From an uncultured Candidatus Saccharibacteria bacterium (lineage in GTDB: Bacteria > Patescibacteriota > Minisyncoccia > Phycocordibacterales > JACOZG01), in contig CAYNPK010000001.1 of assembly GCA_964399075.1 (NCBI GenBank), positions 55,457 to 119,456 of the forward strand: a stretch of 64,000 nucleotides of DNA, given 5' to 3'. The translations under genes were made by a program, and so were the position numbers. Of the stretch, positions 1 through 64,000 are shown one piece after another (position 1 is the first letter of the stretch; every line of letters starts with the position of its first letter). Under the pieces are notes generated by a model. It saw only the letters and a list, made by a program, of their open reading frames with translations, was not told where the DNA came from and did not search any database.

Positions 1-228
1 GGCGCCGTGTTGCTGATACCATTCCTCAATGGCAATGCAGAGCTCGATGAGGGCGTCATTCTTGACGAAGGTTTGTCGATTGGGATGCAATTCAACACCC
101 TTCGCGATGATTTCGCCCTCAAATACTCCAGACGAGAGCGCCGTTACCACCTCTTCGGCTAGCAACCTTTCGGTTGATCGAAGCATGAGGTGGAGGGGGA
201 TACGTGAATCGTCACGCGCTGTCCCCAT
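1..228 (-). CDS. hypothetical protein, partial (C-terminus beyond left window edge); high-GC foreign-looking gene
   Basis: Minus-strand frame is open from about 420 down to position 1 with no stop. It reads ...GRKLPEVVINGTTLFRLFIARKSKKGGRDGRVLMGTARDDSRIPLHLMLRSTERLLAEEVVTALSSGVFEGEIIAKGVELHPNRQTFVKNDALIELCIAIEEWYQQHGA, which is protein-like. First in-frame ATG is at 228; GTG/TTG starts are possible up to about 400. The plus-strand ORF 29..397 is an S/R/P-rich antisense shadow. Confidence 0.35.
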   Translation of the reverse strand, partial: MGTARDDSRIPLHLMLRSTERLLAEEVVTALSSGVFEGEIIAKGVELHPNRQTFVKNDALIELCIAIEEWYQQHGA

Positions 229-571
229 AAGAACTCGACCGTCTCGTCCCCCCTTCTTGCTCTTTCGAGCGATGAAGAGACGGAAGAGGGTGGTGCCGTT
301 TATCACCACTTCCGGCAACTTACGACCTTGGAACTCCGAAGCCACAACGTCTGACCAGACTCGGTGTTCACCCTTCTCGGATGTGGGTCCGAGCTGATGA
401 GCGCCAAAGCGCGAAACAGAAAAGCGGTGAAAAAAATTAGCAGCCACGGATGTCACAATTTATTTGGAAACATCTTGTCGGCCGCTGTGAGGGTTTGAAA
501 AAGTTTTCGAATCTTAACAGTGGACTGACAATGTGTCGGTTCGGAAGTAGGTCTTTAAATTGGAGATTACC

Positions 572-919
572 ATGAGCGTTTGCGAAATCTGCGGCGGCCA
601 CGGCAGCGTCACGATCGTCGAGAAGATCTCATGTGGTGGCGGGTGCTGCGAAGCATTCCGCAACGAGATCGGCATGAAGATCACCAAGGGTCAGAATCCA
701 GAGAAGTGTCCCAACGGCGATGCTGCCAAGCACGCTGCCATTGGGATCTGCTCGGCCTGCGCGCGGCAGCGAGTTCGGCGGTTGCCGACTGAGTTCCCGG
801 AAGGTTGCGAGCATCGGCCATCGGTTTTCAAAACCGTGGTTCCGTCTGCTTCGTCACCGCCCAGGAGCTCTTCGGTCGCCCGCACTTCTGCCTCCAAGAC
901 CCACACGCGTTCGCTGTAA
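572..919 (+). CDS. small Cys-rich protein (possible zinc-ribbon), C-terminal half low-complexity; high-GC block
   Basis: GGAG 7 nt upstream of ATG 572. N-terminus MSVCEICGGHGSVTIVEKISCGGGCCEAFRNEIG...CPNGD...CSAC has several Cys pairs. The true 3' end is uncertain. Confidence 0.3.
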   Translation: MSVCEICGGHGSVTIVEKISCGGGCCEAFRNEIGMKITKGQNPEKCPNGDAAKHAAIGICSACARQRVRRLPTEFPEGCEHRPSVFKTVVPSASSPPRSSSVARTSASKTHTRSL

Positions 920-1045
920 TCCACAACGGCTTGGAAAGTGCCTTTAAACTTTCCCCTGATATTCGCCTGTGTGGGCGGACTGATGATTCCGAAAGGATGA
1001 AATCAGGATGATCTTTCAAACAAATTTTTCCGAAAGGAAATAAAT

Positions 1046-1456
1046 ATGAGTAAGTGGTTTATTCTAGAAGGTGATTGGGGTGGGCAGATTTATTTGACCA
1101 TACCAATCGCCAAAACAACGGCAGAGCGTGCACAGCAGGCTCTTCGCATCATCGATGCGGTTGAGTGGTCTTGTAATGAGCGCAGAGGCGCCTCATTCTA
1201 CACTCAAGATGGTCAGCCGGGCGATGGTGTTTGGGGCGGGATGGGCGGTGGTCTACTTACGGAAGGTCTCTGGACGCATCATCACCTCAACCCGGCACTC
1301 AAACTCTGGGTTGCCTCGTTCCTGATTGGAGAGGCTAATCTCCCGAACCCAGAAACCATGGCCGATTGGCTTTTGGCTGAAGAGCTCCACTGCTACTGCC
1401 CTCGTGAGGAGGCAGTGCAGAAGATGCGCAGAGCCCTTCATCCTCGCCAACCCTGA
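1046..1456 (+). CDS. hypothetical protein (high-GC block)
   Basis: ORF with AGGA-type RBS (aaaggaaataaatATG). Followed by a strong intrinsic terminator. No recognisable domain. Confidence 0.4.
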   Translation: MSKWFILEGDWGGQIYLTIPIAKTTAERAQQALRIIDAVEWSCNERRGASFYTQDGQPGDGVWGGMGGGLLTEGLWTHHHLNPALKLWVASFLIGEANLPNPETMADWLLAEELHCYCPREEAVQKMRRALHPRQP

Positions 1457-1477
1457 CTTGGCACCTGGCTCAAACGG

Positions 1478-1512
1478 CCAACGGACCCCACGACTGTGTC
1501 GCGGGGTCTTTT
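1478..1512 (+). terminator. rho-independent terminator
   Basis: GACCCCACGAC...GTCGCGGGGTC stem followed by TTTTTTTTATT. Confidence 0.6.
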
Positions 1513-1584
1513 TTTTATTCAAATATCTCTAAATTTACTACTTTATCTACAGCGCCCGTCGGTTCTTTGTGTTAGAATTAAATA

Positions 1585-2649
1585 ATGGACAATTTAGTGG
1601 TTTATATTTTAATCGCTGTTTTAGTTATTGCCGGGGGATTGATCTTTTGGCTATGGCGAAATCAGAGCAAATTACCTCAATCAGGAACGACTAATGATCA
1701 AGCTTTTCTTCTTATTCAGTCCCAACTTTCCGAATTAACTAAGAATTTAGATTCCAAACTCACAGAGTCAACTCGTTTTATGCAAGAATCAGTCCGAAGT
1801 CAATTTTCAGAGTCCTCGCTCTTGATTAAGAGCATTACGGAAGAATTAACTAAGGTTGGCGAGGGGCAGAAGCAGGTTGTTAGCTTCGCGGAACAACTCC
1901 GTCAATTGCAAGATATTCTAAAGAATCCCAAACAGCGCGGGGTGTTAGGTGAGTATTATTTGGAAACTTTGTTGAAAAATGTTTTACCTCCCGGTAGCTT
2001 CCAAATGCAATACGAATTTCCGGACGGCACTATTGTTGACGCTGTCGTTTTTGTTAAGGACAAAATTATTCCCATTGATTCTAAATTTTCTTTAGAAAAT
2101 TATAATCGCTTAGCAGAAGAGCGTAACGAAGCAGAGCGAGATAGATTAGAGAAATTATTTGTTAATGATCTGAAATTAAGAATTCAAGAGACTGGCAAGT
2201 ATGTTCAGCCGGAGCAGGGGACGATGGACTTTGCTTTTATGTTCATACCTCATGAGGCTATTTACTATGATTTGTTGACCAGCAAGGTCGGTGGTTTGAG
2301 AGGCGAAGATGAGAATCTCATCCAACGAGCCGCCAGTAAATATCGGGTTATTATTGTTTCGCCAACTTCCTTCCTGGCCTATCTCCAGACGGTTCTCCAG
2401 GGTTTGAAGGCGCTTCAGATTGAGGAATCAGCCAAAGAGATTCGCAAACGAGTGGAAGAGCTTGGCAAGCATCTGAAGGCTTATGATGAATATTACAAAA
2501 AATTAGGTAATAGCCTGACAACCACGGTCAATCATTATAGTTTGGGCTACAAAGAATTAAAAAAGATTGATAAGGACGTGCTTAGAGTTACCGGTACTGC
2601 TATTGGGATTGAAACTCAAGTTCTAGATAAGCCCATCCTTGAGGATTAG
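1585..2649 (+). CDS. rmuC: DNA recombination protein RmuC
   Basis: N-terminal TM, long coiled coil, C-terminal RmuC nuclease-like region (DAVVFVKDKIIPIDSKF...). Confidence 0.8.
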   Translation: MDNLVVYILIAVLVIAGGLIFWLWRNQSKLPQSGTTNDQAFLLIQSQLSELTKNLDSKLTESTRFMQESVRSQFSESSLLIKSITEELTKVGEGQKQVVSFAEQLRQLQDILKNPKQRGVLGEYYLETLLKNVLPPGSFQMQYEFPDGTIVDAVVFVKDKIIPIDSKFSLENYNRLAEERNEAERDRLEKLFVNDLKLRIQETGKYVQPEQGTMDFAFMFIPHEAIYYDLLTSKVGGLRGEDENLIQRAASKYRVIIVSPTSFLAYLQTVLQGLKALQIEESAKEIRKRVEELGKHLKAYDEYYKKLGNSLTTTVNHYSLGYKELKKIDKDVLRVTGTAIGIETQVLDKPILED

Positions 2650-3147
2650 GGATTCTTTTTGAATCTTCATGATCTTCTCTTTAACTTTCTGTGGCGACTT
2701 AGCGCCCTTGAAAACGAATTCTCCCTGTCCACCAGCAGTTTGCAGACGCAAATTACCGAAATCAAGTAACATTGCAAAAATACCCGGAACTTCGGCTACC
2801 ACATCTTGAACTTTGACGATTTGGCAAGTAGCCACCTCGCGATTGAAGAGCCCGCGTTGTTCAATGTCAATTATTTTAGTTGGCGTTACGATCCAAATAT
2901 CAAGATAGAAATCAGTCCAGATGATAAAAAAGACTATCCAAAGAATCATTAACCACAAACTGTAAGCAAAAACATAAAACCATCCCAGAGTGATAGTTAG
3001 ATCAGGAACAAGAGTTTTAACAAAAGGCAAACTGGCCGGTAGAATTGCAACCAGACCTAAACTAATTCCTTCTAATAAAAATATAAACCAGTGTTTGCGA
3101 ACCTCTATCAATACTTCTTCTTCATTGAAATCTATAGGATCAATCAT
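2623..3147 (-). CDS. membrane-flanked bacterial PH (bPH_2/YdbT-like) domain protein
   Basis: Two TM helices flanking a PH-like soluble region; typical YdbT architecture. Confidence 0.55.
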   Translation of the reverse strand: MIDPIDFNEEEVLIEVRKHWFIFLLEGISLGLVAILPASLPFVKTLVPDLTITLGWFYVFAYSLWLMILWIVFFIIWTDFYLDIWIVTPTKIIDIEQRGLFNREVATCQIVKVQDVVAEVPGIFAMLLDFGNLRLQTAGGQGEFVFKGAKSPQKVKEKIMKIQKESLILKDGLI

Positions 3148-3170
3148 TTTTTAATTTTTTAATATTAACA

Positions 3171-3371
3171 TTAATTTAAACTAATCATTACTAAAGCCAA
3201 CAGCGCTATTAGAGCTAGAGGAATGAGAACAGTTAAATAAGTTGTCTCAACGAGAGCGACGACGCGCTTATTCATGGCGAAGCATCGCCAGTGATAAAAG
3301 AGAATCACTGTTATCGCACCAAAGCCGAGTATTAAAATAATATAAACCAACCACAGATAAATATCTATCAT
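3171..3371 (-). CDS. small membrane protein (hypothetical)
   Basis: 66 aa with two hydrophobic helices, immediately downstream of the bPH_2 gene. Confidence 0.25.
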   Translation of the reverse strand: MIDIYLWLVYIILILGFGAITVILFYHWRCFAMNKRVVALVETTYLTVLIPLALIALLALVMISLN

Positions 3372-3421
3372 TAGCTTATTTTAACTTATTCGTGTTATGA
3401 TAACAATGGATATATTAGAAC

Positions 3422-4180
3422 ATGGAAAATAACAAAAGGAGTAAAGAGGTGAAAAAAACTGACAAAACAAGAAAAACCGTGATTGTTGTAGGCGCCTCGG
3501 GTGGTCTTGGTAGGGTCTTATGTGATGAACTTAGTCGAGCCGGACTCAATCTTGTGTTGGCCGCTAGGGGATTGGAAACCCTGGAGAAAGTGGCCTCTCT
3601 CTTGCCACCAGAGCGGACTTTGGTGATCCCAACTGACGCTAACGATCCGGAAGCGGTCGTGGAACTTTTCCAGCAGGCTCGGGAACGTTTTGGTCGCGTG
3701 GATGCGGTGATAATCTCGGTTGGCACTTGGAAGCAGTTAAGCTTTGGAGATCCGCTTGATTTGGCTACGAAGCTCTTCGACGAACATGTCCGGAGTCTCT
3801 TGCGTCCGAATTTTATCGTCGGATTCGTGGCAGCGCAGTTCTTCAACCTGCAATCAGGTGGGGGATGGATCGTTAATATTTCCTCCCATGCCGCTATCCG
3901 TCCCGAATTGCCGGGCAATCTAACCTACGGACCTCTCAAGGCCGCTGGGTTACACTTCATGCGAGCTCTTGGGGCGGAACTAGTTGGAAGTGAAGTCAGG
4001 GTTACAGACATCGAACCGGCCATCATCAATCTGCCAGGCAATTACGACGCTCTTGGTACCCCCGAAAGGCGAGCCAAAGCTGTCCAACCGCCGGCTATTG
4101 CTAAGTGGATTATTGAGCAGCTTGGTAATCCCAATCCTCCGACAACCAAACTCTTTGACAGTGAAGTGATTTTGCCTTAA
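3422..4180 (+). CDS. short-chain dehydrogenase/reductase (SDR) family oxidoreductase; elevated GC
   Basis: GASGGLG nucleotide-binding motif and YGPLK catalytic Y-x-x-x-K. GC visibly higher than neighbours. Confidence 0.8.
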   Translation: MENNKRSKEVKKTDKTRKTVIVVGASGGLGRVLCDELSRAGLNLVLAARGLETLEKVASLLPPERTLVIPTDANDPEAVVELFQQARERFGRVDAVIISVGTWKQLSFGDPLDLATKLFDEHVRSLLRPNFIVGFVAAQFFNLQSGGGWIVNISSHAAIRPELPGNLTYGPLKAAGLHFMRALGAELVGSEVRVTDIEPAIINLPGNYDALGTPERRAKAVQPPAIAKWIIEQLGNPNPPTTKLFDSEVILP

Positions 4181-4218
4181 TTGCCTCTCTGTGTGACAAA
4201 TATGGCAAAATTAAGACA

Positions 4219-4260
4219 GACGCAAGGTAGGTTCACGCCACCTTGCGTCTTTTTTATTTT
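4219..4260 (+). terminator. rho-independent terminator after SDR gene
   Basis: Perfect 10-bp stem GACGCAAGGT/ACCTTGCGTC followed by TTTTTTATTTT. Confidence 0.65.
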
Positions 4261-4279
4261 CGTGTAAAATATGGTGATT

Positions 4280-4594
4280 ATGTCTTTTGCGGTAATTAAA
4301 ACAGGTGGTAAACAGTATCGGGTAATTCCTGGTCAAGTTTTAACTATTGAAAAATTAGTCAAACCAACTAAGGATGACAAAATTGTTTTCGATGAGGTTC
4401 TATTAGTAGATGATGGGAAAACCACAAAAATTGGCACACCTATCATTACTAGTACTAAAGTTTCTGCAACTTTTCTTGAGGAAGGCAGAGCTAAAAAGGT
4501 TACAACTATTAAATTCAAGTCAAAATCTAATTACAAAAAGAAACTCGGTCATCGTCAGCCCTTCACTAAAGTTAAGATTGACAAGATTGGTTAA
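4280..4594 (+). CDS. rplU: 50S ribosomal protein L21
   Basis: MSFAVIKTGGKQYRVIPGQVLTIEKL is a hallmark L21 N-terminus. Confidence 0.9.
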   Translation: MSFAVIKTGGKQYRVIPGQVLTIEKLVKPTKDDKIVFDEVLLVDDGKTTKIGTPIITSTKVSATFLEEGRAKKVTTIKFKSKSNYKKKLGHRQPFTKVKIDKIG

Positions 4595-4605
4595 TTATAA
4601 TTTAC

Positions 4606-5235
4606 TCACTCTCTGTGTCTTAAGGCATTTTTAAGTGTCTCTGTGTCAGAATATTCTAATTCAGTTCCAGTAGATAAACCACGGCCAAGCATGGATATGG
4701 TTAATTTGTATTTCTTAATGACAGGTGTTAAATATTGACGAAGAAAGTCGGCGGTATAATCACCTTCAGTTGTTGCCGAGAGAGCCAAAATAATTTCTTT
4801 TAGGTTTAAATTTTTGGTTCGTTTTTCAATCGCGCTCGTCAATTCTCGTAGGCGGATATGTTGCTCTGGAGTTTTGTCTAAGATCGGAACATTTCCGCCG
4901 AGAATAAAATAATGACCATTATAAATTCTGGCTCTTTCCATATTTTCTAAATCAGTATCTTTTTCCACAATCATTAGTAATCCTTGGTCGCGATTTTGAT
5001 CTTGACAGAGACGGCACAGGGTTGAACTTTTTTGAAAAGGGGAGAAGAAGCGAAAGCAGTCCGGGCATTGATTGATGCCTTGTCTTAAGGCTTTAATTTG
5101 ATCGATTAATTTATTTTGAAGATTATGATTACTGCGCAGAAGATAATACACGAAGCGTCGCGCTTGTCGTGGGCCAATTCCAGGGAACTTCATAAAAGTT
5201 TCCATCAATTGTTGAATAGTGTCGTCGCCAGTCAT
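4606..5235 (-). CDS. recR: recombination protein RecR
   Basis: HhH (FPGIGPRQARR), C4 zinc finger (CPDC...C..C), Toprim region. Confidence 0.9.
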   Translation of the reverse strand: MTGDDTIQQLMETFMKFPGIGPRQARRFVYYLLRSNHNLQNKLIDQIKALRQGINQCPDCFRFFSPFQKSSTLCRLCQDQNRDQGLLMIVEKDTDLENMERARIYNGHYFILGGNVPILDKTPEQHIRLRELTSAIEKRTKNLNLKEIILALSATTEGDYTADFLRQYLTPVIKKYKLTISMLGRGLSTGTELEYSDTETLKNALRHRE

Positions 5236-5253
5236 ATTTGAGTTTTTTGAATT

Positions 5254-6663
5254 TTATAATCCTCCAAAATCGGATTTGTCCATGGTGTGGAAAGTTACTC
5301 GCTCTTCGTCAAAGTAAAGTTGAATTTCTCCCGTGGGGCCATTACGATGTTTAGCAATTAAAATTTCGGCAATATTTTTCTTTTCAGAATTGACGTTCAT
5401 CTTGTCTTCTCGATGGATAAACAAAACCACGTCGGCGTCTTGCTCGATTGAGCCAGAGTCGCGTAGGTCGGAGAGTCGAGGTCTGCCACCGCGTTGTTCA
5501 ACCGAGCGATTGAGTTGAGAAAGGGCTAATACCGGTACATCAAGCTCGCGAGCTAGTCCCTTCAACGAACGAGAGATTTCGGTAATTTGTTGCACTAGAG
5601 AATCGTTTTCTTTCCGCGGGATCATTAATTGGAGATAATCCACGATGATTAAATCTAATCCATGTTCAACCTTAAGCTTTCGTGCCACCCCGCGCATTTT
5701 TACAATATTATTCGACGCTTCGTCGTCAATAAAGATCGGCGCTGTTGCTAGGCGATCTAAGGCGTCGCGAATCCGAGCGAAATCTTCATCAGCTTTAATT
5801 TTGCCTGTGCGCAGATGCCAAGAGTCAACCTTACTCTCGGAAGCTAACAGTCTATCTACTAATTGTTGAGAACTCATTTCTAGAGAAAAAATACCAACAG
5901 ACTTTCCGTATTTACAAGCAACATTACGAGCAATGTCTAAGGCAAGGGAAGTCTTTCCCATTGATGGCCTAGCGGCCAAGATTATTAGATCCGATTTTTG
6001 AAAACCGGCTAATTTATTATCCAGATCGCGAAAGCCAGTTGGCACGCCTCGCATCTCTTGATCTGATTTGTGGAGTTTGTCGAAACGTTCCCAGGCTTCT
6101 ACCAAAGTATCTTTTAGTCTAGTGAAAGTTTTTTTAGAAAAACTACTAATGCCTAAAATGATTTTTTGAGCTTGGTCGAAAACGTCATCAATCTGTTCTT
6201 GTTCGTTGTAGCCTAATTCAGCAATTTCATCAGCGGTATTAATTAATCTGCGTAGGCCGGCTTTTTTGCGAACAATTTCAGCATAATATTTAGCATTGGT
6301 GGCAGAAGGAACCATGTTAATTAATTCCGTAAGATAGGTTGCTCCGCCCAGAACTTCTAATTGTTTCTTTTCTCGCAGAGAACTGGTGAGGGAAACTAGA
6401 TCTATTGGCTCACCTCGATCTTGCAATCCCATCAAGGCATTAAAGATTCGGCGGTGCTTATCAGCATAAAAATCTTTTTCGGTTACTACATCTAGAACCT
6501 CGTACAAAGCATCGGGGCGAATCATTATTGAACCCAACAACGCTTGTTCAGCGACGAGGTCTTGGGGTGGTAAGCGCAAAGAATTTTTAACAAAAGACAT
6601 TTTTGGGACTGATGGCGTGGTCTTTTTTGTTTGAGATTTTTCTTTTTCTTTAAGCTCTGGCAT
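5254..6663 (-). CDS. dnaB: replicative DNA helicase DnaB
   Basis: DnaB N-terminal domain (AEQALLGSIM...), Walker A GKTSLALDIA, RecA-like C-terminus. Confidence 0.95.
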   Translation of the reverse strand: MPELKEKEKSQTKKTTPSVPKMSFVKNSLRLPPQDLVAEQALLGSIMIRPDALYEVLDVVTEKDFYADKHRRIFNALMGLQDRGEPIDLVSLTSSLREKKQLEVLGGATYLTELINMVPSATNAKYYAEIVRKKAGLRRLINTADEIAELGYNEQEQIDDVFDQAQKIILGISSFSKKTFTRLKDTLVEAWERFDKLHKSDQEMRGVPTGFRDLDNKLAGFQKSDLIILAARPSMGKTSLALDIARNVACKYGKSVGIFSLEMSSQQLVDRLLASESKVDSWHLRTGKIKADEDFARIRDALDRLATAPIFIDDEASNNIVKMRGVARKLKVEHGLDLIIVDYLQLMIPRKENDSLVQQITEISRSLKGLARELDVPVLALSQLNRSVEQRGGRPRLSDLRDSGSIEQDADVVLFIHREDKMNVNSEKKNIAEILIAKHRNGPTGEIQLYFDEERVTFHTMDKSDFGGL

Positions 6664-6729
6664 GATTGTTATTGTAACAAAATAAAAGCACTAGAAGAAA
6701 ACGATATCAGTGGAGAACTAGTGGATAGC

Positions 6730-8091
6730 TTAGATTTTCTGTATTTTGGGGCCAGAATCAGTGTCTTTGATTGAAAAGCCCTTATTTTCAATTTCCTGAC
6801 GAATTTGGTCGGCCAGGAGCCAATCTTTAGCCTGACGAGCAACCTCTCGTCTATGGGCCAATTCGGTGATTTCTGGGGGGGTTTCGACTGCTTTTAATTT
6901 AGCTAACCCTAGACCTAAAATTTGATCAAAATCAAGCAGGGTCGTCTTTTTATTAGCCGGTTCAATGTCTGGATTCTTGACTAATTCCCAGGTGATGGCG
7001 AGAGCTTGAGGTAAATTTAAATCAGTATTAACCGCTTCAAGAAATTTGTTTTTGTAATTTTTATCAAGTTGACCGTCAGGATAATTAAGTTGCAAATCAA
7101 GAAAAAATTGGTGCAATTTTTGCAAGGCTGTCTGGGCGCTAATCATTGATTGCCAAGTGAAATTTACAAGAGTGCGATAGTGCCCAGTTAGAACCCAATA
7201 ACGGTAAACTAAGGGAGAAAAATCTCGCTTCCTTAAATCTTCAAGAATCAGAAAATTATTAAGCGATTTTGACATTTTTTCTTGTTCAATATTTACAAAC
7301 TCACTGTGGATCCAATACTTAGCGAGCAATTGTCCGGTGATTGCTTGAGATTGTGCCAGTTCATTTTCGTGATGGGGGAAAATCAAATCACTACCCCCAG
7401 TGTGAATATCAAATTTGGGTCCGAGAGTTTTCATACTCATGGCCGAACACTCAATATGCCAGCCGGGACGACCAGCGCCGAAGGAAGCTTCCCAACGAAC
7501 CGACCCATCTTCTGAACGATAGAATTTCCATAACGCAAAATCTCGCTTATCTCGTTTGTTTTGTTCAGATTCTCTTTCTCTCACGCTTTCGTTTTCAGCA
7601 ATTGGTAGGTCTGAAGTAGTGCTCTTGCGAAAATGGCCGTAAGCAGGAAAATCAGCGACACTAAAATAGACTCCATCAGTGCCAACATAAGCAAATCCTG
7701 CTTTAATCAATTGTTCAATTAAAGTGATCATTTCAGAAATATAATCAGTCGCTCTGACTATGTTCGGTTCAATGATATTTAACGACGCTAAATCGTTTAG
7801 AAAAACCTCTTCGTATTTTTTGGTGAAAACGAGAAGTGATTCATTGTGATGGCGACTAGCGGCGATAGTTTTATCATCGACATCAGTAATATTCATGACG
7901 TGTTTGACGTTAAGATTGTTATATTTTAGAGTTCGATAGAGAAGATCGGCGATTAAAAAAGTTCGCCAATTACCAATGTGTGAGTAGTTGTAAACAGTTG
8001 GTCCGCAGGTATACATGCCCACCAAATTGGAATTAAGGGGTTGAAATATTTCTTGTTTTCGCGATAGGGTATTGAAGAGTGTTAAAGTCAT
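6730..8091 (-). CDS. cysS: cysteine--tRNA ligase
   Basis: HIGN and KMSKS class-I motifs, CGPTVY. The true start MTLTLFNTLSRKQ is at 8091 and overlaps the upstream stop in an ATGA arrangement. The ORF-track N-terminal extension to 8226 is spurious. Confidence 0.9.
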   Translation of the reverse strand: MTLTLFNTLSRKQEIFQPLNSNLVGMYTCGPTVYNYSHIGNWRTFLIADLLYRTLKYNNLNVKHVMNITDVDDKTIAASRHHNESLLVFTKKYEEVFLNDLASLNIIEPNIVRATDYISEMITLIEQLIKAGFAYVGTDGVYFSVADFPAYGHFRKSTTSDLPIAENESVRERESEQNKRDKRDFALWKFYRSEDGSVRWEASFGAGRPGWHIECSAMSMKTLGPKFDIHTGGSDLIFPHHENELAQSQAITGQLLAKYWIHSEFVNIEQEKMSKSLNNFLILEDLRKRDFSPLVYRYWVLTGHYRTLVNFTWQSMISAQTALQKLHQFFLDLQLNYPDGQLDKNYKNKFLEAVNTDLNLPQALAITWELVKNPDIEPANKKTTLLDFDQILGLGLAKLKAVETPPEITELAHRREVARQAKDWLLADQIRQEIENKGFSIKDTDSGPKIQKI

Positions 8092-8810
8092 AGCAAAAAT
8101 TGAATGATTAGCGACAACAAAACAAAAACAATCAATATCATGACAGCTAGACGAACCAAACGGACCTTTTTTGCTAGTAATGTTGTTTGAGCTATTTGAT
8201 AAAATTCTACCGTTGCTTGGTGGCAAAGATTCATTGTTTGGCAGATTTTGTCATGAGTCATTATTAGAGTTTTAAATTGAGAATTAAAATTTTCCGGCTT
8301 AAAAAAGTTATTTAGCATTGGTTCAAGCGAGTTTAGTGTGTCTTTAAGTGGCCTCAGAACTAAACGAAAATTATATAAATATTCATTTAATTGGTTAACT
8401 GTTGTTATGCCACTTATTTCTTGATTGGTTTCCAAACATTGTTTCGCCCGCTTCAATTGATCCTTGAGAGCAAATTTCTCCAGTTCTTGTTCACATAGAT
8501 CATACATTGCTTGCAAAATGGACAGAAGGATTGTCCCAGTCGATCGTTCTCGCCCTGTTTTTTCGAAGTTTAATTTATGGCCAAAAATTTTGGCGAAATC
8601 GGTTAAAGTTTTAATTGTCTCGTCGTGGATGGTAATAATAAAGTCTATTCCAGCGATAAAATTAATCGTAGCTTGATGGGGGAGAGTTGCGGTTAAAGAT
8701 AAGAACTGACGGTTTGCTTTATAATCTTTCTCGATTTCTGCCAATTCTTTTTTACTCGGTTTTTCCAAGTCAATCCAGGTAATCTCACGGTAATTAAACT
8801 TTTTTAACAT
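8088..8810 (-). CDS. CorA-like N-terminal domain protein with single C-terminal TM (truncated relative to canonical CorA; no GMN motif)
   Basis: ITWIDLEKPSKKELAEIEK-type CorA N-terminal pattern. One C-terminal TM. Stop overlaps the cysS start. Confidence 0.35.
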   Translation of the reverse strand: MLKKFNYREITWIDLEKPSKKELAEIEKDYKANRQFLSLTATLPHQATINFIAGIDFIITIHDETIKTLTDFAKIFGHKLNFEKTGRERSTGTILLSILQAMYDLCEQELEKFALKDQLKRAKQCLETNQEISGITTVNQLNEYLYNFRLVLRPLKDTLNSLEPMLNNFFKPENFNSQFKTLIMTHDKICQTMNLCHQATVEFYQIAQTTLLAKKVRLVRLAVMILIVFVLLSLIIQFLL

Positions 8811-8879
8811 TTAAGTATTATAACATCGCTTAGATTTGACTGCCAGTCTTGATTTTGCCATAATTTAAGCTATCTTTCT

Positions 8880-10115
8880 ATGAAAATTAGAAAATTTATT
8901 TCTATTGTTGTCCCGATTGTTATTATCCTTATCATTGTCGGTAGTGCTTTTTCGGTTGGAGTAATCTTTGGCTATAAGGAGAGGTCAGAAGTTAGGCAGA
9001 TCACTGGTTTGATAAACAAAGACGAAGATCAGCCAGAGCGAGTCGACTTTGAACCATTTTGGGAAGCTTGGAGATTGATTGACGAACGCTATGTTCCTAA
9101 TGATGATGACGAAGAGCCTGTTTCTGTAATTACTGATCAAGACAAAGTCTGGGGAGCGATTGATGGTTTGGTAAACTCTCTGGGCGATCCTTATTCTGTA
9201 TTTTTAACTCCCAGAGAGAATCAGCTTTTTCGCGAAGATGTTAGTGGTAATTTTGGCGGTGTTGGCATGGAGGTTGGCGTCCGTGGTGGAGCACTGACGG
9301 TTGTGGCGCCTCTAAAAGATTCACCAGCCGCGCGCGTGGGTATTAAAGCCGGAGATATCATTCTTGAGATTGATGGTAAAACCACAATGACAATGTCAAT
9401 TCATGAGGCAATCACTTTAATTAGAGGTGAGCCAGGAACTCCGGTTCAAATTAAAGTTTTTCGAGAGGGGGGGGAGAATCCACTCTCTTTTAGTATTCTT
9501 AGATCTGAGATAAGTATCCCTACTATTGAGAGTCAGATGTTGCCAGAGAATATTTTTCTCATTCGACTTTTTAACTTTGGCGCGCTTGCTCCTAATCTGT
9601 TTAGAGAAGCTTTGCGCGAATTTGTTTTATCTGGTTCTGATAAGCTTGTTCTTGATTTGCGAGGCAATCCGGGTGGTTACTTAGAAGCTTCAATCGACAT
9701 GGCCAGCTGGTTTCTACCCTTAGGTAAGCCAGTTGTTATTGAAGAGCGTGGTCGAGAAGAAAAACCAAAAGTTTATCGCAGTAAGGGTTTTGATATTTTT
9801 ACTGACAAATTAAAGTTAGCGATTCTAATTGATGGGGGAAGCGCTTCGGCTTCGGAAATTCTAGCTGGGGCTTTACAGGAACATGGTGTCGCTGTTTTAG
9901 TTGGCAGTCAGACATTTGGGAAAGGTTCGGTTCAAGAATTATTACCTCTAACTGATGACACCTCATTAAAAATTACTATTGCGCGATGGCTAACCCCCAA
10001 AGGAGTGTCTCTGTCTCATCAGGGCCTTATTCCAGATATAGAAATTAACTCAGATAACGCAGATGGTGATGATAAACAACTGACTGCTGCTATCGATTAC
10101 CTTTTACAAATATAA
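8880..10115 (+). CDS. ctpA: S41 family carboxyl-terminal processing protease (CtpA/Prc-like)
   Basis: N-terminal TM, PDZ (GIKAGDIILEIDG), S41 motifs LDLRGNPGGY and DGGSASASEILAGAL. Confidence 0.85.
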   Translation: MKIRKFISIVVPIVIILIIVGSAFSVGVIFGYKERSEVRQITGLINKDEDQPERVDFEPFWEAWRLIDERYVPNDDDEEPVSVITDQDKVWGAIDGLVNSLGDPYSVFLTPRENQLFREDVSGNFGGVGMEVGVRGGALTVVAPLKDSPAARVGIKAGDIILEIDGKTTMTMSIHEAITLIRGEPGTPVQIKVFREGGENPLSFSILRSEISIPTIESQMLPENIFLIRLFNFGALAPNLFREALREFVLSGSDKLVLDLRGNPGGYLEASIDMASWFLPLGKPVVIEERGREEKPKVYRSKGFDIFTDKLKLAILIDGGSASASEILAGALQEHGVAVLVGSQTFGKGSVQELLPLTDDTSLKITIARWLTPKGVSLSHQGLIPDIEINSDNADGDDKQLTAAIDYLLQI

Positions 10116-10120
10116 ATATT

Positions 10121-10594
10121 ATGAAACTTATTTTACTACAAGATGTTGCCAAAGTTGGACGGCGTTACGAAATAAAAGAAGTAGCCGATGGTTTTGCTCG
10201 TAATTTTATTATCGCGCGTAATTTGGGTTGGGTCGCCAATGAAAAGAATTTAAAAAAGTTAGCTTTATTAAAGTTAAAGTCAAAATCTGTTTCTCATATT
10301 CAGCCAGGTGAGGCAGCTATTAAGAAGATTTTTTCGACGCTGGCTGACACCTCTCTTACGTATCGCGCCAAGGCCAATAAACAAGGCCAACTTTTTGCCG
10401 GTATTAGTAAGGTTGATATCCTGAAAATTTTAGAAACTAAATTAAAGCTAAGATTTCAATCAGATTGGTTAATTCTTGATCGCCCAATCAAGCAAATAGG
10501 GGAGTATAAAATTGATATTCAAATCAATCTTGCTGATAAAAATGACGAGATTCTTACCGGTCAGTTGAGTTTAGTGGTAGAGGCTGAAGATTAA
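10121..10594 (+). CDS. rplI: 50S ribosomal protein L9
   Basis: MKLILLQDVAKVGRRYEIKEVADGFARNFII is an L9 N-domain. Confidence 0.85.
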   Translation: MKLILLQDVAKVGRRYEIKEVADGFARNFIIARNLGWVANEKNLKKLALLKLKSKSVSHIQPGEAAIKKIFSTLADTSLTYRAKANKQGQLFAGISKVDILKILETKLKLRFQSDWLILDRPIKQIGEYKIDIQINLADKNDEILTGQLSLVVEAED

Positions 10595-10853
10595 CAACTT
10601 TAACCATTTTTACCTTGCCGTCGTAATTAGTTTTTCTCTTCGTTGCAAATTTTACTATACCAGGGTTAATAGCAAAAATTGTGTGATCTTTGCCGATCTT
10701 AGTGTCCTTGCCGGCCACAAAACGAGTTCCGCGTTGGCGGATAATAATTGATCCAGATTTAGCCTCTTGTCCGTCATGGAGCTTAACTCCTAAATATTTA
10801 GGATTAGAATCGCGGAGGTTTTTAGCTGTTCCGCCAGCTTTACGATGTGCCAT
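10554..10853 (-). CDS. rpmA: 50S ribosomal protein L27
   Basis: MAHRKAGGTAKNLRDSNPKYLGVK is an L27 hallmark. Convergent 41-bp overlap with the rplI 3' end. Confidence 0.9.
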   Translation of the reverse strand: MAHRKAGGTAKNLRDSNPKYLGVKLHDGQEAKSGSIIIRQRGTRFVAGKDTKIGKDHTIFAINPGIVKFATKRKTNYDGKVKMVKVVNLQPLPLNSTDR

Positions 10854-10884
10854 AATTACTTTCTTTTACTTTAAATCTGCTAAA

Positions 10885-11265
10885 ATGATTGTTATGAGTA
10901 TAGCCGATCTGCCTAAAAAAATCAAGTCAAAGTCAATAAGCAATTATCTATCTCAAGAAGCTAATAATTTATTCATAATCTCTCTGGTGTTATTAGTCGG
11001 CTCTTTAGGATTTGGTTTATGGCAATTGTCCAAAATTGAGAAGGGGATTGAACCGATTAGAATTGAGCAATTAGCGTCAATGTCATCATCTGATAGCCTG
11101 GGAGCTGGTCAGGCGGTAGTGGCTTCTAAGAGTGGGAGTAAATATCACTTACCTTGGTGTAGTGGTGCCCAGAGAATTAAACCAGAAAATTTAATTACTT
11201 TTACTTCAAGAGACGAGGCTGAAAGGGCGGGTTATACCCCAGCCGCTAATTGTAAGGGTTTGTAA
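10885..11265 (+). CDS. membrane-anchored protein with C-terminal Ada-Zn-binding-like (H-x-P-x-C ... C) domain
   Basis: Start taken at ATG 10885 (MIVMSIADL); the ORF-track upstream extension is an antisense shadow of rpmA. One TM, C-terminus KYHLPWCSGAQRIKPEN...GYTPAANC. Confidence 0.45.
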   Translation: MIVMSIADLPKKIKSKSISNYLSQEANNLFIISLVLLVGSLGFGLWQLSKIEKGIEPIRIEQLASMSSSDSLGAGQAVVASKSGSKYHLPWCSGAQRIKPENLITFTSRDEAERAGYTPAANCKGL

Positions 11266-11345
11266 TTTTTCTCTATAATAGAACAGGGGCAAGAGAGTCG
11301 CACAATATGCCTTTTGCGACGTTATAATTGAATTTCCTCAATTCC

Positions 11346-11780
11346 CTATCGAGACCAACATTTTTTACTCCAATTCCAATGGCGAGAACCTTCTTTGCTT
11401 AGAAGCCACATGGCATAATCAATGTTCCCCTCAGTTGTGTAGATATCATAGCCAAGCTCTAAGCTTTTATCTAAGTGATATTTTTCATTAATCTGAAATA
11501 GTCCAATGTCCTGAGCGTTATGGATTCCGCGCAAGGGTTCACCATTTTCATCAAATTGACGATTGGTACTTTCACAGAACGCGATTTTTTGGGCCAAACT
11601 AACATCTACACCATTAGTATGGGCTTTTTCAGCGATCATGTCGGTGATAGTTAAAACTCGTGCCGGTAGTGGTTTATCAACGACGTTGTTATTAGCGTCA
11701 ATTTGACTGTTAGGTACAGACAAGGGTGTCAATTGGGCTGATAAGGTTATTAAGCTTGCCAAACTTATTTGTGCTAACAT
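11346..11780 (-). CDS. secreted lysozyme-like / lytic transglycosylase (SLT-like) domain protein
   Basis: Signal-like N-terminus. AFCESTNRQFDENG...DIGLFQINEKYH resembles the SLT catalytic E-S...GLMQIN motif. Confidence 0.5.
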   Translation of the reverse strand: MLAQISLASLITLSAQLTPLSVPNSQIDANNNVVDKPLPARVLTITDMIAEKAHTNGVDVSLAQKIAFCESTNRQFDENGEPLRGIHNAQDIGLFQINEKYHLDKSLELGYDIYTTEGNIDYAMWLLSKEGSRHWNWSKKCWSR

Positions 11781-11827
11781 AGTAAAAATAAAAGTAATAA
11801 AATGGCCCTATTGAGCCATTACTGTCT

Positions 11828-11856
11828 ATATTAGCATAAAGCGATTATTTTGTCAA
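11828..11856 (-). promoter_or_regulatory. sigma-70 type promoter (TTGACA-N17-TAATAT) for the lysozyme-like gene
   Basis: Minus-strand reading: TTGACAaaataatcgctttatgcTAATAT. A short hairpin lies in the roughly 45-nt leader before the ATG at 11780. Confidence 0.5.
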
Positions 11857-12016
11857 TAGAAGATAATAATATTCGAATTTAGTCAATATTAGGGTTATCC
11901 AGGCGCGCAAGTCTATTTTAAAGTAATTTAGCAGGAAAATAGCGACTAGTAATATCAAAATTAGCTTAATAATCCCCTTTTGGTTATTTTGTTTGGGTGT
12001 GATTGTCATAAAATTG

Positions 12017-13336
12017 TCATAAATATGATAAAGGGTCTAAATAAGCTTCGATTGGAATAAGAGGGATACGGAAAATGGCTCCCGGACACGCCTTGCTGGG
12101 TAAATTACCGATTGTCGTAGCAGTGCTTGCCACTAGCCCCAAATGTAAATGTGGTCCGGTGCTATAACCGGAATTACCACTATAGCCAATTACGTCACCA
12201 CGATTAACTACCTGACCTTCACGAACCCCAATCAGGCTTAAGTGAGCAAAAACTGACGCTAAGCCATTGCCATGATCAATCATAATCCATTTGCCATACG
12301 AGGCGCCCCGGCAAGCAATATCAGTGTCGCCAACGCCGACAATATTACCACTAGCCGTTGATTTTATTGGCGTTCCCACCGAGGCCCGGAAATCAATACC
12401 ATTATGGAAATTTGAAGAGTAAAGTTTTGAAGCGGCGCTTGTATAACCGAATTTCTGGGTTAAGCATTGGCTATTGCCTAAATCTTTATATAAATGACAC
12501 TTAGACATATCGATTGGCCAGGATAACACACCCCTACCTGCAGAAGGGAGACTCTTTGGGTCAATAATTGCTTTTAATTGAGATTCAAATTCGAATATTT
12601 CTTGTTCGAAAATAGTTCTTCTGGTTTGATATTCGGTTAGTAGTTTACGATAGGCGGCTTCTTCATTTTGAGTTTCGCGTAAAAAAGCTGATTTTGTTCC
12701 TTGTTGATCAGCAACAATACTTTTCTGATCACCTAATTGTTTAGTTAAACCGATCAATTTTTGTCTTTCTGTTTCCACTTCCTCCTGTTGTTGCTTCAAT
12801 CTGTCTTTAACATTTTCCAAATTAGCGATTTGGTCTCGAACTTTTATCTGAAGATTGTTGTGACGATCATATTGAGTGAGTAGATCTGATAGCGTGTATT
12901 TGGACAAAAAGACTTCCGTCAATGAAAGAATTTCTCCTTGGCGCATTTCTCGTAGAGATTCAGCTAGAGCATCACGACTCACACCTAGGTGGTTATTCTT
13001 ATCAGAAATTTCTAGTGATAATTTTTCTAATGTTAATTTGGCTGTTGCGATTTTATTTTCCGTTAAATTAATATCTGTATTAATTTTTTTAATTACCGTG
13101 TCTAGCTTAGTTATTTCGTTTTTAAGACTCGAAGCTTGTTGACTGGTGTTGGTTACGTTTTGTTGATAAATATTTATTTGTCGCTCTAGTTCTTTAATTT
13201 TTAAATTACGTTCGGCTATCTCTGTTTTGAGTTCATCTAAACGTTCAGTTTTAACATCAGCTAAAGCTAATTGACCGATAATTAGAGAAATTAACAGGAA
13301 AAATAAATAGTTAAATTTATAATAAGTCTTTAGCAT
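12017..13336 (-). CDS. M23 family peptidoglycan DD-metalloendopeptidase with N-terminal coiled coil (EnvC-like)
   Basis: Signal/TM, long coiled coil, C-terminal LytM motifs HNGIDF and GPHLHLG. Confidence 0.8.
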   Translation of the reverse strand: MLKTYYKFNYLFFLLISLIIGQLALADVKTERLDELKTEIAERNLKIKELERQINIYQQNVTNTSQQASSLKNEITKLDTVIKKINTDINLTENKIATAKLTLEKLSLEISDKNNHLGVSRDALAESLREMRQGEILSLTEVFLSKYTLSDLLTQYDRHNNLQIKVRDQIANLENVKDRLKQQQEEVETERQKLIGLTKQLGDQKSIVADQQGTKSAFLRETQNEEAAYRKLLTEYQTRRTIFEQEIFEFESQLKAIIDPKSLPSAGRGVLSWPIDMSKCHLYKDLGNSQCLTQKFGYTSAASKLYSSNFHNGIDFRASVGTPIKSTASGNIVGVGDTDIACRGASYGKWIMIDHGNGLASVFAHLSLIGVREGQVVNRGDVIGYSGNSGYSTGPHLHLGLVASTATTIGNLPSKACPGAIFRIPLIPIEAYLDPLSYL

Positions 13337-14678
13337 GATTCAAGCGTTGCAAAGTTTCTTCTTTACCAATAATTTCCGCTATAGTAAAAGGGTCAGGTGA
13401 TCGTTCTTTGCCTGTTAGGGCGGTGCGCATTGGCCACAGAACCTCTCCCCTGCCCTGGATACTGGCGTAATCCCAAATTGCCGTCTTAATTTTTTCGGCA
13501 ATAAAATCATCTTTACTAAGTGACTCAAGTAATTTAATCAAACTGCTAAAATGTTTCTGATTTTTAAGTAAGTTCTTATCAATCGCGGGTTTGTCAAAAA
13601 AATAATCAAATTCGCCTTCATCTCTAGCTTTAGCTAAATCACCCCAAGTATTAACTCTGTTAATAATTTCCGGTATTAACTTTTCAGCTATCTTGTCATT
13701 AGCTTTGGGAAAGAATTCTTTTATTTTCAAAATAATCTCATCACTAGGTAATTTTTTTAAATATTCCCGATTGTACCAATTTAGTTTTTGTTTGTTGAAT
13801 ATCGCGTTACTTTTTTGAACTTTTGTTAGATCAAAAGCCTTAGTTAGTTCTTCTAGGGCGAATAACTCTTGTTCGGTGTCAGGGTTCCAACCCAAAAAAG
13901 CAATAAAATTTATTATTGCTTCGCTTAAGTAGCCTTCTTTAATTAGCCCATTTAGAGAAGCAATTTCTGCATGTTTTCTTTTTGAGAGTTTCGTTTTATC
14001 CGGAGCTAAAATCATTGGCAAGTGGGCAAAGATTGGTTGTTCGATACTTAAAGCTTCTCCGATGAGAATTTGTCTTGGTGTGTTGGACAAATGATCTTCT
14101 CCACGAATAATATGCGTGATTCCTAACTCATAATCATCAACAACACTAGCAAAATGATATAATGGTGTGTCTAAATCTTTTGCCACCACAAAATCGCCAA
14201 GCTCCGTGGTGTCAAATTCTATTTTACCCTTAATTAAATCATCAAAGCTTACTTTTTTGTTTGGATTGCGAAAACGAATTACTTCTGCGCGTTTTTTAGC
14301 ACTCTCCCCTGTTTCTGCTTGCTCTTCCACTTTTTCTTTCGATAAATAAATTTTATTTTCTTCTAAAAGTTTAGTTAGCCACTGTTTGTAAATTTGTGTC
14401 CGAGCTGATTGGTAGAATAATTCATCGGGTTTTAAACCCAGCCAAGCAAGGCCATCCAAAATATCTTTCTCATATTCGGGTTTTGAGCGTTCTTTATCGG
14501 TGTCATCAATTCGGACAATAAAACTGCCTTGATGTTGTTTGGCGTAAAGATAATTAAACAAGGCGGTTCTAACACTACCGGTGTGTAGAGTTCCGGTTGG
14601 GCTTGGTGCAAATCTTACTCTAATTTTTTTATCTTCATTCTTCATGTTTAAGGGCGAGGGCGATAATTTCTTCGGCAA
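13317..14678 (-). CDS. gltX: glutamate--tRNA ligase
   Basis: RFAPSPTGTLHTGSVRTALFNY (HIGH-type) and KLSKR (KMSKS-type). Confidence 0.9.
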   Translation of the reverse strand: MPKKLSPSPLNMKNEDKKIRVRFAPSPTGTLHTGSVRTALFNYLYAKQHQGSFIVRIDDTDKERSKPEYEKDILDGLAWLGLKPDELFYQSARTQIYKQWLTKLLEENKIYLSKEKVEEQAETGESAKKRAEVIRFRNPNKKVSFDDLIKGKIEFDTTELGDFVVAKDLDTPLYHFASVVDDYELGITHIIRGEDHLSNTPRQILIGEALSIEQPIFAHLPMILAPDKTKLSKRKHAEIASLNGLIKEGYLSEAIINFIAFLGWNPDTEQELFALEELTKAFDLTKVQKSNAIFNKQKLNWYNREYLKKLPSDEIILKIKEFFPKANDKIAEKLIPEIINRVNTWGDLAKARDEGEFDYFFDKPAIDKNLLKNQKHFSSLIKLLESLSKDDFIAEKIKTAIWDYASIQGRGEVLWPMRTALTGKERSPDPFTIAEIIGKEETLQRLNHAKDLL

Positions 14679-15762
14679 TCACATTAGCGGCATTTGGGTG
14701 GGCAAAGTTTTTTGCCCCAGCTTTCATTTTATTTCGCAAGGATTCGTTTTCTAGTAGACGATTAATTTCTGACTGGAGAACAGATGGAGTAAGATTATCT
14801 TGCTCAATAACAACCGCTCCCCCACTCCGAGCGTAGGTAAAAGCGTTTGTTCTTTGGTCGTGACTAATTGTTTCTGGAATTGGAATAATAATTGCTGGCA
14901 ATCCCCAGACCGCTATTTCAAAGAGAACTGAACCAGCACGAGTAATTACCAAGTCAGAAATTCCGGCCAGCATTCTCATAGCAGAAGTGTTTAGAAAAGG
15001 AAATGGATGATAACGATTTTTTTGCTCCTGCTCTGTGAGAAGAAAGAAGGCTCTTTGTTTAATTTCTTCAAAATTGTCAATACCAATCTGGTGAATTATT
15101 TGATATTTTTTAGTTAATTGAGGTAGAATATCAACTAGAGTATCGTTAATCACTGAAGCGCCGGACGACCCTCCGGTCACAAAAATTATTTGTACTCCTT
15201 TTTCGAGTTTTAAAAATTCATGAGCGCCAATGGTAATGGGATTTAGAAGTTCTTGACGAATTGGATTGCCAGTAATGGCTACTGGTTTGTCATTAAAATA
15301 GTGATTTGCCTCGGGGTATGATAAGGCAATTCTTTTCGCAAACTTAGCTGACCATAAGCTAACTCGACCGGGATGAGAATCAGATTCGTGCATCACTACT
15401 GGAATCTTCAAAAATCTAGCTGCCCACAGAGTGGGAAAACTATCATAACCGCCTTTGCTGAAAACAACATCTGGATAAATCACATAAAGTTGCCATAAGG
15501 CAATTATAATACCGCGAATGGTCTTAAAAATGTCAAAAAAATTTTTAATCGAAAAATATCGTCTAATTTTCCCCGCTGGAACCGCTTTAAATTCAAGATG
15601 ATTTTCAAACAAAGAAACCTCATCGTAAGGTGCGGTTGCGAGATAGTACAATCTGGCATCTACCAGTTTGCGTTGCTTAATAATAGTATTAATAGCTTGT
15701 GCCACAGCGATAATTGGGTAAAAATGACCGCCAGTTCCACCACCAGTAAAAACGATTTTCAT
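14635..15762 (-). CDS. murG: undecaprenyldiphospho-muramoylpentapeptide beta-N-acetylglucosaminyltransferase MurG
   Basis: MKIVFTGGGTGGHFYPIIAVA is the MurG N-terminal G-loop; dcw context. Confidence 0.9.
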   Translation of the reverse strand: MKIVFTGGGTGGHFYPIIAVAQAINTIIKQRKLVDARLYYLATAPYDEVSLFENHLEFKAVPAGKIRRYFSIKNFFDIFKTIRGIIIALWQLYVIYPDVVFSKGGYDSFPTLWAARFLKIPVVMHESDSHPGRVSLWSAKFAKRIALSYPEANHYFNDKPVAITGNPIRQELLNPITIGAHEFLKLEKGVQIIFVTGGSSGASVINDTLVDILPQLTKKYQIIHQIGIDNFEEIKQRAFFLLTEQEQKNRYHPFPFLNTSAMRMLAGISDLVITRAGSVLFEIAVWGLPAIIIPIPETISHDQRTNAFTYARSGGAVVIEQDNLTPSVLQSEINRLLENESLRNKMKAGAKNFAHPNAANVIAEEIIALALKHEE

Positions 15763-15772
15763 AATTTAAGAT

Positions 15773-16867
15773 TTAAGAGCGAATCGCATGACGCGAAATA
15801 TTAAGAATAATTCCAGCTTGAAATAAAGTAACTAATAAAGCTGTTCCACCATGACTAACAAAAACCAGCAAGGTCCCAGCTAAAGGAATAATACCAAGCA
15901 TCGAAGCAATGTTGATAAAAGTGCCGGTTATGATCATTATAACAATTCCCACTGCCACTAGTCTACCAAGACGATCTGGGGCCCTAACTGCGACCCTAAG
16001 CCCAGCAAAGGCGAAAATTAGAAATAGAGCAATGATAATTGTTGCTCCAATAAAACCAAATTCTTCGCTCGCAACCGAAAAAATAGAGTCACCAATTGGT
16101 TCTGGTAGATATTGGAATTTCTGAATACTCTGCCCGAAACCTCGGCCAGTTAGACCTCCTGAACCGATAGCAATTAAAGATTGGTCAACTTGGTAACCGC
16201 TACCTAAAATATCGGCGGTGGGATCAAAAAAGGTTTTAACTCGATCGATAACATATGGCTTATAAACTGCCACAGCGCCTAAGCCAATTATGGCTAAAAA
16301 CCCAATTAGAATGATCTGTTTCCAAGGAGCGCCACTCACAAAAAACATTGCTACTCCGGCCACGAGCATGATTACTAAAGTGTCCAGATCTGGTTGGGCT
16401 GCCATAATTATCCCGACAACAGCTGAGATAGCTAAGAGTGGCACCAGACCTTTCTTGGGGTTTGTAATTTGATCTTTAAATTTTGCTAAATAACTAGCTG
16501 TATAAATAATAAAGCCAAACTTAAGCAGTTCTGCCGGTTGAATTGAAAAAGAAAACAACCTAATCCAGCGTTGAGCACCACCCGAAGTGATACCAATACC
16601 AGGAACAAAAACTAGCAAGGTTAAAATAATGGTGAAAATAAAAATTAAGAGACTGTGATCTCTCCAAAAGTGATAATTAACTTTAGAAACAAGAATAAAA
16701 ATAATTAAACCAGCTACTAATACTACTAATTGTTTTAGGGCCACTAGATTGAAAGAAGCGCCACTGCGACTAATTAGACCAAGAGAGGCAGAAGTAAAAA
16801 TGAAAAAACCAAAAAGCGAAAGCCCTAAAACGGTAAAAAAGAATACACGATTAGGCTTCTGGCTCAT
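15773..16867 (-). CDS. ftsW: SEDS family peptidoglycan glycosyltransferase FtsW
   Basis: 10-TM SEDS topology, between mraY and murG. Confidence 0.8.
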   Translation of the reverse strand: MSQKPNRVFFFTVLGLSLFGFFIFTSASLGLISRSGASFNLVALKQLVVLVAGLIIFILVSKVNYHFWRDHSLLIFIFTIILTLLVFVPGIGITSGGAQRWIRLFSFSIQPAELLKFGFIIYTASYLAKFKDQITNPKKGLVPLLAISAVVGIIMAAQPDLDTLVIMLVAGVAMFFVSGAPWKQIILIGFLAIIGLGAVAVYKPYVIDRVKTFFDPTADILGSGYQVDQSLIAIGSGGLTGRGFGQSIQKFQYLPEPIGDSIFSVASEEFGFIGATIIIALFLIFAFAGLRVAVRAPDRLGRLVAVGIVIMIITGTFINIASMLGIIPLAGTLLVFVSHGGTALLVTLFQAGIILNISRHAIRS

Positions 16868-16868
16868 A

Positions 16869-17924
16869 TTAACGGCTAATCAAAGTTATAATTAAGCCAA
16901 TAATTGCCGCAATAATTCCAATAATCCAATAACGCATCACCACTTTGTATGCTGGCCAGCCGATAGCTTCAAAGTGGTGATGAATTGGCGCGACCAGGAA
17001 AACTTTCTTGCCTCGTAGACGCTTTGAACCCATTTGGATAACATTGCCAACAATTGTGGCAAAAAGTGGTAAGGCGATAATTGGCAATAACAAAACAGTA
17101 TTAGTCAGAAAAGCGACCACTGTTAAAGTGAGAGTTAAACCGAGAATTCCTGTTTCTGACATATAAAATCGAGCTGGCGGAATATTGAACCACAAGAAGG
17201 CCAAAACACCACCAGTAATTACGGCGCAAAATGCCGCTAGATCGATTTGATTTTGTAAAAATGCAATTGTTGTATAGGTAACAAAAATTATTGCCATCAC
17301 TCCCCCAGCTAAGCCATCTAAGCCGTCGATCACGCCACTAGTGAACAAACTAACAATGACTAATAGAAAAATCGGAATAAAAAACCAACCGATAAATACA
17401 TCCCCGAAAAATGGAACGAAGATACTGTCCATCTCTAGTTTGAAGTAAAACCAACCAGCAATAACCAACCCAAGAATAATCACAATCGTTAGCCGTTCCT
17501 TAAAAGGTAGCCCTCCGGCAATGTATCGTCCCTTGCCACTAATTTCTAACCAATCATCGAGCAAGCCAACTAGGGAACCAATCAATAAGGTGACGAAGGG
17601 AATCCAAGTTTGATTACGACTCAAGAAATTAAGCTTGCTAGTTAAATCTGAAGGAAAAATAATAGAGATAATATAAATTGCCAGGACGGTAATAATGGCG
17701 CTGACCCAAATAATGATACCGCCCATCCGTGGAGTGCCGACCTCTTTGTCTTTGTGTAATTGGTTAAAAATGGGGGTTGCCTCGCCACTGGGAGATAATT
17801 TGCCGGCTCTCTTTTTCCACAATTTGTGTTTATAAAGATAGTGAGTGAGTATGGGTGTAATAGCGATTCCAACAAAAAATGAAATCGTAATTGGTGCGAA
17901 AACTTTAAAGATATCGGTGATCAT
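16869..17924 (-). CDS. mraY: phospho-N-acetylmuramoyl-pentapeptide-transferase MraY
   Basis: Polytopic membrane protein with MraY conserved D-rich loops (GLLDDWLE, DGLDGLA). Confidence 0.85.
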   Translation of the reverse strand: MITDIFKVFAPITISFFVGIAITPILTHYLYKHKLWKKRAGKLSPSGEATPIFNQLHKDKEVGTPRMGGIIIWVSAIITVLAIYIISIIFPSDLTSKLNFLSRNQTWIPFVTLLIGSLVGLLDDWLEISGKGRYIAGGLPFKERLTIVIILGLVIAGWFYFKLEMDSIFVPFFGDVFIGWFFIPIFLLVIVSLFTSGVIDGLDGLAGGVMAIIFVTYTTIAFLQNQIDLAAFCAVITGGVLAFLWFNIPPARFYMSETGILGLTLTLTVVAFLTNTVLLLPIIALPLFATIVGNVIQMGSKRLRGKKVFLVAPIHHHFEAIGWPAYKVVMRYWIIGIIAAIIGLIITLISR

Positions 17925-18442
17925 GAAATTAATTCTTTGAGTTTCTCTGTGGTTGTTTGATAATCTGGCAATTCTTCAATCCGGCTGATTCCTAAATGCT
18001 GAAGCAGTTCAATCGTTGGCTGATAGAGAAAGCTTCTACCATCTTCCGGATTATTAATTTTTTCTACCAAGCCGCGAATTTGGAGTGCTCGTAAAATAAA
18101 ATTGGAATTAACACCTCTAATATAATCAATTTCAGCGCGCGCCACTGGCGCGCGGTAGAGAATAATTGTTAACGTCTCCAGGCCAGCCTTGCCCAAATCT
18201 CGCGACAATTCTTCTCTCGTTAGCTGTTCAATGATAGAACTGGCTTCTGGGGCGGTTCCTAACGCCACTTCATCATTTTTACGCACCACCGTAAGACCTC
18301 GAGATTCTAGAGAGCGAGACAGACAGTCTAAAGATGCGAAGATTTTGGCTTCAGGTTCATTTAGAATTTTTGCTATTTTTGAGATTGTTATTGGTTCAGC
18401 TTTCCAAAACAAGATGGCTTCGATTTTGGCTTCTAAATTCAT
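17921..18442 (-). CDS. scpB: segregation and condensation protein B
   Basis: EAILFWKAEPITISKIAKIL is a ScpB winged-helix N-terminus; 4-bp overlap with mraY. Confidence 0.85.
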   Translation of the reverse strand: MNLEAKIEAILFWKAEPITISKIAKILNEPEAKIFASLDCLSRSLESRGLTVVRKNDEVALGTAPEASSIIEQLTREELSRDLGKAGLETLTIILYRAPVARAEIDYIRGVNSNFILRALQIRGLVEKINNPEDGRSFLYQPTIELLQHLGISRIEELPDYQTTTEKLKELIS

Positions 18443-18443
18443 G

Positions 18444-19187
18444 TTAATTTATTGTATCATAACGTGGTGGACCGAGAGAACCGCTAGCTTCTAAGGTAAT
18501 ATCGGCAAAATGGACAGATTGTTCGACTTCGATAACACCCTGACGAACAAGTTCGAGAATACCAAGAAAGCTAACAATAACATTCACCCGCTCTTTCCGA
18601 CCTCTCACTAGATCACGAAAACCTATTTTGAGCGATGACTGAATCCTTTTTGTTAAATCAGCAATGGCCTCTTCCAGACTAATAATTTTACTAACAACAA
18701 TTTTAGGTAAAGTTTCGACCTTGGGAAATAGTGTAATTAAATTTTTAACAGTAGCGACTAGTATTTTTAAATTAATTTCTGGTGTGACAGAAAAAACCGG
18801 GACAATTTCGCGGTTTTGTCCACGAGAAAAAATTATCTTGTTACCAAAACGATTTTTTATTTCACCACTTAACTCTTTTATTTGTTGATAAATTTTTAGT
18901 CGTCGCTCTAGATCAACCATGCTTTCTTGTTCTTCTGGAGTAGTTTCTATTGTTGGCAGAAGAGAAACTGACTTAATCAACATTAGAGTGGCCGCAACTA
19001 AAATAAAATTAGCTCGTCTAGTTTTGTCTGTCCGGTCTAATTTTTCTAAATAGAGGATAAAGTCGTCAGTGACCGTTGCTAACGACACCTGACTAATGTG
19101 GAGTTTTTTGTCCTCAATTAAATTAAGTAGAACCTCTACGGGGCCTTCAAATTCTCCCACTCTTATTTTAAAGGCTTCTTTTGACAC
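18444..19187 (-). CDS. scpA: segregation and condensation protein A
   Basis: FEGPVEVLLNLIEDKKLHISQVSLATVTDDFILYL is a ScpA hallmark. Confidence 0.85.
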   Translation of the reverse strand: MSKEAFKIRVGEFEGPVEVLLNLIEDKKLHISQVSLATVTDDFILYLEKLDRTDKTRRANFILVAATLMLIKSVSLLPTIETTPEEQESMVDLERRLKIYQQIKELSGEIKNRFGNKIIFSRGQNREIVPVFSVTPEINLKILVATVKNLITLFPKVETLPKIVVSKIISLEEAIADLTKRIQSSLKIGFRDLVRGRKERVNVIVSFLGILELVRQGVIEVEQSVHFADITLEASGSLGPPRYDTIN

Positions 19188-20577
19188 TCTGAATATTGAG
19201 TCCTAATTCTGCTAATTGTTTTGGCTCAATGGGAGCTGGTGCGTCCATCATTAAGTCCTTACCTTCACCAGTCTTGGGGAAAGCGATCACTTCGCGGATG
19301 TTGGGTTCGCCGTAAAGTAGGGTGACGAAGCGATCGAAGCCCCAAGCAATACCGCCGTGTGGTGGCGCTCCGGAAGCCAGAGCCTTAAGCATGTGGCCAA
19401 AGTTACTCGCAATCCTTTCCTCAGCAAAACCCATAATTTCGAAAACTTTCTTGAGTGCGTCTGGTTGATGGTTGCGAATACTGCCACCGCCAATCTCGAA
19501 ACCGTTTAGAGCCACGTCGTATTGAGTGGTAATGATCTCGCCAATTTTCTCTTTATTCATCAGCCAAGCTTCGTGTTCCGGAATAGCGCGAGAGAACGGA
19601 TTGTGAGTGAAGGTCCAACTACCATCTTCTGTTTTCTCGAAGAACGGAAAATCAATCACCCAACAGAAAGCGAGTAAGTTTGGATCATTCTTGTCCTCAC
19701 GCATATCTGGACGGTCGGTACCATACTTCTCCATCGCTTCCTTGTAAGTGATGCGGGGAAAAGGAATTTGTTGGATCTTTTTTTCTGGTGCTAAAGTCTG
19801 CACAATCTTGATTAGGAGTTCTTCATTGAGCGCCATCACGTCATCACGATTAACGAAAGACATTTCCATATCAAGTTGAGTGAATTCTGGCTGACGGTCG
19901 CCACGAGTATCCTCGTCTCGCAAACAACGAGCAAATTGGAAATATCTTTCCAAACCAGCTACCATTAATAATTGTTTGTATTGTTGCGGTGATTGCGGTA
20001 GGGCGTAGAATTTACCGGGGTCAAGACGCGACGGAACAACATAATCTCTAGCTCCTTCCGGTGTAGATTTTGTCAAAATCGGCGTTTCTACTTCCACAAA
20101 ACCTTCTTTGGACAAGTGGTCGCGAATGAATCTCATAACCTTATAGCGATTTCTAATATTCTTTTGTAGGCGTTCACGCCTTAAATCTAAATAACGATAT
20201 CTAAGACGTGCTTCCTCATTAATTTCATAGCCTGGAGTGTCAATCGAAATTGGTAAAGTCGAAGCTTCATTGAGTACATTTAAAGAGAGAATTTCAATCT
20301 CTAAGTCACCGTTTAATATTTTGGAATTAATATTTTTTTCTGGACGTTTATTAACTTTACCGATTATTTCTATCACCCATTCCGGACGAACTTTTTCAGC
20401 AATTGCGTGAACTTCTGCGTTGTTTGGCAAAGCTACCATTTGCACCTGACCGCTTTTATCTCGCAAATCCATAAAAATTAATTTACCTTGATCACGACGA
20501 GAGTTTACCCAGCCGGCCAAACGCACCTCGGCGCCAATCTTATCAGTTAGTTGATCAATATAAATTCGCTTATTCAT
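19168..20577 (-). CDS. aspS: aspartate--tRNA ligase, short (archaeal/type-2 like, no GAD insertion); could be non-discriminating
   Basis: Class IIb anticodon-binding OB-fold N-terminus. Motif 3 GGGSIRNH...PHGGIAWGFDRFVTLL...IREVIAFPKT. 469 aa. Confidence 0.7.
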   Translation of the reverse strand: MNKRIYIDQLTDKIGAEVRLAGWVNSRRDQGKLIFMDLRDKSGQVQMVALPNNAEVHAIAEKVRPEWVIEIIGKVNKRPEKNINSKILNGDLEIEILSLNVLNEASTLPISIDTPGYEINEEARLRYRYLDLRRERLQKNIRNRYKVMRFIRDHLSKEGFVEVETPILTKSTPEGARDYVVPSRLDPGKFYALPQSPQQYKQLLMVAGLERYFQFARCLRDEDTRGDRQPEFTQLDMEMSFVNRDDVMALNEELLIKIVQTLAPEKKIQQIPFPRITYKEAMEKYGTDRPDMREDKNDPNLLAFCWVIDFPFFEKTEDGSWTFTHNPFSRAIPEHEAWLMNKEKIGEIITTQYDVALNGFEIGGGSIRNHQPDALKKVFEIMGFAEERIASNFGHMLKALASGAPPHGGIAWGFDRFVTLLYGEPNIREVIAFPKTGEGKDLMMDAPAPIEPKQLAELGLNIQSVKRSL

Positions 20578-20601
20578 GTGGTTATTTATACCATTTATTT
20601 T

Positions 20602-20633
20602 TTAATAATGAAAGCGAGATTCCCTGTTACAGA
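20602..20633 (-). terminator. terminator-like hairpin (perfect 10-bp stem) between the high-GC lipoprotein gene and aspS
   Basis: AAGCGAGATT-loop12-AATCTCGCTT with modest U-rich flanks on both strands. Confidence 0.4.
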
Positions 20634-20641
20634 AATCTCGC

Positions 20642-21241
20642 TTATTTTCGCCCCAAAGTGATCTCAATGCCGATTGAACCATACCAGCCGTCAAGATCAA
20701 CATCGGCGCGTCGAGTGAAAGTTTCCGTGAAGTGATAGCCCATTCCCCAAACCACTCGCCAGTCTTTGCTTTTGCTGATCGGAATTTCTCCAATGGCTCC
20801 CAAATTAAGACCGAGACCAGTAAACTGATCCGGGGTGGTCAATTTGATGGGTCCTAGTCTGCCCATCATCCGATAGCGAGCTTGATAGGCTTCCAGACCA
20901 AGGTCTAGTCCCATCACTCGACTGGTTATCGGGAAATAGTGAACGCCCAATCCCCCAGAAACAAATGACCCTTCAGCTTGGCCAGCCAGAACCGGGTGGG
21001 TGGCTTGCACCCCTCCCTGATTGAACTGCAGTTGAGCATAAGCGTCAAGGTTGTCAGTCAAGCGCTGTTTAGCTCGCAGTTCCCACAGCGGAATAACAGC
21101 CTTAGCTCGCATTCCGTTGTATTTGCCACTAATTTGACGTGTAGCAAGGCCCAAGCTACCCCGATCGGGACTAATAACACAAGCCCCCAGAAAACCAGAT
21201 AGTCCTATCAAAACCAGAATTGACGCCTTTCTGATAGTCAC
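20642..21241 (-). CDS. lipoprotein with outer-membrane beta-barrel-like C-terminal region (OmpW/OmpX-like pattern); high GC
   Basis: GTG start with GGAG RBS. Signal plus lipobox LGAC. Alternating-hydrophobic strands (VHYFPITSRVMGLDLGLEAY, WRVVWGMGYHFTE, GWYGSIGIEITLG). GC well above neighbours. Confidence 0.5.
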   Translation of the reverse strand: MTIRKASILVLIGLSGFLGACVISPDRGSLGLATRQISGKYNGMRAKAVIPLWELRAKQRLTDNLDAYAQLQFNQGGVQATHPVLAGQAEGSFVSGGLGVHYFPITSRVMGLDLGLEAYQARYRMMGRLGPIKLTTPDQFTGLGLNLGAIGEIPISKSKDWRVVWGMGYHFTETFTRRADVDLDGWYGSIGIEITLGRK

Positions 21242-21300
21242 TTTTTTCTCCTTTCACTTTTTTATGACATGAAGAACAAGATCCTTGTTACTCTTCTATT

Positions 21301-21330
21301 TTTAGCACATTTAGCGAAATTTAGCTAATG
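21301..21330. repeat. three tandem 10-bp direct repeats (tttagcacat / ttagcgaaat / ttagctaatg)
   Basis: ATTTAGC core recurs with exact 10-bp phasing, immediately upstream of the high-GC lipoprotein gene and downstream of the trpS stop. Confidence 0.5.
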
Positions 21331-21336
21331 TTTAAA

Positions 21337-22317
21337 TTATCTCACCCCGATCTTCTGACGAACTGTCGCTAATTTCAATTTAGCCAAATCTCTCGCTCGA
21401 CTTGCTCCGTTGGCTAGAATCTGCTCAACATCGTCAACGTTTTTCGCAATACTTGCTCGTCGTTCAACCAGAGGTGTAAGCATCGTGTTAATATTTTTAA
21501 TTAAAATTTCTTTTGATTCTTTATAGCCAATTTTCCCTTCCAGATAACGACTCTCCAGTTCTGGAAGTTGACCTTCAGAAAATAGCTTATGCAGAGCAAA
21601 CACATTGCATTTCTCTGGGTCTTTAACTTCATCGGTTGATTTAGAATCAGTCACAATACTCATGACTAATTTTGCTACTTCTTGTTCGTTAGCAAAAAGT
21701 GGAATAGTATTGTTATAACTTTTACTCATCTTGCGACCGTCAATCCCTGGTATGGTCTTAATTTTATCCAGAATCAATGGCTCCGGAAGGTGGAAGGTGT
21801 CGTCAAACAATCGATTGAACTTCTCGGCGGTGTCACGAGCAATTTCCACATGCTGTTTCTGGTCTTGCCCGACTGGCACCACATCAGCGTCGTATAGCAA
21901 AATATCAGCCGCCATCAGTAATGGATAAGCAAAAGTTCCCACGCTCACTTCCACCCCTTTGCTAAGGGCGTCTTTATAAGCGTGAGCTCTCTGTAGATAA
22001 GGCACAGTAGTGAGACAATTGAAAATCCAAGCTAACTCTGTGTGTTCCGGCACCTCTGATTGTTTAAAGAGAATCACTCGCTCTGGATCAAGACCGATAG
22101 CGAGATAATCTATAGCCATATCCAGAGAATTTCGTCGGAGATGAGGCGCTCGATGTTCAGTTGTTAGGGCGTGATAGTCGACAATCATAACCAAACTCCG
22201 GTATTCATCCTGAAGGTCTACAGCCTGTTTGAGAGCACCAAAATAATTACCAATATGCGGTCGCCCAGTTGGCTTAATTCCTGTAACTAAAATTTTCTGT
22301 TTGTTACTAGTTTCCAT
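21337..22317 (-). CDS. trpS: tryptophan--tRNA ligase
   Basis: TGIKPTGRPHIGNYFGAL (HIGH-type) and KMSKS. Confidence 0.9.
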   Translation of the reverse strand: METSNKQKILVTGIKPTGRPHIGNYFGALKQAVDLQDEYRSLVMIVDYHALTTEHRAPHLRRNSLDMAIDYLAIGLDPERVILFKQSEVPEHTELAWIFNCLTTVPYLQRAHAYKDALSKGVEVSVGTFAYPLLMAADILLYDADVVPVGQDQKQHVEIARDTAEKFNRLFDDTFHLPEPLILDKIKTIPGIDGRKMSKSYNNTIPLFANEQEVAKLVMSIVTDSKSTDEVKDPEKCNVFALHKLFSEGQLPELESRYLEGKIGYKESKEILIKNINTMLTPLVERRASIAKNVDDVEQILANGASRARDLAKLKLATVRQKIGVR

Positions 22318-22400
22318 ATTTTCTCATTATAGCAAAAAATATTATGGTGGTCTAAGTTGCGAATTGTATCTTTCCATAGCTCCCTTTTTGTTTTTCATGC

Positions 22401-22439
22401 AAAAAAAGGACCCCATCCACCAATTGGTGAACGGGGCCC
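22401..22439 (-). terminator. rho-independent terminator of the high-GC 212-aa gene
   Basis: Minus-strand GGGCCCCGTTCACCAATTGGTGGATGGGGTCC followed by TTTTTTT. The core contains the 12-nt palindrome CACCAATTGGTG. Confidence 0.65.
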
Positions 22440-22476
22440 AAGGTCTAAGAATCCAGAAGTTCTGGGATTCCAGACT

Positions 22477-23115
22477 CTAGACACTTTGCGAGACGACAAA
22501 CGCAAAACCGCCGTCAACATTCCACCTGCTGCCGGGCTTGTCGTAGCACGCATGCAGCAAGCGACCGTCGCGGTACGCACCGAGTAAGTGCGGGAGGCCG
22601 AGGGAGTCGAGGATGAGTTTGTGCATGGCGACGATCCAGGCCAGACCCATCTGCTCGATTTCCTTGTCCGTGAACTTCAGACGGATGAGGCAAGCCAGCT
22701 CGGCGTTGGGGGTGGTCAGCTTGCGCCTCTTGGCCTGGGCGCGGATCTTTGAGCTGATCCGGTCCTCGTCTTCGAAGAGCAGGCCCTTGATCACAGCGAC
22801 TTCGGTGGTCACGCCACTCGTCGGTTTGAAGTCCGAGGAACGGAGCAGCTGCTTGGCGTGGTCTCCAATACAGACGCCCTGGCTCTCCAGTCTGGCGATC
22901 CAGTCTTCGCCGGTCGTGCCGTCCGAGGTGACGCTGAAGCGAATGACGCCGTTTTCCTCGTGCCAGGTGCGAATTGGCTTTTGAGCCACGAGCTCGCCGG
23001 CGAGAAATGCCCGGATACCGTTTGCGGTACTCATTCCGGCATCCTGTCCGATCTTCATGAGGGCCGCGTCCAGCTGTCCACGGGTGAAATGATTCAGTTC
23101 GTTGACCCGACCCAT
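22477..23115 (-). CDS. hypothetical protein, high-GC single-gene cassette (no recognisable domain)
   Basis: AGGAGA RBS 6 nt before the ATG and its own terminator. Inserted between trpS and valS. GC visibly far above flanks. Confidence 0.55.
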   Translation of the reverse strand: MGRVNELNHFTRGQLDAALMKIGQDAGMSTANGIRAFLAGELVAQKPIRTWHEENGVIRFSVTSDGTTGEDWIARLESQGVCIGDHAKQLLRSSDFKPTSGVTTEVAVIKGLLFEDEDRISSKIRAQAKRRKLTTPNAELACLIRLKFTDKEIEQMGLAWIVAMHKLILDSLGLPHLLGAYRDGRLLHACYDKPGSRWNVDGGFAFVVSQSV

Positions 23116-23160
23116 GACATTCTCCTTTCGGCTAATTGCCGAAAAATATTCTCGCTACCC

Positions 23161-23239
23161 GCGAGCTGGGGCCAGACCATTGTGGTCATAGCCAAGAAAA
23201 GCCTAGTTTCTAAGTCCCTTTTGGCTATGACCAGCTCGC
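23161..23239. repeat. long imperfect inverted repeat (about 19-bp arms, one arm carrying a 15-16 nt insertion)
   Basis: gcgagctgg[ggccagaccattgtg]gtcatagccaa ... ttggctatgaccagctcgc. Lies between the valS stop and the start of the high-GC gene. Confidence 0.5.
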
Positions 23240-23278
23240 AAATTTTATTAAAGATCAGATACTCCCCTTAGTAGATAC

Positions 23279-25363
23279 CTAAACCACAGATTTGTCAAGC
23301 GTTGGCCACTTGGCCACAAGCAACAATTCTGATTGATTTATTTTCTCCCAAATTGTCTCGGTGATGAAGGGCATCACGGGGTGGATAATCTTCAAAGTTC
23401 GCAATAACACTGTCGCTAAAATTTTACCAGTGTTTTCTTTTAATTTAGGATCTAATAATTGCTTCTTACTCTCTTCAATATATTTATCAGCCAAATCACG
23501 CCAAACGAAATCATATAAGAAGTGGGTAGCCTGACCAAAATTATAATTCTTAATCTGTGCCTCAACTTCAGTAACCGTCTTGTTAAGCGCCGAAATAATT
23601 AGCTTATCAGCATCAGTTAAGGCTGTGAGTTTAGTCTCTTCAATTTTAATTTCTCCACTTTTTTTATCATCAATAGCGCTAACAACATAACGAGAAATAT
23701 TCCAAAGCTTGTTGCAGAATTTTTTTCCAGTGATTAAAATATTTTCATTGAAACGCATTTCCTGACCTTCGAAAGATTGATACAACAAACCAAACCGCGT
23801 GGCATCGGCGCCGTATTTATTAATCATTTCCATTGGGTCAATACCGGTACCCAGAGACTTACTCATTCGCCGACCGTCTTTAGTTAAAATCGTGGCATGA
23901 ATTACCACATCAGAAAACGGTAACTTGTTGGTAAACTCCAGACCGGAAAAGAGCATCCTAGAAATCCAAAGGTGGATAATATCACGAGCTGAAGTGATTA
24001 CTTGCGTGGGGTAAAACTCTGACAAATCTTTAGTTTTCTTAGGCCAACCAAGAGTCGCCAGTGGCCACAGGGCTGAAGAAAACCAGGTATCAAAGGTGTC
24101 AGTGCTATCGGCGATAGGAATAGGGTGTCCCCACCAAATTTGACGCGAAATACACCAATCTCGAACATTCTCGAGCCAGTCAACGGCAACCTTGGTCCAG
24201 CGTTCCGGATAATAAGCTACTTCCCCATTTTTAATCGCTGTCAAAACTTTTTTGGCCAAGGGGGCCATCTTCAAGAACCACTGCTTAGACATCATTGGCT
24301 CCACCGTTGAGTTACAACGATAACACTTGGCTACATTATGAACAGCTTTTTCCTCTTTCTCAATTAGACCTTTCGCTCGTAATTTTTCAACAATTTTTGA
24401 CCTGGCTTCGGAAATTTTCAAGCCAGCAAATTTTCCAGCGATTGGTAAAAGTTTTCCATATTTATCAATAATTAACTCACCATCTAATTTATGGCGTTCC
24501 GCAATCTCGAAATCAACAATATCGTGATAAGGAGTGATCGTCATCACACCAGTGCCGAAATTCATATCAATTGCCTTGTCTTTAATTACAGTGGCGGTCA
24601 CTGGTCCATTGATCCATTCCAGACTAATTTTCTCTCCATGTTCATATTGTTGATAGCGAGTATCATCCGGGTGCATTACAACGTATTTATCACCAAATTT
24701 TGTCTCTGGTCGTGCGGTGGTGATGATAAAAGGTCCATATTTAAGATAATAAAAGATTCCTTCTTCTTCAACATACTCAAGCTCCAAATCAGAGAGGGCT
24801 GTCTGATCTTTAACACACCAATTGATCACTCGCTCACCGCGATAAATCAAACCCTGTTGGTGATAATTTTCAAAAGCTGTTTTAACCGCCTCTTGATAGT
24901 CTTTGTCCATAGTAAAACGAGTTCGAGACCAGTCGCAAGAACAACCGAGAGTTTTGAGTTGGTTTAAAATAATATCACCGTATTTATCTTTCCATTCCCA
25001 GATTTTTTCCAAAAACTTTTCTCGCCCCAAATCATGGCGACTAAGACCTTGTTTTTTTAAATCTTTTTCTACCACATTTTGCGTCGCAATCCCGGCGTGA
25101 TCAGTTCCGGGAAGCCAGAGGGTTTTGTAGCCTTTCATCCTATGGAATCTGATCAATACATCAGAAATAGTATTTTCCAACGCGTGTCCCATATGAAGAG
25201 AGCCAGTCACATTTGGTGGCGCAATGAGAATGGTATAAGGCTCCTTTCTGTCGCCGGGCAAATTATCCGGGTTAAACAAACCACTCTTTAGCCACTTATT
25301 ATAGATTTTCTCTTCAGTTTCTTTGGGATTATATTGCGCTGTTATTTGATCCATTTGAATCAT
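23279..25363 (-). CDS. valS: valine--tRNA ligase (short form, lacks C-terminal coiled-coil)
   Basis: PPNVTGSLHMGHALENT (HIGH) and KMSKSLGTGIDP (KMSKS); 694 aa. Confidence 0.85.
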   Translation of the reverse strand: MIQMDQITAQYNPKETEEKIYNKWLKSGLFNPDNLPGDRKEPYTILIAPPNVTGSLHMGHALENTISDVLIRFHRMKGYKTLWLPGTDHAGIATQNVVEKDLKKQGLSRHDLGREKFLEKIWEWKDKYGDIILNQLKTLGCSCDWSRTRFTMDKDYQEAVKTAFENYHQQGLIYRGERVINWCVKDQTALSDLELEYVEEEGIFYYLKYGPFIITTARPETKFGDKYVVMHPDDTRYQQYEHGEKISLEWINGPVTATVIKDKAIDMNFGTGVMTITPYHDIVDFEIAERHKLDGELIIDKYGKLLPIAGKFAGLKISEARSKIVEKLRAKGLIEKEEKAVHNVAKCYRCNSTVEPMMSKQWFLKMAPLAKKVLTAIKNGEVAYYPERWTKVAVDWLENVRDWCISRQIWWGHPIPIADSTDTFDTWFSSALWPLATLGWPKKTKDLSEFYPTQVITSARDIIHLWISRMLFSGLEFTNKLPFSDVVIHATILTKDGRRMSKSLGTGIDPMEMINKYGADATRFGLLYQSFEGQEMRFNENILITGKKFCNKLWNISRYVVSAIDDKKSGEIKIEETKLTALTDADKLIISALNKTVTEVEAQIKNYNFGQATHFLYDFVWRDLADKYIEESKKQLLDPKLKENTGKILATVLLRTLKIIHPVMPFITETIWEKINQSELLLVAKWPTLDKSVV

Positions 25364-26102
25364 TTTTTAATTCTACAATAAAAGTACTGCCTAAGTTTTT
25401 GCCATCGCTCTCGGCCCAAATTTTGCCATTATGCGCCTCGATAATTTGTTTCGATATATACAAACCTAAACCAGTACCAGGAGCATAAGATTGGCTAAAG
25501 TCTTTAGAGCGAGCAAATTTTTCAAAAATAGTTGGCATTGTTTCTGAAGAAATACCCATCCCGGTATCTTTAACAGTCAATCTAATACCAGTTTCTGTTC
25601 TCGACAAAGAAACTTCCGCCTTGCCTTTTTCGGTAAATTTTATAGCGTTATCAATTAAATTATTAACTACTTGAGCTAATTGATCAGAGTCGGCTAAGAT
25701 GCTGTAATTTTCGCCTGTAGCGATTTCTAAATCAAGATTTAATTCTTTTCTTTCGGCAAATGGTTTAAATTTATCAATAACTTGTTTAGTTAATATATCA
25801 AGATCCAGCTTCTCAAATTTATAATTTAATTTTCCCAGTTCGATTCTAGAAGCGTTTAAATAATTTTCAGTGATATCAATTAGTTGCTGACTGGATTGAT
25901 AAATTGCCTCAACGGCTGTCTGCGCTTCACTGTTTATTTTACCGAAGGATCCTTCTAAAATCATTGAGGAATAACCCTTGATTGTGGTAAGTGGTGTCCA
26001 CAATTGATGATAAAGGAGAGATAAGAAGTGAATCTTTTGCTGTTCTAGATCTTGAGTTTGCTCTTCTGATTTTTTTAAAGTGTTTATTTGTGTTATTTCC
26101 AT
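25329..26102 (-). CDS. cytoplasmic sensor histidine kinase (HisKA + HATPase_c), no TM
   Basis: H-box YHQLWTPLTTIKGY. N/G boxes NLIDNAIKFT, GTGLGLYISKQIIEAHNGKIW. 35-bp overlap with the valS start. Confidence 0.8.
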   Translation of the reverse strand: MEITQINTLKKSEEQTQDLEQQKIHFLSLLYHQLWTPLTTIKGYSSMILEGSFGKINSEAQTAVEAIYQSSQQLIDITENYLNASRIELGKLNYKFEKLDLDILTKQVIDKFKPFAERKELNLDLEIATGENYSILADSDQLAQVVNNLIDNAIKFTEKGKAEVSLSRTETGIRLTVKDTGMGISSETMPTIFEKFARSKDFSQSYAPGTGLGLYISKQIIEAHNGKIWAESDGKNLGSTFIVELKNDSNGSNNSAI

Positions 26103-26110
26103 AAATTATA

Positions 26111-27166
26111 TTAAATTCCCTCCTTTTTTAAATCCTCAATTAATTTTCTAGCCTGACGAGAAAGTTTAGCTGGTGTTTTAATAATCATTCGAATCAATAA
26201 ATCACCGCGTTTACCACCGCGATAAGGTACCCCACGACTACGAACTCGCAATATTTCTCCATAAGAAATACCCGCCGGAATTTTAACTTTAATCATTCCA
26301 TCCAAAGTTTCTACCGCGTACTCTGCACCCAAGATTGCATCAGAAAGTTTTACTGACAAATCCATTACTAAATTTAAACCATCGCGACGAAACGTTCTGT
26401 GTTTTTCAACGTGAACTCTAACATACAGATCGCCACTAACTCCGCGAGGTGCTGCTTCTCCTTGGTTGGCCAGACGAATCATTTCTCCATTCTCTATGCC
26501 CGTTGGGATAGCTACTTTAATTTCTTCTGGGCCCTTGACTACTCCAACCCCGTCACAATTAGAACATTTTTCTTCCGGCACTTCCCCACTACCGAAACAG
26601 GTAGTACAATCTCTAGCCACGCTGATAGTTCCCAAAAAGGATTTTCTCGCTTCGCGAATTTGACCTTTACCGTCACAAGTTTGACATTTTTTAGCTTTTG
26701 AACCAGTTTTAGCGCCATTACCTTGGCAAACTTGGCATTGGCTAACTTTATGAATTAGTACTTGGCGATCAACGCCGAAAACCGCTTCTTGAAAAGTTAC
26801 TTGGATGTCAACTGAGATATCTCGCCCACGCTTTACTTGCTGTCCCCGACCTCTTCCGCCAGAAAAAAATTCGCTAAAAATGTCGCCAAAATCAAATTCC
26901 ATTCCACCGGCGCCATTAGCTCGAGTAAAATCAGAAAAATCCCAAGTATTGCCACTTGTGGCGCCGGAGGAACCATAAGCATCGTACTCTTGCCGTTTCC
27001 TGTCGTCAGACAAAATCTGATAAGCTTCATTTATGGCTTTAAATTTGCCCTCATCACCAGTTTTCTTGTCGGGATGGTAACGATGCGCCAGTTTATGAAA
27101 AGCTTTTTTTATTTCGTCCTTGGATGCGGTTCGGTTAACACCTAAAATTTCGTAATAATTCTTCAT
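26111..27166 (-). CDS. dnaJ: molecular chaperone DnaJ
   Basis: J-domain with HPD (YHPDKK), G/F region, four CxxCxGxG zinc-finger repeats. Confidence 0.9.
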   Translation of the reverse strand: MKNYYEILGVNRTASKDEIKKAFHKLAHRYHPDKKTGDEGKFKAINEAYQILSDDRKRQEYDAYGSSGATSGNTWDFSDFTRANGAGGMEFDFGDIFSEFFSGGRGRGQQVKRGRDISVDIQVTFQEAVFGVDRQVLIHKVSQCQVCQGNGAKTGSKAKKCQTCDGKGQIREARKSFLGTISVARDCTTCFGSGEVPEEKCSNCDGVGVVKGPEEIKVAIPTGIENGEMIRLANQGEAAPRGVSGDLYVRVHVEKHRTFRRDGLNLVMDLSVKLSDAILGAEYAVETLDGMIKVKIPAGISYGEILRVRSRGVPYRGGKRGDLLIRMIIKTPAKLSRQARKLIEDLKKEGI

Positions 27167-27175
27167 AAACTGATC

Positions 27176-29077
27176 TTATTTTACCTCAGCGTCACGTATC
27201 TGGCTATCGGTATCAGGATTTGGTTCGTCCTTGTTGTCATTTTTATTGTTATCTTTTTTGCTTTGTTCAGCCATAGTTTGGCCAATTTTTTGCATTTCCG
27301 TCGAGAGTTCCTCCGAGGCTTTTTTCAGCGTTGAACTATCTGAACTATCTTTAGCTTTTTTTAGATTAGCAATTTTCTCCTCAACAGCTTGTTTTAATTC
27401 ATTTGTAATTTTATCGCCGGCGTCCTTCAGGGCTTTTTCCGCAGTATAAATTAAACTATCGGCAACATTTCGCAATTCGATCAATTCTTGAGTTTTCTTA
27501 TCTTCTTCGGCATGGAGTTCGGCTTCTTGTTTCAATTTCTCAATTTCTTCTTTAGTCAAACTGGAGCGGGCTTCAATTTTTACCGACTGTTCGCGACCGC
27601 TGGTTTTGTCTTTAGCTTTGACGTTTAAGATGCCGTTAGCGTCAATGTCAAAAGTAACTTCAATTTGAGGTAAACCTCGCGGAGAAGGTGGGATTCCATC
27701 CAGAATAAATCTCCCTAAGGTTTTGTTATCGGCCGCCAGAGGTCTTTCTCCTTGGACGATATTAATTTCGACTTGAGTTTGATTATCGGCCGCTGTTGAG
27801 AAAACTTGTGACTTTGAAGCTGGTATAGTGGTATTTTTCTCTATTAATTTAGTTGCCACTCCACCTAAGGTCTCAATACCGAGAGCCAGCGGGATAACAT
27901 CAAGCAATAACACGTCTTTAACATCACCCTGGAAAATTCCGGCCTGAATTGCCGCTCCTAGAGTAACTACTTCATCTGGATTTATTGAACGATTAGGCTC
28001 ACGGCCAAAAAATTTCCGCACTGCTTCGATAATAGCCGGCATGCGAGTTTGACCACCAACTAAAATAACCTCTTCAATTTCATTAGTTTTGTAACCAGAA
28101 GCCTCCAGAGCTCGTCCGCAAATCTCAATCGAGCGGTCAATGTAACCCTTAGCCAAATCTTCCAATTGACTGCGAGTCATTTTCAGTAAAAGATGTTTGG
28201 GGCCATTAGCATCAGAGGTGATAAAAGGAATGTTAATTTCTGTCTCTAAGGTTGTTGATAGCTCGTGCTTAGCTTTTTCAGCTGCGTCTTTTAAGCGCTG
28301 GAGGGCTAATTCATCTTTAGTGATATCAATGCCGGAATCTTTCTTAAATTGTTCGGCAATCCATTTCATAATATCTTGATCAATATCTTCGCCTCCCATA
28401 TGGGAATCGCCATCGGTTGCCTTCACTTGGATACTTTGTTCTCCGTCATCAGCACCAATAATATCTAATATTGAGATATCAAAAGTACCACCACCAAAGT
28501 CATAAACGGCCACCTGTTCGTTCTTGCGCTTATTAAAACCATAAGCCAAAGCCGCCGCTGTGGGTTCATTAATAATGCGCTTGACCTTAAACCCCGCTAT
28601 CTCTCCAGCATTACGAGTTGCTTGTCTTTGCGCATCATCGAAATAAGCCGGCACGGTAATTACCGCTTCTTCTATTTTTTCACCCAACTTTGCCTCAGCG
28701 TCCTTTTTTAATTTTTGTAAAATCATTGCCGAGACTTCTTCCGGACGAAAGAATTTATCTCCCATTTTCACTTTCACACCACCGTCATCGGCTGCTTCAA
28801 TTTCGTAAGAAACAATTTCTCGGTCACGCTTAATGTGTTTATCGCTAAATCGGTGACCCATTGTCCGCTTAATTCCATGAATAGTATTCTTAGGATTAGT
28901 TACCGCTTGTCGTTTAGCTAATAATCCAACTAGTCGTTCACCGTTTTTCGAAACAGCAACAACTGAAGGAGTAGTTCTGGCTCCCTCAACATTTTCAATA
29001 ATACGAGGCTGACCTCCCTCAACATAAGACATTGCCGAGTTTGTGGTTCCCAAATCGATTCCTAAAATTTTTGTCAT
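27176..29077 (-). CDS. dnaK: molecular chaperone DnaK (Hsp70)
   Basis: [19 protein letters not shown] and other Hsp70 signatures. Confidence 0.95.
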
Positions 29078-29100
29078 AAAATCTTAAATATTTAAAATTC

Positions 29101-29667
29101 TTAATTTCTAATAAAACGACCAACTTTTACTTGGGTGGGGCGAATTATTCGATCATGGAGTTTGTAACCTTTCTGTACCACCTCTAACACAATATTATCT
29201 TCAGCGGGAGTGTCCGTGTCAATAGTCGCAATAGCTTGATGTTCTGCGGGGTTAAAATGCTGTTTCAGACTATCAATCTCGGTCAGGCCATTTTGTTTTA
29301 AGATGATTACTAATTGGGCATACAGCTGTTCGACCCCTTGTCGCCAATTTTCTGCGACAGCTTCCCAAACATTTTTATTCTGAAAAGCTAATTCAAAACT
29401 ATCAGCCAATTTGATTAATTCAAGCAATATTGGCTCCTTTGCAAATCGTATGGCTAGTTCTTTTGCCTCTTTTTCCGTTCGTCTTAAATTTAAATAATCA
29501 GCTTTTAGACGTTGACTAGTGGTTAAAAATTCCTGACGTTCAGTCTGGCAAGTCTTTAATTTGTCTCTTAATTTCTTTAGAGCAACTTGCGGATTATTAT
29601 TTAGAATATCGTCATCGACGACAATTTCTTCATCTTCATCAGATTTGGATTCTCGATCTTTAACCAT
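29101..29667 (-). CDS. grpE: nucleotide exchange factor GrpE
   Basis: Coiled-coil N-terminus and GrpE C-terminal beta-domain (GYKLHDRIIRPTQVKV). Operon grpE-dnaK-dnaJ. Confidence 0.8.
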   Translation of the reverse strand: MVKDRESKSDEDEEIVVDDDILNNNPQVALKKLRDKLKTCQTERQEFLTTSQRLKADYLNLRRTEKEAKELAIRFAKEPILLELIKLADSFELAFQNKNVWEAVAENWRQGVEQLYAQLVIILKQNGLTEIDSLKQHFNPAEHQAIATIDTDTPAEDNIVLEVVQKGYKLHDRIIRPTQVKVGRFIRN

Positions 29668-29677
29668 ATTTTGAAGC

Positions 29678-30082
29678 CTAACGCTTAGACCACTGAGGCG
29701 CCTTACGGGCCTTTTTCAATCCGAATTTTCGACGCTCTTTAATTCTAGAATCACGTTTTAATAAAGTAGACTTTTTAAGAGTTGGCTTTAAGTTTACATC
29801 GTACTTTATTAAAGCTCTAGCGATTGCTAAAGCGAGAGCTTGAGCTTGGGCGCTAACCCCACCACCAATAATTTTTGCACTAACAGAAAATTTATCTGTT
29901 AACTGTTGTTCGGCTAATGGTCGACTGACGACATTTCGCAAACTGTTTGTTGAAAAATAATTAGTTACAGCCCGATCATTAATCAGAAATAAGCTTTTAG
30001 AATCAGCGGTTAGACGTACTCTTGCCGTTGCCTCTTTTCTTCGACCAACAGCTTCATAATAAATTAAGGTATTTTTAGTCAT
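29678..30082 (-). CDS. rpsI: 30S ribosomal protein S9
   Basis: YYEAVGRRKEATARVRL... C-terminal ...RKAPQWSKR. Confidence 0.9.
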   Translation of the reverse strand: MTKNTLIYYEAVGRRKEATARVRLTADSKSLFLINDRAVTNYFSTNSLRNVVSRPLAEQQLTDKFSVSAKIIGGGVSAQAQALALAIARALIKYDVNLKPTLKKSTLLKRDSRIKERRKFGLKKARKAPQWSKR

Positions 30083-30431
30083 GAATGGTAAGACGTTTTA
30101 TTAATTTTGCTCGTAATTTATTCCCCGGCAACATACCCAAAACTGCTAGACGCAATGGTTCAGCATAGCCTTTTTTCTCAATTAACATCTCTAAGGTTTT
30201 CTCTTTGAGTCCACCGGGGTAACCAGTATAAGTTTTGTAAGTTTTAAGAGTTTTTTTGGTTGGAGAAATCTTCATTTCTTTAGCGTTAGTAACTTCCACA
30301 CTCACATCTGGGAGTAAGTGTGGTCGAAAGTTTGGTTTACTTTTTCCACGCAAAGCAACCGCCACTTGAGTCGCAATTCTCCCAATCGATTTTCCCTTAG
30401 CGTCTATCTTGATAAGATTAGTATTCAACAT
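30075..30431 (-). CDS. rplM: 50S ribosomal protein L13
   Basis: IDAKGKSIGRIATQVAVALRGK ... AVLGMLP; 8-bp overlap with rpsI. Confidence 0.85.
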   Translation of the reverse strand: MLNTNLIKIDAKGKSIGRIATQVAVALRGKSKPNFRPHLLPDVSVEVTNAKEMKISPTKKTLKTYKTYTGYPGGLKEKTLEMLIEKKGYAEPLRLAVLGMLPGNKLRAKLIKRLTIHD

Positions 30432-30446
30432 AATGTTCTATTTAGT

Positions 30447-30797
30447 TTAGACAAACTCAATTACCGCCATTTTACTACCATCACTTCGTCGTGGTGGTAA
30501 TTTCACAATTCTAGTATAACCACCAGCACGATTGACATAAGTCGGAGCGAGGTCGTCAATAAGTTTTTTGGCACGAGCGACAGTACCTAAGCGCGCAATG
30601 ACTAACCGTTTACTAGCAAGATCCCCTCGTCTAGCGGTTGTAACCAATTTTTCCACAAAGGGGCGTAATTCTTTAGCTTTGGCCTCAGTTGTGCGAATAC
30701 GACCTTTTTCAATCAGACTTTCAGCCAAGGACCGTAAAAGCGCCAAACGCTGATTGCGTTCTCGTCCTAATTTTCGGTTGGCGTTGTGGTGTCTCAT
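30447..30797 (-). CDS. rplQ: 50S ribosomal protein L17
   Basis: MRHHNANRKLGRERNQRLALLRSLAESLIEKGRIRTT. Confidence 0.9.
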   Translation of the reverse strand: MRHHNANRKLGRERNQRLALLRSLAESLIEKGRIRTTEAKAKELRPFVEKLVTTARRGDLASKRLVIARLGTVARAKKLIDDLAPTYVNRAGGYTRIVKLPPRRSDGSKMAVIEFV

Positions 30798-30805
30798 CGG
30801 AAAGT

Positions 30806-31795
30806 TTATTTTAAAGTAATTCCTAAATTATTCAAGGCCTTTTTTATTTCTGTCACTCCTTTTTCACCAAGACCAGTTATCTTTTTGAGATCTTCTTCCT
30901 TTTTTCTGGCCAAGCCACCAACCGTTCTGATGCCTTCTGTGGTTAAAGCTCGAGAAATACGGCTAGAGAGATTTAGATCATCAATTCTTGTTTTGAGAGC
31001 CTCATCTTGACCTTTTTGCTCCTCAGTGTCAGTAAAAGCCTCTTCTTTGCTAAAAATTTTGTCCTCATGATCTGATCCATCAACAGAAGCCTTGTCACTG
31101 TCTTCTTTCAAATCAGCAATTGATCTAAGTTGAGTAATCATGATTTCGATCGATTTTTGCAAAGCTTCCGCTGGTGTTAAAGTGCCGTCAGTTTCGATAT
31201 GTAAACGTAAGCGATTATAATTTGTTCTATCGCCGACTCTCATATTTTCTACTTCATAACTAATTCGACTTACGGGAGTAAAAGCTGCGTCAACGAAAAT
31301 TAAGCCGACTTCATTTTTTTCTCGAGACATTGACTCCTTAGGCAAGTAACCTAAACCCTTTTCTAGAGTCATTTCTACATTGAGTGAACTATTTTTTTCT
31401 GTTAACGTCGCAATGTGTTGAGTTTTATTTAAGATTTCAACCAAACCGCCAGTTTCAATATCAGACGCTGTTACCTCACGAGAACCCTTCACTGACAAAG
31501 TAATCTTTTTAGGCTCTTGATCGGCGAAATTAAATCTAATTTTTTTAAGATTCAAAATTACCATGATCATATCTTCTTTTACGCCTGGCAAAGTAGAAAA
31601 TTCGTGCTCAGCTCCCTCAATTTTTATTGAAGTAATAGCTACTCCCAATAAAGAAGACAGGATGATCCGTCGCAAAGAATTACCCAGAGTTTGACCGTAA
31701 CCAGGATGTAATCCTTCTATTTCATAAGTGCCACTGAAATCATTTTGACTGACAACTTTTAACTTAGAAGGCAAACTAATGTGTGACTCAATCAT
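30806..31795 (-). CDS. rpoA: DNA-directed RNA polymerase subunit alpha
   Basis: Alpha NTD (GTYEIEGLHPGYGQTLGNSLRR) and CTD (LNLSSRISRALTTEGIRTVGGLA...). Confidence 0.95.
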   Translation of the reverse strand: MIESHISLPSKLKVVSQNDFSGTYEIEGLHPGYGQTLGNSLRRIILSSLLGVAITSIKIEGAEHEFSTLPGVKEDMIMVILNLKKIRFNFADQEPKKITLSVKGSREVTASDIETGGLVEILNKTQHIATLTEKNSSLNVEMTLEKGLGYLPKESMSREKNEVGLIFVDAAFTPVSRISYEVENMRVGDRTNYNRLRLHIETDGTLTPAEALQKSIEIMITQLRSIADLKEDSDKASVDGSDHEDKIFSKEEAFTDTEEQKGQDEALKTRIDDLNLSSRISRALTTEGIRTVGGLARKKEEDLKKITGLGEKGVTEIKKALNNLGITLK

Positions 31796-31831
31796 AATTA
31801 ATATAAATTTGCTAAATTATTGTCATTAAAA

Positions 31832-32461
31832 TTAAACTCGACTATAAAACTCCAAAATGGAACCATAATTAACATCCAAGTCAGTTTCACCCATTATTGG
31901 TTCGCCTTTAACCTTTGCGGTCATTAACTTTGGGTCAAAAGCTAACCAAGCCGGTCCATGGTACTGTTTAAGATACTCTGGCAAATTTTTGAAAGCACCA
32001 CTGGTTTGACTAGCCGGACGGACACTCACGACATCGTCAGTTTTGAGTTGATGAGATGGAACATTGAGTCGACGACCATTTACCAAAATATGACCATGGG
32101 TTACTAACTGCCGCGCGAAAGCTCTAGAAGTTGCTAGACCAGAACGATAGACAACATTATCTAGCCGCCATTCCAAAAATTTAAATAATTCAGTAATGGG
32201 ATTAATTTTTGTCCGTCGACGAATAGTTTTAACATAGGTTGCCAATTGACGTTCTTTCAGTCCATAAGCATAGCGGACCTTTTGCTTTTCAATTAATTGC
32301 AAACCGTATTCGGAAATCGTTCTGGCACGATGACTACTCTTGCCAGAAGATTTCTTGCCTTTTTGCTCTGTGCCAGAAATACTAAATTTAGTAGTTTGAG
32401 TTTTAGGAAAAATACGAGCACCCAAACGTCTGGCTATTTTAAATTTTGGTCCAATTTTCAT
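31832..32461 (-). CDS. rpsD: 30S ribosomal protein S4
   Basis: True start MKIGPKFKIARRLG at 32461. The ORF-track upstream extension reads through the intergenic region. Confidence 0.9.
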   Translation of the reverse strand: MKIGPKFKIARRLGARIFPKTQTTKFSISGTEQKGKKSSGKSSHRARTISEYGLQLIEKQKVRYAYGLKERQLATYVKTIRRRTKINPITELFKFLEWRLDNVVYRSGLATSRAFARQLVTHGHILVNGRRLNVPSHQLKTDDVVSVRPASQTSGAFKNLPEYLKQYHGPAWLAFDPKLMTAKVKGEPIMGETDLDVNYGSILEFYSRV

Positions 32462-32477
32462 AAAAATAATTTTATAC

Positions 32478-32906
32478 TTATACTCTGCGTGGCTTACGTA
32501 ATTTAGGTCCGTTAAACGGCACCGGTGTTGAATCTTTAATAGTATCAATGATAAAACCACGCGCCATAAATGCTCTAATGGCCGCTTCGCGGCCAGCGCC
32601 AACTCCCTTAACGATCACATCAACCTCTTTCACACCCATTGTTTCAGCTTGATTGGCAATAACTTCAGCCACCTTACCGGCAGCAAACGGTGTTCCTTTC
32701 TTTGCCCCCTTAAAACCAAGACTACCACTAGAAGACCAGGTTAGAGCATTACCCATTGGATCGGTTAACAATAATTTAGTGTTATTATAGGTCGCTTGGA
32801 TATGCAAGACAGCGTGAGAAACCTTCCTTTTGGAAGCGGTCGAAGATTTAACGACAGATTCTGTCGCCTCACCCCCTTTTTCAGATGTGATACGTTTTTT
32901 TCCCAT
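32478..32906 (-). CDS. rpsK: 30S ribosomal protein S11
   Basis: AVLHIQATYNNTKLLLTDPMGNALTWSSSG is an S11 hallmark. Confidence 0.9.
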   Translation of the reverse strand: MGKKRITSEKGGEATESVVKSSTASKRKVSHAVLHIQATYNNTKLLLTDPMGNALTWSSSGSLGFKGAKKGTPFAAGKVAEVIANQAETMGVKEVDVIVKGVGAGREAAIRAFMARGFIIDTIKDSTPVPFNGPKLRKPRRV

Positions 32907-32912
32907 GTTATA

Positions 32913-33293
32913 TTATTTCTTCTCTACTTTCTTGCGACCAGAGGTCATGGTCTTCCGGATATTTCCTCGTCTAGTGCGAGAGTTTGTCTTCGTGCGTTGT
33001 CCGCGAACTGGTAGATGCTTAGAGTGACGACTACCACGATAACTTTTAACATCGATTAGACGCTTAATATTACCTGAGACTTCACGACGCAGAACACCCT
33101 CGGTTTTGTATTGATCAACCAATTCTCGAATATTTTTTTCTTCTTCGGGTTTCAAATCTTTAGCTAGGGTATTGTAAGATATTTTAGCGTTATTCAAAAT
33201 CATTCGAGCTCGGCTTTTACCAACACCGTAAATCACAGTTAAAGCTACTTCTAAACGCTTGCTATCAGGAATATTAATACCAGTGATTCGCAT
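32913..33293 (-). CDS. rpsM: 30S ribosomal protein S13
   Basis: MRITGINIPDSKRLEVALTVIYGVG. Confidence 0.9.
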   Translation of the reverse strand: MRITGINIPDSKRLEVALTVIYGVGKSRARMILNNAKISYNTLAKDLKPEEEKNIRELVDQYKTEGVLRREVSGNIKRLIDVKSYRGSRHSKHLPVRGQRTKTNSRTRRGNIRKTMTSGRKKVEKK

Positions 33294-33302
33294 AAATTTA
33301 AA

Positions 33303-33419
33303 TTAAGCTTGTTTTTGTTTGTGGCTAGGCTTAGATTTGCACACAACATACAAATGGCTGCGTCTTTTTACTAACTGACAACCAGCACACCGTTTTTTAA
33401 TCGAGGCTCTTACTTGCAT
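33303..33419 (-). CDS. rpmJ: 50S ribosomal protein L36
   Basis: Not in the ORF track (38 aa). My minus-strand translation is MQVRASIKKRCAGCQLVKRRSHLYVVCKSKPSHKQKQA, which matches the L36 zinc-ribbon consensus. Confidence 0.85.
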   Translation of the reverse strand: MQVRASIKKRCAGCQLVKRRSHLYVVCKSKPSHKQKQA

Positions 33420-33430
33420 GTTTAATTTGT

Positions 33431-33670
33431 TTAAAATCGTTTGATAATTCGACCTTTACCTCCATAGGAATCAAGAAAAACTTCAACTCTATCACCGATA
33501 AGCACCCGAATTCGATGTAAACGCATTTTGCCTGAGAGATAAGCAAGAATTTGCTTACCAGACTCGATTTCAACTCGAAAAAGAGTATTTGGCAAAGCTT
33601 CAACCACCACACCAGAAGTAACCTCTTCTGATTTCTCTGATGGTTGGCTTAATTGGCCTTCTGTCGGCAT
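33431..33670 (-). CDS. infA: translation initiation factor IF-1
   Basis: S1-like fold: GVVVEALPNTLFRVEIESGKQILAYLSGKMRLHRIRVLIGDRVEV. Confidence 0.9.
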   Translation of the reverse strand: MPTEGQLSQPSEKSEEVTSGVVVEALPNTLFRVEIESGKQILAYLSGKMRLHRIRVLIGDRVEVFLDSYGGKGRIIKRF

Positions 33671-33678
33671 TATTTGAG

Positions 33679-34941
33679 CTACGAACTTATATTAGCAGAA
33701 GCCTCCGGATGAGTCAATACTTTAATTTCTATGTCTTCGGATTGAGACGGGAAATATCTAAGCCACGGTGGCCAAAAAATAGCCTTGGCCGAATAAATAG
33801 CTGGAAATTGTTGAGAAATGGACTCTCCTTGACGCTTAGAATTACCAGCTAATAATTGGCTTAGCGCAATGGTATCAACTTCAGCTTGAATATAAGCTTG
33901 GCCAGAAACAGTAAGAGTAATCGACTCTGAGCTCTCAGTCACTTGTTCTTTATTATTTATCGTGATATCCAGATCGCTTAAATTAGAGATGAAATATTTT
34001 AAATCTTGAAAATCGGGAATTTCTCCATTGATCAAGTGAACAGTAAATTGATTTCGGTCAAAAATAATCACGCGCGGTAGAGCTGAAACAGTTAAGGTTA
34101 CCGAATTATCTTCACCCTCATTAACTTGCAATTGTTCAGAAAAATCAACAGATAAAGAATCGGCAGACCAAATAAAGGTGTCCGGAATTTGCGTCACCAA
34201 TTGACCCAAAGCTTGTTCTCTCAAAATTTGCTCTAATTCCGCCCGAGAAGATCTCTTGTCGTCGTCGGCCACTTTGGGAATTGAGCCGACGTAGCCACCA
34301 GTCATGGGAGTTTTTGAGCGAGCATAGAATTTTTCATATCGCGGACTATCTTTAAATCCAGGAATAGAGAAATCAGTTAGTGGAGAATTATAATTTTCTC
34401 CCGGATTATCAGCATAAACTGTTACTTCAACTTGTCCGGGAACAATTTGACCAGAAATGGTTGTTTGACCGGGAACGACAACTTCTTTATTAATGCGATA
34501 AATATTACCCGCCGTAGACTCAAATCTAGTGCCGGTAATTAAGGTTTGAGGAGAAGTGTTAAAATTATTATAAATAACAATTTGACCGCTAGCTTTTTGT
34601 TCAACCTCTTCGATCCCGCTGGCGATAAGATTTCTAGAGTCAACTAGAGATGGGAAGGTGGCAATTTTAAAATCAGGAATTTGAACTTGTTTATTATCAA
34701 AAGTTAAAATTTCCTGTCTAGGTGTTATTTCTACAGAAACACTAGAAAATAAACTCCCGATCGTGTAGATGACAATAGAGAACAAAACTAAAACAGCGAC
34801 AATAATAAAAACACGAACAGTAGCCGGAGACGGAGATCGATGAGGTCTAGCGATTGATATGGCCACTGGTTTGGTTGCTGATACCTTCTTGGGTAAAATT
34901 TCGCTTAAACTTTTTTTGTGATTACGAATATCTTGAAACAT
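33679..34941 (-). CDS. hypothetical bitopic membrane protein (short cytoplasmic N-terminus, one TM, large extracytoplasmic domain)
   Basis: TM RVFIIVAVLVLFSIVIYTIGSLF. No recognised domain. First gene of a three-gene cluster between infA and alaS. Confidence 0.4.
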   Translation of the reverse strand: MFQDIRNHKKSLSEILPKKVSATKPVAISIARPHRSPSPATVRVFIIVAVLVLFSIVIYTIGSLFSSVSVEITPRQEILTFDNKQVQIPDFKIATFPSLVDSRNLIASGIEEVEQKASGQIVIYNNFNTSPQTLITGTRFESTAGNIYRINKEVVVPGQTTISGQIVPGQVEVTVYADNPGENYNSPLTDFSIPGFKDSPRYEKFYARSKTPMTGGYVGSIPKVADDDKRSSRAELEQILREQALGQLVTQIPDTFIWSADSLSVDFSEQLQVNEGEDNSVTLTVSALPRVIIFDRNQFTVHLINGEIPDFQDLKYFISNLSDLDITINNKEQVTESSESITLTVSGQAYIQAEVDTIALSQLLAGNSKRQGESISQQFPAIYSAKAIFWPPWLRYFPSQSEDIEIKVLTHPEASANISS

Positions 34942-34943
34942 AA

Positions 34944-36101
34944 TTAATTAATTGATTTTTTAATTCTACCATAAAAAACGGTTTCTGCTACTAGGGCTTG
35001 ATCATAAATAACCCCCGACGTTAAACTATAACCTTCTCGTAGAATATCAGCGGATAATACATTTACCATAAACGGCTTACGGCTAACTTTAAATTCACCG
35101 AATTCATACGCCTGAAGCCATTGATGGAACAATGGGGCCATCAGTGGATCACTGACAATAAAAACAGTACTTGGCATAAAGCAATCGTCTAAGACCTTAA
35201 TCAACCCCTGGCGGAAATTATCTAACCACTTGGTTTTAGCCTTATTTAATGCTTGATTTATCCGTTCCGCAATGAGTGGATGTTGCTTATTGGCGATAAA
35301 CAGAGCAAGAGAAGATCGCATTTCGGCTGGGGTTGTGGCAAACTCCTTAACCAAGGTTCTAAGCAACCAATGACTGCCGAAAGGGTAAGAAACACTCCCC
35401 CTTAGTAATTTCTGCCAAACTAGAGAAATCTCACTTACTTCCCCATCAACATCCAAAATAACAAAACTATCTTGATCTGAAATGTCTTTCAAAACTTGAT
35501 AGAAAGCGAAGGCGGTCGCACAAAATTCAACTTCAACATGATGCCATTTGGCCATAATCACTTTACGAAATTGGTCCAAAATTCGACTGGAACCAAGATT
35601 TAAATAATGAGCAATTTCCAGTTCGTTTACTTTCTGACCAAACGGATGAGGTAACAAATAACCATTAGTTTTAATTTGCATTTGTTCAGTTTGTATTAAT
35701 TCGTGAGCGGATTTTTTTTCTTGGGGAGAAAAGAGTGATGGCAGAGATCGTTTAAAAGTCGCGACCTGGCTCATCACTAATTTATTTACCAATTGCGATG
35801 TTAAGAGAAATGGCTTAATCTCACTTTTTTTAATTACTTGAGTGCGAGAGGCATAAAATGGCGCCGAAAGAAAGCAAACCACCTTCTCTGGACGAGAAGC
35901 GCCTTGAGAAATAAGCTGGGTGATAGATTCTTCCAGAGTCAGGACTACTTGATGCAGAAATCGTTCTGAAGTTAAATTTTCCTGGAAATTAACCTCTCGA
36001 CGAACTCGCTGAATGATTTCTGGTTTCGAGCCTTTCGATTGCTTCACTAAAGCGATTCCAATTGAGGCGCTACTAATATCAACAATAGCAACTGAAGACA
36101 T
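34944..36101 (-). CDS. actin-like ATPase fold protein (FtsA/PilM-like N-terminus)
   Basis: N-terminus VAIVDISSASIGIALVK resembles the phosphate-1 motif of FtsA/PilM/Ppx. About 385 aa. Weak overall. Confidence 0.35.
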   Translation of the reverse strand: MSSVAIVDISSASIGIALVKQSKGSKPEIIQRVRREVNFQENLTSERFLHQVVLTLEESITQLISQGASRPEKVVCFLSAPFYASRTQVIKKSEIKPFLLTSQLVNKLVMSQVATFKRSLPSLFSPQEKKSAHELIQTEQMQIKTNGYLLPHPFGQKVNELEIAHYLNLGSSRILDQFRKVIMAKWHHVEVEFCATAFAFYQVLKDISDQDSFVILDVDGEVSEISLVWQKLLRGSVSYPFGSHWLLRTLVKEFATTPAEMRSSLALFIANKQHPLIAERINQALNKAKTKWLDNFRQGLIKVLDDCFMPSTVFIVSDPLMAPLFHQWLQAYEFGEFKVSRKPFMVNVLSADILREGYSLTSGVIYDQALVAETVFYGRIKKSIN

Positions 36102-36125
36102 TTTAAAAGTATAACATGAATTAGC

Positions 36126-37685
36126 TTAAGGAAGGACACTGGGATTGTGAATAATTTTAAGCTTTTCAACTAAAGAAAGTATTTCTGAAGAGTCTGGACG
36201 ACTTTGTTGAGAAATCGAGATAAACTGAGCAATAGTCGGCCATAGAATCATCGAACGCCTTTCTGGTGTCAAATCATTCCAGTTTTCCGCTTCCTTATCT
36301 GGATCTGTGTAATCTGTGTGAGCTAGAACAGGGGGAGTTATTTTTTTTAGATTAGATTTAGGTTTGGATTTAACCAAAACAGGAAGATTATCATCTTCTG
36401 GGACTTGGGATGAAGTATAAAGTAAGACAGAAAAAGTTTCGCTAGCTGAATTATTAGACAGATCAACCGCCTGGCAAGTTACCAAAGTGGTACCAAGATC
36501 AAAAATCGTTCCAGAACTCGGACTACAAATAACCTCGACAACGCCATCGACCATATCGCTAGCAACTGGATAATCATAGTTAACAACGCTCGGTCCACCA
36601 ACTTCAATTTCTCTATCAACCACCGAAGATAAAACCGGTGGCGTAGTATCAACAACCGTAATTGTTCTTGTAATTGGTAGGGCTGAATTATCAGACAAAT
36701 TATTAACTTGATAAGTGACGATATGTTCGCCCAAAATAAGGGTATCAATTGGCAAACCGGTAACTTCAATAAGATCTGTAAGATCACCGTCATCTTGATC
36801 CCAAGCCGTAGCTCCGAAATCCACATAAGTTGAACCAGCCTCGACAACAATCAGCTCCTCGCCAATCAAAATAATAACAGGAAGATCTGGGTCAACCTCA
36901 ACAACTTCTTCCATTATTTCTTGCACGACAGTGTCAGAAGTACTGCCCTGGAAATTATCGTCACCCTCGTAAACAACAAAAAGTGAATGGAGCCCGGGCA
37001 ACAAATCAGAAATAGAAACAGTAGCCACGCCAGCAGAGTCTAATTCCAATGATTCAGCCAGATCTGTTTCCCCAAATTCACCAGTTTCTTTCAATTTAAT
37101 AACTCCGCTAGGAATACCAACACCGTCAGGAGAAGAATGAGACACAGTGACCACTAATTCTAAATCTTCTGTTGGCAAAGATGGGTTTGTTGCAGAAGAC
37201 AGAGTTATAATGCTATCAGCTTGATCGACTGTCTTATTTAAGGGGGCACTGTAGCCAATTGCAAGATTAATTAAACCCTCACTTTTATCAATAACTTCAG
37301 CAGTCAAATTAACTTCACCAGCCGAAGTGTCGCGATAGAAAAAATTATCGGTGTTTTGTCTGGGTGAAAGAATATCAAGAATTAAGTTTGTTTCTGTAAA
37401 ATCACCAACAGTGCTAGTATCAAAATACCCAGTTGGAGAATCTGAAGAAATTTTTACTCTAAGATATTGATCAGTCCCAGTTACCGCTTCAGCTAGGCCG
37501 TCAATATTTTGAGCCCGAATTCTTAGCGGTTTTGAAGTGATATTAGGCAAACCAACAATAAAACTTGGTGGCTGATCTACAGGATTAAATCCAATTTGAG
37601 TAATTTCATCACTGGCCGCTTCGACAATTCTAAAAACACCAAAAAGGCTAACCAAACAAAAGGTTAGAATAAAAAGATTTTTCAT
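36126..37685 (-). CDS. secreted protein with tandem bacterial Ig-like (DUF5011/HYR-like) domains
   Basis: Signal peptide. ...DDGDLTDLIEVTGLPIDTLILGEHIVTYQVNNLSDNSALPITRTITVVDTTPP and a second ...DGVVEVICSPSSG...LVTCQAVDLSNNSASETF repeat. Confidence 0.45.
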   Translation of the reverse strand: MKNLFILTFCLVSLFGVFRIVEAASDEITQIGFNPVDQPPSFIVGLPNITSKPLRIRAQNIDGLAEAVTGTDQYLRVKISSDSPTGYFDTSTVGDFTETNLILDILSPRQNTDNFFYRDTSAGEVNLTAEVIDKSEGLINLAIGYSAPLNKTVDQADSIITLSSATNPSLPTEDLELVVTVSHSSPDGVGIPSGVIKLKETGEFGETDLAESLELDSAGVATVSISDLLPGLHSLFVVYEGDDNFQGSTSDTVVQEIMEEVVEVDPDLPVIILIGEELIVVEAGSTYVDFGATAWDQDDGDLTDLIEVTGLPIDTLILGEHIVTYQVNNLSDNSALPITRTITVVDTTPPVLSSVVDREIEVGGPSVVNYDYPVASDMVDGVVEVICSPSSGTIFDLGTTLVTCQAVDLSNNSASETFSVLLYTSSQVPEDDNLPVLVKSKPKSNLKKITPPVLAHTDYTDPDKEAENWNDLTPERRSMILWPTIAQFISISQQSRPDSSEILSLVEKLKIIHNPSVLP

Positions 37686-37699
37686 TTAATTAAATTTTT

Positions 37700-39505
37700 T
37701 TATTTTAAAACAGCTTTAATACGACGAATACCGGCAGCAATCGCTTCTTCTTTAATAATCTTGAATTCACCTAATTCTCCCGTCCGAGACACATGCGGAC
37801 CGCCACAAAATTCTTTAGAATAAGCGGAGTCTAAGCTATCGCCAATATAATAAACCGACACTTGCTCACCGTATTTGTTGCCGAAAAACCGAAGCGCGTC
37901 AGTCTTCTCCGCATCAGCGCGATTCATGATTTGGCAATTGACTGGTAAATCTTGTTGGATAATATTATTCACTTCGGTTTCTACGGCTAACTTCTCTTCA
38001 GTTGTTAATTTATCTCCGTGAACGAAATCGAAGCGCAACCGCTCTGGAGTGATGTTACTCCCCTTCTGTTGCACTTGATCACCTAAAACATTTCTTAGAG
38101 CCTGATGCAAGAGATGAGTAGCGGTGTGATATCTAGTTTCTAGCTCACTAGTACCAGCCAAACCACCCTTAAACTTTTGACCGGCACCAGCTCGAGAGAG
38201 TTGCTGGTGTTTTTTCATTTCCTGATTAAATTCACTAACATCAACACCCAATCCTTTTTCATCAGCAAGCTCAATAGTCATCTCGAGAGGAAATCCATAG
38301 GTTTGAAAAAGATAAAATGCATCCGTACCAGAGATTACCTTGTTTCTCATTTTTACATTAAAATTATACATTCTACCAAACCACTTAATTCCTTCCCGCA
38401 AAGTCACTCGAAACTTTTCTTCCTCTAAACTAATTTCTTTTTTAATTTTTACCCATTCAGTCTTTAATTCCGGATAAACTTCTTGATATTTCTTAACAAT
38501 CACTTCCGCAATTTCAGTCAAAGCGCCGTTACCTAATCTTGAAGAATCAGCATAACGCACCGCGCGACGCATTAGACGACGCAAAATATAACCCCGATCA
38601 GTATTGGTTGGCAGAACACCATCCGCGATCATGAATACCGATGTCCGAATATGATCAGCAATAATTCTCGCTGATTTACTGTCTGAATTTTTAGCTAGAT
38701 TTTTAATTTTACTAATAATCTCATCGAAGAGATCAGTCTCGTAAATACTTCCTTTTTTCTGAATGACCATCAAGAGTCGTTCTAGCCCGGCGCCTGTATC
38801 CACATTGCGCTCCTTCAATTTTCCAATAACTTTGCCCTGATCTTTCTGAAATTCCATGAAAACATCATTCCAAACTTCAACGATTTTTTGCTCGTCTTCC
38901 GCTTTCTGTTCTTCTTCCGGAGTTAAATCACCCAAGCCCTTCGGAGTAATGTCATAAAACATTTCTGTACAAGGCCCCGTTGGACCAGACCAAGAATCAA
39001 CACCTTTTACCGCTGGCCACCAATTGGCATCCGCGCCCTTAAAATAAATTCGCTCTTTGGGCACGCCAACTTTCTGCCAAATTTCCGCCGACAAAGTATC
39101 CCGAGGCGAATTCTGATCACCGGCAAAAACGGTGACATAGAGTCGAGCTGGATCAAGCCCCAGTCCTTCTTCAGTGGAAGTTAAAAATGCATAACTCCAC
39201 TCAATCGCCTCTTGCTTAAAATAATCTCCTAGAGACCAATTACCCAGCATCTCAAAAAAAGTAGCATGAGTGTTATCACCAACATCCTCAATGTCAGTGG
39301 TGCGAACACATTTTTGGACATTGGCTAGGCGCTTGCCGGCAGGATGTTTCTCGCCCAGTAGATAAGACACTAGAGGTTGAACACCGGCGGAAATAAAGAG
39401 GGCCGAAGGATCATTCTCCGGCACGAGAGAAGCCGAAGGCAGGATAGCGTGTCCGCGCTGTTTGAAAAAAGCTAAGAATCGTCGGCGAATTTCTGTTGAT
39501 TTCAT
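37700..39505 (-). CDS. alaS: alanine--tRNA ligase (short form lacking C-Ala domain)
   Basis: True start MKSTEIRRRFLAFFKQRGH at 39505. Editing-domain HxxxH/CxxxH present (HTATHLLH, CGGPHV). About 600 aa. Confidence 0.85.
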   Translation of the reverse strand: MKSTEIRRRFLAFFKQRGHAILPSASLVPENDPSALFISAGVQPLVSYLLGEKHPAGKRLANVQKCVRTTDIEDVGDNTHATFFEMLGNWSLGDYFKQEAIEWSYAFLTSTEEGLGLDPARLYVTVFAGDQNSPRDTLSAEIWQKVGVPKERIYFKGADANWWPAVKGVDSWSGPTGPCTEMFYDITPKGLGDLTPEEEQKAEDEQKIVEVWNDVFMEFQKDQGKVIGKLKERNVDTGAGLERLLMVIQKKGSIYETDLFDEIISKIKNLAKNSDSKSARIIADHIRTSVFMIADGVLPTNTDRGYILRRLMRRAVRYADSSRLGNGALTEIAEVIVKKYQEVYPELKTEWVKIKKEISLEEEKFRVTLREGIKWFGRMYNFNVKMRNKVISGTDAFYLFQTYGFPLEMTIELADEKGLGVDVSEFNQEMKKHQQLSRAGAGQKFKGGLAGTSELETRYHTATHLLHQALRNVLGDQVQQKGSNITPERLRFDFVHGDKLTTEEKLAVETEVNNIIQQDLPVNCQIMNRADAEKTDALRFFGNKYGEQVSVYYIGDSLDSAYSKEFCGGPHVSRTGELGEFKIIKEEAIAAGIRRIKAVLK

Positions 39506-39536
39506 TGATTTAGCTATTCTAACAAATTTTAAACAT

Positions 39537-39569
39537 AAAAAAAACAGGCAAACCTCATCGGCTTGCCTG
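39537..39569 (-). terminator. rho-independent terminator of the alpha-CTD-like gene
   Basis: Minus strand: CAGGCAA-loop11-TTGCCTG then TTTTTTTT. Confidence 0.55.
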
Positions 39570-39589
39570 CGCCTCACTCTCCCAGCTTG

Positions 39590-39988
39590 TCAAACACCAT
39601 CAGACTTTGCCGGCGACTTCCAGGCGAGAATCTCTCTTTCAGTCATCCCCAGACGAAGGCCAGAGATAGTGAGCAGTTTGCCTTCGATCTCCTTAAGAGT
39701 ACCGTACCCAAGACCACGAATACAAAGCAACTCATAGTCTCTCTTCCTGACCAATTCACCAATGGTCCGAATTCCAATTTTAACGAGACAATGTCTCGCT
39801 CGTGACGACAATTCAAGCAAGCTAAGTTCGCACTCAAAAATGTCGGCAGGTGAAGTTCTGGGTAACCCAACGAGGGGGTCACAATCTGACCAAATTCCAA
39901 TATATCTCAAGCGAGACTTGAGGGCTTGATTTTCTTTTTCCAGTCTTCGATTTTCTGCTTCGAGATTACTGATCCTGTTCGTCATCAC
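39590..39988 (-). CDS. stand-alone RNA polymerase alpha-subunit C-terminal-domain (alpha-CTD)-like protein with N-terminal coiled coil; high GC
   Basis: C-terminal ELSLLELSSRARHCLVKIGIRTIGELVRKRDYELLCIRGLGYGTLKEIEGKLLTISGLRLGM aligns with E. coli alpha-CTD [58 protein letters not shown]. N-terminal heptad region (LEAENRRLEKENQALKSRL). AGGA RBS. Confidence 0.6.
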   Translation of the reverse strand: MMTNRISNLEAENRRLEKENQALKSRLRYIGIWSDCDPLVGLPRTSPADIFECELSLLELSSRARHCLVKIGIRTIGELVRKRDYELLCIRGLGYGTLKEIEGKLLTISGLRLGMTEREILAWKSPAKSDGV

Positions 39989-40025
39989 ACACCGTCCTTT
40001 CTGGTTAGGGTTTTAGATGTCCAAG

Positions 40026-40055
40026 TCCACTTTAATATCTAGCATAAGCATCTAC
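40026..40055 (-). promoter_or_regulatory. putative promoter for the alpha-CTD-like gene (TTGACA-N18-TAGATA)
   Basis: Minus-strand TTGACAttatgtagatgcttatgcTAGATA upstream of the RBS; -10 is imperfect. Confidence 0.3.
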
Positions 40056-40061
40056 ATAATG

Positions 40062-41120
40062 TCAAACACTAATGATTCCCCCGCCCAAACACTCATTGCC
40101 ACGATAAATCACCAGAGATTGGCCGGAAGCGATGGCGCTTGGCGGTCTAGCGGTAAATTCTATTGTTAAAGATTTTCCCTGTTGGTTTAATACACAAGGA
40201 ACTAATTCGCCACGATGGCGAATTCTGGCGGTTAACTTGTTTAAATCAGTTTTACTTAGCAAATTAATTTGCTCTAGAGTAATTATTCTAGAATTAAGCT
40301 TATCGATAATTTTTTTATTTTGCGAAACTACCAAAATATTTTTTACCAGATCGCGACTGACAATATAATACGGCTTATCAGAGGCTGTTTTTTTATTTAT
40401 TTTAAATCCGTGACGCTCACCGATAGTATAGAATATCGCACCCTCATGTTCTCCTACCAATTCCCCATTATCGTTAAGAACCAGTCCAGATTTGGTCTTG
40501 AGATAACGTTTAAGAAAGTCTTTGACATCAACCTTGCCAATGAAGCACAGGCCCTGACTGTCTTTCTTAGTCGCATTTGATAATCCAAATTTACTTGCCA
40601 ACTTCCGTACTTCGGTTTTATGCAAGTGCCCCACTGGAAAAAGAATGTGCTTCAGTTGTTGAGTCTTAAGAGTCCAGAGGAAATAAGTTTGGTCTTTCTC
40701 TTTGTCTTTACTTGCTAATAATTTATTATTTTTAATTTGAGCGTAATGACCAGTTGCAACATAATCAGCGCCTCGTTCCATTGACCAATCGTAAAAAGCG
40801 CCAAACTTAATATGACGATTACACATTACGTCTGGATTAGGTGTCCGGCCGCGAGCGTATTCTCCAATCAAATAATCGACCACTTCCCTCTTGTAGATCT
40901 TCTCTAAATCAAGCGTCAAGAGTGGTATATCCAAGCGAGCGGCCACGCGCATCGCCTCACGTCTGTCATCTCGCCAAACACAAGGATAGCCGGGAGGTTC
41001 CCAAACTTTAATGAAAACCCCCACCACTTTATAGCCAGCCTTAACAAGCAAAGCCGCCGATACGGAACTATCGACGCCACCGGACAAACCAACAAAAACT
41101 GTGCCCTTTACTTGTCTCAT
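40062..41120 (-). CDS. mnmA: tRNA-specific 2-thiouridylase MnmA
   Basis: PP-loop VFVGLSGGVDSSVSAALL, MnmA conserved Cys residues. Confidence 0.9.
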   Translation of the reverse strand: MRQVKGTVFVGLSGGVDSSVSAALLVKAGYKVVGVFIKVWEPPGYPCVWRDDRREAMRVAARLDIPLLTLDLEKIYKREVVDYLIGEYARGRTPNPDVMCNRHIKFGAFYDWSMERGADYVATGHYAQIKNNKLLASKDKEKDQTYFLWTLKTQQLKHILFPVGHLHKTEVRKLASKFGLSNATKKDSQGLCFIGKVDVKDFLKRYLKTKSGLVLNDNGELVGEHEGAIFYTIGERHGFKINKKTASDKPYYIVSRDLVKNILVVSQNKKIIDKLNSRIITLEQINLLSKTDLNKLTARIRHRGELVPCVLNQQGKSLTIEFTARPPSAIASGQSLVIYRGNECLGGGIISV

Positions 41121-41133
41121 TTATACCCTAACC

Positions 41134-41667
41134 CTAACCTTCTATCAGTCGCTTGTAAACTTCTAGAGCTGTTTTAGCATCAGACAAGGCCGAGTGAGCC
41201 TGTTTATTGATAATACCAAAATGTTCGCAAAGTGATCGCAGATTAAAGCGCTGAACTTGATTATGGTGATAAAGTTTGACGAAAGCCATTGACAGAAGAT
41301 CCAGACGGACACTGGCCATTAAATTTGGCACCTTAGTTTTGGCAAAAGCTCTCTCTAGAAAGGCCCAATCGAAGGTGATGTTATGACTAATCATTATTGC
41401 CCCCTCGGCCTTGTCGTTTAGAGCCTTAAGAGCTTGATCTAGATCAGACGCAAAGATCCAATCAGCGCTATTGTAACTATTGATTCGCAAGGCTTCCGGC
41501 TCAGCAGTTTCCAGATGTTCCGGCTTTACTTTAAGATCAAGCTCACTAACAATTTCAAAATTTGCTCCTGGTTTGACAACAACACAACCGATTTCGATAA
41601 TTTCCTGTCTCTCTGGATCAAGACCGGTCGTTTCTAAGTCAATAAAAGCTAGATTATTCTTTTTCAT
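41134..41667 (-). CDS. DEDDh 3'-5' exonuclease (DnaQ/epsilon-like)
   Basis: Exo I motif FIDLETTGL; H-x4-D motif near the C-terminus (HSALSDA). Confidence 0.75.
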   Translation of the reverse strand: MKKNNLAFIDLETTGLDPERQEIIEIGCVVVKPGANFEIVSELDLKVKPEHLETAEPEALRINSYNSADWIFASDLDQALKALNDKAEGAIMISHNITFDWAFLERAFAKTKVPNLMASVRLDLLSMAFVKLYHHNQVQRFNLRSLCEHFGIINKQAHSALSDAKTALEVYKRLIEG

Positions 41668-42578
41668 GCTTGAGGCATTATACTATTTCGTAAATATTGA
41701 TCAATATTTTTCTTGTGATCAGGATAATTACGAGCGTAGTGAGTCTGACCAGTGTTATCAGAAAGGAAAAACCAAAATTCATTTGGAACTGGATCAAGAG
41801 TGGCCATGATCGCTTTGAGACCCGGACTAACAATCGGTCGTTCTGGCAGACCATAATTTTCGTAAGTTTCGCGAGCCACATCAACCTCTAGTTTCCAACC
41901 TTCATCAAGCCTCTTCCAGAGAATACCAGCAATCATTCGACGAGTTTCGTAATCACTAGCTTCTTTTTCCACAATAGAACTCATCACCAGCACCTCTTCT
42001 AGAGAACGGCCACTATCTGTAATTTGCCCCTGGAGATCTGCGATTTGCCGTTGGAAATTTTTATTCATCAGGTCCAAAATTTGCTCGACTTTAATTCGTG
42101 AAGGAAATAAATAAGTACTGGGGAATAAATAACCTTGCTTACTTAAACCCATCTCAATAAAAACATCGGGATCAAATTCCAACAGTGGCGCTCGAGAAAA
42201 TATTTTAGCCATTTGCGCTACTGATAGACCTTCGGGCAAAGTAACTTTAACCGGCGCTAAAGTAAAATCACCATCAATGAAGCGCCGAGCTAGCTGAAAA
42301 ACATCAAGCGCTTCTTCAAATTGATAATAACCAGCAATTACCCGATCCTCGCCAGCAAACCACTTGGTGACAGTGGTAAAAACTAGAGGCGAGCGAATGG
42401 CTTTTTGCTGATATAAAGTCAGACTAATATTCTTTAAACTTTGCCCTGATTCGATAACTATAATTTGATCGACCGGAAAATATTTAGGCGGAGCAAAAAA
42501 AGCACCAAACAATAGCAAGGCGCCAATTATTAAGAAAGAAGCGATTGCGCCGATAATAATAATAAAATAACGTAACAT
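41664..42578 (-). CDS. mltG: endolytic murein transglycosylase MltG (YceG family)
   Basis: N-terminal TM plus YceG-like domain; 4-bp overlap with the exonuclease gene. Confidence 0.8.
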   Translation of the reverse strand: MLRYFIIIIGAIASFLIIGALLLFGAFFAPPKYFPVDQIIVIESGQSLKNISLTLYQQKAIRSPLVFTTVTKWFAGEDRVIAGYYQFEEALDVFQLARRFIDGDFTLAPVKVTLPEGLSVAQMAKIFSRAPLLEFDPDVFIEMGLSKQGYLFPSTYLFPSRIKVEQILDLMNKNFQRQIADLQGQITDSGRSLEEVLVMSSIVEKEASDYETRRMIAGILWKRLDEGWKLEVDVARETYENYGLPERPIVSPGLKAIMATLDPVPNEFWFFLSDNTGQTHYARNYPDHKKNIDQYLRNSIMPQA

Positions 42579-43949
42579 CTAGATGGGCAAATTAGTCGGT
42601 GGTTCAGCGCGCTTAGATTCAACCCTCTTTAAGCTTGGGGTGGCCACTACCCGACCAGGAAGATGGAAAATTGTGGCTAACTCTTCGGTCGTTAAAATAT
42701 AAGGTTTATTCATAAAATTTTGATACGGCGGTTGGAAAATCGAACGCTTTTTATAAGCATCGAGCATTTGAATTTCCATTTTATTGCGAACTTTGCGCAT
42801 ATGATTAGAGAACCAAGGCAACCAACCAAAAACAGTCAAGAGATCTTTTCCCAGATCTCTGTGGTCCGTAAACCAACCGAGTTTCAACTTATTCAACTCC
42901 TCGGAATTATACTGGCGCACACTACCAATTAATCCGGTAATATTTCCAGAATTAAAGTGATCTTTACGAGCGATATAGAAACCGCGCATCATCACTTCAA
43001 AGGGCAACTTCGCAATACTGCGCTCGATAGCCTCCATTTTTAATTGTTGACCCTTGGTTGGATGAGAAAAAGAAGTTTTCCCTTTATTGCCTTCTTGGGT
43101 AATGATATCGGCCTCAACAATCGCCTCTTTACGAATCTCCTCAATTTCATCTAAGGCTGCCTGTGTCCAATTTGGTTTTTCAAACAATCTGCCATCTTTA
43201 AGACCCTCCTTGCGGTGAGCTTGGCATAAAATTTGAATCCAGACTCGTTCATTGGGACCAACAGAACCTAGGTATTCCAAAACCGAACTAATAGGATCAA
43301 TCTTCTCTTCTTCTTCCGCCGGTTTGTCTAAACCATAATCAATATAAGTTTTAATGGGATAAACATCATCTTCCGCCAATTTAAAATGAGTTCCCCACAT
43401 AATCCAGGTTTCTGGGTCCCAATGAACTTCCTCCGTGTAATCTTCGACTTGACGGATTTCAATATCAGGATATTGAGCATAAAGTTGAGCCTCCACCACA
43501 TCCCGCATTTTATCTTGGCTCACCCAGATAAAGAATTTAACATCACCACCAAGAGAAACCAATTCACAGGAAAACCAGGGTCTGATTTTACCCAGCCAGT
43601 ATTGTTCAAGAAAAGAAGTATTTCCGGGTAAGTACAGAGAAGTAAAAAATAACTCCATAGCCAGAGGAGAACGACTCACTTCTCGTGGGAGTTTGATTTC
43701 CAATAAAACTGACTTCTGTGAAGCAACGCTAAGACTACGGATATAGAGCAACCACAAGCGCCAGAAAAGCATACCCAACATGAAGGTAAGCCAAATTGGC
43801 GCTGTTAGCAATAAATAATAAGCTGTCCTAGCAAGAACGGTTCCGGTTCCTGACCAGACAACAAAGAGAATGATCAAGCCGAAGAAACCCAGCAACAAAA
43901 CCAGGACGATCCAAATTTCTTTTAAAAACTCAAGAAATTTCTCAGGCAC
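42579..43949 (-). CDS. hypothetical membrane protein (2 N-terminal TMs + about 350-aa cytoplasmic domain)
   Basis: No recognisable motif; abuts mltG with no gap. Confidence 0.4.
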   Translation of the reverse strand: MPEKFLEFLKEIWIVLVLLLGFFGLIILFVVWSGTGTVLARTAYYLLLTAPIWLTFMLGMLFWRLWLLYIRSLSVASQKSVLLEIKLPREVSRSPLAMELFFTSLYLPGNTSFLEQYWLGKIRPWFSCELVSLGGDVKFFIWVSQDKMRDVVEAQLYAQYPDIEIRQVEDYTEEVHWDPETWIMWGTHFKLAEDDVYPIKTYIDYGLDKPAEEEEKIDPISSVLEYLGSVGPNERVWIQILCQAHRKEGLKDGRLFEKPNWTQAALDEIEEIRKEAIVEADIITQEGNKGKTSFSHPTKGQQLKMEAIERSIAKLPFEVMMRGFYIARKDHFNSGNITGLIGSVRQYNSEELNKLKLGWFTDHRDLGKDLLTVFGWLPWFSNHMRKVRNKMEIQMLDAYKKRSIFQPPYQNFMNKPYILTTEELATIFHLPGRVVATPSLKRVESKRAEPPTNLPI

Positions 43950-44006
43950 CTAATAAGTATAATCTAGAATGAGAAAATTATCTACAGATTTAAACTTTAA
44001 ACAATT

Positions 44007-45080
44007 TTAAACCAGAGTATAACGCCCCTGTTTGTCTTGCTTGAAGTAACGACGATTCTTAATGTTAACCATAACGGTATTTTCTTTAACATAACGCTCT
44101 TTCATCACCTTGCTTAGAATTTCTTCTTTAGATAGAGGGCCATTATCTTTTATAATTTGACGAATGACATCTCTAACTACCCCTTTAATGTAACCCCACT
44201 CGCTAAGAGCATAGATACCGCGCCCAACTAGGATAAAGCGACCATCTTTAATTAATTCGTTATGACAAGTGGCAGAGTTAGCCTTGCGACCAAAGTTTTG
44301 CTGGATCGCCTTAGCAACTTCTGTAAAGTGCATTGGAGAACCATGCTTGCGCATAATTAAATAAGCATAATCACGAATGCCTCGAACATAAACATTGGGT
44401 GAGCTAGTTAATCCCCAATCACCGATTGGCGATTTTCCAATCTCCTTAGAGAGCATCAAATAACGTTTGGCGTGAGCCTTAGCTTGTTCCGGAGAAAGAG
44501 TTTCGTACAGATTTTTTAGAAAAGTATCAATAATCTCCTGTTCAGATAATAATTGATCTTCTGACAATTGAGTACACAAATTTTTAAGCGAGCCTCGAAC
44601 TCCTTCTGCCAATTCCGGATCAGTCGTCCAGTGGTGATAGAACGAATCTCCTTCTTTAACTTTAGAGAAGGCATCGCCTAACACTAGAAGAAAGTGAATA
44701 TTATTTTGGGTCATCCGTTCGCCAGATAGGTGGTTTAGAAATTCTTGCTCATGAACGATTCCGCCATATTGCTCCATCGCTGATTGCAATTCCGAAAAGA
44801 TTTCGGCTGACTCATTCATTACCGAAGAACGACGGATAGTCTTGAGACTAAAGTCTTCAATCTGGCGTACTCGTTCGCGGGTAATTTGATACTTTTTACC
44901 AATAGCCTCGAGGGTTAAACCTTTGTCGCTTTCTAAACCAAAGCGCATCTTTAAAATATCTTGCGCTCGCTCAGGCAAAACGGTTAACAAAGCACGGGTC
45001 ACCTTCTTTGGCTTAAATGTGAGAACTTCTTTGCTGATCATGATTAAATTTATTAAATCTATTCTTATAATTAAACTCAA
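44007..45080 (-). CDS. sigma-70 region-4-like HTH protein with C-terminal winged-helix (Mrr-N-like) domain; function unknown
   Basis: N-terminus LLTVLPERAQDILKMRFGLESDKGLTLEAIGKKYQITRERVRQIEDFSLKTIRR is a classic region 4.2. C-terminus ...GRGIYALSEWGY looks like a winged helix. Confidence 0.5.
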   Translation of the reverse strand: MSLIIRIDLINLIMISKEVLTFKPKKVTRALLTVLPERAQDILKMRFGLESDKGLTLEAIGKKYQITRERVRQIEDFSLKTIRRSSVMNESAEIFSELQSAMEQYGGIVHEQEFLNHLSGERMTQNNIHFLLVLGDAFSKVKEGDSFYHHWTTDPELAEGVRGSLKNLCTQLSEDQLLSEQEIIDTFLKNLYETLSPEQAKAHAKRYLMLSKEIGKSPIGDWGLTSSPNVYVRGIRDYAYLIMRKHGSPMHFTEVAKAIQQNFGRKANSATCHNELIKDGRFILVGRGIYALSEWGYIKGVVRDVIRQIIKDNGPLSKEEILSKVMKERYVKENTVMVNIKNRRYFKQDKQGRYTLV

Positions 45081-45128
45081 TTAAACTGTTATAGCTATTT
45101 CTAGCATATCAACATATTGTCGTCAAGG

Positions 45129-47975
45129 TCAAATCACAATATTAACCAATTTACCCGGAACATGAACGACTTTCTTAATCTTCTTATCTACTAACCATTT
45201 CTGGATTTTAGCTCTATTCTTAGCCTCAATTTCAATCTCAAGTGGCGACAATGACGGTGACACTTTAATAGTATCACGGAGAATTCCATTAATTTGAATA
45301 GCGATGGTGATTTCGTCAACAATGATTTTATCAGGATCATATTTCGGCCAAGGAGCAAGATGAATTGAGCGACTATTACCAAGCTCATGCCACAATTCTT
45401 CAGTTAAATGAGGAGCAAATGGAGCTAAGAGCTGAAGCATTAATTCATAATCCTGACGACTAATGTTCTCCTCTGTCTCCAGACTATTAACTAAAATCAT
45501 TAAAGAAGAAATCGCGGTATTGAAGCGCATGGCCTCAACATCCTCACTAACTTTTTTAATCGTTTGATGCAGAAGTAAGGTTAATTTTGAATTATCACTA
45601 CTCTCTTCTTTTTTGGCCACCTTGCTCCTTAAACGCCAGACTCTTTCCAGAAACCGCCGTGGGCCAATTAGACTCTCCGTACTCCAGGCAATGGCTTGAT
45701 CGAATGGTCCCATAAACATCTCGTAGAGTCGCAGAGTATCAGCACCATAAAGTTCCACAAACTTATCCGGATTAACCACATTGCCTCTTGATTTGGACAT
45801 TTTCTCTCCCCCTTCGGCCAAGATCATTCCGTGAGAAGTTCGCTTCTGGTATGGTTCACTACTCGGCACTAAGCCAAGATCGAACAAGAATTTGTGCCAG
45901 AATCGCGAGTAGAGCAAGTGGAGAGTAGTGTGCTCCATTCCACCGTTATACCAATCCACTGGCGTCCAGTGTTTTAACTTTTCTAAGGAGGCAAATGCAT
46001 CTATATTTCGAGAATCAACATAACGCAAATAATACCAACTAGAGCCAGCCCAATTAGGCATCGTGTCGGTCTCTCGCTCAGCTGGACCAGCGCAAGTTGG
46101 ACAAGTAGTCTTAACCCAATCAGTGATACCGGCAAGTGGTGATTCTCCGGTTTCTGTTGGCTGATAGCGTTCTACCGCCGGCAAAGTAACAGGCAAATCC
46201 TTCTCCGGCACCGACACCCAACCACACTTAGAACATTTAATCATTGGGATTGGTTCACCCCAATAGTGTTGACGAGAAAAAACCCAGTCACGAAGTTTGT
46301 AAGTAACTTTTTGTTGACCAAATTTATTAGTAATTTTTTCCTGCGCTTCTTCAGAAGCTAAACCATCAAATTCATTAGAATTAATCATCTCGCCTTCCAT
46401 AGAAAGAGCTGTTTCTGAAATTAACTGATTCCAAACCAGTTTTTGATGATCAGGGGTCAATCTATCAATTACAAGATCTTCATCTACCCATACAAGTGTA
46501 TGAAGTTTCTGTTCCGACTCAGCAATCACACCTTGATTCTTTAGACTATCAATTTCTGCTAATATTCCATAAGAAACCGCTTTTCTATTTTGTTTTTTGT
46601 GCGAGGCACAATATTTGGCTGCAGTGATCCAGCGTAATTTATTTTTAATAACAATTCCTTCAAGAGAGGCTTCTTCTTTTATCTCCATGAGTGCCGCCTC
46701 TTCTGGCGTCTGACCAGCCTCAATACCACCCATTATTGCTGTAGTAATACCTTCTAAACTCTCGTGCCAATCAAGTAATGCAAATTTGCCCGTAGACTTA
46801 TCACGCAAGTGGACAATAATTGTATCTCGCACAACTTCTTCAAAACCTTCACGAGGTGGATTTATTGAATCATCTTCGCATGGCATTATAACCTGCTTGA
46901 TAGGCAGATTAAATTTTTTCGCAAACGCATAATCTCTCTCATCGTGCGCCGGCACAGCCATCACGGCACCGGTGCCATACGACACCAAAACATAATCGGC
47001 GATCCAAACCGGAACCTTCTCTTGATTAGCAGGATTAATGGCAAAAACACCATCTAGCACAACGCCAGTTTTCTCTCGCCCTTCTGTGATGCGATCCATC
47101 TCGGTCTTAGTTTTGACTTCCGCTAAATATTCCTCCACCGCCGGCCAATTTTTAATTTGCGATTTCAATTTTTGAATCAACTCATGCTCCGGAGCTAATA
47201 CCACATAAGTAACCCCGAAGAGCGTGTCAGCCCTAGTGGTAAAGACTGAAACTTTTTCTCCAGAATCAACAATTTTAAATTCAAATTCCGCGCCGACACT
47301 TCGGCCTATCCAATGGCGTTGTTGAATTTTAATTTTCTCCAAATAATCTACCGTGTCTAAATCTTTATCTAATCTGTCAGCGTACTTAGTAATCGCCAAC
47401 ATCCACTGTTCCTTATCTCGCTTCTCCACCGGCGTCCCGCATCGTTCGCAATTCCCACTAACCACTTCCTCATTGGCCAAACCAATTAAACACTTAGGAC
47501 ACCAATTAATCGCCATCTTCTTCTTGTAAGCCAAACCTTTCTTAAATAATTGCAAGAAGATCCACTGCGTCCACTTGTAATATCCCGGATCAGTGGTGTT
47601 GATTTCTCGCGACCAATCAAAAGAGAAACCAAGCGACTGGAGTTGTCGCCTAAAAATATCAGTATTCTGCTTGGTAACAATCGCCGGCTGGACGCCAGTC
47701 TTAATCGCGTAATTCTCCGTCGGCAGACCGAAGGCGTCCCAGCCAATAGGATAGAGAACGTTATACCCTTCGGCGCGTCGCTTGCGGGCAATCACATCCA
47801 TTGCTGTGTTGCTCCGAATATGCCCGACATGCAAACCGTCGCCGGAGGGATAAGGAAATTCAATCAAGCAATAATATTTCCGCTTATCACTATTATCTAG
47901 AGCTTGATAAATTCCATCTTTTTCCCACTCCCTCTGCCACTTTGGTTCTATTTCTTTATGGTCGTAATTTTTCAT
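45129..47975 (-). CDS. leuS: leucine--tRNA ligase
   Basis: True start MKNYDHKEIEPKWQ at 47975. HVGH and KMSKSRGN motifs. Confidence 0.9.
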   Translation of the reverse strand: MKNYDHKEIEPKWQREWEKDGIYQALDNSDKRKYYCLIEFPYPSGDGLHVGHIRSNTAMDVIARKRRAEGYNVLYPIGWDAFGLPTENYAIKTGVQPAIVTKQNTDIFRRQLQSLGFSFDWSREINTTDPGYYKWTQWIFLQLFKKGLAYKKKMAINWCPKCLIGLANEEVVSGNCERCGTPVEKRDKEQWMLAITKYADRLDKDLDTVDYLEKIKIQQRHWIGRSVGAEFEFKIVDSGEKVSVFTTRADTLFGVTYVVLAPEHELIQKLKSQIKNWPAVEEYLAEVKTKTEMDRITEGREKTGVVLDGVFAINPANQEKVPVWIADYVLVSYGTGAVMAVPAHDERDYAFAKKFNLPIKQVIMPCEDDSINPPREGFEEVVRDTIIVHLRDKSTGKFALLDWHESLEGITTAIMGGIEAGQTPEEAALMEIKEEASLEGIVIKNKLRWITAAKYCASHKKQNRKAVSYGILAEIDSLKNQGVIAESEQKLHTLVWVDEDLVIDRLTPDHQKLVWNQLISETALSMEGEMINSNEFDGLASEEAQEKITNKFGQQKVTYKLRDWVFSRQHYWGEPIPMIKCSKCGWVSVPEKDLPVTLPAVERYQPTETGESPLAGITDWVKTTCPTCAGPAERETDTMPNWAGSSWYYLRYVDSRNIDAFASLEKLKHWTPVDWYNGGMEHTTLHLLYSRFWHKFLFDLGLVPSSEPYQKRTSHGMILAEGGEKMSKSRGNVVNPDKFVELYGADTLRLYEMFMGPFDQAIAWSTESLIGPRRFLERVWRLRSKVAKKEESSDNSKLTLLLHQTIKKVSEDVEAMRFNTAISSLMILVNSLETEENISRQDYELMLQLLAPFAPHLTEELWHELGNSRSIHLAPWPKYDPDKIIVDEITIAIQINGILRDTIKVSPSLSPLEIEIEAKNRAKIQKWLVDKKIKKVVHVPGKLVNIVI

Positions 47976-48894
47976 CTTGAATAGGAATGAGAGGGTAACG
48001 TTCCTGATCAATAGTTCTAGTAAAACAGGTATAACCTGTTTCGTGTTCCCAATTTTGTTGGACATCACCAAGTTGAGTTGGCCTCATTATGGCGGGAGCA
48101 GTATTATCTCGATTAGCAAGATTAAAATCAGCGCATAATTCAAATTCTTCTGGACCAAGCACTCGATAATCGTAAGCGACTCCAGTTTGTGGATCAAGAG
48201 GAATCTGATAATTAGAAATAGGGTCACTTAAATCCGTGAGAGCAAGCGGTAGAGAGTGTTTCTGTTGCCAATAATTAACAATCTGCCACTGAATATTTTG
48301 CAAATCATTAATTTTTCTCTCGTCAAAGCGCATTAGACGAACCGTCTGCGGTGAACCCATAATTACAAAACCGCCAACGATAGAGGCAATAATAACTACC
48401 AGAGAACTGATCGCCATTATTTTATTTAAGCGCGAATTTGTTTCATTCCTGCGTACGTCATACAAATAATAACCAAAAACTGCCATGGCAATAATCAATA
48501 CTGCTAGAACCTTAAGAATAAAGCGCGTGGTTATCTCACCGCCCAGAAAGTAATTAATTAGAGTAATAAGATTAATTACCAGAGTGACTCCAGCCACAAA
48601 TAAAGTGATGTAAATCAACCACTTACGGATCCACAAATCGCGCTTAGCCGGATCTTGAACATAATTACGATTTAAAAGCCAAGACAATAACACATAGAGT
48701 GGGAAAACAATCAAGAGCGAAGCAATAGACCAACGAATACCGGCAGAATAAGGATCAGAAAAATAATATTCCAATTGATCGGGAAAAGAAATATTGATAA
48801 TTCTAAACAACAAAGTCAGTAAACTAATAGTGCTGACAAACAAGGCGACAATAACGCCAAGATGCAAAAAGAAATCTTTTGGTGTGGTTTTCAT
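47956..48894 (-). CDS. hypothetical polytopic membrane protein with C-terminal soluble domain
   Basis: 4-5 TM helices then a soluble tail; 20-bp overlap with the leuS start. Confidence 0.4.
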   Translation of the reverse strand: MKTTPKDFFLHLGVIVALFVSTISLLTLLFRIINISFPDQLEYYFSDPYSAGIRWSIASLLIVFPLYVLLSWLLNRNYVQDPAKRDLWIRKWLIYITLFVAGVTLVINLITLINYFLGGEITTRFILKVLAVLIIAMAVFGYYLYDVRRNETNSRLNKIMAISSLVVIIASIVGGFVIMGSPQTVRLMRFDERKINDLQNIQWQIVNYWQQKHSLPLALTDLSDPISNYQIPLDPQTGVAYDYRVLGPEEFELCADFNLANRDNTAPAIMRPTQLGDVQQNWEHETGYTCFTRTIDQERYPLIPIQDEKLRP

Positions 48895-48917
48895 CCTATA
48901 ACTATAACACGAAGCTC

Positions 48918-49901
48918 TTAAATTTTAAACTCGATGACGTCGCCATCCTTCACCACATATTCCTTACCTTCGGTGCGAAGCAAACCCTTCTCTCTCGCCA
49001 CGGCATGAGAACCAACCTTAAGTAAATCTTGATAATAAATTATTTCAGCTTTAATAAACTTTTCCTTAAAATCGGTGTGGATTGCCAAACCGGCCTCCGG
49101 CGCCGTGCTCCCCCGCTTGATCGTCCAAGCCCTAGTCTCATCGAGGCCGGTAGTAAAATAAGTAATCAGATTAAGCAAACGATAACTCTCCACAATTAGC
49201 TGATCTAAACCGACATTAAAAATTGGGTCAACTTCGACAAAAGCCGAAGTCAATTTAGTCTTGAGTTCAGCTAGAGCGTTATCACTAGCAGCAGAAGTGT
49301 TGAGAACATACAAGATCGGTTTGGCAGTCAAGAGTTGTAAATGAGAAATTGTCGGCGGTAGAGATCCTGCCAATTGCCCCGACTGCAGACGGGCTAGCAC
49401 TTGCTTCAGAGCTAACTCCTCGGTCACCGCCGTCTTGTCGCCACGCTTAGCGTCACGAGCAATATTCGACAACCTTTTCTCAACTGTTTCCGTATCAGCC
49501 AGAATTAATTCGAGATTGATTACTTCCACATCAGACAAAGGATTAACTTTGCCAGCCACATGGATCACCTCCTCATCCGCAAAGACTCTAACAACCTGCG
49601 CGATGGCATCAACCTCGCGAATATGACTTAGAAATTTATTACCCAAACCCTCACCCTTGGCCGCGCCGGCTACCAAGCCGGCAATATCAACAAATTGCAC
49701 AATCGCCGGAATCTTTTTAGCCGATTGAGACAGGGTTGCTAATTGATCAAGACGCTCGTCCGGCACCGCAACTACTCCCACCGAAGGATCGATAGTACAA
49801 AAAGGATAATTTTCTGCCGGTACCTGATTTTTCGTCAAAGCGTTAAAGAGCGTGGACTTGCCGACGTTAGGTAAACCGACAATGCCGATAGAGAGAGACA
49901 T
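48918..49901 (-). CDS. ychF: ribosome-binding ATPase YchF (Obg family)
   Basis: G1 [12 protein letters not shown]-like C-terminus ([13 protein letters not shown]). Confidence 0.85.
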
Positions 49902-49910
49902 AATAAATAA

Positions 49911-50129
49911 TCAAGAAGTCAATTTAGCAATCTCTGATTGATAAGAAGTCATAACCTCAATAGCGGCTTGTTGTTGATCCATTCCACCATCCACTTTAGT
50001 TTTAATTTCCCCAGCGATCTTCTTAAACAACTCTGGATCCTTGTTCATCATCTTAACGATAGCGTCAGCTTGCTCGCTAGTAGCGCCCTGCGAACGTAAC
50101 ATTTTTTTAACCAAAAAATCTTTAAACAT
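49911..50129 (-). CDS. small helical protein (hypothetical)
   Basis: 72-aa ORF immediately downstream of ychF; no motif. Confidence 0.3.
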   Translation of the reverse strand: MFKDFLVKKMLRSQGATSEQADAIVKMMNKDPELFKKIAGEIKTKVDGGMDQQQAAIEVMTSYQSEIAKLTS

Positions 50130-50136
50130 AATGCGC

Positions 50137-50164
50137 TTTACTTTATCAAAATTCTCGCTATAGT
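50137..50164 (+). promoter_or_regulatory. putative promoter (TTTACT-N16-TATAGT) for the PRTase-like gene
   Basis: Followed by a strong AAGGAGG RBS 7 nt before ATG 50207. Confidence 0.35.
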
Positions 50165-50206
50165 GGAAGTGGCGCTCTTTAACACCAAGAAAGGAGGTGA
50201 TAAAAA

Positions 50207-50665
50207 ATGAGCGAGAATCTCTTCAGTCCTGAGCAGGTAGGGAGAATCTTTCAGAATCCCGGCCTCTTGGATCAGGCAGCTAATGCGGTCGCCATGACCT
50301 CATATCTTCTAGCCCCAAACGTTGTTCTTGGTCTAGAAGTTGAAGGCTGTGCTCTCGCGCCACGAGTGGCGGGCATGATCCAAAGTCTTAGCCGGCAACC
50401 GGTAAGATTTGCTCTCGATCTCGGGAGTGGAACCGACTTACAAAATCAAGGTGTCTTGATTGTAAGCGACGATCTTCCCGACCAAAAGATTCGAAAGGGG
50501 GTCATCAGAAAAATCGAGAAACAAGGCGGTCGCGTGCTTGGCTTTGTCGCTCTACGGTCGAGCGAAAAGGAAGAACCACAACGGTCTGGGAGGTTTCCAA
50601 CAAGGGAGACTGACCCCAGGATTGAGGTCATTCTGAACGGCGCGGGAGCGAGTGGGAGAACGTAA
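50207..50665 (+). CDS. type-I phosphoribosyltransferase-like protein with degenerate PRPP loop; high GC
   Basis: VLIVSDDL...GGRVLGFVAL resembles the PRTase PRPP-binding motif (VxxVDDxxTTGxT) but lacks the TxGxT. Own RBS, promoter and terminator. Confidence 0.5.
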   Translation: MSENLFSPEQVGRIFQNPGLLDQAANAVAMTSYLLAPNVVLGLEVEGCALAPRVAGMIQSLSRQPVRFALDLGSGTDLQNQGVLIVSDDLPDQKIRKGVIRKIEKQGGRVLGFVALRSSEKEEPQRSGRFPTRETDPRIEVILNGAGASGRT

Positions 50666-50709
50666 GATGAAGTCAGGTCATTTTTCTTCATCCTTTCTGG
50701 GTAAAACAG

Positions 50710-50752
50710 AGCCCCACAAATACACTTCTCAATGTGGGGCTCTTCTTATTTT
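50710..50752 (+). terminator. rho-independent terminator
   Basis: AGCCCCACA-loop14-TGTGGGGCT followed by CTTCTTATTTT. Confidence 0.6.
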
Positions 50753-50771
50753 CATGTTAATATTTTACTAA

Positions 50772-50844
50772 GGGCCGTTAGCTCAGTTGGTAGAGCGCTC
50801 CCATGGCATGGGAGAGGTCACCGGTTCAAATCCGGTACGGTCCA
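50772..50844 (+). tRNA. tRNA-Ala (anticodon GGC)
   Basis: Cloverleaf folds by hand: acceptor gggccgt/acggtcc with G3:U70 alanine identity pair; anticodon loop atGGCat; T-loop ttcaaat. Confidence 0.85.
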
Positions 50845-50884
50845 CAGGTCTCAATAAATAAATTGTTTTATTCAAAAAAATAAT

Positions 50885-51451
50885 ATGAACAAACGAGTAT
50901 TTATAATTCATGGCTGGGGAGGGTCGCCAGAGGGTGCAAGTTTGCCATGGCTGGCAAAAAAGCTCAAAGAAAAAGGTTTTGAAGTCTTTGCGCCCCAAAT
51001 GCCAAATACTGAAAATCCCAAAATTGAAGAATGGGTTTCGCGTCTTGCAGGGCTTGTTGGTACGGCTGATGAAAACACCTATTTCATTGGTCACAGTATC
51101 GGTTGCCAAGCGATCATGCGATATATTCAAACAATAGATCAAAAAATTGCTGGAGCTCTTTTTATTGCCGGGTGGTTTGTGTTGGATAATCTTGAAGACG
51201 ATGAGGATCCTGAAATAGCGCGTCCTTGGATTGAAGAACCAATTGATTTTGAAAAATTAAAAGTTGCTTCGGAAAATTATACGCTTCTTATTTCAGACAA
51301 TGATCCTTTTGGTGGGTTTGAGAAAAATATAGAAGAATTCAAAAAGATGAATGCTAAAATAATCATCCTGAAAGGCGCTGAACATATTGAAGATGTCGAA
51401 TTGCCAATTGCATTAGAAGAAGTTCTTTCGCAATACGAGAAGCACCCTTAG
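50885..51451 (+). CDS. alpha/beta hydrolase (RBBP9/YdeN-like serine hydrolase)
   Basis: FIIHGWGGS, nucleophile elbow GHSIG; about 188 aa. Stop codon lies inside the tRNA-Val 5' end. Confidence 0.7.
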   Translation: MNKRVFIIHGWGGSPEGASLPWLAKKLKEKGFEVFAPQMPNTENPKIEEWVSRLAGLVGTADENTYFIGHSIGCQAIMRYIQTIDQKIAGALFIAGWFVLDNLEDDEDPEIARPWIEEPIDFEKLKVASENYTLLISDNDPFGGFEKNIEEFKKMNAKIIILKGAEHIEDVELPIALEEVLSQYEKHP

Positions 51452-51515
51452 CTCAGCTGGTTAGAGCGTACGATTCACATTCGTAAGGTCGTAGGTTCAA
51501 CTCCTACAGGGTGCA
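51442..51515 (+). tRNA. tRNA-Val (anticodon CAC)
   Basis: Acceptor gcaccct/agggtgc, anticodon stem tacga/tcgta, loop ttCACat. Confidence 0.85.
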
Positions 51516-51549
51516 CTAGAGGAAAAAGAAATGCTAATATTGTCACCAA

Positions 51550-51625
51550 GGGCCGTTAGCTCAGTTGGTAGAGCGCTACATTCGCATTGTAGAGGTCACC
51601 GGTTCAAATCCGGTACGGTCCACCA
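51550..51625 (+). tRNA. tRNA-Ala (anticodon CGC), CCA encoded
   Basis: Identical to the GGC copy except the 17-nt anticodon arm (ctaca ttCGCat tgtag). G3:U70 present; ends ...acggtccaCCA. Confidence 0.85.
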
Positions 51626-51683
51626 AATTTGATTTGACGAAGGAACAGAAGCACTATGCCGATTGTTGTTATGAATTCCATTT

Positions 51684-51890
51684 CTATTTTTCTAGGCCAT
51701 GTAATCTTAAGCATCTTTCGTATCCAGTTTTCTGGTTGTTATTCCCAAAGCTATCCTTAGAATCATTAAAAGCATTAGGATATTGCTTGATACATTCTTT
51801 TCTGATTTGAGCTGGCCTTAACTGAAACCAATAAAAAGCGCCACCCAAGATAATCAATATTCCTAAAATTGAGAGTGCCTTATTTTTCAT
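51684..51890 (-). CDS. small membrane-anchored protein (hypothetical)
   Basis: N-terminal TM (ALSILGILIILGGAFYWF), 68 aa. Confidence 0.25.
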   Translation of the reverse strand: MKNKALSILGILIILGGAFYWFQLRPAQIRKECIKQYPNAFNDSKDSFGNNNQKTGYERCLRLHGLEK

Positions 51891-52077
51891 ATTTCTTTAG
51901 GAGATAAAGGATTAGGATGGCCGAAAAGAAATAAATAACAACTAAAGTGGGATTGTAATTGCAAGATGATAAACTTTGGAAACAGGGTCTTGCGTGGCTA
52001 GAAAACATACCACTAAGCGACCAAACGACCACCGCAATCTCTGTCAGTAATACTAGATATTTTTTAACCTTGCTCAT
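51880..52077 (-). CDS. small membrane protein (hypothetical)
   Basis: Two hydrophobic segments, 65 aa; 11-bp overlap with the downstream small ORF. Confidence 0.25.
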   Translation of the reverse strand: MSKVKKYLVLLTEIAVVVWSLSGMFSSHARPCFQSLSSCNYNPTLVVIYFFSAILILYLLKKYEK

Positions 52078-52118
52078 GTATCTAGTCTATACCTACCCCT
52101 TGCATAATTCAATTCCAA

Positions 52119-52151
52119 TAAAAAGGGCCGATGGAAATAAATCCACCGGCC
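52119..52151 (-). terminator. rho-independent terminator of the PEP-CTERM gene
   Basis: Minus strand: GGCCGGTGGA-loop7-TCCATCGGCC (one mismatch) then CTTTTTATT. Confidence 0.55.
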
Positions 52152-52181
52152 GAGTTTTATCTATTGTCTCACTGTGTCAAC

Positions 52182-52775
52182 CTACTGTCGTCGTCTACGC
52201 ACCAGCCCCAGGAACCCGAAACTCATGAGACCAAGCGATGCAGGTTCAGGAATCGGAATGCCAGTGAGAATGAAGTCATCAAAGTGCATCCGATCGCCAC
52301 TACTGTCCATAACGGCCGTTAGTCGTAAGGTGAAATTGGAATTGTCATCCGAAGCGACAGGCAAGAGAAGCGTCTCAGGACGCCAAACTGTTTCGGCCTG
52401 CAGTCCTTCGTAAGCAACAAGCTGCTCCCAATCAATGTTGTTGTTGGAGATCTCAACGCGAATGATGTCTTCATCCAGCTCTATACTCTCCCTTACTTTA
52501 TACCAATACTTGAGGGAGATGTTATGATAGCCAGCTAAAGAGATTTGTCCCATCAACTCATCACCCTGTTCAAACCCAGCACTCCGGCCATAAATATCGG
52601 CACTGAATTGACCAGAATGTGCTGTTTCAGTAGTCGTTCTCCATAAGCCAAAATTTCCAGGGAACCAGTTAGAGAAATTCCCCGACTCGAAATCGTCACT
52701 CCAAATCACTGCCTGGGCCCATGTCGGAACGCAAACCAACAACAACACCGTCACTGCCACAAAAATCGTCTTCAT
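52182..52775 (-). CDS. PEP-CTERM sorting-domain secreted protein; high GC
   Basis: Signal peptide MKTIFVAVTVLLLVCVPTWAQA. C-terminus PEPASLGLMSFGFLGLVRRRRQ is PEP motif, hydrophobic helix, then Arg cluster. AGGAGA RBS. Confidence 0.6.
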   Translation of the reverse strand: MKTIFVAVTVLLLVCVPTWAQAVIWSDDFESGNFSNWFPGNFGLWRTTTETAHSGQFSADIYGRSAGFEQGDELMGQISLAGYHNISLKYWYKVRESIELDEDIIRVEISNNNIDWEQLVAYEGLQAETVWRPETLLLPVASDDNSNFTLRLTAVMDSSGDRMHFDDFILTGIPIPEPASLGLMSFGFLGLVRRRRQ

Positions 52776-52976
52776 CTCGAATCTCCTGACAAAGAACCAT
52801 CGTGCCCAGAAAACATTTCCGAGCGCTTATCAAACTATAGACTGGCATTTATTCTCTATTAAGTCAATAGCTATTCAATTTGCCGAGCGCCTAAAATCAC
52901 TCCAGACGCTTCAAAAACCCAAGATTGTAGTTGGTTCCAACTTTGGCATACTAAGTCCACCAAACGAAATGAGAAA

Positions 52977-53108
52977 CTAAGACAAGAGGCGGGCGATCAA
53001 TATAATAAGCGCAATAGCAAGCAAGGTGTGAATGAGATTACCTCCCACCTTGAAGCTAAAGCCAAGGAGCCAGAGCACGACTAAAATAATGATAATTGTC
53101 CAAAGCAT
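52977..53108 (-). CDS. lmo0937-family small membrane protein (43 aa)
   Basis: Below the ORF-track size cutoff. My translation is MLWTIIIILVVLWLLGFSFKVGGNLIHTLLAIALIILIARLLS. Confidence 0.55.
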   Translation of the reverse strand: MLWTIIIILVVLWLLGFSFKVGGNLIHTLLAIALIILIARLLS

Positions 53109-53110
53109 AT

Positions 53111-53629
53111 TTAAGTTTGATTATTGTATAATATCTTAAGCTTGATAAGACCCCGATGCGCTTGCACGGCAACAGTATTTCTCGATTGACCCGTAATGAG
53201 AGCTATCTCTTTAAGCGAGAGATCCTGCGCATACCTCATTCACATCACTTTCTCGTATTTTGCCGGAAGGTACTTGATTAAGAGTAAGGCCACCTTACCG
53301 TCAAAGATGTTGGAAACGCGTTCGGAATGATCGAAACTTGGCTGAAAACCTTTTTCAAGAAGGACATCAAGAGAAGATGTCTTGTGTTTACGATATTCAT
53401 CAATAATCAGGTGATTCAGAATGTGGTACAAAAACGGCTTCATCAGATCAATCTTTCCTCCCTTAACGAGATAATCCCAAGTTTTAATGAAGGTGTCTTG
53501 AACCAAATCTTGACCAGTTGCATGATTGTGTACCTTGAAAAAAGCATGCGAATTCATCATTTTCCCATAGTCATGGTGGGCTACGGTCAATATTCCCTCT
53601 CGTTCAATTTTCTGCTTCGGAGTCATCAT
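53111..53629 (-). pseudogene. ECF-type sigma-70 family factor interrupted by a single in-frame TGA (region 2 in 53240..53629; region 4 HTH in 53111..53239)
   Basis: Upstream ORF ends ...LLIKYLPAKYEKVM-TGA and the same frame continues MRYAQDLSLKEIALITGQSRNTVAVQAHRGLIKLKIL. Together these reconstitute the canonical region-4 sequence (LPxxYRxVxxLRYxxDLSxKEIAxxxGxSxxTV). Confidence 0.55.
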
Positions 53630-53852
53630 ATATTAAGCCGAGCACAGGGTCATTTCATTACACAGCTATTACATAGTCGTGGTAATACTTAGGATTATCT
53701 AGATTGTTGGAACCCACCTGATGACAAAAGTATTACGACAATATCCAGCCAATGAGGAAGTGCTTGGTCTCATGAGCATACCACATCGCGCATCTTATAG
53801 CTAGTTATAGTTAGTTTTGTAATAATATCGACTTTCTAACGGCGTTTGCTGT

Positions 53853-54419
53853 ATGGAAAAGAATAAAAAAGTTGCGAAGCAAACACGTGTCACGATCGGG
53901 GCTGATTTCGTGGATCATTTTTGGGAAAAGAGTTGGACATATATTAAAACAGTGGTCGATGTCGTGCGCGAACCAGTTCTAATCTTAGATAAAAGTTTTC
54001 GCGTGATGACGGCTAACGAGTCTTTCTATCGGGCATTCCAGGTCGATCCAAGAGATACTGAACAGAAAATTGTGTACGAATTGGGAAACGGTCAGTGGGA
54101 TATCCCCGCTTTACGAAAATTGCTCGAGGATATTTTACCTAAGAACACCTTCTTCAAAGGATTCGAAGTTGTTCATGAGTTTCCCTCAATTGGACGCAAG
54201 ACCATGATCTTAAATGCCCGCCAAATTCATGTTAAAGAGGATACGGCCTTTCCGCCAATTATCCTTCTGGCCATAGAAGATGTTACAGAGATGATGGATG
54301 TGGCCGAGATGCTTGCCCGTCACACAAAGCAGTTTGAGGTTAAGACAGGAGAACGTATAGAAAAACTTGATAGTCATATCAAGAAATTGGAAAAAGAACT
54401 AAGTAGTCTTAAAAAATAA
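53853..54419 (+). CDS. stand-alone PAS domain protein with C-terminal coiled coil
   Basis: PAS fold pattern (VVREPVLILDKSFRVMTANESFYRAFQV...). Divergent from the split sigma factor. Confidence 0.6.
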   Translation: MEKNKKVAKQTRVTIGADFVDHFWEKSWTYIKTVVDVVREPVLILDKSFRVMTANESFYRAFQVDPRDTEQKIVYELGNGQWDIPALRKLLEDILPKNTFFKGFEVVHEFPSIGRKTMILNARQIHVKEDTAFPPIILLAIEDVTEMMDVAEMLARHTKQFEVKTGERIEKLDSHIKKLEKELSSLKK

Positions 54420-54443
54420 AATCTAAACAAATATTATATTATT

Positions 54444-54803
54444 ATGAATTCATCATATTCACCCACAACGAAACCACTTTATCGAGGCACCCAGATTATC
54501 TGGTACATTCTTGGCGTTATAGAATTATTGTTATTATTTCGATTTGCCCTGAAGTTACTTGGCGCAAATGCCGAAGCCGGTTTTACTAGTCTCATTTATG
54601 GAACGACAAATATTTTCGTATCTCCCTTTCTAAGTGTATTCCAAATCTCGCAAGGAGAAGGAATCATTTTTGAATGGACAACTCTTCTGGCAATGTTCGT
54701 GTATTGGGTTGTGGCAATGGGTATTATAAAGCTTCTCCTCATGGGGAAGAGCGTCTCAACACCCGAGGCAGCCCATGAGCTTAATGAGCAAGAAGACTTG
54801 TGA
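54444..54803 (+). CDS. YggT-family-like membrane protein
   Basis: Two TM helices, YggT-like motifs (IYGTTNIFVSPF ... EGIIFEWTTLLAMFVYW). Confidence 0.45.
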   Translation: MNSSYSPTTKPLYRGTQIIWYILGVIELLLLFRFALKLLGANAEAGFTSLIYGTTNIFVSPFLSVFQISQGEGIIFEWTTLLAMFVYWVVAMGIIKLLLMGKSVSTPEAAHELNEQEDL

Positions 54804-54908
54804 ATCTACAACAGGTCACGGTGATAATTACTGTAATAATACTGAATTCAGGACGGCATCATTATAAGTAGAGATTAAGCATAAAGGTCGATTATGTAGA
54901 AACCTCAA

Positions 54909-54924
54909 TAATCTCTAGAGATTA
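54909..54924. promoter_or_regulatory. 16-bp perfect palindrome TAATCTCTAGAGATTA (candidate operator)
   Basis: Centred about 27 bp upstream of the ATG of the small secreted-protein gene. Extends to 20 bp with one mismatch. Confidence 0.4.
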
Positions 54925-54942
54925 ATCCAAACAAAAAAACAT

Positions 54943-55230
54943 ATGGATAAAATAATAAAGCGACAAAGAAACGCATTACGCATAGGACTCGTCGGGGGAA
55001 CGATGATAGCAGTAGTAATGCTTCTCGGTCTTCCAAGCCTGACCCAGGCTGCAACATACGGATATGTGAGCACCAATGGCTACGTGAGATCTGTTGTTGC
55101 AAACGGTTGGCAGGAGGCGATAAACACCGCTTCTTCCCAAATCAGTTACAACAGTGGCGTGATCTTGCTCCAAACAGCAAAAGATTTCGACATGGTTGGC
55201 AACTACGTGACGGGAGTAAACAACAACTAG
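54943..55230 (+). CDS. small secreted protein (about 60-aa mature peptide, Gly/Tyr/Asn/Val-rich; bacteriocin-like?)
   Basis: Signal peptide ...MLLGLPSLTQA then ATYGYVSTNGYVRSVVANGWQEAINTASSQISYNSGVILLQ... No family recognised. Confidence 0.45.
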   Translation: MDKIIKRQRNALRIGLVGGTMIAVVMLLGLPSLTQAATYGYVSTNGYVRSVVANGWQEAINTASSQISYNSGVILLQTAKDFDMVGNYVTGVNNN

Positions 55231-55328
55231 TTTACTCGCTTCACGGATAGTAGATAGGTAGGCAGAATGAATAAGAATGAAAGGACGTCTAAATAGGCGT
55301 CTTTTCATTTTAATAGCGATAATTGTTG

Positions 55329-55360
55329 AATTAGAATAATTAGAATATAATTAGAATATG
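55329..55360. repeat. three tandem 10-11-bp repeats (AATTAGAATA / ATTAGAATATA / ATTAGAATATG) ending in the start codon of the downstream gene
   Basis: aattagaataattagaatataattagaatATG; the third copy contains ATG 55358. Confidence 0.5.
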
Positions 55361-56080
55361 GAAAGTTTTCCCGAGTTGGAAATTAAAGATTTCAGCGGTC
55401 AAGAATACGAAGAATTGTTTGTCACCACAATGAACGTTGGCTGGGACGCTGACGCTTTTTTGAATGCTCGAAAGCGCGAAGATCTTGAGAAAGTACCGTT
55501 TGGCACATACACTGATCCGATAATCAAAGACTGGTTTGACGAACAAGCTGATCCGGATCTGCCATCTTTTGACAAATGGAAAAAGCTCTCTTCGCTCGGC
55601 AAGAAACAAACATTGTTAGATTGGTTAATGACTAAACAACCAGAAGGTCGCCCAGACCTGGGAACAACACTTCGCAACTTAGTTGCTGAAGAATTAAATC
55701 TCGAACCAGGAGAAGTTGAGAAACTTAAACTCTATTCGTCTACTCATTCGCCTATAGATACCCTCTACGGCGTAGATGGTTTCTTCCGGTATCAAAATCA
55801 AACCGCCACTTTTGACTTAACGACTAATCCGGAAAAATTTGATTCTGGTGTAAAATATGGCAAGGCGGATGAAGTTATTTCTTGCGCTCCCTGGGATGAG
55901 GGCTGTCTCCGTAAGGCGGCTCGTGGCCTCGCCCATGAGATCAGAGCCAAGATTGAGCGAGTCGAAGCTGACCAACGTCAGGGAGCTAGAGATCCACGTC
56001 TCGCTAGTCAAGAGGAGCGTGATCGCGCTATTGCTAATCGCATCAAAGAGTTGAGGAAACGGAGGCGGTTGTTAAACTAG
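55358..56080 (+). CDS. hypothetical protein (acidic, no recognisable domain)
   Basis: 240-aa ORF; Arg-rich C-terminal helix (IKELRKRRRLLN). Confidence 0.4.
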   Translation: MESFPELEIKDFSGQEYEELFVTTMNVGWDADAFLNARKREDLEKVPFGTYTDPIIKDWFDEQADPDLPSFDKWKKLSSLGKKQTLLDWLMTKQPEGRPDLGTTLRNLVAEELNLEPGEVEKLKLYSSTHSPIDTLYGVDGFFRYQNQTATFDLTTNPEKFDSGVKYGKADEVISCAPWDEGCLRKAARGLAHEIRAKIERVEADQRQGARDPRLASQEERDRAIANRIKELRKRRRLLN

Positions 56081-56135
56081 AACGTAAAGCAAGATATTAT
56101 CACCAAGAACTTTTTCTGGTAAGATAGGTAATAAC

Positions 56136-57131
56136 ATGAGGAAAATATTCGTCATCAACTTTGTCGCGATAATGATTCTATTCGTGACGCTCTTTATCGC
56201 CACCAGGTCATCACAGGACGAGAATGGTCAAGTGGCTCTATTATTGCCAACAGTAGAAGCCTCGAAGATGGTGGCGACCTCAAGTCTCACGGTTCGCCCC
56301 AATCAAGCGCCACCACTACCGATTCCCAGCCGGGCGAAATTGAAGGCCGCCTTGCCCCTGCCAACAGCTGAAGCGCAAGCTTATCTTGTCGCTTATCTGC
56401 CACCAGAGGACATTAGCCAAGCAGAAATTCTACTAGAAAAAAACGCCTCGACTCCCCTACCCATCGCCAGTATCACCAAATTACTTACCGCCCTAACCTC
56501 TATAGAAGAATTAGAGCCTTATCAAACTATTACCTTTCTTGAGTCGGCGACTAAGGACTTCATCGATCCTTCAATAATGATACCGGGGGAAACTTTTTAT
56601 ATGCGAGACTTACTACACTCACTATTAATCGAATCTAGTAATGACAGCGCCTTGGCTTTGGCCAAAGAAATTGATCAAACCAATTTTATGGAGCGAATTA
56701 ATTTAACCGCTTCTCGTCTCGGCTTAGATACCACGCGCCTGGTTAATCCTTCCGGCCTTGATCCAGAGAACGACAGCGAACCAAATCAATCTTCGGCAAA
56801 AGATTTACTGAAATTAGTCTCATATTTGCTAATTAATAATCCCGATATTTTAGCGATTACCACTCGCGCTAATTATGATTTCTACACCGCCGATGGCCAC
56901 TTCCATCACCAATTGCTAAACACCAATCAATTGTTAAAGAGCAACGGCTGGCCAGCAGAAGTCATCGGTGGTAAAACTGGTACGACCACTTTAGCCCAAA
57001 GAAATTTAGTATTAATTCTGCGCGACAAATTATCCGGTGGTTATTTAGTTAGTATTGTGCTAAATACTACTAACCACTTCAGTGACACTCGCAATTTGAT
57101 CGACTGGACATATCAAAATTATGAATTTTAA
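56136..57131 (+). CDS. D-alanyl-D-alanine carboxypeptidase (S11, PBP5-type)
   Basis: SxxK (ASITK), SxN (SSND), KTG (GKTGTT); N-terminal TM. Confidence 0.8.
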   Translation: MRKIFVINFVAIMILFVTLFIATRSSQDENGQVALLLPTVEASKMVATSSLTVRPNQAPPLPIPSRAKLKAALPLPTAEAQAYLVAYLPPEDISQAEILLEKNASTPLPIASITKLLTALTSIEELEPYQTITFLESATKDFIDPSIMIPGETFYMRDLLHSLLIESSNDSALALAKEIDQTNFMERINLTASRLGLDTTRLVNPSGLDPENDSEPNQSSAKDLLKLVSYLLINNPDILAITTRANYDFYTADGHFHHQLLNTNQLLKSNGWPAEVIGGKTGTTTLAQRNLVLILRDKLSGGYLVSIVLNTTNHFSDTRNLIDWTYQNYEF

Positions 57132-57210
57132 TTAAAATTAAGTAGACACAATTTACTTTATGCGTTAAACTTAAGAAGTCGCAATTATTAATCAATCTCA
57201 AGGTTAAACT

Positions 57211-57345
57211 ATGGACGATAATAATCAGCCGGAACCACAGGTTCCTCCTGCTACTACTCCCGACATGCCACTCACACCAGATATCGACTCTACACCAATG
57301 CCTGATGTAGAAATCCCAGGAACCGGAGCTGAACCACAAGTCTAG
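57211..57345 (+). CDS. small Pro/Asp/Thr-rich protein (44 aa, hypothetical)
   Basis: ORF MDDNNQPEPQVPPATTPDMPLTPDIDSTPMPDVEIPGTGAEPQV with AAGG upstream, followed by a strong terminator; could be non-coding. Confidence 0.25.
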   Translation: MDDNNQPEPQVPPATTPDMPLTPDIDSTPMPDVEIPGTGAEPQV

Positions 57346-57357
57346 GGTTCACTCCCT

Positions 57358-57400
57358 CACAAAACCACCCCGCTAATTAGCGGGGTGGTTTTGTGATTTC
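57358..57400. terminator. bidirectional rho-independent terminator
   Basis: Perfect 13-bp stem AAACCACCCCGCT-aatt-AGCGGGGTGGTTT flanked by an A-tract on one side and T-rich sequence on the other. Sits between convergent genes. Confidence 0.65.
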
Positions 57401-57447
57401 TGATTATTAAAATTCTTGCCCCTTATCAATTTCTAGAACCGTAAATT

Positions 57448-57993
57448 TTATCTCCCTTGCTTCACCAACTTAAGCGCTAAATTTACTGCTTCTTTAGCGT
57501 TTTCGGCAACTTCAATTTTTATTCTGTTTCGGGCATCAAGATATTGGTCTCCAAGTTTTTCACTCCAACCTCCAGTATTTTTCAATACCACAATTGGAAT
57601 GTTCGCTTGATAAGCAATAGCAATTTCAGTAAGCGTACCAGAACCGCCATTAAGTGCGATAATAGCATCGCAACTTAAAACAAGGGTTAGTTCTCGGCCG
57701 CCACCACGTTCAAGCCCGCTTGCGATAACAACGTCCACATTCTTTTTTTCAAAAATATCAAAACCTTTTCCATAAGTTACGCCAACAGTAAGACCGCGGA
57801 CTTTCTTTGCTCCGCGGCAGGCTGCTGTTGAAAGAGAGTCGTAATCTTTTTCTGCGCCAAAAATTAGAGTTGCTCCTTTTTTCGCAACCCAATAGCCGAT
57901 TTCTTCCGCCAGTTTCTCAAATTTATTCGAATATTTAAGATCAGCAGCAGAACCCATCACTCCAATTTGCATTTTCCTTGATGATTTTTTCAT
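57448..57993 (-). CDS. TIGR00725/LOG-family Rossmann-fold protein (lysine-decarboxylase-like)
   Basis: GVMGSA...GGGSGTLTE resembles the LOG GGxGTxxE motif. Confidence 0.65.
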   Translation of the reverse strand: MKKSSRKMQIGVMGSAADLKYSNKFEKLAEEIGYWVAKKGATLIFGAEKDYDSLSTAACRGAKKVRGLTVGVTYGKGFDIFEKKNVDVVIASGLERGGGRELTLVLSCDAIIALNGGSGTLTEIAIAYQANIPIVVLKNTGGWSEKLGDQYLDARNRIKIEVAENAKEAVNLALKLVKQGR

Positions 57994-58006
57994 AAAATTT
58001 ACTATA

Positions 58007-58525
58007 TCATACTATTTGCTTAAACATTTTCTCTCTACCAATTCTTCCTAAAGCAAGCGCCCACTCCCAAGTTTTTCTATAATCATAGATACCTTCACGA
58101 CTACTTTCTACCGCTACTTGCTTATCCGCAAATTCTTGTCCGTATAACTCTGTCCAAATATCATAAAGTACAAGAAAAAGAATTTGATGTGCATCCAAAC
58201 TTTGTTGTCGATTTTCAAGTTGAAACAGAAGACGATGTCCTAATTCGTGAATCAAAGTTGCCTTTTTAACATCAGCTGAATAACTTGCTCGCAGTTTTAG
58301 TGGATCGTTCTCATTCTTTCCAGAACGACTGATTCCTTCATATATGATAACTTTTATTTCCCCTTCGGTAAATTTTAAACCAGTCACTTTCTCGAATGTA
58401 GCGACTATTTTTCCGCCTTCATTTTTCCATAACTCTACATAATCTAGAGTTGAAGAAACAATCTCTTCATCATTAGAAAACGGCTCAAAATTTAACATCA
58501 ATTTAATTGATTCACACCTTACCAT
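58007..58525 (-). CDS. small HExxH metallopeptidase-like protein
   Basis: ATLIHELGHRLL zinc-binding motif. Start taken at ATG 58525 just past the tRNA; the ORF-track N-terminus is a translated tRNA. Alternative start at 58498. Confidence 0.4.
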   Translation of the reverse strand: MVRCESIKLMLNFEPFSNDEEIVSSTLDYVELWKNEGGKIVATFEKVTGLKFTEGEIKVIIYEGISRSGKNENDPLKLRASYSADVKKATLIHELGHRLLFQLENRQQSLDAHQILFLVLYDIWTELYGQEFADKQVAVESSREGIYDYRKTWEWALALGRIGREKMFKQIV

Positions 58526-58527
58526 CT

Positions 58528-58603
58528 TGGTGGACCCTATCGGACTTGAACCGATGACCTCCGAGGTGCAAGCTCGGCGCTCTACCAACTGAGCTAAGGG
58601 CCC
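58528..58603 (-). tRNA. tRNA-Ala (anticodon UGC), CCA encoded
   Basis: Minus strand: gggccct...agggtccaCCA with G3:U70; anticodon arm ccgag ctTGCac ctcgg. Confidence 0.85.
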
Positions 58604-58625
58604 ATTTAGATTAGACAATAGCACA

Positions 58626-59588
58626 TTAGGGACGAAGAGCCAATTGGATCAAATGATCCAAGAAATCGGGATAAGCGCAACCAACCGCCGCTAATGACTT
58701 CGGCAGAAGTGACTCGGAAGTTAGTCCGGGAAGAGTATTAACCTCCAACAAATAAATACCGCGAGGTGTAATAATGAAATCAGAACGAGAATAATGACGC
58801 AAGCCTAAGGCCGAGTGGGCTCGAGTAGCCATTTCTTCGATCGTCTTCTTCTCCTCGTCATTGAAATTGGCCGGACAAATTTCTTCAGTCTCGCCACTAT
58901 ACTTATCTTGATAGTCCCAAACCGATTTATTACCGGGACGACGGATCTCAATCACCGGCAAGGCATAATGTTCAACATTGCGAAAATGATCGAGAACACC
59001 GCAGGTGGCTTCCCGACCAGCGATATATTGCTCCACTAGAACTTTATCGGAATACTGGAAAGCTTTCTTGAGAGCAACAATCAACTCTGGATAGGTTCGA
59101 GCTAGAGTTAGGCCAACAGAGGAACCACGGTCAGTTGGTTTGACAATCCACGGTGGAGAAATCTTCTCGAAAGCGGTTCTGGCTGGATCAACTTGCTCGT
59201 TTTGTCGTAAAGAAATACCATAGGGCGTCTTCAAGCCATACTTGCGGAAAACATCCTTAGCTAAAGCTTTGTTCATGCTAACAGCGGAAGCAAAAATGCC
59301 AGAACCGGTATAAGGAATACCAACTTTATCTAAAACATTTTGAATTCGCCCATCTTCGCCATACTCACCATGGAGGGCGTTAAAAATAACATCAACTTGC
59401 CTAACCATCTTTTCCGGATTGGTTGGCAAACCATTGTGGTGCCAGTCGCCACTCTTGGTAATCAAAATATCTTGAGGATGATAAGCTGATTTCGGCAAGG
59501 CATCAAGAACGCTTTGTCCCGTCTTAAGCGAAACTTCATATTCGCTAGATGGACCGCCACGCACGACGCCAACACGAATCATAGCCAT
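58626..59588 (-). CDS. ddl: D-alanine--D-alanine ligase
   Basis: ATP-grasp; N-terminus IRVGVVRGGPSSEYEVSL, ...EVNTLPGLT. Confidence 0.9.
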   Translation of the reverse strand: MAMIRVGVVRGGPSSEYEVSLKTGQSVLDALPKSAYHPQDILITKSGDWHHNGLPTNPEKMVRQVDVIFNALHGEYGEDGRIQNVLDKVGIPYTGSGIFASAVSMNKALAKDVFRKYGLKTPYGISLRQNEQVDPARTAFEKISPPWIVKPTDRGSSVGLTLARTYPELIVALKKAFQYSDKVLVEQYIAGREATCGVLDHFRNVEHYALPVIEIRRPGNKSVWDYQDKYSGETEEICPANFNDEEKKTIEEMATRAHSALGLRHYSRSDFIITPRGIYLLEVNTLPGLTSESLLPKSLAAVGCAYPDFLDHLIQLALRP

Positions 59589-59594
59589 GATTAA

Positions 59595-59981
59595 TTAGTT
59601 TTTATTAGTTAGCTTACCACCAATTTTAACCACCAAATCATCGAGGGTAAAATTAGCTTTGATCAAGAAGTCGTCCGCTCCTAATTGTTTAGCCTTTTCC
59701 ATATCTTCACGTTGTCCCAAGTTAGAGAAGACAATTACTGGTATTGTTTTCAACGCCTCATGAGCGCGAATACGTTTTAAAACTTCAAAGCCATCGATAC
59801 CGGGCAATAATAAATCAAGCAAAATTAAATTGGGTTTAGCTTCGACTGCTGAATTGAGGGCATTATCGCCGTCCACCGCCACAGCAATCTGATAACCCTC
59901 TTTCTCCAAACGCTTAGCGGTTAAAGAACGCAAAAATTCGTCATCCTCAACGATCAAAATGGTGTGTTTAATTTCGTCCAT
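59595..59981 (-). CDS. stand-alone response-regulator receiver (CheY-like) protein
   Basis: ILIVEDDEFL...LILLDLLLPGIDG...K; no output domain. Confidence 0.85.
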   Translation of the reverse strand: MDEIKHTILIVEDDEFLRSLTAKRLEKEGYQIAVAVDGDNALNSAVEAKPNLILLDLLLPGIDGFEVLKRIRAHEALKTIPVIVFSNLGQREDMEKAKQLGADDFLIKANFTLDDLVVKIGGKLTNKN

Positions 59982-60010
59982 ATTTTATTTAAATTATATC
60001 TTTACTTTAG

Positions 60011-60970
60011 TTAATTATAATCCTTTTTCTGTTTTATGGGAATTGCCACATGGAAAGAGGTGCCACCGCCCTTACCACAATCAAACCAAATTCGACCATG
60101 GTGCTTTTCCACAATCCCCTTAACAATATAGAGACCAAGACCGGATCCTTGAGTAGATTTCCCGGCGGCATTCATTGAACGGAAAGATCGAGTGAAAATT
60201 CTCGGTCGATCAGCAAGAGGAATACCAATCCCGTTATCCTGGACAGTAAATTCAATCTCGCCGTCCGTAGCATTAATTTTATCATCATTAAAAGCGATTG
60301 TCACGGTGCCACCATTTGGCGTATATTTGATAGCGTTGTCTAATAAATTCTCCACCACCATGCTAATCTTAATTGGATCAACCTCCACCAACAGAGGACT
60401 CTTCAGTGGTTCGACAATATCAAGAGACAAACTCTTTTCTTCCAATCTTGGCTTCAATTCAGAAACAATCCTATTAACCAACTCCACCAAATCAATGGCC
60501 ACAAATTTATAACTATTTTTATTAGCCTCGACATAATCTAAATTAAGCCAATCGTTGATGATCGTAATAACGCGCTCGGCGCTATCATAACCTTTCTGCA
60601 GAAAATGCTTCTGATCTTCGGTCACCGCTCCTAATTCACCACCAAGAAGCATGTGGAAGGTCCACTTAATCGCCGAGAGTGGGGTTCGCAATTGATGAGT
60701 AGTTAGAGAAATCATTTGTGACTGCTCTTTATTAATTTGTTGCAAGTGAGTATTCTCCTGACGTAATTCTCGATTGGCGCGGTGAGAAGATGAACTTATT
60801 TTGCCTACAACCTTCAACAATAAAGGAGGGCCAATAATCGCAAAAGCTAATAAAACAAAGATCGTCAACCGAACCGATGTGGTCAATAAAGAAAAATCAC
60901 CGAAAAGTAAGAACAAGAAAATAATTAAAACCAAGAGAGCGTAGTAAGTAAAAAAGGCGAAACTCTTCAT
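60011..60970 (-). CDS. membrane sensor histidine kinase
   Basis: Two N-terminal TMs. H-box LTTHQLRTPLSAI. HATPase N/G boxes (NLLDNAIKYT, GSGLGLYIVKGIVEKHHGRIW). Confidence 0.85.
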   Translation of the reverse strand: MKSFAFFTYYALLVLIIFLFLLFGDFSLLTTSVRLTIFVLLAFAIIGPPLLLKVVGKISSSSHRANRELRQENTHLQQINKEQSQMISLTTHQLRTPLSAIKWTFHMLLGGELGAVTEDQKHFLQKGYDSAERVITIINDWLNLDYVEANKNSYKFVAIDLVELVNRIVSELKPRLEEKSLSLDIVEPLKSPLLVEVDPIKISMVVENLLDNAIKYTPNGGTVTIAFNDDKINATDGEIEFTVQDNGIGIPLADRPRIFTRSFRSMNAAGKSTQGSGLGLYIVKGIVEKHHGRIWFDCGKGGGTSFHVAIPIKQKKDYN

Positions 60971-60978
60971 TCAAATAA

Positions 60979-62184
60979 TTATACCATTCGTCTCCGGAGT
61001 TTCCTATGGTAATTGATCGCAAAACGATGGGCTTCTTGATTGAGGGCAACAATAGAGTCACGATGTTCGATAATCAGCCTAGAAAGACCGATGAATTTAC
61101 TGGCTCGATGATGGGCATCTTTAATTACCCCAACCACCGGAATGTTTAATCCTCGCTCTCGTAAAACTTTTTCAAAAGCATTAACTTGAGGCCTCCCACC
61201 GTCAACGATAATTAGTTCTGGCAACAGCCACTCGCCATGACTAAGACGACGATTTAAAACTTCTTGCAAATTGGCAATATCATCAGACTGATCAGACGAG
61301 GAACCTCTTAGCTTGAAACGCCGATAACTATCTTTAGCAAGTTCTCCGTGACGCATTGCCACCATCACGCCAACCGTATGTTTACCAGAGAGATGAGCCA
61401 CATCATAGGCTTCTATTGCAAAATCTGCAGAAGTGGTAATTATTGGCTTCTTAATTAGCGAAACATCCTGAATATGCTTTAAAGCAAAAATTTGTTTTTT
61501 TATCTCCCCCGCTTGTTCAAATTTTTGTTTTTTCGCGCAAGCGATCATTTCTTTTTCCAACTGTTTAATCAGATTCGCCTTTTTGCCCTGAAAAAATAAG
61601 GTGAGGTGACGAATCGTTTTTTTATACTCAATTTTACTCATCGTGCCAGCACAAATACCAGGGCAAAGTCCGATTTGGCAATCAAAACACGGTTTGCCAC
61701 TATTAGGCTTACACTTATCTCTGAACGGAAAGATCTTGCGAATAATCTTCAAACCTTCTCTCAACTCGCCACCATGAGGAAAGGGGCCGAAAATAGTAGC
61801 TGACTTTTGCTCAGAAATATTTCGCTCTCGCACAGCCAGAATCCGAGGGAAATCCTCATCGGTAATAACTACATACAGATAACTTTTGTCATCCTTTTCG
61901 CGAGTGTTATAAAAGGGTTGATGTTTTTTAATTTCTCGTGATTCTAAAATTAAAGCTTCTAAAACAGAATCAGTTAATTTAAAATCAATTTTATTAATCC
62001 GACTAACCATCTGGGCAATCCAAGAACTGCGAGACTTGATTAAATCAGAGCGAAAATAACTTCGAACCCGCGAGCGAAGCGAGGTGGCCTTGCCAATATA
62101 GAGAATTTGTTGATTTTCTCGCAAAAAATACACCCCGGGCGCTTCGGGCAAGTTATCCACTTTCTGTTTGATTCTTGACTCCAT
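60979..62184 (-). CDS. uvrC: excinuclease ABC subunit C, short form (GIY-YIG + UvrBC + RNase-H-like endonuclease domain; lacks C-terminal (HhH)2)
   Basis: GIY-YIG (GVYFLR...ILYIGKA). Cys cluster. C-terminal IIVDGGRPQV...VVGVIKD endonuclease domain. 401 aa. Confidence 0.8.
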   Translation of the reverse strand: MESRIKQKVDNLPEAPGVYFLRENQQILYIGKATSLRSRVRSYFRSDLIKSRSSWIAQMVSRINKIDFKLTDSVLEALILESREIKKHQPFYNTREKDDKSYLYVVITDEDFPRILAVRERNISEQKSATIFGPFPHGGELREGLKIIRKIFPFRDKCKPNSGKPCFDCQIGLCPGICAGTMSKIEYKKTIRHLTLFFQGKKANLIKQLEKEMIACAKKQKFEQAGEIKKQIFALKHIQDVSLIKKPIITTSADFAIEAYDVAHLSGKHTVGVMVAMRHGELAKDSYRRFKLRGSSSDQSDDIANLQEVLNRRLSHGEWLLPELIIVDGGRPQVNAFEKVLRERGLNIPVVGVIKDAHHRASKFIGLSRLIIEHRDSIVALNQEAHRFAINYHRKLRRRMV

Positions 62185-62233
62185 AGGTATATAATTAACT
62201 TAGATAGTTCTTGGCTTCTTTCCCCCTCCGGAA

Positions 62234-62270
62234 AGCGTCGCCCTGCTCCACGCAGACGACGCTTTTTTTA
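62234..62270. terminator. intrinsic-terminator-like hairpin between uvrA and uvrC
   Basis: AGCGTCG-loop16-CGACGCT with TTTTTTT on the plus side and an A-tract on the other. Orientation favours plus-strand (antisense) termination, so its role for the minus-strand uvrA-uvrC transcript is unclear. Confidence 0.4.
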
Positions 62271-64000
62271 TTTCTGCAATATTCGGCGTAAATATTTAGC
62301 CGTGTGGGAAGTCTTATTTCTTGCCACTTCTTCAGGAGTACCCTTAGCTACTACTTGGCCACCAAGATGACCACCATCGGGACCAAGATCAATTACATAA
62401 TCGGCGTTTTTAATAACGTCAAGATGATGTTCAATAACTACGACTGTATTACCTCGATCAACTAACTTTTGCAAAATCATTATTAAATTGTTGACATCTT
62501 CGTAATGCAAACCAACTGTCGGTTCATCTAATAAATAAATAGTTCGTTGAGTCATAGGGCGATAAAGTTCGGACGAAATTTTAACTCTCTGGGCCTCACC
62601 TCCAGACAAAGTAGTGGCCGACTGGCCTAATTCAAGATAACCCAAACCAACTTCAGCAAGAGTTTGCAGTCGATCAGCCACGGCGGGAATATCACTAAAA
62701 AAATTTAAGGCTTCTTCGATAGTCATTCGCAAGACATCATGAATATTTTTTCCCTTATATTTCACTTCCAGAGTCTCTTTCTCAAAACGCCGACCGCGAC
62801 AAATATCACATTGAACGTAAACTGTCGGCAAAAAATGCATCTCCACCGCCACCTCGCCATTACCCTGACAAGCCTCGCAACGACCACCAGGAACATTGAA
62901 GGAGAAACGTCTCGGTGCCCAACCGCGCTCTCGCGCCTCTAAAGTAGCCGAAAAAATTTCGCGAATAAAAGTAAATGCTCCAGTGTAAGTCGCCGGATTA
63001 GAGCGCGGAGTACGACCAATCGGTGATTGGTCAATCAAAATTGTCCGACTAAGATACTCGGCTCCGCTAAATTCGCGACAATTAATAACCTGATTAGAGC
63101 GATAGCGACGATCAAACCGAGCGCGCAAATTTTCGTGCAAAACATCATAAAGAAAAGTCGATTTACCAGAACCAGAAACTCCAGTAATCGCAACCAAGCG
63201 ACCCAAAGGTAAATCGATGTTCAAATTGTGAATATTGTGAATTTTTCCACCTCTGATTTTAAGCACGCCCTTGTCCTGACTTCTTATTTTTTCTGAACGC
63301 TCAATCACCTTATCACCTCGTAAATAATCAACGGTTAGAGAATTAAAAGTATTTTTCTTGGCCGTAAGGAGCTTATCAGTCTCACCAGCAATTACGATTT
63401 TACCACCATGAATCCCCGCCCCCGGACCAATATCAACCAAAAAATCAGAAGCATAAATCGTATCCTCGTCATGCTCCACAACTAAAATAGTGTTACCAAG
63501 ATCTCGCAACTCCAGAAGGGTTTTAATTAAGCGGTCATTATCGCGCGGATGGAGACCGATAGTTGGTTCATCTAAAACATAAATGGCGCCAACCAATCGA
63601 GAACCAAGTTGTGAAGCAAGACGAATCCGCTGAGACTCACCACCGGAAAGAGTGTTAGCTCTCCTGTCTAAAGTTAAATAATCTAATCCAACGTCAAGCA
63701 AAAACTTTAGCCGGGCTTTAATCTCTCGCAAAACAACACTAGCAATTTCTTGTTCTTTCTTAGTCAATTGGAGCTTCTGAAAAAAATCAAAAGCTTCACC
63801 AATAGACAAAGCCACTGCTTCAACAACGCTTTTACGACCAATCAGAACTTGCAAAGCCTCGGGCCTAAGACGAGCGCCTTGGCAATCCGAGCAAGCCTCG
63901 TTACCAAAAAGATGTTTAGTCCCCAAACCATGACAAGTTGGGCAAGCGCCATATGGTGAATTAAAAGAGAAAAGTCGCGGTTCAATCTCGGGATAAGAAA
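62268..64000 (-). CDS. uvrA: excinuclease ABC subunit A, partial (N-terminal about 360 aa beyond right window edge)
   Basis: Frame stays open upstream of the ORF-track start (…PTCHGLGTKHLFGNEACSDCQG zinc finger) to position 64000. Two ABC signatures (LSGGESQRIRLA, LSGGEAQRVKIS); Walker A GVSGSGKST. Confidence 0.9.
   Translation of the reverse strand, partial: SYPEIEPRLFSFNSPYGACPTCHGLGTKHLFGNEACSDCQGARLRPEALQVLIGRKSVVEAVALSIGEAFDFFQKLQLTKKEQEIASVVLREIKARLKFLLDVGLDYLTLDRRANTLSGGESQRIRLASQLGSRLVGAIYVLDEPTIGLHPRDNDRLIKTLLELRDLGNTILVVEHDEDTIYASDFLVDIGPGAGIHGGKIVIAGETDKLLTAKKNTFNSLTVDYLRGDKVIERSEKIRSQDKGVLKIRGGKIHNIHNLNIDLPLGRLVAITGVSGSGKSTFLYDVLHENLRARFDRRYRSNQVINCREFSGAEYLSRTILIDQSPIGRTPRSNPATYTGAFTFIREIFSATLEARERGWAPRRFSFNVPGGRCEACQGNGEVAVEMHFLPTVYVQCDICRGRRFEKETLEVKYKGKNIHDVLRMTIEEALNFFSDIPAVADRLQTLAEVGLGYLELGQSATTLSGGEAQRVKISSELYRPMTQRTIYLLDEPTVGLHYEDVNNLIMILQKLVDRGNTVVVIEHHLDVIKNADYVIDLGPDGGHLGGQVVAKGTPEEVARNKTSHTAKYLRRILQK

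Follow-up and report, generated by a model that had tools for sequence, protein, structure and literature searches.

Most of the gene flow inferred for Patescibacteria (CPR) is within the phylum. Namely, 83% of the gene transfers inferred into these bacteria have other Patescibacteria as their source, and competence genes are widespread among them (PMC12455944). Patescibacteria are thought to have no outer membrane (PMC12102498). One clade of diversity-generating retroelements (DGRs) is CPR-restricted (clade 2, Roux et al. 2021), and remote or orphan DGR targets are described as escaping standard detection (PMC8144416). In other CPR genomes, the DGR variable proteins related to c4 (see below) have a VR at the C-terminus and, downstream of it, a matching template repeat (TR) with adenine-only mismatches, beside bAvd and a reverse transcriptase (RT). 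Here we analyze a stretch of DNA of 64,000 nucleotides, called the window throughout, which on the grounds of its sequence is chromosomal DNA of a Paceibacteria/Parcubacteria-like member of the Patescibacteria: its TrpRS is 55-68% identical to those of Vogelbacteria, Paceibacterota, Campbellbacteria and Zambryskibacteria MAGs, with gene order conserved as well.

GC-rich blocks and their junctions

The backbone of the window has a GC content of about 0.39-0.40, and the window as a whole 0.409. A two-state HMM run over the window called GC-rich segments at 1-1508 (GC 0.54), 3491-4095 (0.55), 20649-21190 (0.52), 22408-23193 (0.59) and 50209-50662 (0.53), with sharp compositional switches at the block edges, and it assigned no GC-rich state to 39537-40055 and 52119-52775. 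Compared with backbone windows of equal length, the blocks have GC z-scores of 6.1 (c1), 5.8 (c4), 3.5 (c2), 3.2 (c6), 2.9 (c3), 2.3 (c7) and 1.5 (c5), the GC of c5 being reached by 7.8% of the backbone windows. With 39 backbone genes as the reference (mean GC3 0.342, sd 0.050), the GC3 z-scores are 8.6 for c4, 7.4 for c1b, 3.9 for c1c, 3.4 for c7, 3.2 for both c2 and c6, 2.4 for c3 and 2.0 for c5. By the HMM and the z-scores, the foreign-looking composition noted in the initial annotation is real: five of its seven blocks are strong and 52119-52775 is moderate, while 39537-40055 is only marginal. In other words, GC and codon usage are not uniform here, the codon usage of most blocks lying outside the backbone range. 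The blocks, which had been called intergenic, are in fact ORFs. The HMM also flags one segment absent from the earlier list, at 55884-56470 (0.51; no strand assigned), which takes in the last part of one ORF and the first part of a D-Ala-D-Ala carboxypeptidase gene. It is not a cassette; the ORF GC3 z-score is only 1.5, and the translations show Ala/Pro/Arg-rich segments.

The blocks are small self-contained transcription units, heterogeneous in both function and composition. Direct reading bears out the Shine-Dalgarno sites and hairpin/T-run terminators ascribed to them, and AT-rich, host-like promoters and terminators bound the cassettes. The GC-rich tracts end abruptly at or inside the ORFs, and the flanking core genes are not included. 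The blocks are not RNA genes, the only Rfam matches in the window at gathering thresholds being four tRNAs.

Three runs assembled independently of one another (SRR11845627, -28 and -29) gave c1-c4 loci that are 100% identical to the window, and the junctions are therefore real, in keeping with the earlier statement that this is no chimeric join. In three relatives (L007, L012, L014), HisK, TrpRS and AsxRS are directly adjacent and thus represent empty cassette slots, and in other relatives the same junctions hold unrelated inserts. The absence of mobility genes and flanking repeats from the initial annotation also stands: flanking direct repeats around the cassettes do not exceed chance, and no integrase, transposase or recombinase lies in or beside the blocks. 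Comparing the cassettes with one another gave no common sequence and no att-like motif, and searches of the blocks for viral and defence-system links gave none, with no PHROG or viral-contig matches. The cassette proteins found in our collection are all singletons at 90% identity. Neither a donor nor a nearly identical allele turned up, the best relatives being only 44-71% identical, and we therefore infer transfer from composition and synteny.

Genes carried by the blocks

Block 1, initially taken for a single-gene cassette, turns out to be the right-hand portion of a GC-rich island of 2.7 kb and four genes, which starts about 1.2 kb to the left of the window. The left flank and the full second gene were recovered in locus L161, where the island lies between an FtsX/MacB gene and RmuC. 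The window holds the 5' part of the second island gene (1..456, minus strand, an open frame; gene GC 0.554 in L161), a 378-aa ORF with no Pfam or PADLOC match; c1b (572..919, plus), a Cys-rich 115-aa protein with a GC3 of 0.72 and relatives at about 50% identity; and the last island gene, c1c (1046..1456, plus), a 136-aa protein whose family lies at 40-57% identity. By direct reading, the island ends in a terminator-like GC hairpin with a T-run (1483..1517, plus; HMM boundary 1508). Homologues of c1b and c1c adjoin each other in L094/L095, and in L094 the c1c homologue, with +0.07 GC over its surroundings, is part of a patch of locally high GC not far from a TrbC-like gene. The relatives of c1b and c1c sit on a 1.0-Mb contig.

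The c2 gene (3449..4180, plus; Pfam adh_short, E 2.3e-27) encodes a short-chain dehydrogenase/reductase (SDR), with the GC-rich tract lying within the ORF. Direct reading places a terminator-like hairpin after it at 4218..4258 (plus), a terminator scan flagging 4218-4250. The close family, at 43-57% identity, is named Zambryskibacteria, Paceibacterota or Patescibacteria; beyond it, the score falls from 145 to 82 bits for the generic SDRs of other phyla, and non-CPR SDRs are only 30-35% identical to c2. Judging from these matches, c2 belongs to a Patescibacteria-specific subfamily. The gene order SDR-L21-RecR-DnaB-CysRS is shared with L098, a locus with a backbone GC of 0.50 and a DnaB 76% identical to that of the window. 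In a Zambryskibacteria locus of 40% GC, the SDR has a GC of 0.44, and the c2 family thus tracks host GC.

The label of a beta-barrel lipoprotein for c3 (20642..21241, minus; conserved lipobox Cys21) is borne out by structure prediction. Namely, an AlphaFold model with a pLDDT of 92.5 gives an 8-stranded OmpX/Ail/OmpA-like beta-barrel, with a Foldseek probability of 1.00 against Ail, OmpA-TM, OmpX, OprF and OmpW. The C-terminal aromatic beta-signal is absent from the sequence of this barrel family. An orthologue (P0128) occupies the same slot in L092, upstream of AsxRS-ScpA-ScpB-MraY-FtsW-MurG; backbone GC there is 0.53, and AsxRS is 76% identical to that of the window. For both c2 and c3, the nearest relatives with the same syntenic slots have whole genomes of 50-53% GC. 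The dinucleotide signature of both genes is backbone-like; their codon usage is outside the backbone range, between the window backbone and these 50-53% GC relatives. Their homologues are only +0.03 to +0.04 GC over their hosts (L092, L098, L099), so the two families are not intrinsically GC-rich. That said, since relatives have both genes in the same syntenic positions, the two may be ancestral, in which case their GC excess is without explanation.

Of the remaining blocks, c5 (39590..39988, minus) encodes a small protein with the RNA polymerase alpha-CTD-like helix-hairpin-helix already recognized initially (Pfam RNA_pol_A_CTD, E 3.3e-13); its composition is only marginally atypical and its codon score is inside the backbone range. 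The 152-aa ORFan c6 (50207..50665, plus), which ends about 100 nt before tRNA-Ala(GGC) at 50772-50845, had been read as a degenerate PRTase, a label without a Pfam match even at E<=10; among the best 150 matches of an exhaustive search, it finds only itself. Pfam (E 8.5e-6) and NCBIfam agree with the PEP-CTERM label for c7 (52182..52775, minus), a secreted protein with this sorting motif at its C-terminus and a family at 30-48% identity. One c7 homologue, on a contig (L096) that carries a GrpE 60% identical to that of the window, has a GC of 0.51 against 0.41 in its surroundings (+0.10). The view that such proteins are atypical of a reduced genome holds in that an OmpX/Ail-like barrel and a PEP-CTERM motif are unexpected in a presumed monoderm; on the other hand, their families include members on Patescibacteria contigs.

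The c4 gene and its leader RNA

The c4 gene (22477..23115, minus; GC 0.60, GC3 0.78) is an orphan member of a CPR-wide family of DGR variable-protein genes, with at least 1494 homologues in CPR at 60-71% identity. Homologues elsewhere are followed downstream by TR, bAvd and RT, and in these loci TR and VR differ at TR adenines only (18/18, 17/17, 20/20 and 12/12 mismatches). No RT, Avd or TR is present within the 64-kb window, which is part of a 353-kb contig, and c4 would be a stranded orphan copy of a DGR target gene. Its ORF is intact and its promoter and leader RNA are kept, the VR apparently being frozen. In particular, the VR-equivalent 3' segment (22477..22620, minus) has a 2-codon deletion that is unique to it, and conserved scaffold residues are substituted; c4 falls among the orphan copies, a group with VR-scaffold-specific decay (2.9 vs 0.32 departures, p = 3.5e-5). 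A DGR located elsewhere in this genome might still act in trans on c4. No confirmation of a C-type-lectin fold was obtained for c4. By direct reading, the gene is followed by a terminator-like hairpin with a T-run (22401..22439, minus). In alignment, the promoter-like region (23265..23298, minus) has the family-conserved -35 TTGACA, with a -10 that is degenerate here.

Over 34 loci, genes of the c4 family exceed their flanks by +0.119 GC on average, and by more than +0.05 in 32 of them. In 14 DGR cassettes, mean GC is 0.55 for the target, 0.395 for RT and 0.445 for the flanks, and the GC of the gene correlates with that of the host (r = 0.65). The enrichment is not adenine-specific and hence has no direct link to DGR mutagenesis. 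The high GC of c4 is a family trait in nearly all hosts examined, and not the sign of a foreign donor.

Upstream lies a structured 5' leader RNA (23110..23249, minus; covariance model match of 149.8 bits) made up of the long hairpin P1 and a pair of short hairpins. The leader also base-pairs with the first codons in a closing helix, within which lie the Shine-Dalgarno site and the AUG. According to a covariance model search, about 38 loci have the leader ahead of the gene. When the sequences are aligned with MAFFT, compensatory changes occur in 14 of the 18 pairs of P1. Alignment to the model gives 91.9% of cells paired, against 72.4% after shuffling, and covariation at 32 of 37 pairs, values that none of 500 shuffles reaches. 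The fold z-score of the c4 leader is -5.1, and there is no match to any of 4227 Rfam 15 families. These signals point to a previously uncatalogued structured RNA, probably of translational-control type.

Origin of the blocks and comparison with known systems

We regard it as reasonably probable that the blocks are a mixed set, due to gene flow within the phylum and to one intrinsically GC-rich family, and that they share no cassette mechanism. Core genes would have drifted to about 39-40% GC, and small, self-expressed accessory genes would have been drawn from a flexible gene pool of Patescibacteria that includes lineages of 50-53% GC. A group of intermediate GC (GC3 0.47-0.59), made up of c2, c3, c6, c7, c1c and two unnamed genes of island 1, would be imports or allelic replacements from higher-GC relatives. 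Their route was probably DNA uptake and homologous recombination via the conserved flanking core genes, a mechanism that we infer and that would give conserved syntenic slots without integrases or repeats. To a second group would belong c4 and, on composition alone, c1b, which is otherwise part of island 1; the RT, Avd and TR belonging to c4 would have been lost, and the GC of c4 would be held up by a gene-specific force. As a third group, c5 and the 55.9-kb stretch would be normal backbone variation. That said, tracts from simple homologous recombination are expected to reach the flanking core genes, so the confinement of GC-rich tracts to ORFs counts against our explanation. The same confinement, along with the synteny of c2 and c3 in relatives, would be accounted for if gene-intrinsic GC enrichment lay behind all blocks and no recent transfer were needed. 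Accessory genes for surface, secreted or diversifying proteins would then be GC-rich in any host, either because synonymous sites are under selection or because gene conversion at recombination hot spots is GC-biased. The host-independent offset of the c4 family (about +0.12), whose own RT is not enriched, agrees with this, and the GC-rich homologues of c7 and c1c (+0.10 and +0.07), each in one other host, mean that an intrinsic cause may extend beyond c4. Still, the small offsets of the c2 and c3 homologues speak against it, as do the lack of a known mechanism and the absence of adenine specificity in c4, and we consider it rather unlikely as a general account.

Repeated single-gene acquisition, as initially proposed, is plausible for most blocks given their codon usage and the empty slots; the proposed source, high-GC and possibly diderm donors outside the phylum, is unsupported. 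Block GC clearly above the backbone and two diderm-type products, the barrel and the PEP-CTERM motif, would suit such donors. However, the closest relatives of c2, c3, c4 and c7 all lie in Patescibacteria, two of them in the same syntenic slot, non-CPR SDRs lie below a large score gap, and the c3 family is without the beta-signal. Direct acquisition from outside the phylum is thus largely refuted, and we hold it to be improbable; a diderm source, if there was one, would lie far back in time, at the level of the family. Even less credence is due to a new type of mobile cassette delivering single genes with their own expression signals. It would explain why the units, placed between core genes, all come with a Shine-Dalgarno site and a terminator, and why different inserts occupy the same junctions in different relatives, but nothing shared was found in the way of sequence, att-like motif, flanking repeats or recombinase, and nothing links the blocks to viruses or defence systems; they differ among themselves in composition and dinucleotide signature, and block 1 has four genes. 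There is no common mobile-cassette mechanism among the blocks. Finally, the sharp compositional switches might suggest contaminant fragments joined in assembly or binning, which we regard as extremely improbable in view of the junctions identical in three assemblies, the homologous genes in the same slots of relatives and the host-like signals flanking the cassettes. The pattern of GC-rich islands is in itself ordinary, but its by-products are of interest.

Compared with CPR DGRs (PMC8144416; the 'CPR set'/UVR classes of Wu et al. 2018, PMC5758913), c4 is 60-71% identical to variable proteins of other CPR genomes; unlike them, it stands without TR, Avd or RT in the 64 kb of the window, and the scaffold of its VR is decayed. 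Neither the GC excess of target over RT nor a structured 5' leader is mentioned in the searched passages of the two papers. With riboswitch-type and translational-control 5' UTRs, the c4 leader shares a length of about 140 nt from a sigma-70-like promoter to the start codon, covarying helices, and a Shine-Dalgarno site and AUG enclosed in a helix; unlike catalogued leaders, it is in no Rfam 15 family and is tied to a single CPR gene family. The predicted fold of c3 matches OmpX, Ail, the OmpA N-domain and OmpW (Foldseek probability 1.00, TM 0.5-0.65), yet c3 has a lipoprotein signal peptide, no C-terminal aromatic and an identity of about 10%. Like phage 'morons', the blocks combine a single ORF with a terminator and a promoter or Shine-Dalgarno site of its own, have atypical GC and lie between conserved genes, but they are not set in a prophage, their neighbors being core genes of the cell (tRNA synthetases, DnaB, ribosomal proteins). 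Like integron gene cassettes, they are single-ORF units; unlike these, they are scattered, with their own expression signals and without attC, an intI/attI platform or an array. Finally, the islands of groundwater Patescibacteria (PMC12455944) likewise stand out by their composition in streamlined CPR genomes, as lone genes or in short groups, with mostly other Patescibacteria as inferred donors and competence-mediated uptake as the proposed route. Unlike those islands, the imports here would be GC-richer than the recipient, and two of them lie in syntenic slots common to relatives, which suggests allelic replacement rather than new insertion.

Composition and genomic setting of the blocks

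The initial annotation's compositional claim, namely that GC-rich blocks interrupt a low-GC backbone, describes something real. The window as a whole has a GC content of 40.9%, and a two-state HMM places sharp-edged GC-rich segments (GC 0.52-0.59) at 1-1508, 3491-4095, 20649-21190, 22408-23193 and 50209-50662. In the same vein, GC3 is 0.342 +/- 0.050 in backbone genes (n = 39) and 0.44-0.78 in the cassette ORFs, which corresponds, relative to the backbone genes, to z-scores of 8.6 for cassette 4 (c4; 22477-23115), 7.4 for the Cys-rich peptide of block 1 (c1b), and 2.4-3.9 for a further ORF of that block (c1c), the SDR (c2), the lipoprotein (c3), c6 and the PEP-CTERM protein (c7). The exception is the alpha-CTD-like gene (c5), whose z-score is 2.0. 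The HMM makes no GC-rich call at 39537-40055 or 52119-52775, and it adds a segment at 55884-56470 that had not been listed; both c5 and this stretch at 55.9 kb fall inside the range of backbone variation. Structured-RNA genes were considered as a cause of the GC islands and rejected, as Rfam and ARAGORN return only four tRNAs and the blocks show coding-type GC at the codon positions.

Three other statements about the blocks could be compared with data. On direct reading, each unit has a Shine-Dalgarno site of the GGAGG type and, at its 3' end, a hairpin with a T-run behind it; these hairpins are therefore terminators, and the units have their own expression signals, as had been proposed. A chimeric join is likewise improbable: loci from three separately assembled sequencing runs (SRR11845627-29) are 100% identical to the window across the cassette junctions, which makes mis-assembly very unlikely. 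Block 1, on the other hand, had been mis-described: it forms the right end of an island of 2.7 kb with four ORFs, which begins 1.2 kb to the left of the window and has an FtsX/MacB gene on one side and RmuC on the other.

Backbone genes of the window include DnaB, RecR, RmuC, ribosomal proteins, DnaK/DnaJ/GrpE, MraY-FtsW-MurG and many aminoacyl-tRNA synthetases. TrpRS is 55-68% identical to that of Candidatus Vogelbacteria, Paceibacterota, Campbellbacteria, Zambryskibacteria and similar MAGs, with gene order kept, and this is a Patescibacteria (CPR) genome. Among species representatives, no close relative of this genome was found; the GC content of related genomes spans 0.30-0.53. The genes for the histidine kinase, TrpRS and AsxRS directly adjoin one another in several relatives, where the slots of c3 and c4 are therefore empty, while in others the same junctions carry unrelated inserts of 0.6-5 kb. 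Between histidine kinase and TrpRS the window also has a 694-aa class-I aminoacyl-tRNA synthetase (23279-25363, minus strand) of backbone-normal GC; since the two neighbours abut in relatives, this core-type gene, too, has been relocated into the variable junction of c4.

Some features of the backbone deserve mention in their own right. The leucyl-tRNA synthetase (45129-48071, minus strand; 980 aa) has a NUDIX-domain match inserted after its editing domain (residues 444-545; score 23.9 bits, cut-off 21.1). Three tRNA-Ala genes (GGC, CGC, UGC) and one tRNA-Val lie within 8 kb (50772-51625 and 58528-58603); c6 and c7 are located on either side of the first cluster, where there are no tRNA-derived repeats and no integrase. 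Finally, the cumulative GC skew peaks at about 12000-13500 and then declines steadily to the end of the window, along a long series of minus-strand genes, such that the peak could mark a replication terminus or be a mere effect of gene orientation.

Cassette 4, its composition and its leader RNA

The c4 product (212 aa) contains no Pfam domain and has at least 1494 full-length homologues at 60-71% identity, the named ones belonging to Parcubacteria, Uhrbacteria, Wolfebacteria, Minisyncoccota or the "Patescibacteria group". In other genomes, the gene is followed on its 3' side by a spacer of about 330 nt, a copy of about 130 nt of its own 3' end, a gene for the accessory variability determinant (bAvd, PF22296) and an RVT_1 reverse transcriptase (RT), the latter adjoining c4 homologues in at least 14 other loci. 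When the 3' end of the gene (the variable region, VR) is compared with the downstream copy (the template repeat, TR), all mismatches are found at adenines of the copy, 18/18 in the active locus L088 and 17/17, 20/20 and 12/12 elsewhere. Mismatches confined to adenines are the diagnostic signature of diversity-generating retroelements (DGRs); hypervariable columns of the family's protein alignment occupy only its last ~45 residues. At one locus (L084/L100:6511-7109), adenines account for only 10 of 16 VR/TR mismatches, as opposed to 100% in its sister loci, which suggests that this particular DGR is decaying or non-canonical.

The window's own copy is homologous to genuine VR proteins, but is not accompanied there by an RT, a TR/VR pair or Avd. 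Namely, tblastn with the RTs of L084 and L088 as queries gave no RT match in the 64 kb, a tblastn search for Avd was equally negative, and no TR or other second copy of the c4 3' end (22477-22620) exists anywhere in the window. Ten further c4-family loci, among those whose flanks reach 3 kb or more to either side of the gene, are also devoid of RT, Avd and a second 3'-end copy. Orphans depart from the conserved VR scaffold at 2.9 of 21 positions versus 0.32 in their counterparts (p = 3.5e-5); elsewhere in the protein there is almost no difference. In the window's c4, E>K, P>L, W>L and R>V changes affect positions that are 90-100% conserved, and a two-codon deletion in the VR is unique to this copy. 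A DGR encoded in the other 290 kb of the 353-kb contig could conceivably act on c4 in trans; because RT, Avd and TR are missing from the window, and because of the scaffold changes and the unique deletion, we conclude that c4 is a stranded, frozen DGR target. On the level of the family, this is evidence that about half of its members are stranded copies and that the variable region decays once the retroelement is lost.

Why, then, is c4 so rich in GC? Across 34 loci with a complete c4-family gene and adequate flanks, GC is on average 0.119 higher in the gene than around it (range +0.024 to +0.215), the difference being above 0.05 in 32 of them. In 14 intact DGR cassettes (c4-family loci L084-L160, for example L088:6001-8519), the target has a GC of 0.55 (GC3 0.65), as compared with 0.395 (GC3 0.41) for its own RT and 0.445 for the host flanks. 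GC of the gene correlates with that of the host (r = 0.65), and the offset is equal in orphan, RT-less copies and in TR-linked ones. The signal of a foreign donor is expected across a whole cassette and should not track host GC. Since the offset is confined to the target and the gene's GC follows that of the host, the enrichment is a property of the c4-family gene and not the trace of a foreign donor. Adenine-specific depletion, a cause that would have been linked to DGR activity, was discarded: third-position bases (A 0.13, T 0.22, G 0.28, C 0.37) show both A3 and T3 depleted, with C3 the enriched base. Earlier surveys used the GC content of whole DGRs as an indicator of horizontal transfer and described short GC-rich elements flanking the mutagenised region (PMC5758913); the passages of these surveys that were searched contain no mention of a GC contrast between target and RT.

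Nucleotide similarity among c4-family members extends to about 190 nt 5' of the start codon, and the alignment contains a conserved TTGACA/TATAAT promoter and a 5' UTR of about 140 nt. A covariance model built from five sequences detects this structured leader directly upstream of the c4-family gene in about 38 loci, DGR-linked and orphan alike: it occurs once in the window (23110-23249, minus strand), at L088:5869-6006 and L090:5862-6006, and in about 35 further loci. When 33 sequences are aligned by MAFFT without reference to structure, the long hairpin (P1) shows double compensatory changes in 14 of its 18 pairs. The model-based alignment has 91.9% of its cells paired, as compared with 72.4% after shuffling and 32-45% after sliding, and 32 of 37 pairs covary, with a covariation score of 0.56 as opposed to 0.21 (shuffled) and at most 0.10 (slid); none of 500 shuffles reached the observed pairing and covariation values. 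The fold of the window's leader has a z-score of -5.1; in it, base pairing between the leader and the first codons forms a closing helix, inside which lie the Shine-Dalgarno site, the AUG and two short hairpins. With both the Shine-Dalgarno site and the AUG inside the closing helix, the predicted layout suggests translational control. The leader has no match in Rfam 15 at gathering thresholds, RT-associated motifs included (PMC5737381), and more permissive Rfam searches gave nothing credible at E<=10 on 22350-23320 or at E<=1 in the active locus L088. One concrete lead is this uncatalogued structured leader, which accompanies a family of hypermutation-target genes in dozens of CPR genomes.

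Relatives of the other cassettes

Apart from c4, the cassettes that can be placed are c2, c3 and c7, as opposed to c5 and c6, and their closest relatives also lie within the phylum; names of the best relatives of c1, c3 and c7 give no taxonomy, and their lineage was inferred from gene context. The SDR c2 (3449-4180) has about 50 close relatives at 43-57% identity, assigned, where named, to Zambryskibacteria, Paceibacterota or Patescibacteria, and search scores drop from 145 to 82 bits at the generic SDRs of other phyla. Its best relative is found in the same RmuC...SDR-L21-RecR-DnaB-CysRS context in locus L098, which belongs to a genome of GC 0.50 (DnaB 76% identical); the SDR there has a GC of 0.53 and forms no island, and in a Zambryskibacteria locus of GC 0.40 the SDR has 0.44. 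Similarly, the best relative of c3 (20642-21241, minus strand; 46% identity) occupies the identical slot in locus L092, upstream of AsxRS-ScpA-ScpB-MraY-FtsW-MurG, where the backbone GC is 0.53 and AsxRS is 76% identical. Both c2 and c3 have a backbone-like dinucleotide signature and a codon usage intermediate between the window backbone and these higher-GC relatives. The c1b and c1c ORFs are adjacent in another genome, too, where they lie in a locally GC-rich patch close to a TrbC-like gene. For c6 (152 aa; 50207..50665, plus strand), no relatives were found among the best 150 matches of an exhaustive search, and its label as a degenerate PRTase fails, there being no Pfam match at any threshold.

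The c7 protein (52182-52775, minus strand) has a genuine PEP-CTERM motif (PF07589, E 8.5e-6, and TIGR02595): its C-terminus, ...PEPASLGLMSFGFLGLVRRRRQ, consists of the PEP motif, a hydrophobic helix and a basic tail. A relative that is GC-richer than its surroundings is present on the contig of locus L096, whose GrpE is 60% identical to that of the window. A PEP-CTERM protein in a Patescibacterium, with homologues on the CPR-like contig L096, is an observation of its own, and no paper treating PEP-CTERM, exosortase and Patescibacteria together was found in the literature searched. At L096:1666-6867, the c7 homologue lies beside a type II restriction-modification pair (N6_N4_Mtase, MvaI_BcnI) and a KAP NTPase; this neighbourhood is a defence or variable region.

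Structure prediction makes c3 a lipoprotein with an 8-stranded antiparallel barrel (pLDDT 92.5), and Foldseek matches the model to Ail, OmpX, the OmpA transmembrane domain, OprF and OmpW with a probability of 1.00 and E of about 1e-5. The closed antiparallel fold of 8-stranded outer-membrane beta-barrels is thus predicted for c3, but the C-terminal aromatic beta-signal on which BAM-dependent insertion relies is absent: the protein ends in ...EITLGRK, and no aromatic residue closes the family consensus either. Patescibacteria have been proposed to be without an outer membrane (PMC12102498), and a confidently predicted outer-membrane-type barrel lipoprotein in such a lineage is a lead worth following.

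Origin of the blocks and comparison with known systems

Two mechanistic proposals had been made for the blocks, and neither is supported. According to one, single genes were imported directly from high-GC, possibly diderm, donors outside the phylum. The GC contrast itself would invite such a reading; it is contradicted by the phylogenetic neighbourhood of every cassette that can be placed, the closest homologues of c2, c3, c4 and c7 being on Patescibacteria contigs or in named Patescibacteria MAGs. According to the other, the blocks belong to an unrecognised type of mobile cassette. No sequence is common to them, their ends sharing only 12-17-mers expected by chance; att-like motifs and target-site duplications likewise give chance-level matches only, and the longest direct repeats at the boundaries (6-9 nt) are no better than those between random position pairs. 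No integrase or recombinase domain was detected in the scanned ORFs of the blocks or their neighbours, such that domain scans and boundary comparison both agree with the original remark that neither integrase nor flanking direct repeats are visible. Scans of viral contigs for c4, c1c, c6 and c5 gave nothing, PHROG matches of the cassette proteins are limited to the SDR, which hits a generic FabG-like family, and PADLOC yields no more than a weak PglW match, in the helix-hairpin-helix part of c5. Without shared sequence, recombinase, viral or defence links, and with repeats at chance level, a common mobile-cassette mechanism is not supported.

The most economical account, we infer, would be gene flow inside Patescibacteria, from higher-GC lineages into a lower-GC recipient, probably by DNA uptake and recombination via the conserved flanking genes. 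It matches published work in which 83% of the transfers inferred for Patescibacteria as recipients had donors inside the phylum (PMC12455944). That said, three points count against gene flow: the search for a donor allele was negative, GC enrichment does not continue into the genes on either side, and an intrinsic GC excess like that of c4 may also exist in c7 and c1c. As a phenomenon, the GC-rich blocks are ordinary, namely accessory genes of the phylum's own pool. GC-rich islets in low-GC genomes are routinely taken as distant imports, a view that does not stand up in this case: any donors there may be are relatives in the same phylum, and one gene family is intrinsically high in GC, which calls for caution with composition-based calls of horizontal transfer and contamination in CPR MAGs.

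The value of the analysis lies in its by-products, that is, an orphaned DGR target whose GC excess does not depend on the host, its uncatalogued leader RNA and an outer-membrane-like barrel lipoprotein. Taken jointly, they allow a tentative reading, which we regard as possible but less likely than not: the three-hairpin leader of the c4 family would be an undescribed class of cis-regulatory RNA controlling translation of DGR-diversified CPR proteins; the host-independent excess of +0.12 GC, not seen in the RT and kept in orphans, would reflect a gene-specific process (mRNA selection or biased conversion) and not foreign origin; and c3 would represent an OmpX/Ail-like barrel lipoprotein family of bacteria thought to be without an outer membrane, possibly placed at the host interface.

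How do the units compare with known systems? Integron cassettes are promoterless ORFs arrayed beside intI/attI, whereas the units described here are scattered over 52 kb among core genes and have their own Shine-Dalgarno sites and, in the case of c4, their own promoter, with no integrase in the scanned ORFs. What is more, integron cassettes share attC, while the ends of these units show no similarity beyond chance and their 3' hairpins are unrelated in sequence. An integrase-mediated genomic island brings an integrase and att direct repeats, neither of which was found here. Prophage morons, too, are independent transcription units of atypical composition, with a parallel in the Shine-Dalgarno site, the terminator and the GC contrast; a moron, however, is embedded in a prophage, whereas these cassettes adjoin core cellular genes.

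What the first reader, a model, noticed from the sequence alone, without database searches (positions are those of the whole stretch)
20602..21336. High-GC lipoprotein with outer-membrane beta-barrel-like strands, preceded by 3x10-bp phased repeats
This 199-aa protein has a lipobox (LGAC) and four or more amphipathic beta-strand-like segments ending in aromatic residues, the pattern of small OM barrels (OmpW/OmpX/PagL-like). It is unexpected next to aaRS genes in a reduced genome.

The cassette is GC-rich and uses a GTG start with a GGAG RBS.

Upstream, ATTTAGC recurs three times at exact 10-bp spacing (21301-21330). That periodicity places the copies on one helix face, as in iteron or operator arrays. 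A perfect 10-bp hairpin follows the gene.
Basis: partly seen in the sequence, partly recalled or inferred. Interest (0 to 1): 0.55.

Follow-up and report, generated by a model that had tools for sequence, protein, structure and literature searches.

The report
Outer-membrane-type barrel lipoprotein in ultrasmall microbes
A small gene in a reduced Patescibacteria (CPR) genome encodes a lipid-anchored protein predicted with high confidence to fold like an OmpA/OmpX-type outer-membrane beta-barrel. Every relative whose genomic context I could check, bar one, sits in ultrasmall CPR bacteria or DPANN archaea, organisms thought to have no outer membrane.

Summary
The ORF (20642-21241, minus strand, 199 aa) is real: GTG start, GGAG ribosome-binding site, LGAC lipobox and a strong terminator hairpin.

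The upstream "3 x ATTTAGC at exact 10 bp" is only partly right. There are two ATTTAGC plus one TTTTAGC, spaced 9 and 10 bp. The repeats are locally non-random but absent upstream of all orthologues, so there is no support for an operator or iteron.

The barrel interpretation holds:
- An exhaustive HMMER search found about 60 uncurated relatives.
- With their alignment, AlphaFold2 gives pLDDT 92.8.
- The family shows a hydrophobic outward belt with a Gly/charged interior at the termini end, and a polar-outside, hydrophobic-core extension above it.

One clade of the family sits in Patescibacteria. The window's closest relatives carry it at the same place, upstream of aspS-scpAB-mraY-ftsW. The other clade sits in DPANN archaea, next to rpl37ae and peptidoglycan hydrolases.

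Fold and family are well supported. Which membrane the barrel occupies is unknown. My best guess is a partner cell's outer membrane or an unrecognised outer lipid layer.

The parts
20642..21241 (-). CDS, 199 aa: signal peptide plus lipobox followed by an 8-stranded beta-barrel. Predicted strands are residues 27-41, 44-60, 65-81, 86-102, 111-129, 132-154, 161-176 and 185-195.
21179..21241 (-). Codons 1-21: type II (lipoprotein) signal peptide ending in lipobox L18-G19-A20-C21.
   Evidence: Sequence. Cys21 is nearly invariant across the 41-sequence alignment. The AF2 model shows helix 3-20.
21248..21254 (-). Shine-Dalgarno sequence AAAGGAG, 6 nt before the GTG start.
   Evidence: Sequence. Orthologues carry AAAGGAGG at the same distance.
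21300..21325 (+). Three short direct repeats: TTTTAGC (21300), ATTTAGC (21309) and ATTTAGC (21319), spaced 9 and 10 bp, lying 59-84 nt upstream of the start codon. They may overlap the promoter; on the coding strand the third copy reads TGcTAAAAAT, which resembles an extended -10 element.
   Evidence: 2 matches against 0.02 expected. The consensus promoter scan found nothing. The repeats are not conserved upstream of orthologues. The promoter role is inference only.
20612..20643 (-). Intrinsic-terminator-like hairpin that overlaps the stop codon.
   Evidence: Scan. Fold dG -18.1 kcal/mol, z = -5.96. Orthologues also end in GC-rich hairpins followed by T runs.

Best explanation
ORF199 encodes a Sec-exported protein that is probably lipid-modified at Cys21. 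Its mature part folds into an 8-stranded antiparallel beta-barrel of the OmpA/OmpX/OmpW class.

The half of the barrel that holds both termini and the lipid anchor has a hydrophobic outward-facing belt, 4-6 alternating residues per strand. Its interior is lined by conserved Gly and charged residues. That is the signature of a bilayer-embedded barrel. The other half is a water-exposed extension with a polar outside and a conserved hydrophobic core.

The protein belongs to an uncurated, fast-evolving family of about 60 clusters (clustered at 50% identity). One clade is in Patescibacteria and one in DPANN archaea, and within each group the gene is held at a conserved position.

My committed mechanism: the lipid anchor and hydrophobic belt place the barrel in a lipid bilayer outside the cell's own cytoplasmic membrane. 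Most likely this is the outer membrane of a Gram-negative partner cell at the contact site. There it would act as a membrane tether and possibly as a cup that takes up hydrophobic molecules or lipids.

Shown: the gene, signal and lipobox, family, synteny and predicted fold. Inferred: which residues face in or out, membrane embedding, which membrane, and function.
For: Family:
- Exhaustive HMMER search: 61 representatives at E <= 1e-3, 47 at E <= 1e-10, mostly 170-215 aa.

Fold:
- AF2 pLDDT 92.8, pTM 0.82.
- The top Foldseek hits in PDB and the named top hits in BFVD are all outer-membrane barrels.
- 21 of 41 members weakly match Pfam OMP_b-brl PF13505.
- hhalign finds a partial match to OmpX, E 3.7e-4.

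Two-zone pattern:
- Family-averaged hydrophobicity alternates along the strands in two zones. All 14 conserved Gly and the conserved R35, D66, D113, E117, E152 and E193 fall on one face.

Lipobox:
- The Cys is conserved in at least 90% of members, including archaeal ones.

CPR contexts:
- P0002, P0005 and P0006 lie upstream of aspS-scpA-scpB-mraY-ftsW.
- Their AspRS is 73-76% identical to the window's, higher than in any barrel-less relative.
- P0015 and P0031 are named Patescibacteria by their source.

DPANN contexts:
- P0034, P0018 and P0013 lie next to rpl37ae. P0036 shares the FtsZ-FKBP26-aIF5A-M50 neighbours of the P0034 locus.
- P0040 is named Pacearchaeota.
- All four archaeal loci carry a peptidoglycan hydrolase beside the gene: LysM, Hydrolase_2, Peptidase_M15_3 or Phage_lysozyme. 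This implies dealings with bacterial cell envelopes.
Against: - Patescibacteria are described as monoderm and DPANN archaea have no bacterial-type outer membrane (PMC11665869, PMC12102498). No obvious home membrane or BamA insertase is known.
- Only about 6 residues separate the lipidated Cys from strand 1. If the anchor stays in the producer's membrane, the two membranes would have to be tightly apposed.
- Inserting a barrel into a host membrane from outside is topologically awkward.
- I could not read the model coordinates, so the in/out assignment rests on sequence alternation and hairpin parity.
- The query itself has no Pfam or NCBIfam hit.
- The two closest orthologues (P0002, P0005) lack the lipobox Cys, so lipidation is not indispensable.
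- There is no expression or proteomic evidence.
Confidence: 0.45

Rival explanations
1. The barrel sits in an outer lipid layer of the organism itself. On this reading, this Paceibacteria-like subclade and the DPANN clade have an outer-membrane-like bilayer that has not been recognised. The protein would be an ordinary structural or uptake OMP, lipid-anchored in the inner leaflet.
For: - The topology fits best: termini and lipid anchor lie at the belt end, and the polar extension points away, exactly as in diderm OMPs.
- The last strand keeps a beta-signal-like S-x-G-x-x-I-x-L pattern.
- The same 64-kb window encodes a bona fide PEP-CTERM protein (TIGR02595, 22.9 bits against a cut-off of 16). 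From my own knowledge, that sorting signal is normally tied to diderm envelopes.
- A weak CsgG-like hit lies in a related locus.
Against: - The literature describes Patescibacteria as monoderm.
- No OM-biogenesis gene is found among about 50 annotated window ORFs.
- The family is patchy: it is absent from all 80 trpS loci taken from genome representatives.
- Most members lack the terminal aromatic residue typical of BAM substrates.
Confidence: 0.2
2. It is a soluble or peripherally attached lipoprotein. An 8-stranded lipocalin/YceI-like barrel would bind a hydrophobic ligand such as scavenged lipid in the wall zone, without spanning any membrane.
For: - CPR bacteria depend on external lipids (general knowledge).
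- The upper half has a conserved hydrophobic interior.
- A lipobox plus a short linker is typical of surface-tethered binding proteins.
Against: - Strands are 15-23 residues long.
- The outward face at the termini end is conserved as hydrophobic on all eight strands, while the inward face there is Gly and charged residues. That is the reverse of a soluble barrel.
- Sequence links are to OMP_b-brl and OmpX.
Confidence: 0.15
3. The upstream TTTAGC repeats are a phased operator or iteron array that controls the gene.
For: Three copies occur within 26 bp, against 0.02 expected by chance. They lie 59-84 nt upstream of the start codon, where a promoter or operator would be expected.
Against: - Only two copies are identical, and the spacing is 9 and 10 bp.
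- No comparable array exists elsewhere in the window.
- No repeats lie upstream of orthologues in four other genomes.
- No regulator gene is adjacent.
- The intergenic RNA has no significant structure (z = -1.2).
- A simpler reading is a short degenerate tandem duplication of an A-tract-rich promoter region.
Confidence: 0.1
4. It is a recently acquired, functionless foreign gene, or an assembly chimera.
For: GC is about 9 points above the window. The trpS-aspS junction is a variable insertion site in relatives, holding a type I R-M system in L004 and secreted proteins in L003.
Against: - The identical locus appears in three assemblies.
- The nearest relatives have orthologues at the same position, with intact ORFs, ribosome-binding sites and terminators.
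- Coevolution in the family alignment is strong enough for a pLDDT 92.8 model.
- GC3 is only mildly raised.
Confidence: 0.05

Closest known systems
Small 8-stranded outer-membrane barrels of the OmpA-N / OprF-N / OmpX / Ail / NspA type (Pfam OMP_b-brl PF13505 and relatives)
   Same: - Outward hydrophobic belt, with a Gly/charged interior network.
- Strands extend beyond the membrane zone, as in OmpX and NspA.
- Weak PF13505 hits in half the family, and a partial hhalign match to OmpX.
   Different: - It has a lipoprotein (SPII) signal in place of an SPI signal.
- Most members have no C-terminal aromatic residue.
- The query is below every Pfam and NCBIfam threshold.
- The carriers are Patescibacteria and DPANN archaea, not diderm bacteria.
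OmpW / AlkL / PagP / PagL: 8-stranded barrels that handle hydrophobic substrates
   Different: No sequence relationship was detected (hhalign against OmpW, probability 5%). No catalytic residues were identified. A cavity or lateral opening could not be checked without coordinates.
Phage-borne and host-targeted OMP barrels
   Same: This is a small OMP-type barrel encoded outside a classical diderm chromosome. The top BFVD structural hits are phage-encoded OMP barrels.
   Different: tblastn found no match in phage or plasmid records. The gene sits among housekeeping genes at a conserved chromosomal position.

Membership tests
OMP_b-brl / OmpA-like 8-stranded transmembrane barrel superfamily | Significant sequence match to the family profile (Pfam PF13505 or a related model) | tested here: inconclusive
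   The query has no hit at E <= 1. 21 of 41 relatives hit PF13505 weakly, best E 9.7e-6. hhalign against OmpX gives E 3.7e-4, probability 37%, over 59 columns.
OMP_b-brl / OmpA-like 8-stranded transmembrane barrel superfamily | Closed barrel of 8 antiparallel strands | tested here: met
   [not shown]
OMP_b-brl / OmpA-like 8-stranded transmembrane barrel superfamily | Lipid-facing hydrophobic belt with a polar/Gly interior | tested here: met
   Family-averaged alternation on all 8 strands. The in/out parity is inferred from the sequence pattern and tight-hairpin pairing, not from coordinates.
OMP_b-brl / OmpA-like 8-stranded transmembrane barrel superfamily | C-terminal beta-signal ending in an aromatic residue (BAM substrate) | tested here: not met
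   The query ends ...GIEITLGRK. Only 3 of 51 full-length members end in F or W. The internal pattern polar-x-G-x-x-hydrophobic-x-hydrophobic is kept.
OMP_b-brl / OmpA-like 8-stranded transmembrane barrel superfamily | Host organism has an outer membrane and BamA | not testable with these tools
   Only 64 kb was available, and none of about 50 annotated ORFs is an OM-biogenesis gene. The literature calls the phylum monoderm.
Bacterial lipoproteins (Lgt/LspA substrates) | Signal peptide ending in lipobox [LVI][ASTVIG][GAS]C | tested here: met
   L18-G19-A20-C21 follows a positively charged n-region and a hydrophobic h-region. The Cys column is at least 90% conserved.
Bacterial lipoproteins (Lgt/LspA substrates) | lgt and lspA present in the genome | not testable with these tools
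   Neither is found among the window ORFs scanned.
OmpW family (PF03922) | Sequence match to the OmpW profile or protein | tested here: not met
   [not shown]
Soluble 8-stranded barrels (YceI / lipocalin / avidin) | Polar exterior, hydrophobic interior, short strands | tested here: not met
   [not shown]
Iteron / operator repeat array | Three or more near-identical sites in helical phase, conserved in orthologous contexts, with a cognate binding protein | tested here: not met
   Two identical copies plus one variant, spaced 9 and 10 bp. Absent upstream of orthologues. No regulator gene adjacent.
Rho-independent terminator | GC-containing stem-loop followed by a T-rich tail directly after the stop codon | tested here: met
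   (dG -18.1 kcal/mol, z = -5.96). The tail has only 5 T in 8 positions.

The most novel reading that the evidence does not exclude
CPR bacteria and DPANN archaea share a dedicated family of genuine transmembrane beta-barrel lipoproteins, exchanged across domains and then kept vertically in each group. [quoted passage not shown] In the archaea, the barrels would act alongside the adjacent peptidoglycan hydrolases. These would be the first candidate membrane beta-barrels native to archaea.
Probability: 0.35. Interest if true: 0.85.

Novelty: new variant of a known kind. Interest (0 to 1): 0.68.

Why it matters
Single-chain transmembrane beta-barrels are regarded as a hallmark of diderm outer membranes and their organelle descendants.

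Here a conserved, lipid-anchored OMP-type barrel family occurs almost only in ultrasmall episymbiotic bacteria and archaea. Such a family would bear on two open questions:
- what the envelopes of these uncultured lineages really look like;
- how they attach to hosts and extract lipids or nutrients from them.

It also offers a concrete, small and expressible protein with which to test both. The link to peptidoglycan hydrolases in the archaeal loci hints that some DPANN archaea target bacteria.

Tried and rejected
- The word-indexed homology search found only the protein itself. A profile version found 3 proteins. The exhaustive HMMER search was needed.
- Single-sequence AF2 was useless, pLDDT 30.
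- A sequence search of the PDB with the family profile gave nothing significant.
- The afdb50 fold library was unavailable.
- The consensus promoter scan found no sigma-70 site near the repeats.
- Rfam found only four tRNAs in the window and nothing near the gene.
- tblastn against phage and plasmid records found nothing.
- The 80 genome-representative trpS loci contain no family member, even with an HMM search.
- Five literature searches found no report of membrane beta-barrels in CPR or DPANN.
- 'Recent GC-rich cassette' was considered and rejected, because the gene is syntenic in the nearest relatives and its GC excess is mostly at codon positions 1 and 2.

Full report
**1. What is in the sequence**

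On the minus strand, 20642..21241 is a 199-codon ORF. It lies between trpS (21337..22317) and aspS (19168..20577), and is followed by scpA, scpB, mraY, ftsW and murG.

GTG at 21241 is the first possible start; only four codons separate it from the upstream in-frame stop. It is preceded by AAAGGAG at a 6-nt distance.

The N-terminus is MTIRKASILVLIGLSGFLGA-C, a textbook type II signal peptide with lipobox LGAC.

The stop codon overlaps a 13-bp stem (10 perfect pairs) followed by a T-rich tail. Its dG is -18.1 kcal/mol, z = -5.96, and none of 200 shuffles folds as well.

The same gene and neighbours occur in two other independent assemblies, so this is not an assembly artefact.

**2. The GC claim**

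The ORF is 50.3% GC against 40.9% for the window. Among 52 window ORFs this is z = +2.0. The excess sits in codon positions 1 and 2 (GC2 0.46, the highest in the window), and GC3 is only z = +1.2.

Orthologues in other genomes show the same 3-7 point excess over their loci. The signal is therefore mainly a Gly/Ala/Arg-rich protein composition.

The true compositional outlier nearby is the next gene but one, 22477..23115 (GC3 0.775, z = +4.8). See section 10.

**3. The repeat claim**

ATTTAGC occurs at 21309 and 21319. The third copy, at 21300, is TTTTAGC, so the spacing is 9 and then 10 bp.

Pairs of TTTAGC separated by 3-4 nt are expected 0.02 times in the window and occur twice, both here. 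The local repetition is real.

However, four orthologous upstream regions carry no such repeat. The consensus promoter scan finds nothing, the intergenic RNA has no significant structure (z = -1.2), and no regulator gene is adjacent.

On the coding strand the third copy reads TGcTAAAAAT, an extended -10-like element about 55 nt from the start codon. I regard the repeats as a short degenerate tandem duplication in an A-tract-rich promoter region. An operator or iteron role is unsupported.

**4. Lineage**

The best TrpRS relatives (up to 68% identity) are Patescibacteria MAGs: Vogelbacteria, Paceibacterota, Zambryskiibacteria, Campbellbacteria and Minisyncoccia.

The rest of the window is typical reduced-genome housekeeping: DnaB, RecR, several aminoacyl-tRNA synthetases, DnaK/DnaJ/GrpE, RpoA, Ddl, an M23 peptidase and a YceG-like protein. 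No outer-membrane biogenesis gene is present.

The literature describes this phylum as monoderm (PMC11665869; PMC12102498; PMC8871954; a 2026 preprint on a CPR pilus).

**5. Homologues**

The query has no Pfam or NCBIfam hit, and the word-indexed search returns only the query itself.

The exhaustive HMMER scan of 1.84 billion cluster representatives finds 61 proteins at E <= 1e-3 and 47 at E <= 1e-10. Most are 170-215 aa.

In a 41-sequence alignment the nearly invariant columns are the lipobox Cys, a set of glycines, R35, E117, D138 and Y169.

Half the members match Pfam OMP_b-brl (PF13505) weakly, best E 9.7e-6. No NCBIfam model covers the family. hhalign gives a partial match to E. coli OmpX, E 3.7e-4.

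**6. Structure**

With the family alignment, AlphaFold2 gives pLDDT 92.8 and pTM 0.82. The model has an N-terminal helix (the signal peptide) and eight long antiparallel strands.

- Foldseek agrees against both the PDB and BFVD.

I could not access the coordinates. I therefore analysed residue alternation along the predicted strands, averaged over the family.

- At the barrel end that carries both termini, one face is consistently hydrophobic on all eight strands. Examples are L65-A67-A69-L71-F73, L112-L114-L116-A118, L143-L145-L147-A149-I153, W161-V163-W165-M167-Y169-F171 and W186-I190-I192-I194-L196.
- The opposite face at that end holds all 14 conserved glycines and the conserved charges R35, D66, D113, E117, E152 and E193.
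- In the distal half the pattern inverts. The outside is polar or charged, and the inside is conserved hydrophobic: I37, I50, L52, V78, A89, F93, M125, L129, I132 and F140.

Cross-strand parity is consistent across the three hairpins at the distal end (between strands 1-2, 3-4 and 5-6). This is the organisation of OmpX/NspA/OmpW-like proteins: a membrane-embedded base and a protruding top.

The in/out assignment is an inference. It rests on glycine clustering and on the structural neighbours.

**7. Who carries it**

A neighbour-joining tree splits the family into two clades.

*Clade A (motif DLDGWYG).* This clade contains every member with a CPR context.
- P0002 (46% identical), P0005 and P0006 lie directly upstream of aspS-scpA-scpB-mraY-ftsW.
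- P0003 lies beside HisKA, an M23 peptidase and trpS.
- P0015 and P0031 are named 'Patescibacteria group bacterium' by their source.
- P0046 lies on a 716-kb chromosome.

The syntenic carriers have the highest AspRS identity (73-76%) and ScpA identity (52-63%) to the window. These values exceed those of any relative that lacks the gene. The 80 trpS loci from species representatives contain no member, even by HMM search. In those relatives the trpS-aspS junction is either tight or filled with unrelated cargo.

The gene is therefore vertically inherited within a subclade. At 42-46% identity against 73-76% for AspRS, it evolves fast, as surface proteins do.

*Clade B (motif GYNFTDN...DFDG).* This clade contains the archaeal members.
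- P0034, P0018 and P0013 lie next to ribosomal protein L37ae.
- P0036 lacks an rpl37ae neighbour but shares the downstream FtsZ, FKBP26 and aIF5A genes with the P0034 locus.
- P0040 is annotated Candidatus Pacearchaeota.
- P0034 and P0036 are only 24% identical yet share these neighbours.

In all four archaeal loci a peptidoglycan hydrolase sits beside the gene, from a different family each time: LysM, Hydrolase_2, Peptidase_M15_3 and Phage_lysozyme.

One member, P0048 (with P0029), comes from a 61%-GC genome with large-genome features.

No phage or plasmid record encodes a relative.

**8. How it most likely works**

*Shown.* This is an exported protein with a conserved lipobox and a confidently predicted OMP-type barrel. 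It is maintained in two groups of ultrasmall symbionts.

*Inferred.* The hydrophobic base is embedded in a bilayer. Both termini and the acylated Cys lie at the belt end, and the distal half is polar outside. The barrel therefore cannot plausibly sit in the producer's own cytoplasmic membrane, because the charged extension would have to cross it.

That leaves two possibilities:
- (a) a second bilayer belonging to a partner cell, meaning a Gram-negative host's outer membrane at a tight contact site;
- (b) an unrecognised outer lipid layer of the organism itself.

I favour (a), for three reasons:
- the carriers are episymbiont lineages in two domains;
- the archaeal loci pair the barrel with enzymes that only make sense against bacterial walls;
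- the terminal aromatic residue typical of BAM substrates is mostly absent.

The margin is small. The 6-residue linker and the problem of inserting from outside argue against (a). The PEP-CTERM protein in the same window leans towards (b).

The hydrophobic-cored top suggests a role in adhesion or in capturing hydrophobic molecules, as proposed for NspA, OmpW and AlkL. I recall that comparison from the literature and did not test it here.

My rough confidences are:
- OMP-type barrel fold: 0.85
- bilayer-embedded: 0.7
- partner-cell membrane: 0.3-0.35
- own outer layer: 0.2
- soluble lipid binder: 0.15

**9. Comparison with what is known, and novelty**

In fold and surface pattern this is an OmpA-N/OmpX-class barrel. 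In sequence it is at best a remote, uncurated branch of OMP_b-brl.

It departs from that family in three ways: the lipoprotein signal, the usual lack of a terminal aromatic residue, and above all its carriers.

Five full-text literature searches found no report of membrane beta-barrel families in CPR or DPANN. That is absence from the held library only.

I rate it a new variant of a known kind, with interest 0.68.

**10. Side observations**

- ORF 22477..23115 belongs to a very widespread Parcubacteria-specific family with no assigned domain. It has at least 1494 hits at 60-70% identity and sits here with strikingly foreign codon usage.
- 52182..52775 is a PEP-CTERM protein.
- One DPANN contig (L101) carries a second, truncated family copy.
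- Upstream of orthologue P0002 lies a perfect tetO-like palindrome, CTATCAGTGATAG.

Noticed in passing
window 22477-23115 (-): A 212-aa ORF between valS and trpS has 60% GC and GC3 0.775 (z = +4.8) in a 41%-GC genome, with no Pfam or NCBIfam hit. It belongs to a very widespread hypothetical-protein family with at least 1494 hits at 60-70% identity; every hit that carries a source name is from Parcubacteria/Patescibacteria. It looks like a highly conserved, possibly mobile CPR-specific gene.
   Followed up: partly
window 52182-52775 (-): A 197-aa secreted protein ends in PIPEPASLGLMSFGFLGLVRRRRQ. This is a bona fide PEP-CTERM sorting signal (TIGR02595, 22.9 bits against a cut-off of 16), normally associated with exosortase in diderm bacteria. 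It is a second 'diderm-type' envelope feature in this CPR window, and its GC3 is also raised at 0.515.
   Followed up: partly
L083 997-1767; L100 6361-7017; L101 3491-4090; L102 198-905: In four DPANN archaeal loci that carry a family member, a peptidoglycan hydrolase or PG-binding protein sits beside the barrel gene. It comes from a different Pfam family each time: LysM, Hydrolase_2, Peptidase_M15_3 and Phage_lysozyme. In three of the loci rpl37ae lies between the two. This looks like non-orthologous replacement at one locus.
   Followed up: partly
L101 5750-6034 (-): A second, contig-truncated copy of the barrel family (HMM E 2.5e-17) lies convergent to the first copy in one DPANN contig.
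   Followed up: no
L089 about 85-100 and L088 (upstream of P0002): The perfect palindrome CTATCAGTGATAG, identical to the tetO operator core, lies between the upstream terminator and the ribosome-binding site of the closest orthologue. Regulation of the orthologues evidently differs from that in the window.
   Followed up: no
L003-L022, trpS-aspS junction: In related Patescibacteria the trpS-aspS junction is either tight (under 60 bp) or filled with unrelated cargo. L004 holds a 5-kb type I restriction-modification-like cluster, L003 holds secreted proteins and L012 holds an ABC transporter. The junction is an insertion hot spot.
   Followed up: partly
window 45129-48071 (-): The 980-aa LeuRS shows a NUDIX-domain hit (residues 444-545, E 4.5e-5) directly after the editing domain. 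This is a possible lineage-specific insertion.
   Followed up: no
window 1-1500: A GC-rich stretch (54.5% in the first kb) holds only short ORFs. One is a Cys-rich 119-aa ORF (560-919) and another is a 136-aa ORF (1046-1456). This is another compositionally foreign island.
   Followed up: no
window 33679-37685 (-): A run of three large ORFs (420, 385 and 519 aa): the 519-aa one has Big_3_5, bacterial surface Ig-like and HYR domains (likely cell-surface), the 420-aa one only a weak GlxA-barrel hit, and the 385-aa one no hit. Such surface proteins are typical of episymbiont adhesion repertoires.
   Followed up: no
window 20578-20612: aspS starts at an ATG preceded by TATAAATAACCAC, with no Shine-Dalgarno sequence. 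This suggests a very short or leaderless transcript that starts just after the barrel gene's terminator.
   Followed up: no
window 58007-58624 (-): This 205-aa ORF overlaps a tRNA gene (58531-58603, -) and has no family hit. It is probably not a real gene over its full length.
   Followed up: no

Follow-up and report, generated by a model that had tools for sequence, protein, structure and literature searches.

The gene for a 212-aa protein that lies between valS and trpS in the DNA analysed here (the whole 64-kb stretch is called the window) is, with a probability that we put at about 90%, the target module of a diversity-generating retroelement (DGR) of the Patescibacteria type. DGRs are known systems by which the tip of a binding protein is rewritten. 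The protein belongs to a family with members that are found next to a template repeat (TR), a bAvd gene and a reverse transcriptase (RT) and that differ from this TR specifically at adenines; TR, Avd and RT are all absent from the window. The cassette is largely explained by known biology, as a solitary target module of a CPR-type DGR, and the gene by itself is one more CPR DGR target of a known and abundant kind. We consider it improbable that the assignment as a DGR target is itself mistaken. CPR DGRs form a cellular clade whose targets usually have no recognisable domains (PMC8144416); a large and poorly classified 'CPR set' of DGRs has been described, and non-adjacent and remote DGR targets are documented as well (PMC5758913).

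DGR signature of the protein family

The 212-aa protein gave no match in Pfam, NCBIfam, PHROGs, PADLOC or a PDB sequence search, and the earlier note on this DNA had recognised no motif in it. That picture did not survive the search for relatives. We found at least 1,494 homologues (51-71% identity), all of them in Patescibacteria/CPR, with Parcubacteria, Uhrbacteria, Wolfebacteria, Nomurabacteria and others as hosts, and the protein emerged as a DGR variable protein with a C-terminal variable region (VR). A scan of the GTDB species representatives, one genome per species, yielded 247 confirmed stretches, two per genome in some cases, and our analyses of related loci drew on 80 loci out of these stretches. 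The identity of 51-71% to targets with a local TR, bAvd and RT extends over nearly the full length of the window protein.

Comparison of the query with the related loci by tblastn revealed a second short match (residues ~170-210) about 350 nt downstream in 36 loci. This downstream copy reads SDGDPNLLNANRNDDGRWLNAYNDRPDNRWNRDNGFAFAVSQ and is Asn-rich exactly at the variable positions of the family. A repeat of ~128 nt of the 3' end of the gene was found ~340 nt downstream in 40 related loci, and the 40 TR-VR pairs differ at 594 of 1246 TR adenines compared with 101 of 4199 C, G or T positions. In one locus (L012), mismatches affect 22/31 adenines vs 0/98 other positions, and the TR is followed by bAvd (PF22296, E 5e-10) and then by an RVT_1 reverse transcriptase (E 2e-17). 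An RT was found in 29 to 32 of the related loci, according to the minimum hit length required. The adenine-specific downstream repeat, together with bAvd and RT, therefore identifies the family as DGR variable proteins. A complete element of the family carries the TR, the bAvd gene and the reverse transcriptase ~340 nt downstream of the VR. From the TR RNA a cDNA is made with random misincorporation opposite adenines, and this cDNA replaces the VR, so that about a dozen AAY-encoded positions on the ligand-binding face are re-randomised and the scaffold is left unchanged.

The distribution of variation and the predicted fold are consistent with this assignment. Within one cluster at 90% identity, 29 of the 46 C-terminal columns are variable (up to eight residue types) vs 26 of 165 elsewhere. 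In the protein, a helical domain at the N terminus (about residues 1-45) appears to precede a C-type-lectin-like domain, and the AlphaFold model matched C-type-lectin folds, TvpA and Mtd among them, with modest scores. A Foldseek search against the PDB returned nothing significant. The structure check proposed in the earlier note points to a C-type-lectin fold, which, like the Ig fold, is one on which DGR targets display their variable residues.

The cassette and its place between valS and trpS

The cassette lies on the same strand as valS, trpS and aspS (Table 1). Its description as a self-contained unit between trpS and valS was borne out: promoter, leader, ORF and terminator could all be recognised, and the features of the earlier note, the ribosome-binding site among them, were found at the coordinates given there. 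The extent of 22385-23270 holds for these features; the conserved cassette itself starts further upstream, at the -35 box of its promoter, slightly upstream of 23270 and within the last valS codons.

Table 1 Coordinates of the cassette, its elements and the neighbouring genes in the window
Feature	Position	Strand	Remarks
valS	23279-25363	-	Confirmed by Pfam; stop codon 23279-23281
Cassette promoter	23270-23298	-	-35 TTGACA 23293-23298, 17-nt spacer, -10 position TCTACT 23270-23275
Structured 5' leader RNA, ~150 nt	23110-23258	-	Covariance model R1, 93.4 bits
Long imperfect inverted repeat	23161-23239	-	P1 plus window-specific outer pairing; arms 23161-23195 and 23221-23239
P1 (13-nt core)	23183-23195 and 23221-23233	-	TGGTCATAGCCAA / TTGGCTATGACCA
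Outer pairing	23234-23239 and 23161-23166	-	GCGAGC with GCTCGC
P3	23151-23165	-	CTCGC-GGGTA-GCGAG
P4	23129-23141	-	CGGC-AATTA-GCCG
Shine-Dalgarno sequence	23121-23127	-	AAGGAGA; ATG 5 nt further on
Probable DGR variable-protein (target) gene, 212 aa	22477-23115	-	ATG start; by family membership
Variable region (VR)	22486-22611	-	Last ~42 codons, to ...TCGCAA; aligns with relatives' TR and VR
Post-VR hairpin over the stop codon	22441-22478	-	Predicted fold; core CTGGAATCCCAG at 22462-22473
Intrinsic terminator	22401-22439	-	Predicted fold; 14-bp stem (22408-22439) and T7 (22401-22407)
trpS	21337-22317	-	Confirmed by Pfam
aspS	19168-20577	-	Identified from translation and homologues

The promoter overlaps the last six codons and the stop codon of valS. 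These six codons (LDKSVV, then stop) are encoded by a cassette-homologous block, and the window ValS ends 7 residues past the conserved W-P, a point that ValS homologues overrun by 0-6 residues. Around 50 related loci carry a promoter of the form TTGACAAAT-N-GTTTAGGTGTATGAT/TATACT/TATAAT, with unchanged spacing to the leader; the consensus of the related loci is TTGACA, 17 nt and TATGAT/TATACT/TATAAT, ~35 nt upstream of the leader. Since the leader lies behind this shared promoter, it represents a 5' UTR. The -10 box of the window has a C in place of the conserved A of the family, the rest of the promoter block being kept, and a consensus promoter scan of the window did not call the cassette promoter.

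The relatives show a fixed order of elements at the 3' end: the invariant VR end (...TCGCAA) is followed by a short tail and a small GC-rich hairpin and then, beyond a spacer, by a GC-rich terminator with a T-run and CATAAAA. All of these elements are present in the window, the hairpin and the terminator included. The conserved VR end ...GGxTTxGCGTTxGxCGTxTCGCAA and a hairpin after the stop codon recur across the family, and the post-VR hairpin of the relatives (GGGAC-TTCA-GTCCC) occupies the same place as that of the window. The GC-rich invariant 3' end of the window VR is IMH-like. The 86-nt 3' region has a folding z of -5.8 vs shuffles. We also confirmed the strong terminator reported previously, in which the 12-nt palindrome CACCAATTGGTG (22418-22429) forms part of a stem of 14 pairs, 9 of them G-C, followed by the T7 run. 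Taken together, these elements support a discrete and self-contained module with its own promoter (sigma70-type), leader, ORF and terminator.

The striking difference in composition from the flanking synthetase genes is likewise real. The GC content is 0.603 in the gene vs 0.409 in the window, and GC3 is 0.775 vs 0.33-0.40 in valS, trpS, aspS and dnaK. Across 75 loci, target GC averages 0.577 compared with 0.441 in the flanks, with a slope against host GC of 0.41, and the excess is seen in nearly every relative, whatever the GC of the host. The RT of the same element has a GC of 0.29-0.49, at or below that of the host. Because the GC excess is family-wide and the RT is not GC-rich, the high GC of the window gene is no evidence of recent import. 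Independent recent horizontal exchange of the targets is not supported as its cause, as target scaffolds and RTs co-diverge (mean pairwise identity 71% and 64%, r = 0.39). Adenine depletion was also rejected: the third codon positions of the targets contain C 0.41, G 0.28, T 0.17 and A 0.14, so that T3 is as depleted as A3 and C3 is the enriched base; the corresponding values in the RTs are T 0.34 and A 0.24. High GC3 is thus a family-wide trait of the targets for which neither adenine avoidance nor independent recent transfer is a supported explanation, and the target-specific shift in codon usage, which the RTs do not share, can be tested.

The proposal that the cassette had been inserted at this site fared less evenly. 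Its foreign composition was confirmed, and so was the absence of synteny: the closest relatives of TrpS (68-71% identity) and ValS (about 66%) have no cassette at these junctions, so the synteny check suggested in the earlier note found other genes in relatives at 66-71% identity. Upstream of trpS, the TrpS relatives carry unknown ORFs, a peptidase M23 or an ABC ATPase, and downstream they keep trpS...aspS-scpA-scpB; ValS relatives have a peptidase S41 or a PrsW protease downstream of valS. A 218-aa ORF upstream of trpS in one locus (L082) was considered as a counterpart and proved unrelated. The GC content is no sign of recent import, and no empty site could be reconstructed from the TrpS and ValS relatives, which are only 66-71% identical and do not conserve the local gene order.

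These features could be read as those of an autonomous mobile cassette, i.e. a small selfish or horizontally acquired element between valS and trpS, whose inverted repeat would be a scar or recombination site and whose GC content would come from a foreign donor. The sharp compositional boundaries, the non-syntenic position, the valS frame running 6 codons into cassette-homologous sequence, the several copies in some genomes and the tRNA-His that precedes the cassette at roughly 10 of 58 loci (not in the window) would fit such an element. However, no transposase, integrase, terminal inverted repeats or target-site duplication was found at the cassette, and no flanking direct repeat stood out. 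Its sole ORF encodes the C-type-lectin-like protein, and the inverted repeat is internal, covarying and a feature of the sense RNA strand, which does not describe an insertion sequence or transposon. The GC excess, moreover, characterises the gene family in all its hosts but not the RT of the same element, and target and RT co-diverge. In a viral collection of 2.9 million contigs, a single contig carried a homologue, which speaks against a mobile element and led us to reject a phage origin. We therefore regard an autonomous mobile cassette as very doubtful, and retain the DGR target module as the identity of the cassette.

A structured leader RNA shared by DGR targets

The long imperfect inverted repeat upstream of the ORF had been suggested to be either a relic of the insertion event or a regulatory structure. 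Of these, the regulatory structure is the right option, and the repeat is no relic of an insertion: it corresponds to the covarying helix P1 of a leader that is present in about 73 of 80 loci. Its perfect 13-nt core forms P1, which encloses a nested P2 hairpin, and one repeat arm is interrupted by ~16 nt (13 if a shared TGG is counted twice), close to the 15-nt insertion noted before. The folding z of the window leader is -4.1. Most related loci contain the 13-nt core as well, 100-160 nt ahead of the start codon. The earlier note had recommended a search for the inverted repeat and the terminator elsewhere: besides the core, a GC-rich hairpin with a T-run is kept across the family at an equal distance, and the window has no second copy of the cassette.

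An alignment of 37 leaders comprises P1 (12 bp), a small internal loop and P2 with an apical loop of variable length, and then, 3' of P2, a conserved linker, P3 (4-5 bp) and P4 (3-4 bp), which abuts the Shine-Dalgarno sequence. Compensatory double changes were observed in 17 of the 27 predicted pairs (alignment A2). Paired cells amount to 96%; displacing the 3' partners by 1-3 columns reduces this to 33-45%, and none of 500 shuffles reached the observed covariation. At one pair, 33 of 37 sequences have G-U, which occurs occasionally at several others too; such pairs would be A-C mismatches on the opposite strand. Insertions are tolerated only in the apical loop. The covariation, the sense-only G-U pairs and the apical-loop insertions together indicate an RNA structure of the sense strand rather than a DNA operator or an insertion scar. 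A DNA operator is ruled out, given that the arm spacing varies through apical-loop insertions and G-U pairs occur on the sense strand only. The linker was also considered as an alternative partner of P2, and no covariation was apparent by eye in the leader alignment.

A covariance model built from homologous leaders found a single strong sense-strand match at about 73 of 80 loci, directly in front of the target gene. In the window, its only sense-strand match is the leader (93 bits, E ~ 1e-24), and it found nothing in four control loci around trpS relatives. No Rfam 15 family matched the window leader at the gathering threshold, and lower-scoring hits were weak and no better than chance, the best being preQ1-II (18.9 bits, E 3.2); the Rfam matches obtained were tRNAs only, with four in the window, one in L012 and none in L023 or L038.

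The window leader also has an outer pairing of its own, which competes with P3 and is used, as an extended helix, in the minimum-free-energy fold. The 5' strand of P3 can in this way pair instead with the conserved GCGAG just upstream of P1, and it is this that creates the 'long imperfect repeat'. The outer pairing is missing from the alignment of the relatives, and P3 is kept with compensatory changes; the P3 variant of the window also occurs in two other loci (L003 and L061). The P3 hairpin of the window is followed by a short U-run and is terminator-like.

The leader is not confined to the 212-aa family. When metagenome contigs were scanned for the exact pattern of the P1 arms, at least 120 stretches matched. 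Among the matches listed, 71 have a downstream ORF, of which 43 belong to the 212-aa family and 28 encode different proteins of ~150-220 aa, upstream of which the full leader model scores 60-115 bits. At least two of these other leader-bearing families are DGR targets as well, each with its own adenine-specific TR at a distance of ~340 nt downstream: mismatches affect 19/25 adenines vs 1/76 other positions in an example of the '...WWFAGVRK' family, and 15/31 vs 0/96 in the '...SASVAS' family. A 'TxGQxxAxxxKLGG' helix at the N terminus is common to several of the other proteins and the 212-aa family; beyond this partly shared segment the families differ. At least three CPR DGR-target families thus have the leader as their common 5' module.

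Taken together, the leader is a ~150-nt structured 5' RNA with strong covariation, and it probably serves in post-transcriptional control (stability or translation) of the variable-protein mRNA. This would point to regulated expression of hypervariable proteins in organisms that have very few regulators. In full-text searches of literature other than the main paper on CPR DGRs (Paul et al. 2017), no account of a leader of target genes came up. One might go further and see in it an undescribed class of structured RNA dedicated to Patescibacteria DGR targets, which would have a role in the DGR cycle, such as designating target transcripts or loci for diversification or regulating them to that end, instead of serving ordinary expression, with the GC3/C3 excess perhaps as a second mechanistic requirement; we regard this as rather unlikely. 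In practice, the leader allows genes for variable proteins to be found independently of the protein sequence, among them the solitary genes that RT-centred pipelines miss by design, a limitation stated in PMC8144416.

Fate of this copy and its closest known systems

No TR, RT, Avd or second copy of the cassette was detected within the 64-kb window, whose nearest ends lie 22 kb and 41 kb from the cassette, and this included a tblastn search with the L012 RT. Within the window there is thus no complete DGR, with an RT near the target and Avd and TR beside the RT. The module is an orphan with no diversifier, or else a remote target that a DGR at another place in the genome serves in trans. Solitary targets are frequent in the family: neither TR nor RT is present at 23 (44%) of the 52 loci that have 2.5 kb or more of sequence on either side. 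Trans-diversification or orphaning accordingly seems common in CPR, whereas earlier surveys had placed remote targets mainly in another DGR lineage. We indeed observed a solitary VR (L032) that matches a TR on another contig of the same genome (L036) in the expected manner, with mismatches at 17/29 adenines vs 5/97 other positions. A second trans pair (L071/L072) is less clean (16/35 vs 13/98).

To judge the window VR, we compared it with TRs of other genomes; this comparison is uninformative on adenine specificity because TRs differ between genomes, and it was replaced by a test on invariant columns. Relative to the TR consensus of the family, the window VR is changed at 13 of 27 adenine columns and at 1 of 35 invariant non-adenine columns, which would suit a VR that homed recently or is still selected. 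It also carries a 6-nt in-frame deletion that is peculiar to it among the 37 TRs and 81 VRs compared (118 in all). The window protein departs from 12 of the 102 columns that are at least 90% conserved, the family median being 3, and the departures include W186L and R200V in the VR, at codons that have no adenine in the TRs. The 90% cluster of the window sequence consists of a single sequence on three contigs.

From these data we infer the fate of this copy and lean towards an orphaned target, which we consider somewhat the likelier outcome. The TR-Avd-RT part would have been lost, or the target module alone copied to this site, and the VR would be frozen; the protein may now be a fixed binding protein or be drifting. 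The main reason is the unique in-frame deletion in the VR, which homing would erase. The absence of TR, RT and Avd from 64 kb, the substitutions W186L and R200V where TRs encode the residue without adenines, the promoter weakened by loss of the conserved -10 A and the single sequence variant on record all point the same way. However, the ORF and the terminator are intact, the leader is well preserved (93 bits) and only 1 of 35 invariant VR positions has changed. This suggests that the orphaning was recent or that the protein is still under selection.

The same observations bear on the possibility that the cassette is an active remote target, a credible alternative to which we attach less weight. 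Its VR would be diversified by a TR-Avd-RT unit at a distance of more than 22-41 kb along the 353-kb contig, or on a different contig, and cDNA homing would proceed via the conserved 3' end of the VR and the downstream hairpin. Such an arrangement is in accordance with the trans diversification seen within the family (L032 VR and L036 TR), with the 44% of well-flanked loci that are solitary, with the intact ORF, leader and terminator, and with the documented precedent for remote targets (PMC5758913); the VR itself is clean at the invariant non-adenine columns and shows typical substitutions at the 13 of 27 adenine columns. It would require, however, that a cognate TR has the same 6-nt deletion, found in none of the other TRs and VRs. 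The degenerate -10 box, the 12 departures from conserved columns and the occurrence of one variant only, on three contigs, also argue against it, and targets more than 100 kb away were reported by Wu et al. only in another DGR lineage (PMC5758913). We therefore keep the orphaned target as the preferred reading of this copy.

Among known systems, Mtd of Bordetella phage BPP-1 and TvpA of Treponema denticola are diversified by adenine mutagenesis, as is the family of the 212-aa protein, and TvpA-type DGRs have remote targets (PMC5758913). The 212-aa protein has no detectable sequence similarity to either and modest structural scores, and its N-terminal domain is different from, and much smaller than, theirs. 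In BPP-1 the VR closes with an invariant GC-rich stretch that has a hairpin behind it (PMC3240598), and the family of the window protein shows such an arrangement as well. By analogy, the GC-rich VR end and the nearby hairpin may have a role in target recognition. The leader resembles RT-10 and other RT-associated RNA motifs (Weinberg et al. 2017, PMC5737381) in being a structured RNA of DGR loci recognised by comparative analysis. Unlike RT-10-type motifs, it has no match in Rfam 15 and lies upstream of the target gene, also at solitary targets.

The CPR DGR variable proteins (clade 2 of Roux et al. 2021, PMC8144416; 'CPR set' of Wu et al. 2018, PMC5758913) come from the same taxon. The window copy is unlike CPR DGRs in having no TR, Avd or RT within 64 kb, and neither the shared 5' leader nor the GC3 excess of the targets was found in the CPR DGR literature apart from Paul et al. 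2017. Like the window protein, these variable proteins are small, have no Pfam domain, signal peptide or transmembrane segment and carry the VR at the C terminus. CPR DGRs and the relatives of the window cassette both have an adenine-specific TR, bAvd and RVT_1, arranged in the order target-TR-avd-RT, and CPR DGRs are, as here, cellular rather than phage-borne.

A leader RNA shared among DGR-target classes

Among the metagenome loci recovered by the leader pattern scan (L091-L170), the full-length leader was also found upstream of other protein families of ~150-220 aa (for example at L091, L120, L128, L160, L161 and L162). At least two of these other leader-bearing families have their own adenine-specific template repeat (TR) ~340 nt downstream, and because they do, the leader is a 5' module common to several CPR DGR-target classes. 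The four leader copies on one 13-kb metagenome locus, L104 (see the table), suggest a cluster of leader-bearing genes.

In the window copy of the leader, the P3 hairpin, with a short U-run behind it (sequence AATATTTTT), was classed as terminator-like. Given this U-run, the leader might act as an attenuator in the window copy. The U-run is missing in most family members; the GC-rich stem variant of the window P3 also occurs in the related loci L003 and L061, although in L003 the U-run after P3 is absent.

The target gene, valS and the trpS-aspS gap

Across the related loci (L001-L080), target genes are GC-rich whatever the GC content of the host (mean 0.577 versus a host mean of 0.441), with C-rich third codon positions, and the reverse transcriptase (RT) of the same DGR has a GC content of 0.29-0.49, which is host-like or more AT-rich. 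In the window, the final six valS codons (LDKSVV) and the stop codon are encoded by the homologue of TTGACAAAT...GTTTAGG in other cassettes, and the window ValS tail is the longest of the 40 homologues compared.

The trpS-aspS gap carries different cargo in relatives of TrpS, with an N6_N4 methyltransferase and a MutH-like gene at L084 and unknown ORFs at L082. The 199-aa ORF that fills it in the window had no match in Pfam, NCBIfam, PHROGs or PADLOC; its N-terminus is lipoprotein-like (..LSGFLGAC..).

Features in the window and in related loci
Feature	Location	Strand	Remark
199-aa ORF	window 20642-21241	-	GC 0.50 (raised); fills trpS-aspS gap
P3 hairpin of leader	window 23151-23165	-	
valS 3' end	window 23279-23298	-	reading frame ends in conserved cassette promoter block
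bAvd gene	L012 7071-7439	-	opposite strand to target, TR and RT
TR	L012 6939-7067		flanks bAvd
RT	L012 from 7446		flanks bAvd
Leader copies	L104 1521-1648; 3299-3397; 6246-6394; 8442-8575	-; -; +; -	one 13-kb metagenome locus
tRNA-His(GTG)	L002, L008, L012, L017, L020, L028, L034, L039, L063, L068	same as cassette	upstream of cassette

Surroundings of related cassettes

A tRNA-His(GTG) gene precedes the cassette in ~10 of 58 related loci, at a distance of 100-500 nt in some of them. This arrangement could reflect either a preferred location or the shared ancestry of a subclade. At the related locus L023, for which an Rfam search returned no family at gathering score, CTGATGAGTCCGAAAGGACGAAA, ~90 nt past the target stop codon, is similar to the hammerhead ribozyme core.
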